Counted from the whole stretch's first letter, positions 1 to 63,280 are shown. The stretch is 63,280 nt of DNA, filler included, from Octopus bimaculoides (GCF_001194135.2; 5 parts of 4 records of this genome joined end to end with filler, not necessarily neighbours in it); one strand, 5' to 3'. A program made the numbers and translations. Notes: a model not told the origin generated them from the letters alone.

Positions 1-32
<32 letters not shown>

Positions 33-541
33 GAGAGATTCTTCTCAAGCATGGTATATTGCCAAAGGTCTTGGGTCATTAACTCCGTTAGGCCCAATGT
101 TCAAAGGGTGCTTTTTAGGTGCCACTGGTATGGGTGCCAATTATGCGATACCAGCATTGGCCACAACTATGATTTCACTTAGCTTGACGAGTCTTCTCAA
201 GGACAGCAAATTACCAAAGGTCTCTGTCACTTGTCATCGCCTGTGTGTGGCCCAACATTCAAAGATCATGCTTCACCACCTTGTTCCATGTCTTTCTGTG
301 TCTACCTCTTCCACACACGTTTCCTCCACAATTAAAGATTGGCACTTTTTTTACACAGCTGTCCTCGACTTTGAATATATATAACTATGTTAAATTCTCT
401 GTTATGCTTTATCTAAACAATACTTTATTTCAAAGAAGCTAACCTGATTCTTTTCACTGTACAGTTTAGGGAATATCGTCTTTACAGTCAAGGGAATATT
501 ATAAAAATTTTAGATAATATGGATTCTTTCTTTTATTGCAG

Positions 542-714
542 GCGAGAACCAGCGTCGCTGATTGAACCTCCAAATTCCAACACAGATATGCAAAAATATG
601 AAGAAGAACTTAGGAAAATCCAACCAAAAGCTGTTCGCCACTTATTTCTTATACGACATGGCCAATATGTTACGAGACAAACTGAGGACTATTTAAATAT
701 TTTAACACCTTTAG
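542..714 (+). CDS. PGAM5: PGAM5 internal coding exon (first in window): (R)REPASLIEPP...KAVRHLFLIRHGQY...LTPL(G)
   Basis: Acceptor TTTTATTGCAG ends 541; donor G|GTTGGT at 714/715. Encodes the histidine-phosphatase RHG motif and matches the recalled PGAM5 segment RREPLSL...RHIFLIRHSQY...LTPLG. Phase 2 in, phase 1 out. Confidence 0.95.
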
Positions 715-864
715 GTTGGTATCTACTTTTGTTGGTAGTATTTGGTAAGGGTTTTATGTCCTTCAAGACATAAGAAAGAAAGAGAGTGAGAGAGAGATAA
801 CGAGTTCTGATTAGTGTGGTTAATTGGTCAGTATGCAGTTCCAATTTTTGAAAATTAACTGACA

Positions 865-1175
865 CTCCATTGGTTACGATGACGAGGGTTACAGTTGATC
901 TGATCAGTGGAACATCCTGCTTGTGAAATTAACATAGAAGTAGCTGAGTACTCCACTGACACGCACACCCTTAACACAACTCTCAGGGAGATTCAGCATG
1001 ACAAAGAAAGTGTCACTAGGCTGGTCCTTTGGAATACAGATGCTACTCACTTTTGCCAGCTGAGTACACTGGAGCAATGTGAAATAAAGTGTCTTGCTCA
1101 AGGACACAATACGTTGCCAGGAATTGAACTCATGACCTTTATGATCAAAACCCTAACCACTAAGCTACATGCCTC
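865..1175 (-). mobile_element. tRNA-derived SINE (family also at 21095-21370 + and, head only, at 10625 +)
   Basis: Reverse complement of a tRNA-like head (GTGGTTAGGG...GTTCAATTCC) followed by TTGTGTCCTTGAGCAAGACACTTTATTTCAC; extensive identity to 21095-21370. Confidence 0.8.
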
Positions 1176-1462
1176 CACTGAAAATTAACGATCAGCCGCT
1201 GATTTATCAACTCTTTCCTGTTCATGCATGTCTTCTTTATCTATATCTTCACCAAAACAGTCACCATTTCCATCCCTCCCTCCCTACCCACCCACTGAAC
1301 ATACCATTATACACTGACACCCTACATACACACCCGCATAATTCAAAATTAAATTCTTGTGGAGATAGGCGTGTTTAAATAGGACATGCTTTTGATAGAT
1401 CTTGATTACCACTGCATACATATGTATGTGTAAATTATATATATATTTTTATGTATATATAT

Positions 1463-1762
1463 ATCATCATCATCATCATCACCGTTTAATGTCCGCTTTC
1501 CATGCTGGTATAGGTCAGACGGTCCTGAGTACTTCCTCTCATCTCTTCTTGGGTCTCCTTCTTCCACAGTTCCCATCCACTTTAAGCAATTGGCATTTCT
1601 TTATACAGCTGTCTTCATTCGTAAGCATCACATGTCCAAACCAATGTAGTCCTCTCTCGCTCACATGCTGCATCTGATTCCTCTTATGCCCAACTTTTCT
1701 CCTCTCAGCCTTTTTACACTTTGTTGCACATGCACACTGATGTTGCATCAGAACATACTAGC
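1463..1762 (-). mobile_element. RTE LINE 3' fragment, internally deleted
   Basis: Minus strand encodes LHWFGHVM...CIKKC...G...GRPKK, joined to the GCGGACATTAAACG(ATG)n tail shared with other RTE ends in the window. Confidence 0.75.
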
Positions 1763-1789
1763 TTCTTATCATTTAATATGTTTATTATA

Positions 1790-2732
1790 TTGGACCATCC
1801 CATAAATAATGCAGTTTTTTTATACTATAGGAAAGTGGGTTATACATCATTAGATGTACACCACTTTCCTATATAAAATTAAGAAATATAACGGAACGCT
1901 GAACTCCAGACTATCAACACTAACAACATTTATTCAGGTGGTAAATATATACATCTTTAGCTCTTGTTTGTTGTTACAACTTCTGTGTGTGTGAGCATAG
2001 TTGTTGGGACATTGTTATGTAGATGTAAGTGAGCTGTCGAGCGTAAGTCCGAAAGATGGGAGAGAGACAGCTAAACACGTCCATGCTCAATCGCTGGCCA
2101 GCAAGAAAGAGATAGAATAGAAGCGGTAACGCTTGGTTGTTGAATTCCACGCATGCGTGAGACTACGCATGTGCACAGCGTTACTACAATACTTATTTTT
2201 CAAAATCAAGGTAAACAAAATTCTTTCTTAATCTAAAAATACTCTCCTTCTAGCAATGAATGGTTGAATATACCAAATCCAAGCCTCTCTGCTACTTCCT
2301 CAACAGTTATGATAGGATTTTATTCCACCAGGGTTTGCAGGACATCCTCATTGAGCTCTACTCATCTTCCAAGGTGAGGCTCATCTTCTAGGCTGTAGTT
2401 TCTGGCTCAGAATTTCTGGAACCATAGCTTCTGCTTATTGTCTGATCCCCACTTTCTGCATTAATATTCCTTGCACTTTCCATTCCGTTGTTGCCTTTAT
2501 TGAACTCATAAACCAAAATATGCCAAATATGCTCCTTTGTTACTTCCATTATAGCTTTGAAAATATAACTATTAAAATCAAACGGCACTCTTCAAAACTT
2601 GCACTAAGAATAAGTCAAAGCCAATTTTACTACCTGCTTTTACAGCAAGTTGATGCAGGTTCTTTATCCCACCCCACTCCGCTTTTTAGTTCATGCAGTT
2701 GAAAAGACTACATTATTTATGGGACGACCCAA
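1790..2732 (-). mobile_element. Non-autonomous mariner element in a PGAM5 intron
   Basis: TIRs TTGGACCATCCCATAAATAATG / CATTATTTATGGGACGACCCAA flanked by TA; minus-strand remnant EHIWHILVYEFNKGNN...SARNIN resembles a mariner transposase N-terminus. Confidence 0.85.
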
Positions 2733-3827
2733 TATTTGTTAGATTTTATATCTTCCTAAGAGAGATCTTTAAATTCATCAGTAGATTATTTTCACTTAAA
2801 TTTTTTCTTTCTGTATATCTTTTCTTGCGATTTATTACTATATTATCCAAATATTACTTCCTTTTTTTTCTTTTTATATGTATTTTCATTCAGAATTTGT
2901 CTTTATAAATTCTTCAAGGGATAGGCTGCATGTAAACTTTTGGTATTCATTGAGGGTTTGGAATGAACTACCCCTTAATACATATATTTTAAGTTGCAAG
3001 CATGGCTTTGTGGTAAGAAGCTTGCTTCCCATCCACATGGGTTTGGATTCAGTCCCACTGCTTGACGCCTGAATGAAGCCCTTTAACTGGATCTCAAAGT
3101 GCATAAAGCTCTGAATAATAATATGTAACTATTAGGTTGAGAAACCCTTTTTGGATAGAAAGGGGAGATATGGGTTCATATCCCTTGGGTGGTTTTTAAC
3201 TTTTTTCTACTCAAAATGGTTTTTCAACCTAATATTTTCCTGTTACTATTTATAGCATTTATGCTTCAAGATCCAGTTTTCCAAAATGAATTAGTGGCTC
3301 TCATGGCTTCTGATCTTAATTGATTGGAAGTGTTATCATGCACATATTTTCTCTTGGTATAAAAGATGGGCTACAGCAAATATTCTGCTTAATACCACAG
3401 ATTTGCTTGTCAGCTGCTTGACCTTCTTAACCAGTTGAGCATGTTCCTTGGTGGCTGATGATATGTGCATCTCTGATCATGAGCAGAAATAGTAGGGTAG
3501 CATCATAGCCATGTGTTGAGAGGAATTCTTTGGGGGTTTGAATAATTCACTTCTGGAAACATGGGTCTTTTGTTCATCGTCCGTAAACAACCCTTATTCA
3601 AGGACCTTTTCAGCAGAGTGAGCTACTCAACCTGAAGAAAATTCTAACTGGGCCCCACCTGTAAGATCCAGCACGGTTCATCTTGATATGAGATCATGTT
3701 GTGCACATATCGTTGTGAAGCATGTGCCTGGTGTACCCTTAGCAGACGGGTAGTCATGTTGGGTATAATGGGCTTCATATATTTGTATCCCAGTGTCACA
3801 TTGATGGCATGCACTGCTCTCTCACTC

Positions 3828-3857
<30 letters not shown>

Positions 3858-3862
<5 letters not shown>

Positions 3863-4068
3863 TCCTTTCTACTAAAGCACAACACCTGAAATTTGAGGAG
3901 AAGAGACTAGTCAATTGCATCAACCCCAGTGTTTCACTGGTACATAATTTTTCAATCCCAAAAGGATGAAAGTTGTCCTTGGTGGAATTTGAACTCAGAA
4001 CATAAAGACACGTGAAATATCGCTAAGCATTTCATCCAGCGTGCTAACAATTCTTCCAGCTCGCCACT
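3858..4068 (-). mobile_element. tRNA-derived SINE (octopus OR-like); further copies at about 13255-13445 (-) and 31482-31672 (+)
   Basis: Reverse complement of GGCGAGCTGGAAGAATTGTTAGCACG...GTTCTGAGTTCAAATTCC...; ends against an (AAT)n run. Confidence 0.7.
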
Positions 4069-4140
4069 TTAAAACATAAAGATGGATGGAACACCTCTAA
4101 GCATTTTCCCCAGTTTGCTAACGATTCTGCCAGTTTACCC

Positions 4141-4189
<49 letters not shown>

Positions 4190-4240
4190 GAGAACAATAT
4201 TTTTAATTAGCAATTATATTCTCTTTCTTTATACTCTTAG

Positions 4241-4455
4241 GGGAAGAACAAGCATTTATGACTGGACGTCGTCTCCAAGAACTTAAAATTCCCTTTACAA
4301 GAATTGTTTCATCAACTATGATGCGTGCAGACCAAACAGCTAAAATTGTACACCAATTCTTTCCTGAATTGCGCATGGAATATAGTGACCTTCTCCGAGA
4401 AGGTATGCCAATACCACCTGAACCGGCACGTACAAGCTGGAGACCTGAATGGAAG
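4241..4455 (+). CDS. PGAM5: PGAM5 internal coding exon: (G)EEQAFMTGRRL...SSTMMRADQTA...DLLREGMPIPPEP...WRPEWK
   Basis: Polypyrimidine tract plus TAG ends 4240; phase joins the previous exon (G+GG=Gly); donor AAG|GTGTTT. Contains the S-x-M-x-R-A and DLLREG motifs. Confidence 0.95.
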
Positions 4456-4511
4456 GTGTTTATATTTTGAAAATTTTTTTAACGAACTCATTTAAAAAAC
4501 AACAACCAAAC

Positions 4512-4562
<51 letters not shown>

Positions 4563-5175
4563 CTAAGAAATAGACACCATCATTTTTTTAAAGATTTATT
4601 TCTACAAAGAAAATAATGTCATTTGATGCATCTAAATATTTAATCTAGGATTTAATCTAGCAGACATGTTTTAACCTGTTTGTGAATTGTACTAATGAGT
4701 AGTGTTTGCACTAATAAAATGGTATAACGAGGGGCATCTAATTAAAAATTGTGAGACGTCTGTATAGACCAGTTTGAAACACTCATGAGTTTCTTTGAAT
4801 TTTCTTGAATTACTTCAATATATAATGGTTCTGTTGTTGAGTTAAGCTGATTTAATTTAATTTATATTCAATTTATTTTTTAAAATACTGATTTAGATTT
4901 TTTTATTTTTTTAAGTTAGAGGCTTTTGTAAATTTTGCTACTGTTTGTTGGTTGCATTTTTATATCACCAAAATAAAATTTTCAGACTTGGCTCTAGTAG
5001 AGTAGTTGAAATAACAAGGATAGAACTAATGACCATGTAATCAGTAATTCATTAGTTTACGTTATTCTAAGCAGTTGATTGATTAGATATTTATCATATA
5101 CTTGAACCGAAGCAGTGATGACTGCAGATTTGTATAAGCAATGCAGTTAGAACTGGCCTTCTGGATATGCTTTAA

Positions 5176-5395
5176 TCTTTTAGCATTTAAACCAGCCATA
5201 TTCAGCCCAGATATTCTACCTGTTTTAATGCTGAAACCAGCCAGATTTGGTCTCTCACACCTACTCTGCAATGTCATTCTAAAATTAAACAATTATATTG
5301 TTAAAACCTTGAAGCTACAAAATGGTGCATGAGTTAATATTAAACATGAATACGTAAGCATTACATTTGACAGAGTAAACTGCGAATGCTAAAGA
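5176..5395. mobile_element. piggyBac-like MITE
   Basis: Short TIRs TCTTTTAGCATT / GAATGCTAAAGA with TTAA on both sides (5172-5175, 5396-5399). Confidence 0.65.
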
Positions 5396-5689
5396 TTAAT
5401 TTGTTTGATTAATATTCTTTGCATTTTGGTGGGACCTAGTTTATCGCATGCTGTCTGAGCACATTGTTACTTTGTTCTTGTATGTTATTAGGTCATTGTG
5501 GTAATCACAATGAAGATAAGAAATGTCCATGAACAAAGTAGATATGCCATACCTTGGTGTTTGAAAGTGATTGAACATTTAATAAGAATAGAGATTATGT
5601 CAGACTTTACATGCGGTCTTTCATTTTAAGTAGCTTTTTAGTTTCATTCTGCAGTATGTTTGTGAGTATGCAATGTCTACAGCCAGTGG

Positions 5690-6170
5690 TGAAGTGGTCT
5701 TTGATTGTGATTTATTGTGGAGACACTGGGATCCATAAGAGGACTGACACAAGCAATGATAGGGCTGATGTATTCTATTTCATGCTAGTCATACTGCGTT
5801 CTGTGTGAACATTTGAGCCAGTTGACGGCTGTAGAAGGTTGTACAAAGTGGAAATTCCAGGAAGGAAATGGTGTAGTAGTTAGTTAGCTTTGGATCTGGT
5901 ATGCTGAGTGGACAATATGAGAAAGATGTGCTTGATTGGAGATAGCACCAAGACCAGTAGCTTTGAAGAGTTGAGGATATCAGATGCTGTAGAACAAGCA
6001 GAGATTGAAAGCTGTAATGTCAGTGGGCTAAATGTTGGTGTGTGTTGGTGAGCAACTTCACCAATTGGCCGAGTGGCCTTTCTTTGGATGAGGTAAGATG
6101 TCAGTGTGTGTAGCAGCAGCAGCACACCCCTGATGCAGGAGCAGTCCTCCATTGTAGTTCTCATCTGAAT
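5690..6170 (-). mobile_element. Highly decayed CR1/L2-like reverse transcriptase remnant
   Basis: Minus strand gives LPHPKKGHSAN, reminiscent of the PxPKKGD..SNYRPI RT motif; many stops and frameshifts. Confidence 0.4.
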
Positions 6171-6346
6171 ATTGCAGAAAGGGAGTAATGCGGGAGTGGA
6201 AATATTTTCAGACTCTGTGAGTGTATCCTTTATATTTTAAATGCTTCTAACATCGTTAGTTTTACATTTCAAAACCTTCACTTGATACGTTTAAAGTTTT
6301 GATGTTGATCAAAAGCAATTAATATTTGGATTCTTTGTTCTTCTAG

Positions 6347-6477
6347 TTCTTAGCTGATGGTCCAAGAATAGAAGCAGCATTCCAAGAATATTTTCACCGT
6401 GCTAATATCGATCAGAAAGACGATAGTTACGAAATATTAGTGTGTCATGCTAATGTCATCCGATATTTTGTATGTCG
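6347..6477 (+). CDS. PGAM5: PGAM5 internal coding exon: [43 protein letters not shown](R)
   Basis: Acceptor TTCTTTGTTCTTCTAG ends 6346; donor CG|GTAGGT. Contains CHANVIRY with the second catalytic His. Absent from the ORF track because it has no ATG. Confidence 0.96.
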
Positions 6478-6866
6478 GTAGGTATGATTTTAATTTATTT
6501 CCTTCTGTTTTACTTATGTTTTTTGTATAGATTTTGTTTTCAGTTTTCAATTTAGGGTAGATGCTGTTGTGTGATTAATGTCTAAGAGACTGAATCCTCT
6601 TTGAACATCAGAGTATTTTGTGTTTGCTCAGTTTCTCTGAAACATCTTGCCCATTCTTTTTGGCACTTTCTTCCAGCTCATTCTTGCTTTATGAAAGCTA
6701 AGAAGGCTCTCAGCACCAGAGATTTTTATTTCGATAAGTTGGAGAGATGGCAGGAGAGGCATCCCATAACCTTTCTAGACATGTCAAGTTGATGTTGTTC
6801 TTATCTAACTTGAGGAGAGAGAGGAAAAGAGAGAGAGGAAGAGAGAGGGAGAGAGAGATAGAGAGG

Positions 6867-6897
<31 letters not shown>

Positions 6898-7034
6898 GGG
6901 AAGAGAGAAAGAGAGAGAGAGAGAGTATGTATGGAAGCATTTATCTCTCTCTCTCTTAGAATGATTGGAATTGGTGTTAGTGCGACATAGTTCCCTGTGG
7001 AATATTTGCAATTATTCAGCTACAGTATTCAGAC

Positions 7035-7405
7035 ATGGCTGTGTGGTTAAGAAGTTTACTTCCCAACCATGTGGTTTCAAGTTCAATCCTACTGTATGGC
7101 ACATTAAACAAGTGTCTTCTTCTATAGCCTTGTGCTGACCAAAGCCTTGTGAAACTGAAAGAAACCCATATGTGTGTGTTTGTTTGTGTGTGTGTGTGTG
7201 TGCATACATACATACATATGGGTGTGTGTCTTTGTGTCACTGCTTGACAACTGGTATTGGTGTGTTTACATCTCTGTAACTTAGCAGTCAGGAAAAGAGA
7301 CTTATAGAGTAAGTACCAGACTTTTAAAAAAATGAGCCCTGAGGTCAATTTGTTTGAATAAAATTCTTCAAAGTGCTCCAGTATGGCTGCTCCCCAAGTA
7401 AAAGG
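7035..7405 (+). mobile_element. tRNA-derived SINE (octopus OK-like, with internal microsatellite). Other copies at about 8230-8670, 11305-11660, 18500-18965(-), 25270-25640(-), 26975-27215(-), 33140-33300, 33480-33990, 41570-41810, 43310-43530(-), 44430-44590(-), 60010-60170
   Basis: Head GGCTGTGTGGT(T)AAG...GTTC...CC, body CCAAAGCCTTGTGA, (TG)n linker and tail GTGCTCCAGCATGGC...AAGTAAAAG recur more than 10 times in the window. Confidence 0.85.
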
Positions 7406-7460
7406 TAAACACACACACACACATACACACACACACACACATTTAGATAAAGATAGTTAC

Positions 7461-7538
7461 GGCCTGTCTATGAGGTTACCCAGGGTTTCGCATCCATAAA
7501 GCACTTTACATCTTATCAGACCCTAATGGCCACTGGCC
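7461..7538 (-). ncRNA. Decayed hammerhead-like motif, family B, antisense in a PGAM5 intron
   Basis: Minus strand reads AGGGT-CTGATAA-GATGTAAAGTGCTTTATGGATGC-GAAACCCTGG-GTA-ACCT; homologous to 22824-22874 and 24366-24428; core G8 changed to A. Confidence 0.45.
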
Positions 7539-8689
7539 TGTATAACTACCTGAACCAGTGCAGAACGAGTATCTCAAGCCATTTAGAATAATTTAATTAG
7601 GGTAAGGTGTACCCTTGTCAGATATGTAGTCATGATGGGTAGACATCAAATTCACTTTACCCATGCTAGCATGGGTTGGATGATTTGACGGAGGACTGGT
7701 GAACCAGATGGCTGCACCAGGCTCCAATCTGATTTGGCAGAGTTTCAACAGCTGGATACCCTTCCTAATGCCAACCACTCCGAGAGTGTAGTGGGTGCTT
7801 TTTACGTGTCACCGGCACGAGGGTTAGGGTTAGGGTTCAGCAAAGTCAATCATAGAAGACTGAAATAAAAAAAAGTACGCATGGAAAGCAATTTTTTCGA
7901 CCAAACCATTCTCGATGGTGCCCTAACATGACTACAATCCAATGACTGAAACAATTAAAAAATAAAATAAAAAACAACACGCATATGAAATTATAAGATA
8001 AAGGTCGCAGTCTTATTTGTTTGGGTTAATGCGAACGAGATGGCAAACAAGATATTCTATCATAAGTAGTGTGAAAAATTACTAAAGGATTTTTTGCCAT
8101 CTGTTTTGTGTCGAAAAAACAAAACATAGGTGAAGGGAGATAATCAATATTAACTTCCTGTATGATTATTTCCCTTATGTTGTATGCTTTGCCAATCGCT
8201 GGTGTGTGTGTGTGTGTGTGTGTAGGCGCGGGCCTGACTGCGTGTTATAGGTTTCATATTCTGTTCTACTGCATGATACCTTGGGCAAGTGTATTTTATT
8301 TTATGTGGATCAAAATTATACAACAAACAAAAGACAGATAGGCGTGGGAGCAATAAACAGGCTTTGACGCACAAGGAAAATTGAAGAAATCTTTGACAAC
8401 CCCGGGCTGACTAAAGCATAGATGGAAACAAAAAGAAGCCCCTTGTATGTATGTGTGTTTGTGGTTTTCTCCTACCACTATTTGACAGCTGGTGTTGGTT
8501 TGTTTATGTCTCCCATATCTTGGCAGTTCGGCAAAAGAGATTGATAGAATAAGTAATGGGATTTAAAAAGTAAGTACTTGGATCGATTCGTTTGAGTAAA
8601 CCCTTTGAAAGCAGTGCTCCAGCATGACTACAGTCCAATGGCTGAAACAAGTAAAGGATAAAAGATATATACACATGCGTATATACTCT

Positions 8690-9430
8690 GGAAAGTCAGA
8701 GTCATTGCAAAGGATCCCAAGGTTTCAGAATGGTGCCATCAGAAGAGTTGTGCATGAGGACATCTAGTGTAAGTTGTATATAATGCAGAGGGGTCAGTTT
8801 ATGTTGGATGTGACAAAAGAGAACCGTTTGATCCATGGAAAGACCCTGCTAAACAAGTTAAAAAAGAGGTTGGAATTTTCTTTTTCTTTTTTTTTTTTTT
8901 TGTCTGGTTTAAAAAGTTCAGTGAAGGCCGAAAGGTAAACTGAAGGAATGACAGAAACCGAAATAGGTTTTCATGGTCAACCAGTGACTGGGATGGTTCT
9001 AGGAGTCGTCAGTAATGAGGGAGATGTCATTCCTCCTCACTTTTTTTCTTGGGGCTTATACAGAGGAGTTGGAGAAAGTTGTGAGGCCCTGGACAGACAG
9101 ACAGACTATGTCATGGAAGCCAGTACATCTTTCAACAAGACTCTGCACTGACTCTTAAGGCTAAGACATGGCTGCATGTCAGTCTCCATAACCATGTTCT
9201 CCCAGATATATAGCCTCCTAGTTTACCAGACCTCAATTCACTGTCCTACCATGTGTAGGGCTTAGTTGAGAGAGAGGTCAATCAACACCCCTGTAACACC
9301 ATACAATCCTTCAAGGCTGCTACAACCAGTGCAACGTCTAAAATTGATGAAGATCATCTGATTCAGGCATGTCGATGTATTGAAGCAGCCATCGATGCTA
9401 ACAATGGATTTATTGAATAAGTGTGATTCT
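8690..9430 (+). mobile_element. Tc1/mariner (DD37D/maT-like) transposase remnant
   Basis: MVLGVVSNEGDVIPPHFF and DI*PPSLPDLNSLSYHV*GLVEREVN (decayed WPPSSPDLNPLDY) with stops and frameshifts. Confidence 0.75.
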
Positions 9431-11719
9431 CAAGATTATTTGTACCAAATCATTTTCAAACATAGATTTTCTTTGATGAGCTATTCATCTTTTTCTAAAT
9501 TCATACAAATGACAAGATGGCTGCGAGTCTCTGGTTACTGGATGTGCCACTCTGAACTGGAAGCATCCAAATTAGTCTTGTGGAACCTACTTCATGTTAT
9601 CACACTTACATAGACAACTTGATGGCAGACATTGGCTTAGAGTGTATCAAGGATCTAGAGGCAGTGATGATGAACTGAGAAGAGTGGGGGATTGAATTTT
9701 GTTGCTGTGGGCTGGGTTCCAACCTAGCCGTAAAAAAAATTCAAATGACCTAAAAAAACTGACACACTCTACACATACACACAAAATATAATATATATAT
9801 ATATAAATATGTTCATTCAATTCCCATGCATACTAACACCCACTTTTTTCTGTCAAGGGCCTATATGCCCCAATATTAAACTGTTTTCTTCTGCCAACAC
9901 ATGGCGATCACTTTATAAGCTCATATATATAGAGACACCATACATGTGTTTGTGTGTGTGTGTGAGTATATATATAGTTGTTGTATTTACTAAAACTCCA
10001 GGCCACCCAATATCTTGTGGGTGGATTTGTTAAAAAAACTATACAAACTCTTCACACACACACGTACATACATGACTGTTGAATTGTATCACATGAATGA
10101 GAGAGGACTGCTTAGGATATGTTGTTGATTTATGAGTTTCAGTTAGGTGATATATTTGTTGGTGTGAATCATCATGATCATGGTCTTAAGTTTGAGTCTG
10201 CTCATTGCTTTGTCTTCTACTGTTGCTGAATAGTTGTTAATTTTTCTTTCTTGTCAGTGGTTATTTTTTGTGGGGTAGTGCTTAAGTTTCTTTATTTTTG
10301 TTGAAAGTAGGGGTTGTGGTGATTAAAAACTGGACCCCTTTATCGAGAAACATAAGTAAAATAAACACTACACAACAAAAAATAACATGACATAACAGAA
10401 AAATAATTACTAACCAACAAAAGCAAAACAATGAACTCACACCAAGCAAGAGGCCATACACTCACCAACAAATATAAAACACCATCAAACCATGTTGCAA
10501 CAGTGCCCACCTGAAGATTGTAATTGCATGAAACTCAAGTCACAAGATAAACAATATATGTGCATGTGTGAATGTTTGCACCCTGCAGATGCTTAAAAAT
10601 TTGCTAAATTACAATAAATTTGTGAAGGCACATGGTGCAGTGGTTAGAGCATTTGGGCTCACAATCATGAGATAGTAAGTTTGATTTTTGAACCAGGCTG
10701 TGTGTTGTGTTCTCGAGCAAGACACTTTATTTCACATTGCTCCAGTTCATTCAGCTGTAGAAATGAGTTGTGATGTCACTGGTACCAAGCTGTATCGGCC
10801 TTTGCCTTTTCCTTAGATAACATTGGTGGCATGGAGAGGGGAGGCTGGTATGCATGGACTCTACTGGTCTTTCATAAACAACCTTACTTGGACTTGTGCC
10901 TTGGAGGGGAACTTTTTACGTGCAATCCCATGGTCAGTCATGACTGAGAGGAGTCTTTATCCTCTTTACAATTGTTTTGTAGTCATTTCCCTTCCAACAA
11001 ATCACCTGAACTCAAGGCTGTTATAAAAGATGCCATGCAGTTGGATTGAACTTTGGACTCGTGATTGCAAAGGGAAACTCTTCACCATTTAGTTATATCT
11101 GCATTCATTAACAGTCAGTAGGTATCATGGTATCACACTCCAAACCAAAGTAAAGATAGTTTGCATCTCATAGTATAATATCTCTAATTTGTGTTCCTGC
11201 CATTTAATGCTCGCTGACTCATGACACCTAACTTAATATATGTCAGTGCCCCAGCAGGGTCTCAGCCTTAGAACTGCAATATATGAGAATGTATGGTGTG
11301 ATTGTGTGGTAAGAGGTTTGTTTCCCAACTACATGGTTCCAGGTTCAGTCCCACTGCATGGCACCTTGGGCAAATGTTTTCTACTATAGCCTTGGGCCGA
11401 CCAAAGCCTTGTGAGTGGACTTGGTAGGTGGAAACTGAAAGAAGCCTGTTGTATATGTGTGTGTCTGTGATTGTCCCCAACCACTGCTTAACAAGTGGTG
11501 TTGGTGTGTTTACATCCCCTGTAACTTAAAGAGACCTATAGAATAAGTACCAGGCTTTAAAAAAATATGTACTGGGGTAGGTCCTTTTCACTAAAAATTG
11601 ACCAAGGCAGAGCCCAGCCTGGCCACAGTCTATTGACTGAAACAGGTAAAAGGCAGGAGATAGATATAGCTGTTGTAAGCAATAGAACTAACATGTGTCA
11701 TTTCCTAACAATGCTGAGT

Positions 11720-12036
11720 TCAAGTTTCCTATTTACCTTGGTTCTTGTGCGGGTGGCACATGAGATGCACCATTTTGAGCGTGGCCGTTGCCAGTACCGC
11801 CTGACTGGCTCCTGTAGGATTTTCGAGCGAGATCGTTGCCAGTGCCCCTGGACTGGCTTGTGCGGGTGGCACATAAAAGACACCATTTCGAGCGTGGCCG
11901 TTTTCGTGCGGGTGACACGTAAAAGCACCCACTACACTCTCTGAGTGGTTGGCGTTAGGAAGGGCATCCAGCTGTAGAAACTCTGCCAAATCAGACTGGA
12001 GCCTGGTGTTGCCATCCGGTTTCACCAGTCCTCAGT
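11720..12036 (+). mobile_element. RTE LINE 3' UTR fragment with tandem stem-loop units
   Basis: Units of GCCAGT..ACTGGC..GGTGGCAC followed by AAAAGCACCCACTACACTCT..GAGTGGTTGGCGTTAGGAAGGGCATCC, as in 26099-26785. Confidence 0.8.
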
Positions 12037-12301
12037 NNNNNNNNNNNNNNNNNNNNNNNNNNNNNNNNNNNNNNNNNNNNNNNNNNNNNNNNNNNNNNNN
12101 NNNNNNNNNNNNNNNNNNNNNNNNNNNNNNNNNNNNNNNNNNNNNNNNNNNNNNNNNNNNNNNNNNNNNNNNNNNNNNNNNNNNNNNNNNNNNNNNNNNN
12201 NNNTTGTTGTTGTTCAGGTCAGTGCCTGGAATTGAACTTCAAATGTTGGGGTTAGTAGCCCACACTGAGGGCTACTAACCCCAAGATTCCAGGCAGTAAC
12301 T

Positions 12302-12347
<46 letters not shown>

Positions 12348-12349
<2 letters not shown>

Positions 12350-12492
12350 CATTGAAAAATACCTTAGGAATGAGAACCCAGGTTCGAAATTTCCCCAAGA
12401 CACCTAATGAAGGCTGGAGGGTATATAAACCAAAACGTTGTGTTAACAACAAACAAGATGAGGACAAATATCCGTCGAATGTAAATAATGTA
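12348..12492 (+). mobile_element. Penelope-like terminal fragment, family E, with inactivated HHR core
   Basis: Closely similar to 37901-38042 and also follows (AAT)n; reads GACAC-CTAATGA-AGGCTGG...AAACC-AAAAC-GTT-GTGTT. Confidence 0.65.
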
Positions 12493-12873
12493 TGTAAATT
12501 GAATCATAATTGAACCTAAGTATGAAACTCTGTCTTATTTAACATTTGTCAAATCCACAATCAGGTCAGAAGTTGTCTCTCGATCATTTAATCTCCAAAC
12601 AATTTTATTTTCCTACCCCAATGGATGTACATTTACCATGTGTAGTTTACTCATCATTTTACAAATATGGCAAAAGATAAATGTTGCTGAAGAATTCAAA
12701 ATAATTTGGAGACATCTCTGCTATACTTGCTAGAAAAATGGAAAATAATAATTTGTTATTAATATTGTTTTTTTTTTTATCTGTTTTCAATAATGGAAGA
12801 AAGTTTCATAAGTTAAGCTTTTTGTTTTTTGTTTCCAGAAAAACTATGAGAGAGTTTTCTTGTGCATTTTCAG

Positions 12874-13024
12874 GGCTTTACAGTTTCCACCAGAAGGTTG
12901 GATGAGAATGAGACTTTATCATGCTAGCATTACATGGATTACAATTAAACCAGATGGTAAAGTGTCACTAAAGATAGTTGGAGATGCTGGACATATACCA
13001 GCAAACAAATTATCATTTTCTTAA
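12874..13024 (+). CDS. PGAM5: PGAM5 terminal coding exon: (R)ALQFPPEGWMRMRLYHASITWITIKPDGKVSLKIVGDAGHIPANKLSFS*
   Basis: Acceptor TGCATTTTCAG ends 12873; CG+G completes Arg; ALQFPPEGW matches the recalled PGAM5 sequence; TAA at 13022-13024. Confidence 0.96.
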
Positions 13025-13043
13025 AAGCAGTGTACTATAAAAA

Positions 13044-13049
13044 AATAAA
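13044..13049 (+). promoter_or_regulatory. Candidate proximal poly(A) signal for PGAM5
   Basis: AATAAA 20 nt after the stop codon with U-rich sequence downstream. Context is AT-rich, so it may be chance. Confidence 0.3.
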
Positions 13050-14021
13050 TTATTCTTTTAAAGTTTGTACTAACTATTATTTCTATCTTTATTTCTATTA
13101 ACATTGATTAAATTTTTTTTGTTTAAGTTTTTTTTCCATCATATTATCCTTCCATTATAGACCAATTTCATAACATCTTGTTGTTTCTCTGTGAAATATA
13201 TGGTATTCTCTTTCAAAAGTTTACTATTCACTGTGAAAAGAAGTTGCTTAAAGGTTAAAATCCTTTCTACTAAAGGTCCAAGGCCTGGAATATTTTGCAG
13301 GGAAGGGGCTAGTCATTTACACTGACACAATGCTCAGCTGGTACTTATTTCATTGACCCTAAAAGGACAAAAGACAAAGTAGACCTCAGAGGAATCTGAA
13401 CTCTGAATATAAAGACAGAGTAACAATTCTCCCAGCTCACCACCTTTGTCTGGTTTCCTAACAATTCTACCACCTTCTAAAGGGTAATAATGAGATAACA
13501 GTTGTTTTTTTACAAATCTTTTTAATTATTAAATATATGGTGACATATCACACAAAAATCTAATTTAACAGCGAAATCAGTTACATATAGATATGGTTCA
13601 GTATCTTTATTTATTCATAACCATCCAATATTGGTACTTGTGCAGTTATTTTGATGCTACGTTTATACTGGTGTGTATGCAGGCCTAATATAATAGGATG
13701 GAGAATAATCTGCAATGCGCTCATGGTTTCTTTCTACTGATAAGAAAATTACCTGCATCATTACACATGGTCTCCTGTTAATAGCCATGGTCCAGTTTAG
13801 AATCTGAAATGTCAGTTAAGTTTGTCTTTGTTATAATGTTAAGCCATAATGGTTTCATTTTCTGTTTGTTCCAAAAGTAGAACTGAAGGGTTTCATCACA
13901 ATATGGGAGCAGTATTTTATCACTGTTGAGTGAGACCATGCTAATGATAAATGAACAATTAATTTTCTTTGTAGAAAAAAAAAAAAAAATTATAAGTGCA
14001 TTGTAGATAATGATTTGTGCG

Positions 14022-14076
<55 letters not shown>

Positions 14077-14396
14077 CGTAGGTAAAGCAAATTTTAGAGG
14101 TAATACTCGATAATTGTAAGCACCTGTATATGCCAGATTGTGGCCGGGGTGAAAGAATAAATTAAAAACGTAAAAATAAAAACAGAACACAAAGGATTCT
14201 GCGGTACACGTGTTTCAAGCTTTATAGTCGTTGCATCATTATATTGGTATATAATTGATAGACAGGATGGTATAACGCTATCTTCAGCCGCAAATATATT
14301 CTTTCCCAAGTATTACATCACAAAGAAGAAGTCACCAAGAAAAAAGTAAAAGAGGGAGAAACATGAGAGATAAAAAGGGGGAGTCCACTTGGTATT
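14077..14396 (-). mobile_element. Penelope-like pseudo-LTR, family A (left inverted copy)
   Basis: 14157-14396 is the reverse complement of 16093-16330; the minus-strand 3' end runs into (TA)n; contains an HHR motif. Confidence 0.7.
14198..14294 (-). ncRNA. Type I hammerhead ribozyme motif, family A, canonical core
   Basis: Minus strand: TTTGCGG / CTGAAGA / TAGCGTTATA-44 nt-TATAAAGCTT / GAA / ACACGTGT (palindromic stem III) / A (GUA triplet) / CCGCAGA. Stem I is 7 bp with one G-U. Confidence 0.75.
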
Positions 14397-15074
14397 ATCC
14401 ATTGTAATATGTTTATCCTTTAAGTTGATACATTTACATAAAAGTTCATCGGTATTCCGGAATTCTGTCCATATTGTGCCACAATTCAGGGTAGAGTGAA
14501 TGCTAAATAAACAATACTAGCTTATATGAGCTAGAAGGAGAGGGTCCAAAAAAGGAAGAAGTTGGCGGTTAAAACAATATAAAATACGAAGAAAAATACA
14601 CATGTTAGTACAAAAACAATGGAAGTCAAATCGGGGCGGGGGGATATAAGAAAAAATCCGGATAGTAAAGTAAGATGCATATAAGGTATTTAGAAGGGTT
14701 AGGTGGTAAAATATAAAATTAAAGAAATAAAATAACAGAGTTAAAAAGAAGGGGGATAAGAAAAAACCTAAAAGTAGAAAAAAAAGATTATTAAAGATAA
14801 ATAAAGAGAGATAAAGAGATCTTAAAGGGTGAGGTCGTAAATGAGAGATGTACATGATGCTGTGTCGGCCCAGACTAGTGGTGGGTCATAAATAAATAAC
14901 GTCAGGCTAAAGAAAACTTGAAATATGATATTCTTGTGGTGAGTGGTCAGTTTGGCCGAACTACAACTTAAGTATACGAACTTATCTATTATATTGGTAC
15001 ATACACTTATCTAGAGGATAAAAGGATGATGGAAGTGGAAAATGGTAATTAGAACATATTCAGGAAACAACTTC

Positions 15075-15390
15075 TATCTCATTCCAGGGTGAAAAACTAG
15101 AGGTAGTCGATAGCTTCCGCTATCTGGGCGACCAAGTTAGTAGTGGGGGTGGGTGCGCTGAAAGTGTAGCTGCTAGAATAAGAATAGCCTGGGCAAAGTT
15201 TAGAGAGCTCTTACCCCTGCTGGCGACAAAGGGACTCTCACTCAGAGTAAAAGGCAGACTGTATGACGCATGCGTACGAACAACCATGCTACATGGCAGT
15301 GAAACATGGGCTGTAACTGCTGAGGACATACGTAAGCTCGCAAGGAATGAAGCCAGTATGCTCCGTTGGATGTGTAATGTCAATGTGAAT
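15075..15390 (+). mobile_element. RTE LINE ORF fragment (RT C-terminal region)
   Basis: Open frame GEKLEVVDSFRYLGDQVSSGGG...RIRIAWAKFRELLPLL...LYDACVRTTMLHGSETW...MLRWMCNV; truncated by a gap. Confidence 0.85.
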
Positions 15391-15892
15391 NNNNNNNNNN
15401 NNNNNNNNNNNNNNNNNNNNNNNNNNNNNNNNNNNNNNNNNNNNNNNNNNNNNNNNNNNNNNNNNNNNNNNNNNNNNNNNNNNNNNNNNNNNNNNNNNNN
15501 NNNNNNNNNNNNNNNNNNNNNNNNNNNNNNNNNNNNNNNNNNNNNNNNNNNNNNNNNNNNNNNNNNNNNNNNNNNNNNNNNNNNNNNNNNNNNNNNNNNN
15601 NNNNNNNNNNNNNNNNNNNNNNNNNNNNNNNNNNNNNNNNNNNNNNNNNNNNNNNNNNNNNNNNNNNNNNNNNNNNNNNNNNNNNNNNNNNNNNNNNNNN
15701 NNNNNNNNNNNNNNNNNNNNNNNNNNNNNNNNNNNNNNNNNNNNNNNNNNNNNNNNNNNNNNNNNNNNNNNNNNNNNNNNNNNNNNNNNNNNNNNNNNNN
15801 NNNNNNNNNNNNNATATATAGAAAATATAAAGGGGAAAACTAGGGTTGGAAGTTAAAATTCAAAATACAAAGCATTGGGAACACTTCAACCG

Positions 15893-16043
15893 TAGTAATA
15901 TAGTATAATAGTAATATAGTATAATAGTAATATTGTATAATAGTAATATAGTATAATAGTAATATAGTATAATAGTAATATAGTATAATAGTAATATAGT
16001 ATAATAGTAATATTGTATAATAGTAATATAGTATAATAGTAAT
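15893..16043. repeat. 16-bp minisatellite (AGTAATATAGTATAAT)n, about 9 copies
   Basis: Direct inspection; explains the spurious poly-Y/I/L ORF at 15860-16093. Confidence 0.9.
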
Positions 16044-16092
16044 ATCATATTACATAATGTGATAGTGATAAGAAATAACAACACCAGCCGCA

Positions 16093-16326
16093 AATACCAA
16101 GTGGACCCTCACTTTTTATCTCTCATGTTTCTCCCTCTTTTTCTTTTTTCTTGGTGACTTCTTCTTTGTGATGTAATACTTGGGAAAGAATATATTTGCG
16201 GCTGAAGACAGCGTTATACCATCCTGTCTATCAATTATATACCCATATAATGATGCAACGACTATAAAGCTTGAAACACGTGTTCCACGGAATCCTTTGT
16301 GTTCTGTTTTTATTTTTACGGCTTTA

Positions 16327-16330
<4 letters not shown>
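16093..16330 (+). mobile_element. Penelope-like pseudo-LTR, family A (right inverted copy), HHR at 16194-16290
   Basis: TTTGCGG-CTGAAGA(16202-16208)...GAAAC(16273-16277)ACGTGT-T-CCACGG; GUU triplet and a stem I mismatch; ends in (TA)n. Confidence 0.7.
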
Positions 16331-16370
<40 letters not shown>

Positions 16371-17179
16371 GGTGAATTGGGATGTGTAACATGAAACATA
16401 TAAACTACACAATAAATGCAGTTAGCTAACTTTCTTCTTTGATGTTCTTTTATTGTATATCATTATTATACACACGCATGCACACACGTACCTCATTATT
16501 ATAGCAAGTGTGTGCTAATATGTATATAACCATCATCATTGTTTTTACTTCCATTTTTTTCCCATGTCAGAATGGAATGAGTGAGAGTTTGTTGAGACAG
16601 TTTTCTGCATGTCCTTATGTCATAAACTCTTGTTTTAAGTTTTATTTGTTACCCTAGTCTTTCACTTATTGAACTCTACAACAGTTGAACATATAATCTC
16701 GAGTGGGTAAATGTGTGACAAGCCTTGTATACACTGAAGACAAAATCTTCATTGGTGACAGTGACTTAAGAAACTCAGTTTACATATGTATATATATTCC
16801 AGGATGATGATAATGAGGAGGAGGGGGAGAAGTATCGATGCAGGAACACATCTTTATGAAGCTCAATCTTCTCAAATCTCATTTTACCATGAACTTGTGT
16901 TTTTTTTATCTATGTTTATTTTTAAATAAAAATTTAATTATGATTTAGTTGTTTACAAATATAGTATTGAATTCTTTGTTAATTCTATATAATTTTGTTT
17001 TAAATTAAATCTTAATGATCTGAACAATTTTACAAAATTTCTTCTAGTTTCAGTTATATGTGTTGTTCAGTTTTCTTGTAAAAATATTAATATACTTAAT
17101 GTCAGTGCATAACTGTTTCTTGAATAAATCAATACCAAATTATTGATTCAAATTTGTTTTAATCCATCTGACAAGTATA

Positions 17180-18050
17180 CTGAGAATACCCTGGCCTTCC
17201 TATGAGTTTACCAAATCCAAGATGAGAATAAGTCGCCTACTTTATATGGATGACATCAAGCAGTATACAAAAGCTGAGACAAACCTGGATTCTCTAGTCC
17301 AAACAGTGAAAATATTCAGTAGAGACACTGGAATGGAGTTTGGGGTAGATAAGGGCATGCTATTAATTAGGAAGAGAGACTGGAAGATAGTCTGATGGCA
17401 TAAGATTACCACAAGAGAACATCATTAGATCATTGTGGAATAATGAAGGATACATATACCTAGGAGTACTGCAAAATGTTAAGATGAGGAAAAGAGAAAC
17501 AAGAGAGAAAGTCACTAAAGAGTACAAGAGAAGAATTAGGAAGGGGCTCAAAACAAGAAGTGAATGGTGGAAACATCATTAAAACCATAAATACATGTTC
17601 TACACCAGTATTGAGATGCTCTGTCCCCCTTTCTGAAATGGGCAAAAGTCAAGCTACAGAACTTGGATATAAGAACAAAAACGCTATTAGCAATGCACTC
17701 AGTAAGACTGACTGACTTTATCTATCAAGATGGGAAGGTGGTTGAGAATTACTAACACAAAAGACACTGTTCATATTGTGGCATTGTCGTCCTGTGCAAA
17801 GTAAAGAATGAATAGTTTTGGCATCTAGAGATATCCAAAATGTGACTGAAACAGAAGAAGAATTCAAAGGGAAAGCAAAGCAACAGAAACAAATGAAAAG
17901 AAATGGAATTGCACGGCCCATTCATGCAACAAACCGACCAAGTTGGAAGTAAGGATCACTAGCTTTGGCTGCTAGACAGGAAGTTGAAACAAGAGGCAGA
18001 AACACTAATTACAGCCACTCGGGAACAAAAGTTCTGATAAAAGTACAATG
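17180..18050 (+). mobile_element. R4/Dong-clade non-LTR retrotransposon RT remnant
   Basis: LLYMDDIKQY...VKIFSRDTGMEFGVDK, then ..YLGVLQ..; same family type as 36328-37850; frameshifted. Confidence 0.75.
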
Positions 18051-19525
18051 AATAGGAGAGAGCTACTATCATCTTTAGTTACATTAGCAGCACAGTATAA
18101 TGGTTGAAAGAGAATGAATGACAGAGGGATGAGAAGTTGGCATGGGGTAGCAGTAGATTCAGATATTGGGCAAGGGACCCATATGTAGATATGTATACCA
18201 TACATCACCTCCATTACTAACACTATTTTAAATATTCATTTTGCTCTAATTGCTTGGATGGGCATATATTTTCTAATAATGTATGTCACCATCATCTCAG
18301 TCCTTTGTCATCTCCTCTGAGGCTTGGCATATTGTGATCAGACTTCTCCAATCTATCTAATGTCATTTTCCTCATGTTTTGTTCACTTTAAACAGCTTGC
18401 ATTTCTTTATCTGGCTCCTGCCTTGCACCTTCATCACATGTCAGTCTCCACACAGTCTTCTCTCTTGTACACTAGACTTCATTTCTCATACCTTTTCTCT
18501 TTTCTCTGTTACTTGTTTCAGTCATTGGACTGCAGCCATTGTTGAATTTTAGTCAAGAGAATTGATGCCAGTACTTCTATTGTTTCCAAGCCTGGTACAT
18601 ATTCTATCATTCACTTTTGCCAGACTGCTAAGTTATGGGAACATAACACTGGTTGTCAGGCAGTAGTGGGAGACAAACGTAGATAGAAAGACATACACCC
18701 AGGGTAAGACGGGCTTCTCTTAGAGGCCTGCAAAATTTTAAGTTGCAAAGAGCTGAATCATACGGTTTTTAATAATATACATATATATAAATCTATGTGT
18801 GTGAGAGAGACAGGCTTCTTTCAGTTTCTGTCTAATAAATCCACTCACAAAGCTTTGGTTAATTGGAGACTATAGTCAAAGACATATACCCAAGGCGCCA
18901 CACAGTAGGACTGAACCTGGAACCATGTGGTTGGGAAGCAAACTTCTTACCACACAGCCGTGCCTGCACCTGTATTCAGTTTTCCACTCAGTTCATTTGT
19001 ACTCTGCTGTTCATCTATACTGACACTACACACCTAGAACAGCATGCTCATTTCTTTCTACCTTTCCCAAATCACCTATATTTAAGGCAAAATGTAAACT
19101 TTATACACAAACATTACGTCATCTGTTTTTTATTCTGAAAGAGAAATCCATTGTTATCAGCAGAGTTAAATAGCTCTTTCAAATTTCTCCAACTGATTCT
19201 TAGTCTGGCTACTATTTAGTTGGAACACCCTCCTCCACTCCTAATAAGGTCATTTTAGTAACAGAAACCATCAGCTAATTCTAGGGTATGTCCAAAGTAT
19301 TTGAGAGACTCTGTTTGTCATGCACTCTTAGTGCTTATTGCTCCTGTGCTTAAGCAAAGTCTGCCTGCAAATTTATCTGAATTTCTTGGCAAGTCTCTAT
19401 AGTAATTTCAAACTCTCAGTAAAGATTGAAACTTTCAGGAAGTTTGTGAAGTGTTGTTACATGATTAGTGGTACATCGTCATCTCTAATTCATCAGTATC
19501 TCTTAAAAATACAGCAATTAATATA

Positions 19526-19757
19526 CAGGGTGGTGCAAAAGTAGGTATACAGTTATGGAAAGAAAAAAAAACACGTACAGTACTCATTTATTTTTATCAA
19601 AAAAAATTAAAAGTTACAATAAAAGTATTAATATGATTAATGACACTGAAACTATCCAAAATGAGGTTAACTAATTTAATGAGCTAATAATTATAATGAA
19701 GTAAGTATTATAACACTGTTGTGATACTTACTGTTTACCTATTTTTGCACCTGGCTG
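19526..19757. mobile_element. Tc1/mariner MITE
   Basis: TIRs CAGGGTGGTGCAAAAGTAGGTATACAG / CTGTTTACCTATTTTTGCACCTGGCTG with TA on both sides. Confidence 0.8.
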
Positions 19758-20689
19758 TATATGTAGCACACAATCAAGCCAAGTCTACCATTCTTGCCAA
19801 AAAGAATAGTGAAATATTGGAAATACCTCACTTTGCTTCCACTGTGTCTATAATTGCCAAAACAACACCTACAATTGCTGCAAGTGCCTTAGATACTGAT
19901 TGTAATACCTTTTGGAAGGAAAGTAATCTTTGTCCAAAGTCAGTAACAAACATTGAGATACATGATGTCAAACAAACCACTGGCTGCTATTTTTGCATCT
20001 TGTGCTCTTAATACTACTGTATCACAAAGTTTATGGTTTGCTGAGGGGGAAGTGATAATCAACAATCGTACTCGTTCTCTATATATCAACTCTTTTAACC
20101 CTTGAAATGTTATTTGCTCAGATAAACTAATTTCCTGTTACTCCACATCAACCATGTATGATTCAAACTAATTTAAATACTAAAATTATTGATACTTGCA
20201 ATGCTGGTGTAGCACAACCCAGTCAGTTCAGTAACAGGGAAAAAGGCCACAGTATTTCAAGGATCCATTTTTGGTAGTGACTGTCCTTATCAGGTGATCT
20301 TGACCCATATTTCAGCAAATCATTGTTCCAATGCATTTGTTTGGTGGCAAGATTAATGGAAAATTCTTTGCAATTTGACACCAAATTATGGTTATAAATC
20401 GAAATGCACAGGAAATACAAGCCAGAGGATTCATAGAGGTTTCCTTGGTTAACTGGTAGTTATGCCATTCCAACTTCTTGCATAAAAAAGATCACATGTC
20501 ACTAAGCATGAAAACATAACATTTTCTTCTTTTGCCAAGCATGCATTTTCACATACTGAGCTAATGATATTCAGCTTAACAGCTTTTTGTAAAGTAACAA
20601 TCTTAACGTCAATCTGTAAATAAAATGGTAATAAAATTCAAATATTGTGATGAAGTTTTATTTGGGAGTAGCATGCTGCCAGACCATTC

Positions 20690-20940
20690 ACTACACCAGC
20701 AGTGCACTTTCGTGCAGCTCGCTTAAGTTCTTCATGCTGGATACGTGCTCTCTCAAAAGTGTCGATCCCTCCTTAACCTGCTTCCTCCATCTGTGGCGAT
20801 GACAGGCGTTGTTCTCCCAGTCATTCTGAATGTTGGCTGGACGTTAAAAATCCAGACACACAGGTCCTGAGGATAGCTGATATCTTGAGTATTGAGGCGA
20901 TGGTGTACAAGCACCAGTCATGTTGGACTGGACACCTTAT
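20690..20940. mobile_element. RTE-BovB-like ORF fragments joined head-to-head
   Basis: Minus 20820-20690: WENNACHRHRWRKQVKEG/IDTFERARIQHEELKRAARK. Plus 20822-20940: ILNVGW../PDTQVLRIADILSIEAMVYKHQSCWTGHL. Confidence 0.6.
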
Positions 20941-21094
20941 TATATATACATACATACATCAGGTATATATGCCTGGTGTTTAGCTTCTATTCTAACTCCT
21001 TGATGTAATTCTCTGTTGACATTTTTCTTTTGGGCTTTCCAAGCCTATCTCTTAGCCTTGATGGCTATATCCACTGTACTATTCCATCACTGAA

Positions 21095-21370
21095 GGCCCG
21101 TGGCTGAGTGGTTAGGGCATTCGGCTCACGATCGTAAGGTCGTAAGTTCAATTCCCGGCGACGCGTTGTGTCATTGAGCAAGACACTTTATTTTCACATT
21201 GCTCCAGTCCACTCATCTGGCAAAAATGAGTAGTACCTGTATTTCAAATGGGCCAGCCTTGTCACACTGTGTGTCACACTGAATATCCCCGAGAACTACG
21301 TTAGGGGTACACGTGTCTGTGGAGTGCTCAGTCACTTGCACCTTAATTTCACGAGCAAGCTGTTCCGTTG
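21095..21370 (+). mobile_element. tRNA-derived SINE (same family as 865-1175)
   Basis: GGCCCGTGGCTGAGTGGTTAGGGCATTCGGCTCACGATCGTAAGGTCGTAAGTTCAATTCCCGG head with A/B boxes, followed by the body. Confidence 0.8.
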
Positions 21371-21939
21371 TGTTCTTTTCCATCACTATGTTACCTTCCT
21401 TCTGGCTGGAATCTTGCAGCATCTGCAGATCTCATTTGTAGCCCACAAGAAACCTTATAAGAAACATGGTTGTTGTCTAGTTTATAAGTTACCAATTCTA
21501 TTTTCCCTGTGTCAGCTTCTTCAACTCTAAAATCCTGGCTGTTTGAAGGTTCTTTAAACTTATATATTTTCCTTTTTCATGCTTTCTTGTATCTTTGTGC
21601 TTGTCAAGCTTTTACTCTGAAGTAACTACAACTCAATGTGTGGCATTTTTAAAAAGTCTTTTTGTTTGATAGAATATTGTGGCCTTTTTTAGTTTGCAAC
21701 TTTCTGATAAAAAGTAGAATATTCGTGTGCTGAGAGGGATTGGTTGTAAGTGTTTAGAAGCTTTCAGATTATTCCAACTTTTATATTCTTCTCCAAAGTA
21801 TTCACTTACATCGTATCAGTGTTGATAAAAACAAGTACCAGTAATATGCTGAGATAAAATAAATTTCATAATAGTCATCTTCTACCTTGGAAATAAAAAT
21901 ACAAAAGACACATACAATTTATGCACAGACACACCCACC

Positions 21940-21972
<33 letters not shown>

Positions 21973-22384
21973 ACAAAAATACGCATGCACACACACACAT
22001 GCACACACACACACAAACATGCACACGCACACACGCATGCTCGCACGCACTCCCCACACACACAAAAGTAAATATCAAAATAAAATCAAATAAGCAAAAG
22101 AGGTTAAAGACTGGGTGTGTATGCAAGAATGTTTAATCGAAGTTAAAATAACATAAATAATAAAAAAAAAAAAATTGCTGCTACTGTTGCCACTGTTGAT
22201 ACCATTCAGCTGGTGTTTTTGTTAAGAGTGTGTTAATGACACTCGAGTCATTATTGACTTAAAAATCCTCATACAGGTGTATGAATGTATGTGTGTGTGT
22301 GTGTGTGTAAAATGATGATATATATATATATATATATATACACGCGCGCGCGCGCACACACATACACACACACACACACGCACA

Positions 22385-22568
22385 CGAAGGTGTACTGAAA
22401 AGTTCCTGGCTCTGGGTAAAAGAAAATACAGGAGCACCAGTTATGATTTTATCCAACATATTCCCCTCTCAGATTCACACACTTTTTGTTGTGGTCCTTC
22501 AGTTTTTTTGAATGTTGGGTTGGCCTTTCATGATATCCTTAAAGCCAAGAACTTTTGTGTACCTCTCA
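22385..22568. mobile_element. mariner-type MITE
   Basis: TIRs CGAAGGTGTACTGAAAAGTTCCTGGCT / AGCCAAGAACTTTTGTGTACCTCTCA, TA at the right end. Confidence 0.7.
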
Positions 22569-22628
22569 TAAAAAGGGAGAAAAAGCACATTCTAAGAAGT
22601 AGAGCTGTCTATATTTATTACAGGTAAA

Positions 22629-22885
22629 GGCCAGTTTATAGGGTCACCTTGGGTTTCTCACCATAAAGGGTACATTTATGGCATATTTTTGGACCCTAAC
22701 ACCTGTTGGCCTATGGGCCTCTTTAAAATATAGAGGAGGAAATCAAAGGGATATGATCCCCATTGTTTATATCTGTATCGTTTCCCCTCCGTATTCTAAA
22801 GAGGCTATAGGCCAACAGGTCTTAGGGTCTGAAGATAAAGGGTACTTTTATGATGAGAAACCCAGGGTAACCCTTTAAATTGGCC
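22629..22885. repeat. Foldback element, family B: imperfect inverted arms of about 110 bp, HHR motif in each arm
   Basis: Arms about 22629-22740 and 22770-22885. Right arm on +: AGGGT/CTGAAGA(22829-35)/hairpin/GAA/ACCCAGGGT/A/ACCCT. Left arm core decayed to CCAAAAA. Confidence 0.75.
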
Positions 22886-23344
22886 TTCACCAGGAATAAC
22901 TAAATATATATATATATATATATATATACATGTGTATATATATATATATATATTTATTTATATATACATGTGTATATATGTACACATGGGTGTGTGTGTG
23001 TGTGTGTGTGTGTGTGAGCATATGTCTATGACCATGGGAACCAAACCTCACTGGTTTATCTAGTTTATCGAGGATACACAAAACAGGCAGAAAAGATTCT
23101 GCCATAGAAATGACATTGCAAAAGACTAATTAGCATTACATTCATGGCTGTTGTCATTTACACTTTTCAATCACTCCAGTCTTTTGTAACAAAAAGTTGA
23201 ATGGTATGGTGTTAACAACGTATACTTCTTGACAAAATGCAGTTCAAATGGCAGAAAGCAGCATACAAATAACGTTGTCTGTACATTGGTGTCACTCTTA
23301 CATTCATCTCTCTTTCACATGTACAATACATATACAATGCATCA

Positions 23345-23706
23345 TTACCTCCGCCTTCGCTAAGGCGGAGGTATTGTTTGCAGTCATGTTTGTATGTCCA
23401 TGGACAAGGTATCTCAAGAACCACTGGATACATTTGGATGAAACTTTCAGGGATGTCTGGCCTCGGGACTGGCATGAACTGATTAGATTTTGGGATCGAT
23501 CTGGTACTGGACAAAGATTCAAGATTATTTTTCCTGTTTTTTAACTTAATTTTTGAGAGCAGTCAAGTTCATTTTTAGTATTCTTGTTTGTGAGAGCCAG
23601 TTGAGTTTATTTCAGATATTCTCATTTTAAAAATCATCCCTGGCTAATTGTTGAGAAGACGTTGGTGTTGCCTTGGCGGAGGTTTGCCCTCTCTGAGTGC
23701 TCTTGT
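23345..23706 (+). mobile_element. Helentron-associated non-autonomous element (DINE-1/HINE-like)
   Basis: 5' hairpin TACCTCCGCCTT-CGCT-AAGGCGGAGGTA, 3' subTIR GGCGGAGGT at 23675-23683, short terminal palindrome GAGTGCTC, T-rich ends. Confidence 0.65.
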
Positions 23707-24365
23707 TATTATTTTATGTTTTTGTTCCATGGGTTGAACATTTGGGCTGAAACCAACAAGACAGCATTGTGCTCCACTGTCTGCTTTGATATATTTTTTT
23801 AATGGTTGGATGCATTCCTAACACCAGCGACTCCACAGCATGTACTGGGTGCTTTTCTTTTAATTTCTTTTGGTACCACTAGTACTTGTGAGATCACCAT
23901 GTAGCTTACGAGACTACAATCTCCGAGATATGTGGTTTTATGTGATTTTATTGTAAAAGATGTGAAGTTAAAATATGACAGAAGGGACCAGAGCAGAACA
24001 ACCTTTGGACTGTAGAGGGGTCACATGGCTGCACACATTTAAAAAAAAAAAAAGGGTGGTGGTGATTAATGTGCAATGGGTAAAAAGACATACCTGGAAC
24101 CATAAGTTTATCTTTAATATCCTTACCCATTCAGCTGTGCGTAACTGAATGGGCAAGAATATTAAAGAACCCCCATGATCTGGGAACATCTTAAATTCCA
24201 GGCCAGAAGTCTTCAGACCCTGATTACACTTCAGGAGATATCTGCAGATAGCAATCTAAGGGAGACAATCTTTTGTGCTTAACCCTTCTCCTTTGTGTGT
24301 TCAACAACTATCCATGTGGTATTTTCTTTCTCCACTCAAACGAAAGGTTATTGGCCATTGGCCAT

Positions 24366-24428
24366 TAGGGTCTGAAGACATGGTATAAAGCTAAGTGCTT
24401 TATGGACGCGAAACCCTGGGTAACCCCA
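24366..24428 (+). ncRNA. Type I hammerhead motif, family B
   Basis: GGGT/CTGAAGA(24372-78)/..ATAAAGC-TAAGT-GCTTTAT../GAA/ACCCTGGGT/A(24422)/ACCC. Base of stem II imperfect. Confidence 0.6.
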
Positions 24429-24596
24429 TAGACTGGCCATAACTATCTTTATCTAACTACTCTGCTGTGTACTTCTCTTTTGGATTTATGATTTACCAAC
24501 GATATATATATATATATATATACTATTTTACTATTTTAACTATTTAAAAATGTTTCAGCTGCAAAGCTGCAGTCATGCTGGAGCACCACCATTGAC

Positions 24597-24850
24597 TGAG
24601 CTGCACCATTATTTGGAACCTCCTCTAATATGTGACATTTGGTCAATGAAGGAGTTTGATACTGCTGCCCTCAGCTGTGTTTCCTGCCGTGGGGTAGGTT
24701 CGTCTGGAACCGACAACGGGAAGAGATCCAGTTTTGTTTTAAAGACACTTACATCCACACCATGCAGGTCTCTGAGGCATTTTGGGAGGATATTAAAGAG
24801 CTGTGCGCCCTTGAAGCCCAAGCTGTTGCAGTATCTGGTCCTGTATTTTG
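24597..24850 (-). mobile_element. CR1-like LINE 3' end
   Basis: KYRTRYCNSLGFKGAQLFNILPKCLRDLHGVDVSVFKTKLDLF..VPDEP; homologous to 49985-50640. Confidence 0.8.
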
Positions 24851-24940
24851 AAGGCGATATATATTTATATACACCCCCCACACACACAAATACATGCACA
24901 CACACATACATACTTACATGCTTACACACATACATACACA

Positions 24941-24974
<34 letters not shown>

Positions 24975-26098
24975 TCATTATCATCATTTAATGTCCATTG
25001 TTCATGCTGGCTTGGGTTGGATGGTTTGACAAAAGCTGGTAAGCTGAAGGGCTGCACCAGTATCCAGTCTAATTTGGCATGGTTCCTATGGCTGCATGCT
25101 CTTCCTAATGCTAATCACTCTGAGAGTTTAATGGGTGTTTTTATGTGCCATTGGCACGGGTGCCAGTTGCGTGATACCAATATCTGCCACAACTATGGTT
25201 ATACTTGACATGCCTCCATGAGGCCCATTTTGACATTTTTAACTGCTTTAAAAAAGTATTGACTATTTTCCTTTTATTTTCTTTTATTTGTTCCAGTCAT
25301 TTGACTGTGGTCATGCTGGAGCACCACCTTTAGTCAAAGAAATTGACCCCAGGACATATTCTTTGTAAGCCTAGTACTTATTCTATTGTTCTCTTTCGCT
25401 GAACCACTAGGTTACGAGGACATAAACACACCAAAATCGGTTGTCAAGTGATGGTGGGGGGGGGGACAAATACATACTTACACAATGGGTTTCTTTCAGT
25501 TTCCATCTACCAAATTCACCCACAAGGCTTTGCTCAGCCTGAGGCTATAGAACATGCTTGCCCAAGGTGCCACACAAAGGAACTGAACCCAGAACCATGT
25601 GGTTGGTAAACAAGCTTCTTTCCACACAGCCACTCCTATTGTCACAAAGAATTTTGACCATAGCAATATTATCCCTTGCTATCCAGGTGATAAGTCCAAA
25701 CAGCTGAAATCATTTATTTTTTTTTAGGTAGAAAGATATAATATCCCATTATAAAGACCATACTTAGTTTATCAGTTGTTAGCATTGTTAGCCTAAGAGA
25801 AAAAATAAGTCCTAAGTGCAGTAAAAACACATAAAGTTGTTGCACTTGATGGCATTCTAGGATAAGTTCTACAGATATGCGCAAATCAATGAAAATGAGT
25901 TATACAAAATAAGGTAAAAAAAAATCAGCTATATCAGTAAATGATATACTTTCCTATGAGCAATAAAATAAAACTAATCTTCAATGCAGATAAAAAAGAT
26001 TTACAAGGTTTCAAAAATATAGATGGAAACTAAAAGTAAAGTGAAAATTACTTTCAGCATAACCAACCTGTTTATATATATATATATATATATATATG

Positions 26099-26785
26099 TA
26101 GACCCAAGAAGACCTGGGATGAGGGGGTGAAGCGTGACCTTTGAACATTGGACCTCACCGAGGCAATGACAAGTCACCAAGACCTTTAAAGATATGTTGT
26201 ACTTGGAAGACTCGGCAAGCCAAGTGAGACCATGACCGTGGCATATGCCAGTGGTGTATAACCATCCCATTTAAGAGTACTTTTCAATCATTGGGCAATA
26301 AACTGTGCTTGTGAAGACCTGTTGAGTCAAGTGAAATCATTGTCATGGCTGATGACAGTACCACCAGATTGGATACCCATGCCAGTGGAACATAAAAAGC
26401 ACTATTCGAGCATGATCACTGCCAGTGTTGCCTGACTGGCTCCTGTGCTGGTGGCACATGGAAAACAACATTTGAGTATGGTCATTGCCAGTGCTGCCTC
26501 ACTGGCTCCTGTGCCGGTGGCATGTAAAAAGCACCATTTCAGCGTGGTCAATGACAGTACCGCCTGACTGGCCCTCATGCCGGTGGCACGTAAAAAGCAC
26601 CCACTACACTCTTGGAGTGGTTGGCGTTAGGAAGGGCATCCAGCTGTAGAAACTCTGCCAGATCAAACTGGAGCCTGGTACAGCCTTCTGGCTTGCCAGT
26701 CCTCAGTCAAAACTGGCCAACCCATGGCAGCATGGAAAGCAGATGTTAAAAGACGACGATGACGACGATGATGATGATGATGATA
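26099..26785 (+). mobile_element. RTE LINE 3' end with tandem stem-loop UTR and (GAT)n tail
   Basis: ..RPKKTWDEGVKRDL ORF end, then about 4 repeat units, then AGCATGGAAAGCAGATGTTAAA(GAC/GAT)n. Confidence 0.85.
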
Positions 26786-27884
26786 TATATAACTATATAT
26801 ATGTATATAATTAAATAAGTGGAGTTAAACTCAGATGCTATTCAAATTTTTATACTTCCATCAAATGCTTCGAAGAAAACGTTGATATTATTCCGTCTGT
26901 TGTGGCTATTTGAAGTGTGTTTACTAAATATATATATATATATATATATATTCGCATACATACATACATATATATACTCTTTTACTTGTTTCAGTCTTTT
27001 GACTGGCCATGCTGGAGCACCACCTTTAGTCGAGCAAATCGACCCCAGGACTTATTCTTTAGAAGCCTAGTACTTATTCTATCGGTCTCTTTTGCCGAAC
27101 CGCTAAGTTACGGGGACATAAACACACCAGCATCGGTTGTCAAGCGATGTTGGGGGGACAAACACAGACACACAAACACATACACACATACATATATATA
27201 TATATACATATATACGNNNNNNNNNNNNNNNNNNNNNNNNNNNNNNNNNNNNNNNNNNNNNNNNNNNNNNNNNNNNNNNNNNNNNNNNNNNNNNNNNNNN
27301 NNNNNNNNNNNNNNNNNNNNNNNNNNNNNNNNNNNNNNNNNNNNNNNNNNNNNNNNNNNNNNNNNNNNNNNNNNNNNNNNNNNNNNNNNNNNNNNNNNNN
27401 NNNNNNNNNNNNNNNNNNNNNNNNNNNNNNNNNNNNNNNNNNNNNNNNNNNNNNNNNNNNNNNNNNNNNNNNNNNNNNNNNNNNNNNNNNNNNNNNNNNN
27501 NNNNNNNNTGTATGTATATATGTATGTATGTATGTATATATACATATACATATATATATATACACACACACACACACATATATATATATACACATATATG
27601 TATACATATATATATAAGGACATATACATATAAATGTGCATACAAACATACAGATATATACACACAAAGAAATATGCATGAACAAATACAAAGAGTCTTA
27701 AACATTTTTCTAGATTTTCTGCTTCTCTGAGTGTGTTTCATTTTGTATCAGTTTACACAACAGAATAAGAATGTGGTCAACACCCACGTCCACATGAACA
27801 AATGACCAAAATGACATGCACAAATAATGATAATCTCATGCAAACAAATTCATTTATTTTCTACATGAATTTATTGCTGACTCC

Positions 27885-27917
<33 letters not shown>

Positions 27918-27984
27918 AGTGTATGCGTGTGTGTGTGTGTGCGTGCGTGTGTGCATGCGTGTGTGCGTGCGTGTGTGTGTGAGC

Positions 27985-28017
<33 letters not shown>

Positions 28018-28029
28018 GATATATCATTC

Positions 28030-28478
28030 TGCTTATGAAGACCTATTGAGGCAAGTGAAATCAAATCAAAATTGCTGACATGGCCGATTACGGTGCCGCC
28101 TGACTGGCTCTTGTGCCAGTGGAATGTTAAAAGCACATCCAAGCATGATCGTTGCCAGGGCGACGGATTGGCTCCCATGCCGGTGGCACGTAAAAAGCAC
28201 CATTCAAGCGTGATTGTTGCTTGTGTCACCTTACTGGCACAAGTGCTGGTGGCACGTGAAAACAACATTCAAGCGTGGTCATTGCTAGTACCACTTCACT
28301 GGCTCCCGTGCAGGTAGCATGTAAAAAACACCTTTTGAGTGTGGTCATTGCCAGAACCGCCTGACTGGCACTCATGCCAGTGGCACACAAAAAGCATCCA
28401 CTACACTCTCAGAGTGGTTGGCATTAGGAAGGGCATCCAGCTGTAGAAGCCTTGCCAAATCAGACTGGAGCCAGGTGC
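28030..28478 (+). mobile_element. RTE LINE 3' UTR fragment with about 5 tandem units
   Basis: Same units and same AAGCATCCACTACACTCTCAGAGTGGTTGG tail. Confidence 0.8.
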
Positions 28479-28522
28479 NNNNNNNNNNNNNNNNNNNNNN
28501 NNNNNNNNNNNNNNNNNNNNNN

Positions 28523-28534
28523 TTAATTAATTAA
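28523..28534. other. Assembly spacer TTAATTAATTAA inside an N-gap (also 35884-35895, 53302-53313, 60219-60230)
   Basis: Identical 12-mer with stops in all frames, embedded in N runs four times; not biological sequence. Confidence 0.95.
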
Positions 28535-28644
28535 NNNNNNNNNNNNNNNNNNNNNNNNNNNNNNNNNNNNNNNNNNNNCGTGTGTGTCTGTATATGTATA
28601 TATAGGTGTGTGTGTGTCTATATATACCTATATATCTATATTAT

Positions 28645-28701
<57 letters not shown>

Positions 28702-29056
28702 TATATACATATATATACATACAGTATGGCCACAGTCTAATTATTGAAATAAAACATATAAATATATATGTAAATAAATACACACACATATACACACACA
28801 CACACGCATACACATGGATATATGCATATTTTTTACTTTTTATCCTTTACTTGTTTCTGATTTTAGACTGCGACCATGCTGGGGCACTGCCTTGAAGAAC
28901 TTCAGTCAAACGAATCTCAGGTCTTATTTTTCCCTAAGCTTGGTACTTGCCCTTTCAGGTATTTTTTCCTTGACCTCTAAGTTACACGGATGTAAAGAAG
29001 CCACAATGGTTGTCAAGCAGTGATGGGTTGGCCATACACATACACACATTCACACA

Positions 29057-29100
<44 letters not shown>

Positions 29101-30080
29101 GTATATATAGTCTGTCATACCGGCCATGATGAAATACCACAAGGTATAGAAAATATGAAATACCACAAGGTATAGAAAATACATATTCGCCTTTATATAT
29201 TTATATATTTAATCCTTTATATTGAACACTCAATATTTCATCTATTCAATAAGACATATTCCATATATTCAATAAGACATTCAATACTTTATTTCATAGT
29301 ACCATCCATTTTTATTTTATTTTATATTATATATTGTATATTATATTATATATTGTATATTCCATATTCTATNNNNNNNNNNNNNNNNNNNNNNNNNNNN
29401 NNNNNNNNNNNNNNNNNNNNNNNNNNNNNNNNNNNNNNNNNNNNNNNNNNNNNNNNNNNNNNNNNNNNNNNNNNNNNNNNNNNNNNNNNNNNNNNNNNNN
29501 NNNNNNNNNNNNNNNNNNNNNNNNNNNNNNNNNNNNNNNNNNNNNNNNNNNNNNNNNNNNNNNNNNNNNNNNNNNNNNNNNNNNNNNNNNNNNNNNNNNN
29601 NNNNNNNNNNNNNNNNNNNNNNNNNNNNNNNNNNNNNNNNNNNNNNNNNNNNNNNNNNNNNNNNNNNNNNNNNNNNNNNNNNNNNNNNNNNNNNNNNNNN
29701 NNNNNNNNNNNNNNNNNNNNNNNNNNNNNNNNNNNNNNNNNNNNNNNNNNNNNNNNNNNNNNNNNNNNNNNNNNNNNNNNNNNNNNNNNNNNNNNNNNNN
29801 NNNNNNNNNNNNNNNNNNNNNCACTGTGTATAAACTCTGTATTTGGAATGACCAATTTCAAAGACTTGGATTTTACTCATAGGGTGTTGGAATCTTAATA
29901 ATAGATTTACAAATGCAATAACCAATCTTAAAGACTATTGGATCTTACTCATAAGGTATTGGAATCTTATATGTATACTATTCTGCCTAAACATTAGATT
30001 TACAAATACAATATTCCTACATTCACTCTCTATTTCCTATCTTATCTAAATTAACTATTGCTTAACCATCCTCTCACACC

Positions 30081-30128
30081 GTCTCCGATGAAGAGATATA
30101 ATAAATATCCTGGAAACAGCTGTAAGAC
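30081..30128 (+). ncRNA. Type I hammerhead motif, family C, CCGAUGA core variant
   Basis: GTCT / CCGATGA(30085-91) / AGAGATAT-AATAA-ATATCCTG / GAA / ACAGCTGT (perfect palindrome) / A (GUA) / AGAC. Confidence 0.65.
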
Positions 30129-30465
30129 CTATTTATAAATGTTCTATAATGCACACAGCCTTGATTTTTTTTTATCTTATTACGAATAGTAAATCCCTAT
30201 ATAGATATATATAAAGTTAGCTGAGTTAGAGGTTAAAATAACCATCTAAGGGAAGGAAGTATTCATTATACTACAGGTATAGTACCTATGTTTAACCATG
30301 GGCATACATATGTAAGCATGTTCGTAAATTATGGGTAAAGACAAGGATAAACATGAGTTTATCAAGTATCAGAATTCAAAAAAGACAGAAAATGGAGAAA
30401 TATTGATGAACAACGATTGGCTTACATCAATTATTATTTATTAATTCAATACAAATAGACTGCAT

Positions 30466-30585
30466 CCCATCTAACAGCTGTTTCTGCTTCCAATGTCGTA
30501 CGGTATTGCCATTGATATGCTAAAAATATTTATCATATTTGCTCATAAAACCGATCTGAAACATGGAGCTTCATCAGAGGGAAGA
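30466..30585 (-). ncRNA. Degenerate hammerhead-like motif with long stem II loop, bracketed by 46-bp inverted repeats (30385-30430, 30694-30739)
   Basis: Minus strand: CTGATGA-AGCTCCATG...CATTGGAAGCA-GAA-ACAGCTGT-T-AGATGGG; stem I weak. Confidence 0.4.
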
Positions 30586-30910
30586 GTAAAGAAAAATGAA
30601 AAGCCTAGAGAAGAAAAAGGAAAAGTTGAATGTGATTGTAATCATACCATTTTGCTCATGTATCTCTTTGGGGCATTAAGTAAATGACTAAACTTGATGT
30701 AAGTCAATTGTAGTTCATCAATATTTCTCCATTTTCTGTTTTCTTTAAATTTTATATATTTATATNNNNNNNNNNNNNNNNNNNNNNNNNNNNNNNNNNN
30801 NNNNNNNNNNNNNNNNNNNNNNNNNNNNNNNNNNNNNNNNNNNNNNNNNNNNNNNNNNNNNNNNNNNNNNNNNNNNNNNNNNNNNNNNNNNNNNNNNNNN
30901 NNNNNNNNNN

Positions 30911-30949
<39 letters not shown>

Positions 30950-31007
30950 GATAGATACATAGATAGATAGACAGACAGGCAGGCAGGCAGGCAGACAGGT
31001 AGGTAGG

Positions 31008-31045
<38 letters not shown>

Positions 31046-31449
31046 AACAGGTAGGTAGGTAGATAGATAGATAGATAGATAGATAGCTTGTATTTTTTAT
31101 TGAACCAGTGTGTGTATTCATCATTATTGGCACAATGACCCTCCCAAGACACAACAACACTCCCATGTCCTCTTCATGAAATCAATGCCAATGAGCTGGC
31201 AGAATCATTAGAGCCTGAAAGAAAAATGCTTTTACAACATTTGTTTCAACTCTATACATTCTGAGTTCGAATCCCACCTTTCAGAATCGATAAAATAAAG
31301 TAATGGAGATGACAGTATGAACCAAGTCCTTTTCTTTTCAACATATCTACCCATTCATGAAACGTCTTGTGGCTCATTGACAAGCTGGGAGAGGAGAACA
31401 ACTCCTTATAAACTTAGGCAGTGATGTTAGTTTCTTTTATTAACATAGA

Positions 31450-32420
31450 GGTGCAGGAGTGGCTGTGTGGTAAGATGCTTGTGATAAGAAGGCGGCGAGC
31501 TGGCAGAAACGTTCTGAGTTCAAATTCCGCTGAGGTCGACTTTGCCTTTCATCCTTTCGGGGTCGATAAATTAAGTACCAGTTACGCACTGGGGTCGATG
31601 TCACCGACTTACTCTCTTTGTCTGTCCTTGTTTGTCCCCTCTATGTTTAGCCCCCTGTGGGCAGTAAAGAAATAAGAAGCTTGCTTCCCAACCACATTGT
31701 TCCGGGTTCAGTCCCACTGACTTCTATTATAGCTCAGGCTGACCAAAACCTTATGAGTGGATTTGGAAACTGAAAGAAGTCAGTCATATATGTGTGTGTG
31801 TGTGTNNNNNNNNNNNNNNNNNNNNNNNNNNNNNNNNNNNNNNNNNNNNNNNNNNNNNNNNNNNNNNNNNNNNNNNNNNNNNNNNNNNNNNNNNNNNNNN
31901 NNNNNNNNNNNNNNNNNNNNNNNNNNNNNNNNNNNNNNNNNNNNNNNNNNNNNNNNNNNNNNNNNNNNNNNNNNNNNNNNNNNNNNNNNNNNNNNNNNNN
32001 NNNNNNNNNNNNNNNNNNNNNNNNNNNNNNNNNNNNNNNNNNNNNNNNNNNNNNNNNNNNNNNNNNNNNNNNNNNNNNNNNNNNNNNNNNNNNNNNNNNN
32101 NNNNNNNNNNNNNNNNNNNNNNNNNNNNNNNNNNNNNNNNNNNNNNNNNNATATATATATATATATATATACTTATATATATGTATGTATATATATATAT
32201 ATATATCATGTATGTATTTGTGTGTCTGTGTTTGTCCCCCCACCATTGCTTGACAACCGATGTTGGTGTGTTTATATCCCTGTAACTTAGCAGTATGGCA
32301 AAAGAGATGGCTAGAATAAGCGCAAGGCTTGCAAAGAATAAGTCCTGTGGTCGATTCGTTTGACTAAAGGCAATGCTTCAGCATGGCCACAGTCAAATGA
32401 GTGAAAGAAGAAAAAGAATA
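31450..32420 (+). mobile_element. OK-like SINE interrupted by an OR-like SINE (31482-31672)
   Basis: Host head GGAGTGGCTGTGTGG-TAAGATGCTTG resumes as TAAGAAGCTTG-CTTCCCAACCAC after the insert: 11-bp target duplication with 1 mismatch. Confidence 0.75.
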
Positions 32421-32972
32421 AAGGAAATAAAAGAATATTCTTACAGAATATTCATCAGAAAGAAAGAAAAAAAAACCACATCAAAAATAAAGAAAAAGAT
32501 CAAGTTATTGTGAAAAAAAAAACAAGAAAAGAAACAAAAAGCCCAGAGCCACCGAAAAAACTCAAAGAAATCAGAACACATAAATTCCAATCAACTCTTG
32601 TAAGCGTCAAATGTTATCCATTGAGGAGAAGGTCAAACTCCTGAATATATTTATTCTAGTCATGTGACATATAAATAAGTTGTAAAATAAATATTGATTC
32701 TAGTTTGTCATAGCTTGTTACAGAAATAGTTAGGAAGATGTTGAAAATAGATAAAAGAAAATATACATTGACAGAAAGTTATGATGTAATATTTTGTCTG
32801 GTAAATCTGGGAGGGGCTTTGTTGCACTCTGTATGTGTGTGTGTGTTTGTATATATATATATATATATACCGGAGTAAGCACATGAAATGTGCAACAAGG
32901 TGGAAAAAAGAGTACTCAAATACCAGAGGTAGAGTAATATGCTTTATTTAAAAGCAGCAGAAATATAACAAA

Positions 32973-33018
32973 AAAACCGTTACTCTGAGTTTCACGTTCC
33001 CGTTCATCGGACAGTTTT
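32973..33018 (-). ncRNA. Type I hammerhead motif, family D, complete fold
   Basis: AAAACTGT / CCGATGA / ACG-GGAA-CGT / GAA / ACT-CAG-AGT / A / ACGGTTTT. Stem I 8 bp, GNRA-capped stem II, GUA triplet. Confidence 0.75.
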
Positions 33019-33034
33019 GTTAGCCATTTCTAAC

Positions 33035-33080
33035 AAAACTGTCCGATGAACGGGAACGTGAAACTCAGAGTAACGTTTTT
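33035..33080 (+). ncRNA. Type I hammerhead motif, family D, mirror copy
   Basis: Identical to the minus copy except G>T at 33076, which puts a C-U mismatch in stem I; predicted cleavage 3' of A33072. Confidence 0.7.
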
Positions 33081-33301
33081 TTTGTTATATTTCTGCTGCT
33101 TTTAAATAAAGTATATATATATATATATATACATACATGTGGCTGTGTGGCAAGTAGCTTGCTTTCCAACCACATGGTTCCCAGTTCAGCCCCACTACGT
33201 GGCACCTTGGGTAAGTATCTTCTACTAAAGCCTCGAGCTGACCAAAGCTTTGTGAGTGGATTTAGTAGACAGAAACTGAAAGAAGCCCTTCATATATGTG
33301 T

Positions 33302-33337
<36 letters not shown>

Positions 33338-34059
33338 CTTATTTTGTACTTTATAAAATACTACAATTAGCTATCATTTTTGATGGCATGGGGCCAGCTA
33401 GTAAAAAATAAAATGATTGAAAAGACACAGAATTTTCTATTGCGTCCCAACGTAGTTTTAGGTCCAGTCTCACAACATGGCATCATCAGAAGGTGTCTTT
33501 TAACCCCAGGCTGAACAGTGCTTTGTGAATGAGTTTGAGAGACAGAAACTGAATAGAGGTCTGTTTTCTGTCTGCCTATAACTATCTGTTTATCTCCCTG
33601 TCTGCCTGCCTACCTACCAACCCACCTACCAACCTACCTACCTACCTACTCACCTACCTACCTACCTACCCACCTACTTACCTACCTACTCACCCGCCTG
33701 TCTGTCTCTCTCTGTAAGTATGTATATATATATATGTATATGTGTGTGTGCAAATGTGTGTGTGTGCACGCATGTGTGTGCACGTGCGCATTTTTGTGTT
33801 TCACCTTCCACTTGATAGCAAGTGTTGGTTTGTTTACATCCCCATAAGTTATAAGTTCGGCAAAAGAGACCAATAGAATAAGTACCAGACATTTGAAAAT
33901 GCCATTCTGGGATCAGCTTGTTCTTCTAAATACTTCAAGGTGTTGCCCCAGCATGGCGACAGTTCAATGACTGAATTAAGTAAAGGATGCCTTCAACTGA
34001 TACATGAATGACCACATTATGTCATTCGAATATGGCTACCATGGTCATATATATTCACA

Positions 34060-34551
34060 TTGATGGGCGACGCCAGTGCCGCCAGGCTAGCTCCCATGCC
34101 AGTGGCACGTAAAAGGCACCGTATGAGCATGGTCGATGCCAGTGCCACCTTACTGGCTCCCATGCTGGTGGCACGTAAAAGGCACCGTACGAGCATGGTC
34201 GATGCCAGTGCCACCTTACTGGCTCCCATGCTGGTGGCACGTAAAAGGCACCGTATGAGCATGGTCAATGCCAGTGCCACCTGACTGGCTCCCATGCTGG
34301 TGGCATGTAAAAAGTACCATTTGAGCGTGGTCATGCCAGTACCACCTGACTGGCCCCCGTGCTGGTGGCACATAAAAAGCACCCACTACACACTCAGAGT
34401 GGTTGGCATTAGGAAGGGCATCCAGGTGTAGAAACCTTGCCGGATCAGATTGTAGCGTGGTGCAGCCTCCTGGCTTGCCAGTCCGCAGTCAGACCATCCA
34501 AAACCCATGCCAGCATGGAAAGTGGACGTTAAACGATGATGATGATAATGA
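34060..34551 (+). mobile_element. RTE LINE 3' UTR with 66-bp tandem stem-loop array and (GAT)n tail
   Basis: GCCAGT unit starts at 34072, 34138, 34204, 34270, 34335 (GCCAGTACC in the last); standard RTE tail follows. Confidence 0.85.
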
Positions 34552-34812
34552 NNNNNNNNNNNNNNNNNNNNNNNNNNNNNNNNNNNNNNNNNNNNNNNNN
34601 NNNNNNNNNNNNNNNNNNNNNNNNNNNNNNNNNNNNNNNNNNNNNNNNNNNNNNNNNNNNNNNNNNNNNNNNNNNCTCCCTTAGAGTCTTTGTGAAGGGA
34701 TTTTTTAAGCGAAATATTGGCCAGAACTAAATATTTCACAGATTGTATTTCAGTGTTCTTTTTCTTTTTATATTTGATTCTCTGTCTGTCTTGCTACAGC
34801 TTTCTATCACAC

Positions 34813-34860
<48 letters not shown>

Positions 34861-35694
34861 ACACACACACACAGAGGCATACACACAAACAGATTCATAC
34901 ACAGACCAACAGCGACACATACACACACGTATGCAGACATATCTGTGAACCTGTTTATTTGCCATATATCTCATGAGACATACCATACCAGCATCCTTTC
35001 ACTTAGAAATAGGTGTAAGTAGGTGTGTGAGGGAAGGAGAGAGAGAGAGGGGGGAGAGAGAGGGGGAGGAAGAGAGGGGGGAGAGAGGGTGATGTGTATG
35101 TGTTAGTGTGCGAATGCACACGCGAGCGTGCATGCATGTGTGTGTGTGTGTGTGAATGCGTGTGTGTGTGTGAATGCGTGTGTAAGTGTAAGATATACCA
35201 TTTCTACACATCATTGATGTGTGATAGGGAATATCAGAAATTTATCAAAGTGTGTGATAATTGCTATCAAGAATATATCAAAAAACAGCTGACACCCCAT
35301 TTTAAGTTTGATAAATGCAAGCACGAGTGTTTATATATGTATGTATATATATATAATCAAAATAAGCAACAAGAATATCCAAAGTTAAAGCAGTACGATC
35401 GTTTCATGCGACTCCATTTATTTAAGCAATGTGAACATTACATCAAATATAAAATGTAGAGCAATCTTCAGTTGCACAAAGATATAGAAATTTACTGAGA
35501 TTTCATTTCAACAGAAAGGCTTAGCCTGTATGGTCTGGCTAAGTCGAAAGGGTTTTTTTGTATTCTTCCTTTCTACTTGGAGAGTTTAAGTATAGTTATG
35601 AAAATATGTCCTTCTGTTGAAATGAAATTTCAGTAAATTTCAGTAAATTTCTATATCTTTGTGCAGCTGAGGATTGTTCTGCATTTTATATTTG

Positions 35695-35839
35695 ATGAGG
35701 AGGATAGCTGCGTGAAAAAGTGCCACACCCTAACAGTTGAGGGAACCCGTGGAAGAGGTAGGCCCAGGAAGACCTGGGCTGAGGTGGTGAGGCAAGACCT
35801 TCGTACATTGGGCCTCACCGAGGCGATGACTACGGACCG
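35695..35839 (+). mobile_element. RTE LINE ORF C-terminal fragment
   Basis: DEEDSCVKKCHTLTVEGTRGRGRPRKTWAEVVRQDLRTLGLTEAMTTD; runs into a gap. Confidence 0.85.
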
Positions 35840-35939
35840 NNNNNNNNNNNNNNNNNNNNNNNNNNNNNNNNNNNNNNNNNNNNTTAATTAATTAANNNNN
35901 NNNNNNNNNNNNNNNNNNNNNNNNNNNNNNNNNNNNNNN

Positions 35940-36311
35940 TCTAATTGATGTATCAATACCAGCAGATGACAACGTTTCTCTAAAAGAAATGGAAAAACTT
36001 TCAAAATACAAAGACCTGGAAATAGAGGGAACTCGAATGTGGAATCTAAAAACAGAAACAATTCCTATCATAGTAGGTGCATTAGGTATGTTAAAAAATA
36101 TTCATACAAATACATAACAAAAACACCAGGACTTACAAATATATATAACATACAGAAAATTGCACTACTGGGCACTGCACACATTCTACGCAAAACACTT
36201 TCAATACAGTAACCATAAGAGCATCACAGCAAGCCACAGCACATACCCAAGGCACACAGAGCTGAGCTCGGTAGTGAAGTGAAAGCACGTTATAAAAATA
36301 AAACTACTGAA
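35940..36311 (+). mobile_element. R4/Dong retrotransposon 3' end (copy 1)
   Basis: LIDVSIPADDNVSLKEMEKLSKYKDLEIE...IPIIVGALGM...IQKIALLGTAHILRKTLSIQ* (restriction-like endonuclease end), UTR, then (TAA)n. Confidence 0.85.
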
Positions 36312-36327
36312 CGATAATAATAATAAT

Positions 36328-37849
36328 ATTGAGCAGGAACAAACCTATAGATATCTAGGAATAAATGAAGGCTCTGGTATCCAGCATGCAAGCATGAAAG
36401 AGAAGGTTAGGAAGGAATGTTATAGAAGAGTTCAAGCAGTTCTGAAGTCTGAGCTGAATGCATATAAGGTGTTATCCATAAATTCCTTAGCAGTCCCAGT
36501 TGTTCTTTATAGCTTCAATGTCCTCAACTAGAATACCAGTGAAATAATCAAAATTGATAGAAAAATCCGCAAGCTACTGACTTGTAATAAGATGCAGCAT
36601 CCAAAAGCAGACGTGTATCGTCTTTACCTTCCCAGAGCTCAGGGAGGTCGAGGCTTGATCCAGCTTGAACTTACGTACAAAACTACCACAATAGGACTGG
36701 CCAAATACCTTGAAACAACCAACGATTGGATGCTGAAACTTGTTGAAAAACATGAAAGACCGAAAAAACTTCACTCTATTCTGAAAGAGAGCAAAAAATT
36801 CGCTACTGATCTCTTAGATATCTACCAGATTGATCAGGTTGAAGGAAATTCGCCAACTGCTGCTGCAAAGAAAAGAAAATTAATTGCAAAGACAAAAGCA
36901 CACGAAAAATTAGCTAGCAGATGGGAACAGAATGGCAAGTGTGTGGCCCGTTGCAAACAAGCTGATGTCGACCAGAAACACACGCATCAGTTGTTACGAA
37001 GCTCAGGGCTAAAAGCAGAGAGTAAAGGTTTCATATTAGCTGCTCAAGACCAAAGCTTATTAGCCCGGAACTACCAAGCCAATGTGATAAAAAAATGGAG
37101 CTGACCCAAAATGCCGATTCTGTGACGATGAGATTGAAACTATAGACCACCTAATCTCAGGGTGTAGAGTCTTAGCACCTGTAGAATATAAATCAAGACA
37201 TGACAGAGTCGGCCAGTATTTACAATGGACAATGTGTCAGTACTATAAAATCAAAACCGCTGACAAATGGTATAAACACCATCCTGAAGCTGTGACTGAG
37301 GGAGAAAATGTGTCGATTCTCTAGGACTTCCCCGTACATACCGACAAGGCTATAAAAGCTAATAAACCGGATATTATTATAAAAGATCAGACAAAGAAGA
37401 TGTGTTTATTAATTGACTTGAGTATTCCTTGCGATCATAATATAGCGGCGAAAGAATTTGACAAGATCAGTAAATATAAAGACTTGCTGATAGAAATTGA
37501 AAAAATCTGGCATCTCAAGGCGACTACCGTACCAGTGATTGTAGGATCTCTAGGAATGATAAAAAAAAAAAGGTACTAAAACCTATATGAAAATAGGCTT
37601 ACCATCCCTACAGGAAGTGCAAAAAATCGTGTTAACTGGAACGACTCATGTACTGAGAAGAGCCTTATTGCTGTGAAAACAACACCCATTCATGAACTTA
37701 TTTATTTATTAATTTTTTTAAAGAACATATTTTACCTGTGAATTTGCGTGTGTAACCTGGGAATGCATACAATGAGCTTCTCTGCCCTAGGTGTACGGAA
37801 AACACTCGGCGAGAAATGGAAGAAAATTTGAAGAAAGAAGAAAAAAAAC

Positions 37850-37850
<1 letters not shown>
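36328..37850 (+). mobile_element. R4/Dong retrotransposon, 5'-truncated (copy 2, different subfamily)
   Basis: YRYLG...RLYLPRAQGGRGL...ILAAQDQSL; CCHC knuckle CRFC..ETIDHLISGC; RLE motif KPDIIIKD..CLLIDLSIP..K.SKYKDL; in-frame stops; (TAA)n on both sides. Confidence 0.9.
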
Positions 37851-37900
<50 letters not shown>

Positions 37901-37903
<3 letters not shown>

Positions 37904-38042
37904 TCGAAAAATACCTTAGGAATGAGAACCCAGGTTCGAAATTTCTCCAAGACACCTGATGAAGGCTGGAGGTTATATCAGCCGAAACGCGTTAACAACA
38001 AACAAAATGAGGACAAATATCCGTCAAATGTAAATAATGTAA
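37901..38042 (+). mobile_element. Penelope-like terminal fragment, family E, HHR core at 37956-37993
   Basis: CTGATGA-A-GGCTG-10 nt-CAGCC-GAA-ACGCGT-T; core and stem II intact, stem I partner lost. Confidence 0.7.
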
Positions 38043-38099
38043 GTTATGTACACTTAAACATATATACATACATTCGCGTTGGAATTTTGCACAGTTTCG

Positions 38100-38720
38100 G
38101 TTTTTCCAAATTTTATTCACAAGTCGTTGGTCAATGCGAAAGTATGCTGCGTGCAATGCTCGCTGGGAATTTGTTAATCGTATCTGCGTTGATATGACAT
38201 ATATGCGTAGCATGGACAGCATTTCACTAGAGCCCCCAAAATCGATATGGTTATTGGATGTCACTTACACCGAGGGCTTTTTCTAACAAAAGCAAAGCCT
38301 AGAAATAACTCAAGCGCATCGCTATGACTGACACTTCTCTACTAGGAATCGCGTTGGGGATAATTATTTTCATTCTGTAATGAATCTGTATTCGGTACAT
38401 GTGGACAACGTTGCCATCTTAGCTTCAGACACCACACACATCGAGTTGATTGGCACCTCTCTAAGGGACTACGAGATAGGAAAGAAAATTAACCGGAAAT
38501 TCGGTAGGTCTGCAGCTGGCACATAGAGAGTCGAGTAGGCCCGTGACACCCAACAGCAATAAGGTGCATTGGATAAACCGGTTAGATTGCTCGGCGTTCG
38601 GTTTGTTCCAGATGGAGAAGAACTGGGATGGAGTAAGACGAGAGTAGCCAACGTCACACAAAAATGGATCGAGATAAAGTTATCCCTGAAGTATGGGATA
38701 GAAGTGGCATCTATTACGGC
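38100..38720 (+). mobile_element. Decayed L1/Tx1-like RT remnant
   Basis: HVDNVAILASDTTHIELIGTSLRDYE..KIN.. and VRLLGVRFVPD..W..W..KLSLK, resembling the region after Tx1 YADD. Confidence 0.55.
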
Positions 38721-40556
38721 CTGACCGACATGCCTTGCCCCGCATCACATTTGATCTGACTGGAGCATTTTTACTTTTGCTTCATGTATAAAGGACGGTT
38801 CATCTACTATCCGTAACTGCTGCGTAGAAGACTAGGTATACTGTGTTTAACGACGCGCTGACATACGCTTTTGTGCGCGAACGCACGCACGCACGCTCAC
38901 ATACACATACTTGGATATGATAAATATCATAAAACACTGCTTTATTTGAGATATTAAATGAAACATGATTTGTTTTTTCATTAACGTGTAAAGTTATTAC
39001 ATAAATCATGTTGTCATTGTATACAAGATATGTGTTATCAGTTAATAAGAGACTGAAAATCTTTTTTGATTGTTTAAAGTATTACTTATGTTATTTAAAT
39101 GAAATTTGACATTTCTCCTGAGATTTTTGTTTCTTTTCCGACATTTTTATTTTCTGGAAATGGAAGGGTTAGCATTCTGCATTAAAAACTTATGTTAGAT
39201 GACTGAGAGCGCATGGTGTTTCTTTTGGTGTTGGTTAAAAACAAGACAAGAAATTCTGGCAAAAGGCGGGCGACAAGATTACAGGGACAATAGTAAATAC
39301 ATTGGTACTGATTTTAGTAACTGTTATGTCTCAAGTTACTGCTATCTAGCACCTTCGGATGATCTCTACTCGACTGCTACTCGACTGCTCCTTGTCAGCT
39401 ACTCAACTCTCTACCACGGTCAGATTACCTCTATTTATATGTCTTGGGCGATCCTACTTCTTCGCTTGGAGGCGTCGACACAACAGTAACCCAAAATGTA
39501 AATAAAGTGCAAAGTCGATGTTATCTTAGCGGTGCTGCCTTACGGCAAGCGTACACTGGGCAGTTGCCTGGGGGTCTCGCGGGTCTGGGGGTCAATTTCG
39601 GATCTATGTATGTATTATAGCTTGCTGTCAATAAATAAATACTATTGAGCCCAATCCATTGATTTACCCGGTATCTCACCCGTCTAGGGCCCAATTCTAA
39701 TCTATTTATGCTGTGGCTTGATGTCAATAAATAAATAATACAGGGCCCAATGCATTGGTTTGCCCAGAGGCTGGTGATGTTGCTATGACGGCACTGCATG
39801 TTATCTTTTCAGCTGCCTGATCAGTGCTGAAGACGGGATAAAGTAACTTCTATTTAGGCGATCCACCAGCTAGAAATAAGAGTCAGAAATCCATTGAATG
39901 AATTCAGCAAAAATAATGTCAGACAGAGAGGGTAAAAAGTAACAGCTAAAAACAAAATCGCAATTTTGGCTAAGGCAAAATAAAAATAAACTCACAAAAA
40001 AAAAAAAAAATTGCCACATTCCATTTAAATACCATAAACGATAAACTAATTAAACAAACAATATTTGAAGTGACTTAACTGACAACATATGTCTTGTACA
40101 CAATGACAATATAATTTATATACCAGCTTTGCGCGTATGTGAAAAAAAAAATTACGGGGCGTACAATATCTTAAATAAAACAATGCTAGTTGGTATTTAG
40201 GATATTTAAATGTGTGTGTATGTGTATTGTAACTTATATTCGTGTGACTTTGAATGTGTCAATGTACACACACACAAATGTATGTGTGCATGTATGTATG
40301 TATTATGTATGTGTGTATGTATGTATATTATAATGGAGTGCTATAGTTGTGAGTATATAAAATATATTGTAATCATTATCTGATAAGGAATCTAATACGA
40401 TGGGTAGAGTAGATACACACACACATACACACGCACACATACACACGCACACATACATACACATGCACACATATACACAAACACGCAAACATACATATAC
40501 ACATACCCGTATATATTAATATCAAGAGCGTATACATGTGTGTATATGTATACATA

Positions 40557-41556
40557 CGAAGAGCTACCCAAAAGAAACCAGAATTTTGCAATATTATTTT
40601 ATCCACTTAGTTTTACATGTTTACACTTTTATTGCCTTCAGGGTATTCTGCATTTGAAACAATGCATCGGTCCAGGCGCGTTTTCCACTGTTGAAGGCAA
40701 TGCTGGAACTCTTCACCTCTTCCACATTTGCAAATTCTGTAGCACCAGCTTTGGTCACCAGCGATGACCTTCGAAAGAGGGTCCAGATCAACTTCCAGCT
40801 GTTCTTTCAGTTCACAACATGCATTCAGTCGTGACTGCTTTTGATCATCCTTGAGCAAGCGAGGCACAAGTTTAGCTGCAACTCTTTTCATTCGCAATTC
40901 CTTGCTCAAAATTCGTTGACAGAAACTCCAGTNNNNNNNNNNNNNNNNNNNNNNNNNNNNNNNNNNNNNNNNNNNNNNNNNNNNNNNNNNNNNNNNNNNN
41001 NNNNNNNNNNNNNNNNNNNNNNNNNNNNNNNNNNNNNNNNNNNNNNNNNNNNNNNNNNNNNNNNNNNNNNNNNNNNNNNNNNNNNNNNNNNNNNNNNNNN
41101 NNNNNNNNNNNNNNNNNNNNNNNNNNNNNNNNNNNNNNNNNNNNNNNNNNNNNNNNNNNNNNNNNNNNNNNNNNNNNNNNNNNNNNNNNNNNNNNNNNNN
41201 NNNNNNNNNNNNNNNNNNNNNNNNNNNNNNNNNNNNNNNNNNNNNNNNNNNNNNNNNNNNNNNNNNNNNNNNNNNNNNNNNNNNNNNNNNNNNNNNNNNN
41301 NNNNNNNNNNNNNNNNNNNNNNNNNNNNNNNNNNNNNNNNNNNNNNNNNNNNNNNNNNNNNNNNNNNNNNNNNNNNNNNNNNNNNNNNNNNNNNNNNNNN
41401 NNNNNNNNNNNNNNNNNNNNNNNNNNNNNNNNNNNNNNNNNNNNNNNNNNNNNNNNNNNNNNNNNNNNNNNNNNNNNNNNNNNNNNNNNGGAAGCCTAAA
41501 CTGCAACGGGCTTGACCATCAGAGAACGTTTCCGGTTACTTTTGGGTACCACCTCG
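40557..41556 (-). mobile_element. mariner element with TIRs (gap inside)
   Basis: TIRs CGAAGAGCTACCCAAAAGAAACCAGAA / TTCCGGTTACTTTTGGGTACCACCTCG with TA flanks; LRMKRVAAKLVPRLL...VIAGDQSWCY. Confidence 0.85.
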
Positions 41557-41561
41557 TATAT

Positions 41562-41605
<44 letters not shown>

Positions 41606-42049
41606 TGTTTTCGTGTCTGTGTGTGTCCCCATCATCGCTTGACAACCGGTGTTGGTGTGTTTACGTCCCCGTAACTTAGCGGTTCAGCAAAAACAAAAGA
41701 CGACAGAATAAGTGCTAAGCTTATGTAATTAGTCCTGGGGTCGATCTGTTCGACTAAATCCCTTTAAGGCGGTGCTGCAGCATGGCCGCAGTCAAATGAC
41801 TGAAGCAAGTTTTAGTATAATAGAATACATAGATATATGTATGAATGCGGGTGTGTATATGAACACCCAGGAATATGAATAAGATCGTAGGAGATTATAG
41901 AAAATGCAAAGTTCAGCGAGTCACCACCAACTTTCTCTCCAATCATGCGGTCCAAAAAATTCCGGGTGGGATCTCTATTTCGATGGATTTGATGTCGTTG
42001 TAGTTTCAACAACACCACATTTATATGATGCTTACAATAGCATCATATA

Positions 42050-42720
42050 CTCTCTACAATTGTTCAATATAAAAGTTAGCCTTCACAGCATGACCATATG
42101 GGACAAGCTCAAAATGCAACACTCTTTGCCCCTTCTGTTCAAACGGCCCTCTTTTGAGAACAGGTTCTGAAGCCTGGATGGAAGGAAATCACTGATTTCT
42201 CTAAATAAGATTACGAAAATAAATCCATTTTCATCTCCAGTTACGATTCGACGCCAAAAACGGACATCCCAAGGATTTACCAACAGTTGTGTACAAATGT
42301 TTATACGTTGTTGAGTTTGGTCACTGAAAAGTTCATGAGGAACTTCTTGACAGCGTTTGTTGACAAGGCCGAGCTTATGTAGGTGTCGACTGGTGGTACT
42401 TTGTGGAGAATCAAATTCTACCGACAATGTACGAGTGCATGTGCTTGGAAGTTGTTCAACCACTTCAGGCAAAGCCTCATCTTTCACAACAGGTTTCCTT
42501 GACCTTGGTTAGCCTTAAGGCTGGTGTCACCTTCCTTGAAACTTTCGAACGCTTTGTGCCACACGTTCCTTTGACATTTCTTGGGCCTTCCACATCAGTA
42601 ATTTCTTTGGTCGTTGACCTTGCACACAATCCTTTTCCCCACAAGTAGCATAAAATGGCTCTAATTGCAATTTTTTCACTACTCATTATCAAAGCTGTGA
42701 AATTAAGAATAAACAACTAA
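42050..42720 (-). mobile_element. mariner (Mos1/Hsmar-like) transposase remnant
   Basis: IAIRAILCYLWGKG..., EVPHEL (WVPHEL), RIVTGDE; frameshifted. Confidence 0.85.
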
Positions 42721-43529
42721 TGTTCATGCGTTATATATGAAAATAGAGAATGAGCAACAACTAGACAGGGAGCTATATAAAAATTAATGATGTGGAGACA
42801 CGAGTTGTTAAGAATCATCAATGAAAGTTCAAAAAGACTGTTGCTTCAATCTGTGTGTGTATGTGTGTACATAAATTCAAGTTTTGTATTTGAAGCAGTT
42901 TAATAGTGTAAACATTATGAATATCACACACGTAATGTATGTCTGTTTGTAAATGCTACAAAGCTTCAGTATTTGAAGTAAAGAAACCACTTTAAAGACG
43001 AACAGTGTTAAAAACACAGCATACATCAAAGTAGACGAAACGAAATCTCCACAGAAGTAAGGTATGTATGTTTACAAATAGTGTAAAATCTCTTTGCTAC
43101 TGACTGGCCATAGCGAGTTGTTTAGGTGATGGAGAAGAATATGGCACTAATGAGCGGAAATAACCACGAAATATCGATATCTCTTGCTCTTGTTCATTTC
43201 TGGGCGATTTCGTTTCGCCTGCTTTGAAGTATGCAGTGATATTTTTTAACACGATTCGTCTCCCTTAGACGAAGCACCGCAGCTTCGTAGCGTTTACTAA
43301 CACACATTCTTTACTCTTTTTACTCGTTTACTTGTTTCAGTCATTTGACTGTGGCCATGCTGAAGCACCGCCTTTAGCCGAACAAATCGACCCCAGGGCT
43401 TATTCTTTGGAAGCCTAGTACTTATTCTATCGGTTCTCTTTTACCGGTTCTCTATTACGGGGACGTAAAAATACCAGCATCGGTTGTCAAGCGATGTTGG
43501 GGGTGGGGGACAAACACAGACACACAAAC

Positions 43530-43584
<55 letters not shown>

Positions 43585-46500
43585 TATATATATGGGAGAA
43601 TATACAAAAAATAACAACAGACGAGGACAGGTGGTGTANNNNNNNNNNNNNNNNNNNNNNNNNNNNNNNNNNNNNNNNNNNNNNNNNNNNNNNNNNNNNN
43701 NNNNNNNNNNNNNNNNNNNNNNNNNNNNNNNNNNNNNNNNNNNNNNNNNNNNNNNNNNNNNNNNNNNNNNNNNNNNNNNNNNNNNNNNNNNNNNNNNNNN
43801 NNNNNNNNNNNNNNNNNNNNNNNNNNNNNNNNNNNNNNNNNNNNNNNNNNNNNNNNNNNNNNNNNNNNNNNNNNNNNNNNNNNNNNNNNNNNNNNNNNNN
43901 NNNNNNNNNNNNNNNNNNNNNNNNNNNNNNNNNNNNNNNNNNNNNNNNNNNNNNNNNNNNNNNNNNNNNNNNNNNNNNNNNNNNNNNNNNNNNNNNNNNN
44001 NNNNNNNNNNNNNNNNNNNNNNNNNNNNNNNNNNNNNNNNNNNNNNNNNNNNNNNNNNNNNNNNNNNNNNNNNNNNNNNNNNNNNNNNNNNNNNNNNNNN
44101 NNNNNNNNNNNNNNNNNNNNNNNNNNNNNNNNNNNNNNNNNNNNNNNNNNNNNNNNNNNNNNNNNNNNNNNNNNNNNNNNNNNNNNNNNNNNNNNNNNNN
44201 NNNNNNNNNNNNNNNNNNNNNNNNNNNNNNNNNNNNNNNNNNNNNNNNNNNNNNNACTTCAATTTATTTAAGTAATGTGAGCATTACCTTAAATGCAATA
44301 TGAAGAGCAATCTTCAGCTGCACGAAAAAATGTAGGAAAAAAAGACATATTACAAATGTGGCAACATATTAAAACCAAGTGGGAGAGAGCAGAGGAAGAA
44401 TATATAAGTCCATCTTGACATATATATATATATATATATATATACGACGGGCTTCTTTCAGTTTCCGTCTACCAAACCCACTCACAAGGCTTTATAGTAG
44501 AAGACATTTGCCCAAGATGCCACGCAGTGGGACTGAACCCGGAACCATGTGGTTGGTAAGCTACTCACCACACAGGCACTCTTACGCCTATGTAATGTAA
44601 TATTTATCTACATGCATATACACTCACAGGCATATTCACACGCACACAAACACACCCTCTCTCTATCTAACACACACACACACACCATCACATGTGTGTA
44701 TGCAATTTGTATCTTTAGAGTTTGACTCTACCAAGTTATTCTTATACAACAAAGTATATCAATCGATCTGAGGCTCCACTTTGGACGATAGGTACGCAAG
44801 GTGCAGTCAGTCGCTCCTTGGAATGATCGAACATGAATCCTTATGGTTGCGAAGCAAACTCTTTCGCGTGTCATTCTTTACCCTAATTTTCCTCGGTTTC
44901 ATTTTTTTTTTTCCTTTCTTATTTTAAATTTAATTTCTGTTGTTGTCGTTCTTTATGGCATTGTTATTGTTTGACGTCGTCGGAGGCGGCGCTGTCATCG
45001 TTGTCGTCGGAGGCGTCGTTGTCATCGTCATCGTTGTCGATCGTTTATCTCTTCGCTGCAAACCATAAATCCTACGTTCTTCCCATCCAATAAATTTTAT
45101 CATCTTTTCACCCAAACATATCAAAAGAAAAAGGAACGAATACAACAACCAGACAAAACTATAACAACTTTCAACAGTTTTATTTCTTTAAACTACACCC
45201 CGCCGACTTTATCTTGATTAGACACACACACAGCCACACACACTCACACATACATTCACACACATACTTAGATGCTTACTTACACACACTCACGCACGTG
45301 TACATATGTGCATGGTTGTAAGTGTATGTCTGTGTGAGATCACATAGAGAAAAGCTCCCCTTCTCTCTTTCTCTTTCTCACAAACACAGAAACTAAACAG
45401 AAACTCTCTCTCTCATACACACACACAAACGCACGTACACACAAGCGTATGCACAGTCGTGTGGGGGAATATGCTACGTACATACACGTACGCACGCACA
45501 TTCAAAGACATACACGTGCGTTCTGACACACATGCGCGCGTACACAGCATACGCATACATATGCATATACCCACTTACATACAAAATTGGCGCGCGCACA
45601 CATATTTTCACACGCATACACCCACCTCCATATATATATATACATACGCATATCCAGATATAGATATACATGTATATCCATCTACACTGATATACATACA
45701 AGCATAATTACATGTATTCACACACATACGTACACATGCGCGTACATATGGGCACGCGCATAAGCACACGCGCGCGCATACATATTCACACAAATTTACG
45801 AACACTCACTGATGACGAGCAACAAACAAGCACATGCACACACACACACATATACATACGCATACACACACACGCATGCATACACCGACACACACACACA
45901 CACGCATACACAAATACAAGCCAACGCAAGTACATGCACATACGCTCGCTAGCATTAGACACACATCTGCACGAGCACACACATGGACATGCATTTGCAT
46001 ACCAAAACACACACACACACATACATACAGACACACACACGCACACATACACACTCACAGACGCTCAAGCATTAGACACACATCTGCACGAGCACACACA
46101 TGGACACACGCATTTGCATACTAAAACACACGCAGTTACACTCACATACTTACACACACACTCACACACTCTCACACACACACACACACACGTATACAAA
46201 CACACAAATGCACATGTATACATACAAACAATAAAACTGACAGCCAGACAGCCAGACAGATAAACAGACAGACTTACAGACGCAAAACGTTATTCCTTTC
46301 AAAGAACTGCACGTGCCCTAACTTCCTTTAAAAAAAAAGCAAACAAAAAGCAAAAACACTTTCTTTTTATAGCGTATACACTCTCCTTCTTCTTCTTCTT
46401 CTTCTTCTTCTTCTTCTTCTTCTTCTTCGTCCTCCCCCTCCTCCTTCCACTCCTGATTTTTCTCTCTANNNNNNNNNNNNNNNNNNNNNNNNNNNNNNNN

Positions 46501-47317
46501 NNNNNNNNNNNNNNNNNNNNNNNNNNNNNNNNNNNNNNNNNNNNNNNNNNNNNNNNNNNNNNNNNNNNNNNNNNNNNNNNNNNNNNNNNNNNNNNNNNNN
46601 NNNNNNNNNNNNNNNNNNNNNNNNNNNNNNNNNNNNNNNNNNNNNNNNNNNNNNNNNNNNNNNNNNNNNNNNNNNNNNNNNNNNNNNNNNNNNNNNNNNN
46701 NNNNNNNNNNNNNNNNNNNNNNNNNNNNNNNNNNNNNNNNNNNNNNNNNNNNNNNNNNNNNNNNNNNNNNNNNNNNNNNNNNNNNNNNNNNNNNNNNNNN
46801 NNNNNNNNNNNNNNNNNNNNNNNNNNNNNNNNNNNNNNNNNNNNNNNNNNNNNNNNNNNNNNNNNNNNNNNNNNNNNNNNNNNNNNNNNNNNNNNNNNNN
46901 NNNNNNNNNNNNNNNNNNNNNNNNNNNNNNNNNNNNNNNNNNNNNNNNNNNNNNNNNNNNNNNNNNNNNNNNNNNNNNNNNNNNNNNNNNNNNNNNNNNN
47001 NNNNNNNNNNNNNNNNNNNNNNNNNNNNNNNNNNNNNNNNNNNNNNNNNNNNNNNNNNNNNNNNNNNNNNNNNNNNNNNNNNNNNNNNNNNNNNNNNNNN
47101 NNNNNNNNNNNNNNNNNNNNNNNNNNNNNNNNNNNNNNNNNNNNNNNNNNNNNNNNNNNNNNNNNNNNNNNNNNNNNNNNNNNNNNNNNNNNNNNNNNNN
47201 NNNNNNNNNNNNNNNNNNNNNNNNNNNNNNNNNNNNNNNNNNNNNNNNNNNNNNNNNNNNNNNNNNNNNNNNNNNNNNNNNNNNNNNNNNNNNNNNNNNN
47301 NNNNNNNNNNNNNNNNN

Positions 47318-47377
<60 letters not shown>

Positions 47378-47636
47378 TGATTGTGGAAGTGAGCTTGAAC
47401 GAGTTTATATTTTATCCCCGTTTAAACTCCTTTCATTTTCACCCGATCTTTAACTGAATCTACCCGCTTCAACTCGTACTTCAGGATGACACACCAAGTG
47501 TCAATCGGTCAAATGAAAATTGATAATTTTGTTTATCTTGTTTTGTTTGTTTATTTATGTATTCATTGTTTTATATTTTTATAAGAAATAACTTTTCGGG
47601 GAAGATAATTACAATTACTACGACTAATCTCTAACC

Positions 47637-48925
47637 CAATGATTCTCAACCAGGGTCCATGTGATCCCTGTATGTCCATATAAGATTTTTGGGGTTCACA
47701 CTAACAAAATAGTCCATTGGAGATCCACAATAGGGCTTTTGAGGATCCATGAAAAGTCTCGATTCTTAAAGTTTCCCTCTTGAATATTTCACTTCAACCT
47801 ACACGAGTTAATGCGTAAAAAACAAATTAAGAATTTTGAAAGAAGTTTCTATTAGACAAGTTTTTAAACCTCGAATGGTTAGTGGGGTCCACCAGAATAA
47901 AATAGTAATCGAAGGGGTTCATAGATTAAAATAGTTGGGCACCCCTGCTTTAGATGTATGTATTGGTATGTATTACAAGAAACGGCTAGGTTTTTCTCTC
48001 TCTCTCTCTCTAATGTATTATGTAGTTCAACCTACACAAGTTAATATATGAAAAACAAAATAAGAATTTTGAAAGAAGTGTCAATAGAACTAGTTTTTAA
48101 ACATCGAATGGCTATGGGTTCCAGAGTAAAATAGTAAACAAATAGGTTCATAGGTAAAAATGGTTGAGAACTTAAGGTCTAAATTAATGGTTCTCAACCG
48201 GGGTCCATATGGCCGCCTAAGGATCCATATAAGATTTGGGGGTGGGGTCCACGCTAGAAAAAGGTAAATTGGGGATCTACAATTGTATTTTAAGAGCCCC
48301 TGAAAAAAATTGCTTTAGGTGTATCTATCGGGGTGTATTGCAAAAAATAAAAAAAGCGGCTGTGTGGTAAGTAGCCTGCTTACCAACCACATGGTTCCGG
48401 GTTCAGTCTCACTGCGTTGCCTTTTGGGCAAGTGTCTTCTACTATAGCCTCGGGCCGACCAAAGGCTTGTGAGTGAATTTGGTTGACGGAAACTGAAAGA
48501 AGCCCGTCGTATATATGTATATGTATATATATATATGTGTGTTTGTATGTCTGTGTTTGTCCCCCTAACATCGCTTGACAACCTATGCTGGTGTGTTTAC
48601 GTCCCCGTAACTTAGCGGTTCGGCCTAAGAGACCGATAGAATAAGTACTGGGCTTACAAAGAATAAGTCCTAGGGTAGATTTGCTCGACTAAAAGGCGGT
48701 GCTCCAGCATGGCCGCAGTCAAATGACTGAAACAAGTAAAAGAGTAAAAGAGTAAGAGTATATACACAGTCCAACCCACAGAAATTAATGTATGGAAAAC
48801 AAAACAGGAATTTTTAAAGCAGTTTCTATAAAAAGGGTTTTTAAGCATTGAATGGCTTTGGGGGTCCCACCAGAATAAAATAGCAATCAAAGGAGACCAT
48901 AGGTAAAAAGTGGTCGATAATCCAT
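47637..48925 (+). mobile_element. Three tandem diverged hAT-like MITE copies, third interrupted by a SINE
   Basis: Ends of type GGTTCTCAACC / GGTTGAGAAC; shared internal blocks (AACCTACAC..AGAATTTTGAAAGAAG; CCACCAGAATAAAATAG) repeat at about 47790, 48020 and 48770-48880. Confidence 0.6.
48357..48758 (+). mobile_element. Near full-length young OK-like SINE
   Basis: Complete head, body, microsatellite and (AAAGAGT)n tail; closely similar to 61823-62352. Confidence 0.9.
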
Positions 48926-49114
48926 TGTCGTCTAGATGAAAGAAAGTGCGAGCCACTGCATAATATCCCTTCATATCTGACATGCAAGAAACAGCAGCTA
49001 CGTCTGTCTTAAATCATACACTGACAACTTTAAGAAAAAAAATGGGTGGAAGACACATTGGTTAATGTCGGTACAATTACACAAAAGAATGTATTTTGTA
49101 ATTATTACTACCAT

Positions 49115-49145
<31 letters not shown>

Positions 49146-49516
49146 TGCCAATGAAGATGACAAGGGAACTGACTTGATAATTCTTGTATACAAGACGAAA
49201 AAAGGGCACCCTACATGTAACATAAAAACCTATGACACTGGAAGCATATACACACGTGTATGTTTATCTATGTATATATGTACGTATGTATGTATGAGTG
49301 TATATGCCTATGTATGTGTATTTATATATGTGAGTGCATGTGTGTGTGTGTGTGATTGTGTGTGTGTATGTGTGTGTGTATGTGTGTGTGTATGTATGCA
49401 TACATCCAATATCACGGACTTTTGAGTGCTTCAAGCAGGGTTCACTTTTTTTCGTCTTGTATACAATAATTATCAAGTTAAGTTCCCTTATCATCCTCAT
49501 AAGCAACATAAGCGGC

Positions 49517-49578
<62 letters not shown>

Positions 49579-49931
49579 CTAAAAAACGTTCCAATAATAA
49601 CTATAATTTTATGTAATTGTACCTTCATTGAAACCCACTCTGTCTTTATTTAAATCTTACTTTATACTTCACAATAGTAGTAGACTAAAGTTCCATCTCA
49701 TTCTCCCTCCGAGGATGGAACAAATTGCTGATATATGGATGGCTGTCGCTAGTTTTGCATAAGATGCAACAGCTCTCAGACACATTTTGCGCATTCCTTC
49801 TCATGATCTATATTCGTGTAGCAACTCAATCTTCACGTTTAAAAACATAAATACCATAATCTAACCTGATACAAGTTATCTAACCTCATTATGCTTTTAT
49901 CATGTGTGCGTGTGTGTGTGTTTGTGTATGT

Positions 49932-49978
<47 letters not shown>

Positions 49979-49984
49979 AGCACT

Positions 49985-50640
49985 ATTATTTCTAAATCTC
50001 TCAGCGCTCTTTTGAGTTTCTTGCCGTGGTGTAGATTCATCTGAGACCTTGGTCAGCAGGAGGTGAAGTTATTTATTGAAAACATCAACTCCCACGCCAT
50101 GCAGATCTCTCAAATCTTTTGGCACGATATTAAATCGCTGTAGGCCTTTGAATCCCAAGTTATTGCTGTACCTGATCCTCGATCTAGACCTTATAGGCGG
50201 GACATTTTGAAATGTACAGTGACGTGCAGTTCGGGCGCTGGTTTAGATTTCGATGCTAAACTTTGGTGCCAACCCTTCGAGGATTTTCATTACGTTTATC
50301 ACTGCATATCTCTCCCGTTTTCCCTCCAAGGAGTAGAGTTGCAATCTTCTTAGCATGCCACCACTGAAATGCCTCTAGTTCCGCTATTAATTTGACACTA
50401 TGGGGTAACTACAGTTGAGAACATTAGTCAAGAAGGCTGACGACAATTATTCTCCATAGTACCTGCATAATTATCTGGTCTCATGTTCTGAAGGTTCTCA
50501 GAATCCATCCGGCCATTTGCCTGCACATTACCACATTCTGTGGATATGTATAATGAAGTGCCGCTGCTTATATCAGTCCCCAGATCACGCACTGTATTTG
50601 ACTCTGAGATAGCCGCTCCTTTTGGTCTAAAGTATTTTAG
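49985..50640 (-). mobile_element. CR1-like LINE RT C-terminal fragment
   Basis: LRRLQLYSLEGKRERYAVI..KILEGL..NLGFKGLQRFNIVPKDLRDLHGVGVDVF. Confidence 0.8.
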
Positions 50641-50699
50641 TTACGGATGTCAGCTCAAGCTGATTGATACAGAAACACTTGGAATTTTCTTGCATTAAA

Positions 50700-52640
50700 T
50701 TGCATGTTTTCTGCAGCTCATTTATATATCGTATCTAGGTCTTTCTGTAGATTACACAAGTCGGCATAATTTTCTATATTTAAATGTCTACATAACTTTT
50801 CAAAGCAATTTTTTACTCTGATTTCAGATCTGCTATTAGTTTTTCTCATCACGTCTAGATTTTCTGTAATAAAGCTTTGGGGTGTTTTTTTTTTCTGTAT
50901 TACGGTATCAGAGAATCAGATGACAGAATCAATGTCTACATAACTTTTTAAAACAATTTTTTACGCTGATTTCAAATCTGTTATTAGTTTTTTCTCCATC
51001 ACGTCTAGTTTTTCTGTAATACATCTTTGGGTTTTTTCCTTTATTATGGTATCAGAGAATCAGATAACAGTGATTACGATTTATTTTCCTCAACAAAATA
51101 GATTGCAATAAACCAATGCTGACCTAATATTAGTAAAAGTAAAATAACAGCAAGTATACAGTTTATTAAACAGTTGTTGGCAACTCTGACGAACAACGTG
51201 ACCTTGAAAACGATTGCTAACTGGTGCCCTTGTGTTGGCTTAGTAGTTCTAGAGGTCAGTCGTTGGTACATAAAGATGTAAGTGCGTGAACAACCTAGAC
51301 ATATTCTGCTATATTTGTGGCAGGTGTGTTGTTATGAAGCAGAGACAAAATATAACTGATCTTGTAAAGAATCTATACCTCGCTTATTTTGATGCTAAAC
51401 TCGGTGATGAAGACAAACCTTGGGCTCCACACAAAGTATGTCGCATTTCTGCGGAAGGGCTGAGACTCTGGAAAGCCAGTAAGAAAAGAAAAAAGAAATG
51501 CCGTTTCGAATACCAATGGTGTGGCGAGAGCCGAATAACCACGTTTACGATTGTTATTTCTACATGACTAAAGTTGACGGATACAGTGCAAAAACTAGAC
51601 ATAAGATAGTGTATCATAGTATTCCCTCGGCCTTACAGCCTATTGCACATTGGGCTGACATTCCAGTTCCTCTCCCTCCCCACTTGTTTTAAAGAATGTT
51701 ACATCAGGTAGTGATGAAGAAGACAAATATGAAGAAGGTGATGACTACAATCCTAACGAAATCGAAAGTCTGCTGTTATTTACACAGGAAGGGCTCAATG
51801 ATTTTGTGAGAGATTTGAACCTACCAAAGGATGCAGCGGAACCTCTTGGTTCTAGGCTAAAAATGGAAAAGCTTTTGTTACCGGGAAACTTCTTCTCTTG
51901 GTATTGTCAGAGGAAACACGAGTTGTTACCATTCTTTACTGAAGGTGAATCAGTGGTGTTTTGCTATAATATTCCAAACTTGCTGAATTGTTTTGAGTTT
52001 GAGAGCAACCCCTCGAAATGGAAGCTATTCATTGATTCCTCCAAAGGGAGATTGAAGGCTACCTTGCTACACAATGGAAAAAAGTATTCATCCATTCCAG
52101 TGGTACATTCCGTACAACTAAAGGAGACATGAAAATGTAAAAAAAAAATTTTATTAAATATAAAATATGCAGAATACCACTGACAAGTGTGTGAAAATTT
52201 TCGTAATTATGTGCATACTTTTAGGCCAGTAGGAAGGCTACACAAAAATGCTATGTTTCTTATGTGAATGAGACAGCAGAACTAAAGAAAAGCACTGGAT
52301 GGTTAAAAACTGGCCACAAGGGAGAAGTTTGTTACCTGGACCCAAAAACATTCTGCACAAACCCTTGGTTGAATGTACAAAAGTACTGCTACTGCCCTTG
52401 CATATCAACCTGGGTTTGATGAAACAGTTCGTTAAATCTTTGCCTGCAGATTGACCGTGTTTGCAATAACTCTAAAAAAAAATTACTAAATATAACCAGT
52501 GAGAAAATTAGAGTTGGTCTCGACATTCGTAAACTAATGAAAGTTATGAGAAATCCATGAATGAATCTCAAAAGTAGGCATGGGTGAGCTTCAAGTGTGT
52601 TGTCGAGAACTTTTTGTGCAAGTTTTCCTATCGTCGGTGT
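50700..52640 (+). mobile_element. Chapaev3-like (CMC group) DNA transposon remnant
   Basis: KCVNNLDIFCYICG, WAPHKVC, PMVWREP.NH..DCYF, LNDFVRDLNLPK..GSRL, WKLFIDSS, LLPLHINLGLMKQFVKSL; 148-bp subterminal tandem repeat at 50783-51075. Family assignment from memory of these motifs. Confidence 0.65.
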
Positions 52641-53062
52641 AGCTCATAAATGTGGTTGTCTGGGGTAAGTGATGGCACGTATATTGTATTGAGAGTTTCT
52701 TGCCACTATATATACAAAATCTTATCTAAATGAGACATATTAGTCAAATATCTTCTACTATGGCCCCTGATCAACCAAAGCCTTGTGAGCGAATTGGTTG
52801 GCGCCTACTTATACATACACATATATCATTATATGCATGCATATATACACACACAAAACACACAAACACATATATGTGTGTGCGTGTGCGTGTGTATGTG
52901 TGTGTATAGATATGTACATATATATAGGTCTGTATATATGCGTGTGCATGTGTATTTGTATATATGTATGTATGTGTCGAAACAAATGTCATGATTAATA
53001 ATAGATACTTGTTTTTTCCATCTTCCGTCTTCTATTTACTATAGATAGAGAGAGAGAGAGAA

Positions 53063-53093
<31 letters not shown>

Positions 53094-53150
53094 AAGAGAA
53101 AGAGATAGAGAGAGATAGTTAGATAGACAGACAGACAGACAGACAGATAA

Positions 53151-53212
<62 letters not shown>

Positions 53213-53357
53213 TTCTTTTATTAGCCACATAGGGCTCAGCGAAGATGGGACAAATACNNNNNNNNNNNNNNNNNNNNNNNNNNNNNNNNNNNNNNNNNNN
53301 NTTAATTAATTAANNNNNNNNNNNNNNNNNNNNNNNNNNNNNNNNNNNNNNNNNNNN

Positions 53358-53397
<40 letters not shown>

Positions 53398-53417
53398 AAG
53401 AATGGGCCATTGCGCCT

Positions 53418-53460
<43 letters not shown>

Positions 53461-53962
53461 TATTGTTGTTGCTATTACTACTGCTGCTGCTACTAGTGCT
53501 CGCGGTGCTACTGAGGCTGGTGTAATGCATTCCGTAAGTTTCATTGTCGTCTGCTTACTAATTGAATTTATTCTTAGTACCTTATAAGCAAAACACCTGT
53601 TTGGGTGTGAATGTGTGTGTGTGTGCCTGTATGAATGCGTGCGTATATGTGTGCGTGCCTCTGTGTGTGTTTGTGTGTGTGTGTGTGTGTGTGGTTGTGT
53701 ATGTGCATGTGTGTATGCGTGACGTGTATAGTTATTTGGGAAATCATAATTGACTGTAACCAGGAATTGAATGTAAAGTTGTTTTTAATCTGGTACCAAT
53801 GGTCTTTTGTCTGTTCTCATTGTCGTCATAACTGTTATCGTCAGCATCATTGTCATCGTCGTCATCGCATCATCGTCATCGTCATCATCGTCATCATCGT
53901 CATCATCGTCATCATCACATGCATCAAAATTTTCATAAATATTAATATTACAAACGAAAAGA

Positions 53963-54561
53963 AAATGTATACCTTTCTATGTGGTTAGCACAAAAAGACC
54001 GTTATACATTCGCATCAAAGAACATCTGAACACGAGAGCCTCCTCCTTCAGAAAACATCTAGACATGCTGGAACACCGATAAAAGCATAAGTCACAATTG
54101 AGGCCAATGAAAGAAATTTGGGTAATCTAAGAATTAAGGAAGCTATCCTCATAGACAGACTAGGGCCCCAAGTAAACAACAGGCTGGAGGTTGGCAATCA
54201 ATATATTATTTAGCTACATCTGAAGGAAAAAAAAGGAAACTGCACGTATAATACATAACTTAGAAGCAGCGCTGCGGATGCGCCAACATACACGAGCTTG
54301 AAACAAGGCCACCCTCATGCACTTCTCATGAGGAATTCCGGAAGGAGCTTCGTGATACCACTGCAGAGACTCTTCCGGGGTAAAAAAAAAATTCAGTAAC
54401 CGTTCGAAAACCGATTATAGCAGTGACTCGATCAATTTCTAGCGATATCTGAAGAAGGAATTTTTATATTCCGAAATATTATTATTATATCAGACTATGG
54501 ATAATTAAATTATAACAGTTATTATAGACCACTCTGCATTGTTGTGCCATTCATGTCACGT
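53963..54561 (+). mobile_element. Penelope-like element 3' end: GIY-YIG remnant plus terminal repeat with HHR (family F)
   Basis: FYVVSTKRPLYIRIKEHL (YIG-T-R-L-R-EH), frameshift, LRIKEAILIDRLGPQVN*; HHR at 54444-54491; ends in (TA)n. Confidence 0.8.
54444..54491 (+). ncRNA. Type I hammerhead motif, family F
   Basis: GATAT / CTGAAGA-A / GGAAT-TTTTAT-ATTCC / GAA / ATA-TTAT-TAT / T / ATATC; AUU triplet, weak AU-rich stems. Confidence 0.6.
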
Positions 54562-56295
54562 TATATATATATATATATATNNNNNNNNNNNNNNNNNNNN
54601 NNNNNNNNNNNNNNNNNNNNNNNNNNNNNNNNNNNNNNNNNNNNNNNNNNNNNNNNNNNNNNNNNNNNNNNNNNNNNNNNNNNNNNNNNNNNNNNNNNNN
54701 NNNNNNNNNNNNNNNNNNNNNNNNNNNNNNNNNNNNNNNNNNNNNNNNNNNNNNNNNNNNNNNNNNNNNNNNNNNNNNNNNNNNNNNNNNNNNNNNNNNN
54801 NNNNNNNNNNNNNNNNNNNNNNNNNNNNNNNNNNNNNNNNNNNNNNNNNNNNNNNNNNNNNNNNNNNNNNNNNNNNNNNNNNNNNNNNNNNNNNNNNNNN
54901 NNNNNNNNNNNNNNNNNNNNNNNNNNNNNNNNNNNNNNNNNNNNNNNNNNNNNNNNNNNNNNNNNNNNNNNNNNNNNNNNNNNNNNNNNNNNNNNNNNNN
55001 NNNNNNNNNNNNNNNNNNNNNNNNNNNNNNNNNNNNNNNNNNNNNNNNNNNNNNNNNNNNNNNNNNNNNNNNNNNNNNNNNNNNNNNNNNNNNNNNNNNN
55101 NNNNNNNNNNNNNNNNNNNNNNNNNNNNNNNNNNNNNNNNNNNNNNNNNNNNNNNNNNNNNNNNNNNNNNNNNNNNNNNNNNNNNNNNNNNNNNNNNNNN
55201 NNNNNNNNNNNNNNNNNNNNNNNNNNNNNNNNNNNNNNNNNNNNNNNNNNNNNNNNNNNNNNNNNNNNNNNNNNNNNNNNNNNNNNNNNNNNNNNNNNNN
55301 NNNNNNNNNNNNNNNNNNNNNNNNNNNNNNNNNNNNNNNNNNNNNNNNNNNNNNNNNNNNNNNNNNNNNNNNNNNNNNNNNNNNNNNNNNNNNNNNNNNN
55401 NNNNNNNNNNNNNNNNNNNNNNNNNNNNNNNNNNNNNNNNNNNNNNNNNNNNNNNNNNNNNNNNNNNNNNNNNNNNNNNNNNNNNNNNNNNNNNNNNNNN
55501 NNNNNNNNNNNNNNNNNNNNNNNNNNNNNNNNNNNNNNNNNNNNNNNNNNNNNNNATATATACACCCTTGTGCTTACCTTATACTAGGTATGTATCTAAC
55601 TTTTGTACGACTCTTACTCTATCTTTTATTCCCCCCTCTCATTTTTCTTCCTTTTTCTCGCTCTCCTTCTCTCGCATTTCTTGGCCTTCTCGTTCTTTAA
55701 CTCCTACTATTTCCTACTCGTTTATCTCCTCTGTACTTTTCTCTTTGATTTTCTTTCTAAACCTTCGATCCCGCTGCCCCCTCCTCTCCTCCTTCCACGT
55801 GACCGGTGTCCGGCCAGCCATGATCTTTCTTTCTTGGCCTGATTGCCGACCGCAAACACCTCTTATGTCCATCTCCTGCGTTCCTGCCTTTAGGCTTTCA
55901 CCTCATACACGCCAGCTCAATTTGATTCGTTCTCAATTGAAAGACAACTGTTGTTATTTCTTGTTGTTTGTATTCGTAAATGTGTACCATGTACTCCGTT
56001 TTTTTGTTTGTTTGTTTTTTTTTTGTCTTTGTTGCCATACACATTCGCTAGCTTTCTTACAAAGGGCTCTAATGCTCTTAGCTTAGACTTTTTGTGGGGC
56101 AACCAGATCGAACCATCTCAAGTGTAACTGCCCGAAATAGTCATGACTTCTCATACTTGACTGAGGAAAGAAAGCCACGAATGACCCGTCTTTTTTTGCC
56201 TGTCCTTCTAATTGTTATTTCTCTTGTCTGCCTTTGTATCGTCTGTCTGTCTGAACGTTTTAATGTCCTCTATTGCGTTTTTGTTCAATATATAC

Positions 56296-56327
<32 letters not shown>

Positions 56328-57080
56328 NNNNNNNNNNNNNNNNNNNNNNNNNNNNNNNNNNNNNNNNNNNNNNNNNNNNNNNNNNNNNNNNNNNNNNNNN
56401 NNNNNNNNNNNNNNNNNNNNNNNNNNNNNNNNNNNNNNNNNNNNNNNNNNNNNNNNNNNNNNNNNNNNNNNNNNNNNNNNNNNNNNNNNNNNNNNNNNNN
56501 NNNNNNNNNNNNNNNNNNNNNNNNNNNNCCTATATTTGTTCAAATAATGGACTTCCACACATGTTTTTGCCAGAACAGAAGATAAAATCGATACAGTTAA
56601 GAAGAAAACATTTATTGACATTCACACCCGATAAATGCTCTGATTCATTAACTAATTCTGCTATGGATAGATTCATTAACTCTTTTTTGAAATAAATTAA
56701 TGTGAAGTAATTTCACAATAGTTTTGTCAATACTGTTACCTTCTCACATTAGTATTCTGTCTTTCTCTGTCTACGCTTAGATTCAATAAATAAAATACAA
56801 ATATTACTGGTAATGAATTTCTCTTTAAAGACGTTACGTAGAATAACGAAATAATTTCAAATGCTGCGTCCTGTAAAAGACTTACACTTTTAACAACCTT
56901 TGGAATAATGTAGAACTTTACAATCAACTTGAACCATAGTTTCGCCAGAGAATAATGCTTTATAGGACTCAGGTGTGTGTGTGTGTTTGCCTGTGGTGGG
57001 ATGATGCTATTTCAGTAAAAGATTGTAAAATAATTGACTTTTGCATTAACAGCCACTGTACGAGACGAGTGGATTTTTTT

Positions 57081-57609
57081 CCCACGAGAGTTCCGGACTC
57101 CAACTATGAACTCATTTGCATACAGCCAATCAGAGCTCACCGTGACCTTGTTGTCAAGTTAACAAACACACTCTACCAAGTAAACTCAAGACGAAAAACG
57201 GTGATGTAAGTCGACCGATCGCCGTCAAGTTATGCCTGATTTTAGAAGGTGACAAGTAATTAGATAGATTTGCATATATATCTATTATCGGATTTTTCTT
57301 AGGGCCCCATATGGTAAAGATGTGGATGGGAAAAATGTGGGTAGAGGGCGATGTGCTAGCAGCCCTCTCCCCTTACTGTTCTACAAAGTAAACAACAACA
57401 CAAATAATTACGCAGAGGCAGCCATGGTTGGAACAAGAACAAGAACAACAAGCATTCTTAAAAGAGAAAAGAAACATGGTCATTCTTTACCCAAGTGACC
57501 TTATCTTATCGCCCACCACTTGTTATGCGCTCATAAATTAGTTTGATAATTGAGCTCTGATTGGCTGTATGCAAATGAGTTCATAACTGGGGTCCGAAAC
57601 TCTCGTGGG
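57081..57609. repeat. Unclassified element with 59-bp inverted repeats
   Basis: 57081-57139 versus 57551-57609: 55/59 identity by hand alignment; arms contain ATTTGCAT and CCAATCAG. Confidence 0.75.
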
Positions 57610-59948
57610 GAAACAATTTCGCGTACGGGACGAGTGAATTTTAAAATTTTATAATTATTAATATCTAGCATAAAAGCAGAGAAGCATAAATTCCACATAT
57701 AGTTCATACTCTAATTGTGATCAACAACTATTTCAGTAAGAAAAACACGACCAAATGAATAAATTCATAATTGTGGTATATAATTAATTTAAATTAAGTT
57801 AGATTAATTGAACTTATATTAATTCAAAATCTGTGTTTACCCAAATCGTCAGGAATGTCGTGTTATGTAATTATACTCTTGGTAGTGTTTATCTTAATGA
57901 AACAGCTGTTGAAAACAATTAAAGTATGAACAACAACAGGTGAAGTTTTCTACGAAAAAAGAAGAAAAGTATCGAACTGTGAAACCCTGGGTTACTAGTT
58001 CAATTGGGATTACATCCACGGCAATTGATTTTAGCTGAGTGTTACGAATATACAACATACAGTCTTCGATTGTATTAAAGATGCCTGGGTATATTAGACG
58101 CATTCCAATTTCACCAGAGTCTTAAGTGTCATCAAATACAATAATATTTTTCTTGTCAACTGGAATCAACTCGTGACATATATGACAACAACAGTGTATA
58201 TTTTATGATATTCATGTATAATATTTTATCATATCTATATATAATATTTTATATATATTTATATATCATGTTAAGTATTACATAACAAATATTTCTTAAA
58301 GAGTGATTAAAGAAGATCGTCGAAATATAGGATTATCGCATAAGAGATATTTCCTTTTCTTACAGGAATCATACCTTTGCTACGATCGACTGATTGATAT
58401 TCTCCCCCCTCCTCCATATGCCCCACTACTTCAGTTTTACAGGGGTATTCACTTCTGAAGAACTTGATGCTAATATCGATATTCCGAGATATAAAAAAGA
58501 CATTTATTTCCCAGAAGATACACTGCAGTCTTAGAACTGACTCATACAGTTATTGAACCGTTGTTTCTTCACATAGAAAAAAATATCGTACATGGGGAGA
58601 AAAACAAGAAAGCTAATTATGAACTCATATTTATTCTCTAGTAGCAACTGTTACCATTATAATCTTGTAGCATCGATAATTTTGTAGTTTAAAAGAAAAT
58701 CTGCCAGAAATTGCCTTGGAAAATGGTCGACGTGCGTGTGAAGAATTGAGAGAAATATATTGTAAATATGTGTAATGGCGAATTTATTATTCATTTGTTA
58801 TATTTAAGTTATGTAATCCGGAGAGCTGAGAATCAGACCGAGAAACACGAACATGAAAAGAGAAATGCAAGTCTTTTCAACATGGTAAGTCACAGTGGGA
58901 TTATGTATTTGTGTAATCAAAACATTCTTCCCGTCTTTCAGATTACCAGCCTCCTTTAATCCACTTATGTTGTTGTTGTTGTTGCTGTTAGTGGTGGTGT
59001 TTAGAACATGGCCGATCTTGATTGTGCGGATCAATGCTCAATGACACTCAACCGTCACGACTATCATTTCTTTTCCGGGGTTTGAATAGGATTACATTAC
59101 TGTCGTGTGCTCTTCCCTTATTTTACATACGATTTAAGTGCGAATTAAGGGAGATTTAGCTGCTATTTCAAGAAGCTCCCTAAGTTCATGAGTTCCCTAA
59201 ATACACACACACATCTTTCTCTCTCTCTGTCTCTCTCCCTCTCTCCACATACACACACATATGGAGCATGTAGCCAAAAGATAGACGCGTGTTTTGAACA
59301 GGTATCGTTCTCTTGTTTCTTTTTCCCCGTTTAGTTCTTTCTTACGTTACTTTGATAAACGTAATGTCATTTCCTTTCTTTTTCCTTTCACTCTTGTCAG
59401 TGTACAAATTCTTTGAGCACAATTTCTTGTTATTTATTTATTTATTTTCTTTTGCGGTTACATTTTGTCCACCATCTTTTTGAATATTTTCCCAGCTGTT
59501 GTGACCACTCGCCTTGTCCAACTGTCCGTCTCTTACCATTCTCCTTGAATCCTTTTTTGCTATGCTGAATCAAACTATTCCCGAAATACGAGAGTAGAAA
59601 AACAGCCAACAACTGATGAAGGGTCGTTCTTTATGTTATTTGCCTTGTTTTCCATTTGTGTCTTTCGTTGTTCGACAAAAATAGTTCATATTCCATGTAC
59701 TCGTACTTCGTATTCTTTTTGTTGTTGTACACGTTTCGTGACGTCTTGTGCCCACATATAAATTATATATATATATACGTATAGATGTAAGTATGTACAT
59801 ACACGTATGTATATATGCTTATATATATATGTATAATTTTTTTTATATTATTATATGATTGAACGCCACGCATCCTCTATATATGTGTATTTATGTATGT
59901 ATCTGTGTGCGTGCGTATGTGTGTGTAGGCTTAAACATATATTTAATT

Positions 59949-60006
<58 letters not shown>

Positions 60007-60288
60007 TTACGCGTAGGAGTGGCTGTGTGGTAAGTAGCTTGTTTACCAACCACATGGTTCCGGGTTCAGTCCCACTGCATGGCACTTTGGGCAAGTGCCG
60101 ATCAAAGCCTTGAGAGTGGATTTTGAAGACGGAAACTGGAAGAAGCCCGTCGTACATATATATATATATATGTANNNNNNNNNNNNNNNNNNNNNNNNNN
60201 NNNNNNNNNNNNNNNNNNTTAATTAATTAANNNNNNNNNNNNNNNNNNNNNNNNNNNNNNNNNNNNNNNNNNNNGCACATACACATAT

Positions 60289-60345
<57 letters not shown>

Positions 60346-60446
60346 CATATAGTGCATATTAAGGTATATATAACAGTATGCATGTATGCAATGCGTGTTG
60401 GTGTGTTTGTGTGTGTATGTGAATGTAGGCTTGTATCGATCGAGTA

Positions 60447-60490
<44 letters not shown>

Positions 60491-60501
60491 NNNNNNNNNN
60501 A

Positions 60502-60541
<40 letters not shown>

Positions 60542-61822
60542 CATACATGCTTCTGCATTAACTCGCACACATTTCCAAAGAAATATCTATCCCTCTGTCT
60601 GTCTGTCCATCTCTCTGTCCATCTGTCTGTCTTTCTGTCAGTATGTCTGCATATACGTTTGTATGCATGTGTAAGTGTTGTGTGTGCATGTGTGTGTATA
60701 TGTATATGTGTGCATATGGATTAATAGAAGCTTGCGTTTGCAAATGAAGAAATAACTCAATACAGGCTCCACTGTTTGTGTATTTTATTAGACACTGCAG
60801 ACTTTTGGCTCGTTAACCGAAGTTTCACGTTGCCGTTTGACATCCTATTACAGCCTTTTGTAATTTTTACAAAAGAACGGAATTGGTGAATTCTTGTAGT
60901 CGCTTCCATCGATATTTATTGAGGTATTTTTCCTGTTGCCAAATGGCTAAAATAATATGTCTTGCTATTAGCAGCGTTTGTCTTTTCTTGTAGTATGCGC
61001 TTGGTGTGTGGCATCTAGGCTGCCAGCGGATAATTCTCGACTGTGTGAATGTTCGGCTGGAATGAAGGCAAGCGTCATTTGGATAAGATCTGCGTGATAT
61101 TAGAAATGGCGGCACCTACTGTATTTGCCGGTGTATAAGACTCATAAAAGAAAATTGTTGACGTGTATCAAAAAATGGCCGTGTATTTAATGTGCCAGAA
61201 TTATGGATGAGAGACCGAGAGTCGTCTGCTGGGGAGCCAGATAAGAATAAGTAGACTAAGCACATTAATCTATAGTAATGAAAGCGAAATTCTGTCTGTC
61301 AAATCACAGACTATAGTAGACATCGGAGAGCCTTTTCGTGAAGCGGGCCACATGAGACATAGCTCACCATCAGGCGGGCCGCATACCAAAAATTTTAAGA
61401 TAATATTTCGTTGGCGTGCCATTCAGGAAGTCCCGCGAGTCGTATACGGTCACAGTTTGCCAATGATCGGACTATTAAATTTTGAAAAAAAGTAAGACAC
61501 ATTTGACAATGTAGTCCTAGATACGTTTATTGCTAAGGAAAGCAAGAAAGACGGTTTTGTAACATTTAGGGCGCCGTGATCATATCTCCTGGATTAGAGA
61601 TGCCATGGATTAAACAACAACAACAACAACAGTAACAATAGTAAGCAACAACAATCACATCGCTGGATCAACGAAAGAGGATCTACGCAGTCGTTTGGCC
61701 TGCTAGAAATAACAGATATATTTCCTGCAAACCAGTCATTTTACAGTGTTTGAAATACGGGAGCATAATTTGGACAATGTAGTCCCAGATCAGGCATGGA
61801 TAAAGTGCGGCCCGTGAAACTT

Positions 61823-62352
61823 TCTGAATGGCACACATAATGGCGTAGGAGTGGATGTGTGGTAAGTAGCTTGCTTACCAACTACATGGTTTCGGGTTCA
61901 GTCCCACTGCGTGACACCTTGGGCAAGTGTTTTCTACTACTATAGCCTCGGGCCGACCAAAGCCTTGTGAGTGGATTTGGTAGACGGAAACTGAAAGAAG
62001 CTCGTCGTATATATGTATATGTATATATATGTGTATGTGTGTCTGTGTTTGTTCCCCTAACATCGCTTGACAACCGATGCTGGTGTGTTTACGTCNNNNN
62101 NNNNNNNNNNNNNNNNNNNNNNNNNNNNNNNNNNNNNNNNNNNNNNNNNNNNNNNNNNNNNNNNNNNNNNNNNNNNNNNNNNNNNNNNNNNNNNNNNNNN
62201 NNNNNNNNNNNNNNNNNNNNNNNNNAAAAAGAGACCGATAGAATAAGTACTAGGCTTACAAAGAATAAGTCCTGGGATCGACTTTCTCGACTAAAGGGGG
62301 TGCTCCAGCATGGCCGCAGTCAAATGACTGAAACAAGTAAAAGAGTAAAAGA
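61823..62352 (+). mobile_element. Full-length OK-like SINE (gap inside)
   Basis: TGGCGTAGGAGTGGATGTGTGGTAAGTAGCTTGC head to GAAACAAGTAAAAGAGTAAAAGAG tail. Confidence 0.9.
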
Positions 62353-63004
62353 GTGTGTAAGAGAGAGGGGGGCCTTCCTTTGTACTGTTCTCTGTGGTTT
62401 TTTTGTTTTTTGTTTTGGCTGACCTCCAAAAAGCAATGGGTAACCTAATTACAAGATTTTAATCTCAATCCACTTCAAGTATTTTATGTTTTTAATTCTT
62501 CTACGGATACGGGTTCATCGTTTTCAATATCACGAAACTGGGGCTAGTAGCCCCTTCTCATTAAAAAAAAACAAAAAAACAACAGAGAAAGAAAGAGATT
62601 GATACGCTTCAAGAAGCTGTCCAACAATGACCCACTAGTCTGTACATCACGGAGCGATGCTAATAAATTTGGGAAATCAAATTTTACCGACATCGGTTTT
62701 CGCTGATCATTTTCCTCCGGAGTGTGGGATGGATGGGAAATAAGATGGGCTAAAGGGTTGATTGATAAAAATAACAAGTAACAGGCATGTAGTCAAGGGT
62801 CGATTCGATCGAAGATCACCCTCTCACTCCTCCACGGCCTCCTCTTCTATCCTGATAATCTGTGGCCATCTGCCAATGTTTACAAATCAATGTTATTTCA
62901 TGCTTATGGCTTCGTACGATAAAAGGAATTACTTTCAGATTTAATAACATTTAGGAAATTGTAATTTTCCGTTCGAATAGATTTGTTTGTTTGTTTCTTT
63001 ATTT

Positions 63005-63036
<32 letters not shown>

Positions 63037-63280
63037 CGCCGTCATCGTTGTTGTTGCCGTTGTTGTTGTTGTTGTTGTTGTTTTTGATGTTATTGTATTT
63101 ATTTACTCCGTCCAGCCATGACCCCTACCCCCAGGTCAGCCCTCGTGGGACAAACTTATAATGGAAGGTGTGCCTCTCGCAACAATCCCATCTAGTTTTT
63201 TTTCTTTTTCTTTTTTTTTTTTACATTTTGCATCTGAGATGTATCTAAGAAGAAACAACATAAAATAATTAGATAAACGG

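What the first reader, a model, noticed from the sequence alone, without database searches (positions are those of the whole stretch)
7461..54491. About six distinct hammerhead-bearing repeat families within 47 kb
Seen: about 12 motifs with the order stem I / C(U,C)GANGA / stem II / GAAA / stem III / NUH / stem I prime. Stem III differs by family but is palindromic or nearly so in families A-E: ACACGUGU (A), ACCC-W-GGGU (B), ACAGCUGU (C), ACUC-A-GAGU (D), ACG(C)GU or ACGU (E); F has an AU-rich AUA/UAU stem. Stem I pairs independently in each family (UGCGG/CCGCA, AGGGU/ACCCU, GUCU/AGAC, AAAACUGU/ACGGUUUU, GACAC/GUGUU, GAUAU/AUAUC), which amounts to cross-family covariation. Inference: if this density is typical, the genome holds a very large, probably unannotated ribozyme repertoire hidden in repeats labelled unknown or MITE.
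Basis: partly seen in the sequence, partly recalled or inferred. Interest (0 to 1): 0.75.

Follow-up and report, generated by a model that had tools for sequence, protein, structure and literature searches.

The report
Seven octopus Penelope-retroelement hammerhead tails
The hammerhead-ribozyme motifs are real, but they are the broken-off tail ends of seven families of Penelope-like jumping genes in an octopus genome, a known arrangement; the family founders likely used the motif to cut their own RNA in pairs, most copies are decaying, and cutting has not been shown here.

Summary
The 12 motifs in six families are present and exceed shuffled controls; a seventh family (G, 3 pieces) was missed. 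"Within 47 kb" is a packing artefact: four unlinked stretches on three contigs. Only 4 of 15 pieces pass my full descriptor. Walking upstream in the genome tied every family to its own Penelope-like element (PLE) endonuclease: five Hydra-type (A, B, C, D, G) and two with CCHH-type endonucleases (E, F). Copies share a 3' end and are variably 5'-truncated, often with an inverted copy. An unselected 684-kb sample gives 19 canonical-core motifs against 0.3 shuffled: about 56,000 genome-wide (33,000-88,000), in many families. This is the published class of minimal, palindromic-stem-III PLE hammerheads; one octopus family is already in print. RNA-seq showed no ends at predicted cut sites. One oddity: family E carries a tRNA-like module about 30 nt behind its stop codon, and short copies pile up at that module's start, so the element may launch its own SINE-like derivative. 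This scan noted octopus PLE hammerhead tails and the tRNA-headed repeat before, on other DNA; the coding parent found here qualifies that reading.

The parts
14158..14327 (-). Family A PLE 3' end with intact hammerhead (C3 at 14287; stem III ACACGUGU; about 60-nt stem II)
   Evidence: Hydra-type endonuclease upstream in relatives
16162..16331 (+). Family A 3' end, stem I broken (C3 at 16202), ends in (TA)n; divergent from the 14287 copy
7443..7542 (-). Family B 3' end, degenerate core and stem II (C3 at 7519)
22629..22714 (-). Family B inverted partner copy, core lost
22800..22885 (+). Family B 3' end (C3 at 22829), weak stem II, followed by (TA)n
24342..24467 (+). Family B 3' end (C3 at 24372), stem II closing pairs mismatched
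30045..30170 (+). Family C 3' end with descriptor-intact hammerhead (C3 at 30085, C4 variant, stem III ACAGCUGU)
   Evidence: endonuclease link in 4 loci
32936..33023 (-). Family D 3' end, intact hammerhead (C3 at 33010, C4 variant); 100% identical to many other copies (young family)
33024..33116 (+). Family D inverted partner copy (C3 at 33043); the pair forms the MITE-like palindrome
35347..35495 (-).
   Evidence: endonuclease link in 4 loci
35643..35697 (+). Family G inverted partner, 5' half only
44259..44339 (-). Family G partial copy cut off by an assembly gap
12205..12487 (+). Family E copy: inverted piece of tRNA-like head, head remnant, (AAT)n, hammerhead with two core mutations (C3 at 12403)
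37850..38036 (+). Family E 3' end from (AAT)n; hammerhead (C3 at 37956) with 3-nt deletion at the cut site
53963..54210 (+). Broken GIY-YIG endonuclease remnant of family F, upstream of its hammerhead in the window itself
54409..54565 (+). Family F 3' end with descriptor-intact hammerhead (C3 at 54449), ends in (TA)n

Best explanation
The motifs are minimal type I hammerheads sitting near the 3' ends of seven families of Penelope-like retroelements (PLEs), and the window holds 5'-truncated, mostly decaying copies that were likely written into the genome by each family's own reverse transcriptase and GIY-YIG endonuclease. Shown: each family's hammerhead lies downstream of its own endonuclease on the same strand; copies share a 3' end about 80-175 nt past core position C3 and have staggered 5' ends; inverted partner copies are common; Hydra-type families often end in (TA)n. 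Inferred from the PLE literature: reverse transcription starts at the RNA 3' end at an endonuclease nick and usually stops early, so the hammerhead-bearing tail is the most copied part; in the founder elements the self-complementary stem III pairs between two tandem copies and the dimer cuts the precursor RNA slowly. Family-specific palindromes would favour same-family dimers (inference). The divergent pairs in the window are sense and antisense on any one transcript and would form long hairpins rather than active dimers (inference).
For: Same-locus endonuclease-to-hammerhead links: A 2, B 9, C 4, D 2, E 26, F 12, G 4 loci, all 59 cognate, none cross-family (the loci were fetched by walking, so cognate pairs are favoured). 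RT pieces upstream: F (RVT_1 E 9e-7; E 0.0025 by reference), B (YRDD), D (L429), E (L440 holds RT, endonuclease, tRNA-like head and hammerhead in order). CxCX5C linker in A, B, C, G and D (L416, L432), the Hydra-clade mark (PMC8557442 section 11). Common 3' end and staggered 5' ends in 30 loci per family. (TA)n within 200 nt of C3 in A 14, B 13, C 11, D 28, F 9, E 0 of 30, background 12%. Stem III self-duplex -7.4 to -12.1 kcal/mol in A, B, C, D, G while adding at most 1.6 kcal/mol as a monomer hairpin. Core substitutions 70 of 2721 (2.6%) against flank 642 of 13735 (4.7%); CpG sites diverge faster than cores in all seven families, as for neutral decay after insertion.
Against: No cleavage was shown. 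Three paired-end RNA-seq runs of one study gave no pile-up of read ends at the predicted cut site of E or D (fragmented, apparently unstranded libraries are weak for this). RT cores were not reached for A, C and G. Stem III self-duplex is weak in E (-1.7) and unfavourable in F (+1.3). C and D carry C4 as the founder state (49 of 53, 41 of 42), a change said to lower activity considerably in vitro (PMC3088659 passage). Pfam did not recognise most Hydra-type pieces; that assignment rests on motifs and on a by-eye comparison with the published Hydra-1_Obim protein. Core-versus-flank counts are not independent events and are confounded by base composition; for B and E the difference is not significant.
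Confidence: 0.9

Rival explanations
1. The short copies of family E are a SINE-like element of their own: RNA polymerase III would start at the tRNA-like module inside the parent PLE's 3' UTR and the short hammerhead-bearing RNA would be copied in trans by the PLE enzymes.
For: tRNA-like head with an A box at position 8 and a B-box-like stretch (consensus recalled); weak tRNA model match (14.2 bits, E 4.5). Of 20 copies that reach the head start, 15 stop within -17..+2, against 16% expected from the truncation rate inside the head (p 1e-8). In RNA reads 8 of the 15 joints shown fall at 1495-1504 (head start 1497) and depth halves there. No T4 run from the head to the element end in 5 of 5 copies printed. 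E is the commonest family (9 copies in 684 kb).
Against: The head is a fixed part of the coding element: 28 of 30 endonuclease-bearing copies have it about 30 nt behind the stop codon, and 5 of 30 head-bearing copies run on upstream, so no separate origin is needed. The native sequence at the head start is an imperfect hairpin of about 10 bp that could itself stop or turn reverse transcription. ARAGORN found 0 tRNAs in 8 loci; no tRNA match at E<=0.01 in 10 loci. The missing T4 run is not significant by itself.
Confidence: 0.35
2. The families are non-LTR retrozymes: non-coding tandem units of a few hundred bases that replicate through circular RNA.
For: Type I hammerheads with a palindromic stem III occur in such units (PMC7229834, abstract start in listing; bioRxiv 10.64898/2026.07.22.740005). 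Long non-coding stretches flank the motif in A and D.
Against: No hammerhead lies in a tandem array in the window; every family continues upstream into an endonuclease gene; copies are 5'-truncated rather than unit-length.
Confidence: 0.04
3. The palindromes (such as D at 32936-33116) are MITEs of DNA transposons and the hammerhead-like strings are incidental.
For: D forms a near-perfect palindrome of about 150-180 nt.
Against: Each arm is a 5'-truncated copy of the same PLE 3' end; junction positions vary between loci; single-arm copies run upstream into a Hydra-type ORF; the motif excess over shuffles is large.
Confidence: 0.02
4. The motifs form a host-maintained ribozyme repertoire with cellular functions.
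For: Tens of thousands of descriptor-conformant motifs; the families are present in RNA-seq reads.
Against: Many copies fail the descriptor (intact: A 19 of 34, B 3 of 49, C 30 of 53, D 35 of 42, E 28 of 75, F 17 of 35, G 5 of 9); 76-80% of laid reads run on into unlike flanks, on both strands, as for passive read-through.
Confidence: 0.04

Closest known systems
Minimal hammerheads (min-HHR) in pLTRs of metazoan Penelope-like elements (Cervera and de la Pena 2014, PMC4209133; parts 1-2 of 4 read)
   Same: Type I, short stem I, extra nucleotide after A9, long stem II, absent or small palindromic stem III, many sequence families per genome, mostly single truncated copies, opposite-strand pairs 100-700 bp apart, U3-A8 covariant cores.
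   Different: No octopus data in the parts read; the count estimated here (about 56,000) is above the 2,000-9,000 reported for schistosome, coelacanth and Xenopus, but the descriptors differ; C4 as founder state in C and D; stem II of about 60 nt in A and G.
Hydra-clade PLEs, including Hydra-1_Obim of Octopus bimaculoides (Craig et al. 2021, PMC8557442; section 11, passages, File S1 rows, File S2 table, alignment snippets)
   Same: C-terminal GIY-YIG, CxCX5C linker, CxxC and CxH motifs, (TA)n insertion, hammerhead with 4-bp palindromic stem III (D's stem III equals that of Penelope-3_HM; C's is of the Hydra-1_aMil and Penelope-1_NV type); B's RT resembles Hydra-1_Obim by eye.
   Different: None of A, B, C, D, G has the hammerhead listed for Hydra-1_Obim, so they are further families; 3' UTRs are long (hammerhead 0.6-1.5 kb or more behind the endonuclease match), whereas published Hydra elements are generally under 3 kb in all.
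Penelope/Poseidon-type (E) and linker-bearing Neptune/Nematis-type (F) PLEs
   Same: RT with YVDD, C-terminal GIY-YIG with CCHH-like residues, hammerhead near the 3' end.
   Different: E has a tRNA-like module and (AAT)n between stop codon and hammerhead, which I did not find described; the clade of F is not resolved.
Schistosome Sm-alpha/Sj-alpha SINE-like hammerhead repeats (seen only as passages and references in review PMC6765202)
   Same: Small-RNA-type promoter followed by a hammerhead in a repeat (compare family E).
   Different: In E the module lies inside a protein-coding PLE and carries a minimal, not canonical, hammerhead.

Membership tests
Type I hammerhead ribozyme | Core C3-N-G5-A6-N-G8-A9 / G12-A13-A14 / A15.1-U16.1 / H17 in type I order | tested here: met
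   Majority sequence of all 7 families passes; 4 of 15 window pieces pass
Type I hammerhead ribozyme | Stems I and II pair, independently in each family | tested here: met
   Stem I 4-8 bp and stem II 3-9 bp in family majorities; own pairing 5 of 10 against swapped 2 of 84
Type I hammerhead ribozyme | Match to an Rfam hammerhead model | tested here: not met
   None among the 150 matches shown of 183 at E<=10; none for an E copy in a 411-nt scan
Type I hammerhead ribozyme | Self-cleavage after H17 | not testable with these tools
   RNA-seq lays showed no end pile-up at the site; library type is weak for this
PLE minimal hammerhead | Palindromic, loopless or tiny stem III suited to dimers | tested here: met
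   Self-duplex -7.4 to -12.1 kcal/mol in A, B, C, D, G; weak in E, unfavourable in F
EN+ Penelope-like element | GIY-YIG endonuclease upstream of the hammerhead, same strand | tested here: met
   59 cognate locus links over 7 families; Pfam GIY-YIG below cut-off for F (E 0.006) and C (E 0.027)
EN+ Penelope-like element | RT N-terminal to the endonuclease | tested here: inconclusive
   Seen for B, D, E, F; only thumb/linker region reached for A and C, not looked for in G
EN+ Penelope-like element | Common 3' end, 5' truncation, inverted 5' copy | tested here: met
   (inverted piece near 31 of 42 E tails in the focal loci)
EN+ Penelope-like element | Full-length element with tandem pLTRs | tested here: inconclusive
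   ORF start downstream of the hammerhead in F loci L169, L170, L178; no full-length copy examined
Hydra clade (A, B, C, D, G) | CxCX5C linker | tested here: met
Hydra clade (A, B, C, D, G) | CxxC and CxH in the endonuclease, no CCHH | tested here: inconclusive
   Both in A, D, G; CxxC only in the C copy; B copy truncated; absence of CCHH judged by eye
Hydra clade (A, B, C, D, G) | Insertion into (TA)n | tested here: met
   A 14, B 13, C 11, D 28 of 30 against 12% background; G not counted
Hydra clade (A, B, C, D, G) | RWK and DKT N-terminal motifs; RT phylogeny | not tested
   N-termini not fetched; no reference proteins usable in the tools
Non-LTR retrozyme | Non-coding tandem units, each with a hammerhead | tested here: not met
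tRNA-derived SINE (short E copies) | tRNA-related head with A and B boxes | tested here: inconclusive
   A box at position 8, tRNA model 14.2 bits, below gathering score 29; ARAGORN 0 of 8
tRNA-derived SINE (short E copies) | 5' end defined by the head, independent of a coding element | tested here: inconclusive
   15 of 20 stop at the head start, but the head is inside the coding parent
tRNA-derived SINE (short E copies) | Pol III transcription | not testable with these tools
   needs occupancy or 5'-end data

The most novel reading that the evidence does not exclude
Family E is a protein-coding Penelope element that carries a tRNA-derived Pol III promoter in its own 3' UTR and so launches its own SINE: a roughly 280-nt hammerhead-bearing RNA that the parent's RT and endonuclease have copied to tens of thousands of places. 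That would be a SINE mobilised by a PLE rather than a LINE, born inside its autonomous partner, within the largest and most varied PLE hammerhead set estimated so far (about 56,000 motifs, at least 13 families).
Probability: 0.3. Interest if true: 0.62.

Novelty: new member of a known kind. Interest (0 to 1): 0.32.

Why it matters
It explains a large class of short octopus repeats and MITE-like palindromes as PLE tails, adds at least five Hydra-type and two other PLE families to the one octopus Hydra family in print, and gives a natural panel of family-specific palindromic stem III sequences on which the open question of what PLE hammerheads do (dimer cleavage, family specificity, tolerance of C4) can be tested in one pooled assay. 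The class itself is known, so the surprise is small. The tRNA-like module inside family E's 3' UTR is the one part that could be new.

Tried and rejected
Rfam scans: no hammerhead among 150 shown of 183 matches, none. The repeat finder on the whole window was swamped by N runs and microsatellites. Pfam missed most Hydra-type and E pieces. ARAGORN found no tRNA in 8 E loci. Run search: no RNA holder listed. RNA lays: no end pile-up at predicted cut sites of E or D. I first read E as a free-standing tRNA-headed SINE; some searches showed the head inside a coding PLE. Long ORFs upstream of E in L385, L392, L393 and L405 had no Pfam match and the three translated look like unrelated flanks. Core-like strings at 16734, 51186 and 10511 had no relatives in the held loci and were dropped. 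Lunse et al. 2017 is not held and is cited only through review PMC6765202. Searches found no paper describing these seven families or a tRNA-like module inside a PLE 3' UTR; subscription papers, Repbase and Dfam were not searchable, and bioRxiv supplements were not seen.


Full report
Window and organism. The window is a pack of five stretches with 57,644 non-N bases. Searches of G000 place the motif-bearing stretches on C16 near 52.6 Mb (A, B, one E), C27 near 8.37 Mb (C, D, two G pieces), C16 near 12.1 Mb (E, one G piece) and C4 near 10.2 Mb (F). The '47 kb' span is therefore not a genomic interval. The closest named proteins are from Octopus bimaculoides, so I treat this as an Octopus genome.

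Observation. The 12 copies in six families are there, and a seventh family, G, adds three pieces. Three descriptor settings gave 3, 6 and 5 hits against means of 0.04, 0.19 and 0.09 in 300 local dinucleotide shuffles, none of which reached the observed count; a test on cores plus palindromic stem III alone gave 10 against 0.39. Stem I, not required in that test, pairs over at least 4 bp in 5 of 10, against 2 of 84 swaps between families. One of the ten (16734) is not a repeat in the held loci and was dropped. Only 4 of the 15 pieces pass the full descriptor; the others have core, stem or register damage. Rfam lists no hammerhead among the 150 matches shown of 183.

Density. I took 78 stretches of 10 kb at fixed steps on contigs C1-C16 (684,459 non-N bases). 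The descriptor gave 25 hits against a mean of 2.3 in 20 shuffles; with the canonical C3-G8 core only, 19 against 0.3, in 18 of 78 stretches, that is 27 per Mb (16-43) or about 56,000 in the genome (33,000-88,000). The window's 4 hits do not differ from this rate (p=0.28). The 19 hits fall in 13 clusters (counted). The family mix of the window is not typical: the sample held 9 E, 3 G and 1 C copy and no A, B, D or F. The extrapolation rests on the large contigs only and counts motifs, not active ribozymes.

What the families are. In 30 best-matching loci per family, copies share a 3' end about 80-175 nt past C3 and have staggered 5' ends; inverted partner copies are common. Walking upstream led in every family to a C-terminal GIY-YIG endonuclease on the same strand: 59 same-locus links (A 2, B 9, C 4, D 2, E 26, F 12, G 4), none between families; the walking favours cognate pairs. 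F's endonuclease remnant lies in the window itself at 53963-54210. A, B, C, D and G have the CxCX5C linker that defines the Hydra clade (PMC8557442 section 11), and A-D end in (TA)n more often than background (14, 13, 11 and 28 of 30 against 12%). RT cores were seen for B, D, E and F, not for A, C and G. E has no linker zinc finger (Penelope/Poseidon type) and F has a cysteine linker (Neptune or Nematis type); both are motif readings by eye. Pfam support is weak: RVT_1 and GIY-YIG hits lie below the curated cut-offs, and most Hydra-type pieces have none.

Ribozyme anatomy and selection. The majority sequence of each family passes the descriptor. Stem III forms a self-duplex of -7.4 to -12.1 kcal/mol in A, B, C, D and G but adds at most 1.6 kcal/mol as a hairpin; it is weak in E (-1.7) and unfavourable in F (+1.3). 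Core positions carry fewer substitutions than flanks (70 of 2721 against 642 of 13735; p<0.05 in A, C, D, F, G, not in B and E; CpG sites and columns over 25% divergent were left out; events are not independent). Copies decay: intact in A 19 of 34, B 3 of 49, C 30 of 53, D 35 of 42, E 28 of 75, F 17 of 35, G 5 of 9 (sets biased to copies like the window's). C4 is the founder state in C and D; a passage of PMC3088659 says U4C lowers activity considerably in vitro yet suffices for a viroid in vivo.

RNA. Three paired-end runs of one study, under the same species label as index holders, were laid on E and D. Thousands (E) and hundreds (D) of reads lie on both strands about equally, 76-80% run on into unlike flanks, and no pile-up of ends occurs at either predicted cut site. 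This fits passive read-through of many copies and neither shows nor excludes cleavage.

Family E. Its tail is preceded by (AAT)n and a 75-nt tRNA-like head with an A box at position 8 and a weak tRNA model score (14.2 bits, E 4.5); ARAGORN found nothing in 8 loci. I first read this as a free-standing SINE, as two earlier notes of this scan on other genomes do. But 28 of 30 endonuclease-bearing copies have the head about 30 nt behind the stop codon and 26 of 30 have the hammerhead further on, and L440 holds RT, endonuclease, head and hammerhead in order. Among 30 head-bearing copies not selected for upstream sequence, 10 begin inside the head, 15 within -17..+2 of its start and 5 further upstream; 15 of 20 is far above the 16% expected (p 1e-8), and 8 of the 15 RNA joints shown fall there (19 more not shown). 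A Pol III start would explain this; so would the native hairpin at that point. I give the Pol III reading about one in three.

Mechanism. Shown: position, linkage, truncation pattern, inverted copies, decay. Inferred: target-primed reverse transcription from the 3' end by each family's enzymes, leaving hammerhead-bearing stumps; slow dimer cleavage of tandem founder transcripts, as reported for other PLE motifs (PMC4209133; review PMC6765202 passages). The divergent pairs in the window would pair as long hairpins rather than form active dimers (inference).

Known work. PMC4209133 (parts 1-2 of 4 read) describes this class: many families per genome, extra base after A9, palindromic stem III, opposite-strand pairs, thousands of copies, low activity. 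PMC8557442 (passages, section 11, supplement rows and File S2) lists hammerheads of the same build for 14 Hydra magnipapillata families and for Hydra-1_Obim of O. bimaculoides; none of the seven families here has that listed hammerhead. bioRxiv 10.64898/2026.07.22.740005 (parts 1-2 of 5) links retrozymes to PLEs. Lunse et al. 2017 was not held. Searches found no description of these families or of a tRNA-like module in a PLE 3' UTR; repeat databases were not searchable. Earlier notes of this scan reached the PLE-tail reading on other pieces of this genome; they are not independent evidence.

Verdict. Real, abundant and genome-wide, but new members of a known kind. Interest 0.32; the E module is the lead worth testing.

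Noticed in passing
L240:3889+, L257:8358- (unselected sample): Hammerhead-like motifs with the U3-A8 covariant core plus C4 and long palindromic stem III; single hits, families not checked.
   Followed up: no
L018, L032, L053, L126, L038, L223, L235, L256, L364 and others: Further hammerhead families beyond A-G (30 clusters in 1.5 Mb of mostly selected loci, 12 with two or more members; a G-related family behind its own Hydra-type endonuclease).
   Followed up: partly
window 26380-26601, 28178-28371, 34063-34383: Three arrays of a 66-nt tandem unit of one family, without a hammerhead hit.
   Followed up: no
window 50783-51070: Two-copy 148-nt tandem repeat, no hammerhead hit.
   Followed up: no
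window 16734+, 51186+, 10511+: Core-like strings without stem I support and without relatives in the held loci.
   Followed up: partly
P0001, P0006: Octopus protein records named 'PH domain-containing protein' and 'SCO-spondin-like' contain PLE RT pieces (65% and 63% identity), probably gene models fused with retroelement fragments.
   Followed up: no
L154 and L177, upstream of the F copy, opposite strand: ORF of 209-280 aa that looks like a mariner-type transposase (label recalled from motifs, no family scan).
   Followed up: no
L381-L410 versus L001-L030: Family E has at least two subfamilies (differences in the head's 3' part and before the hammerhead) and a lineage with a 3-nt deletion at the cut site that still spread.
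   Followed up: partly
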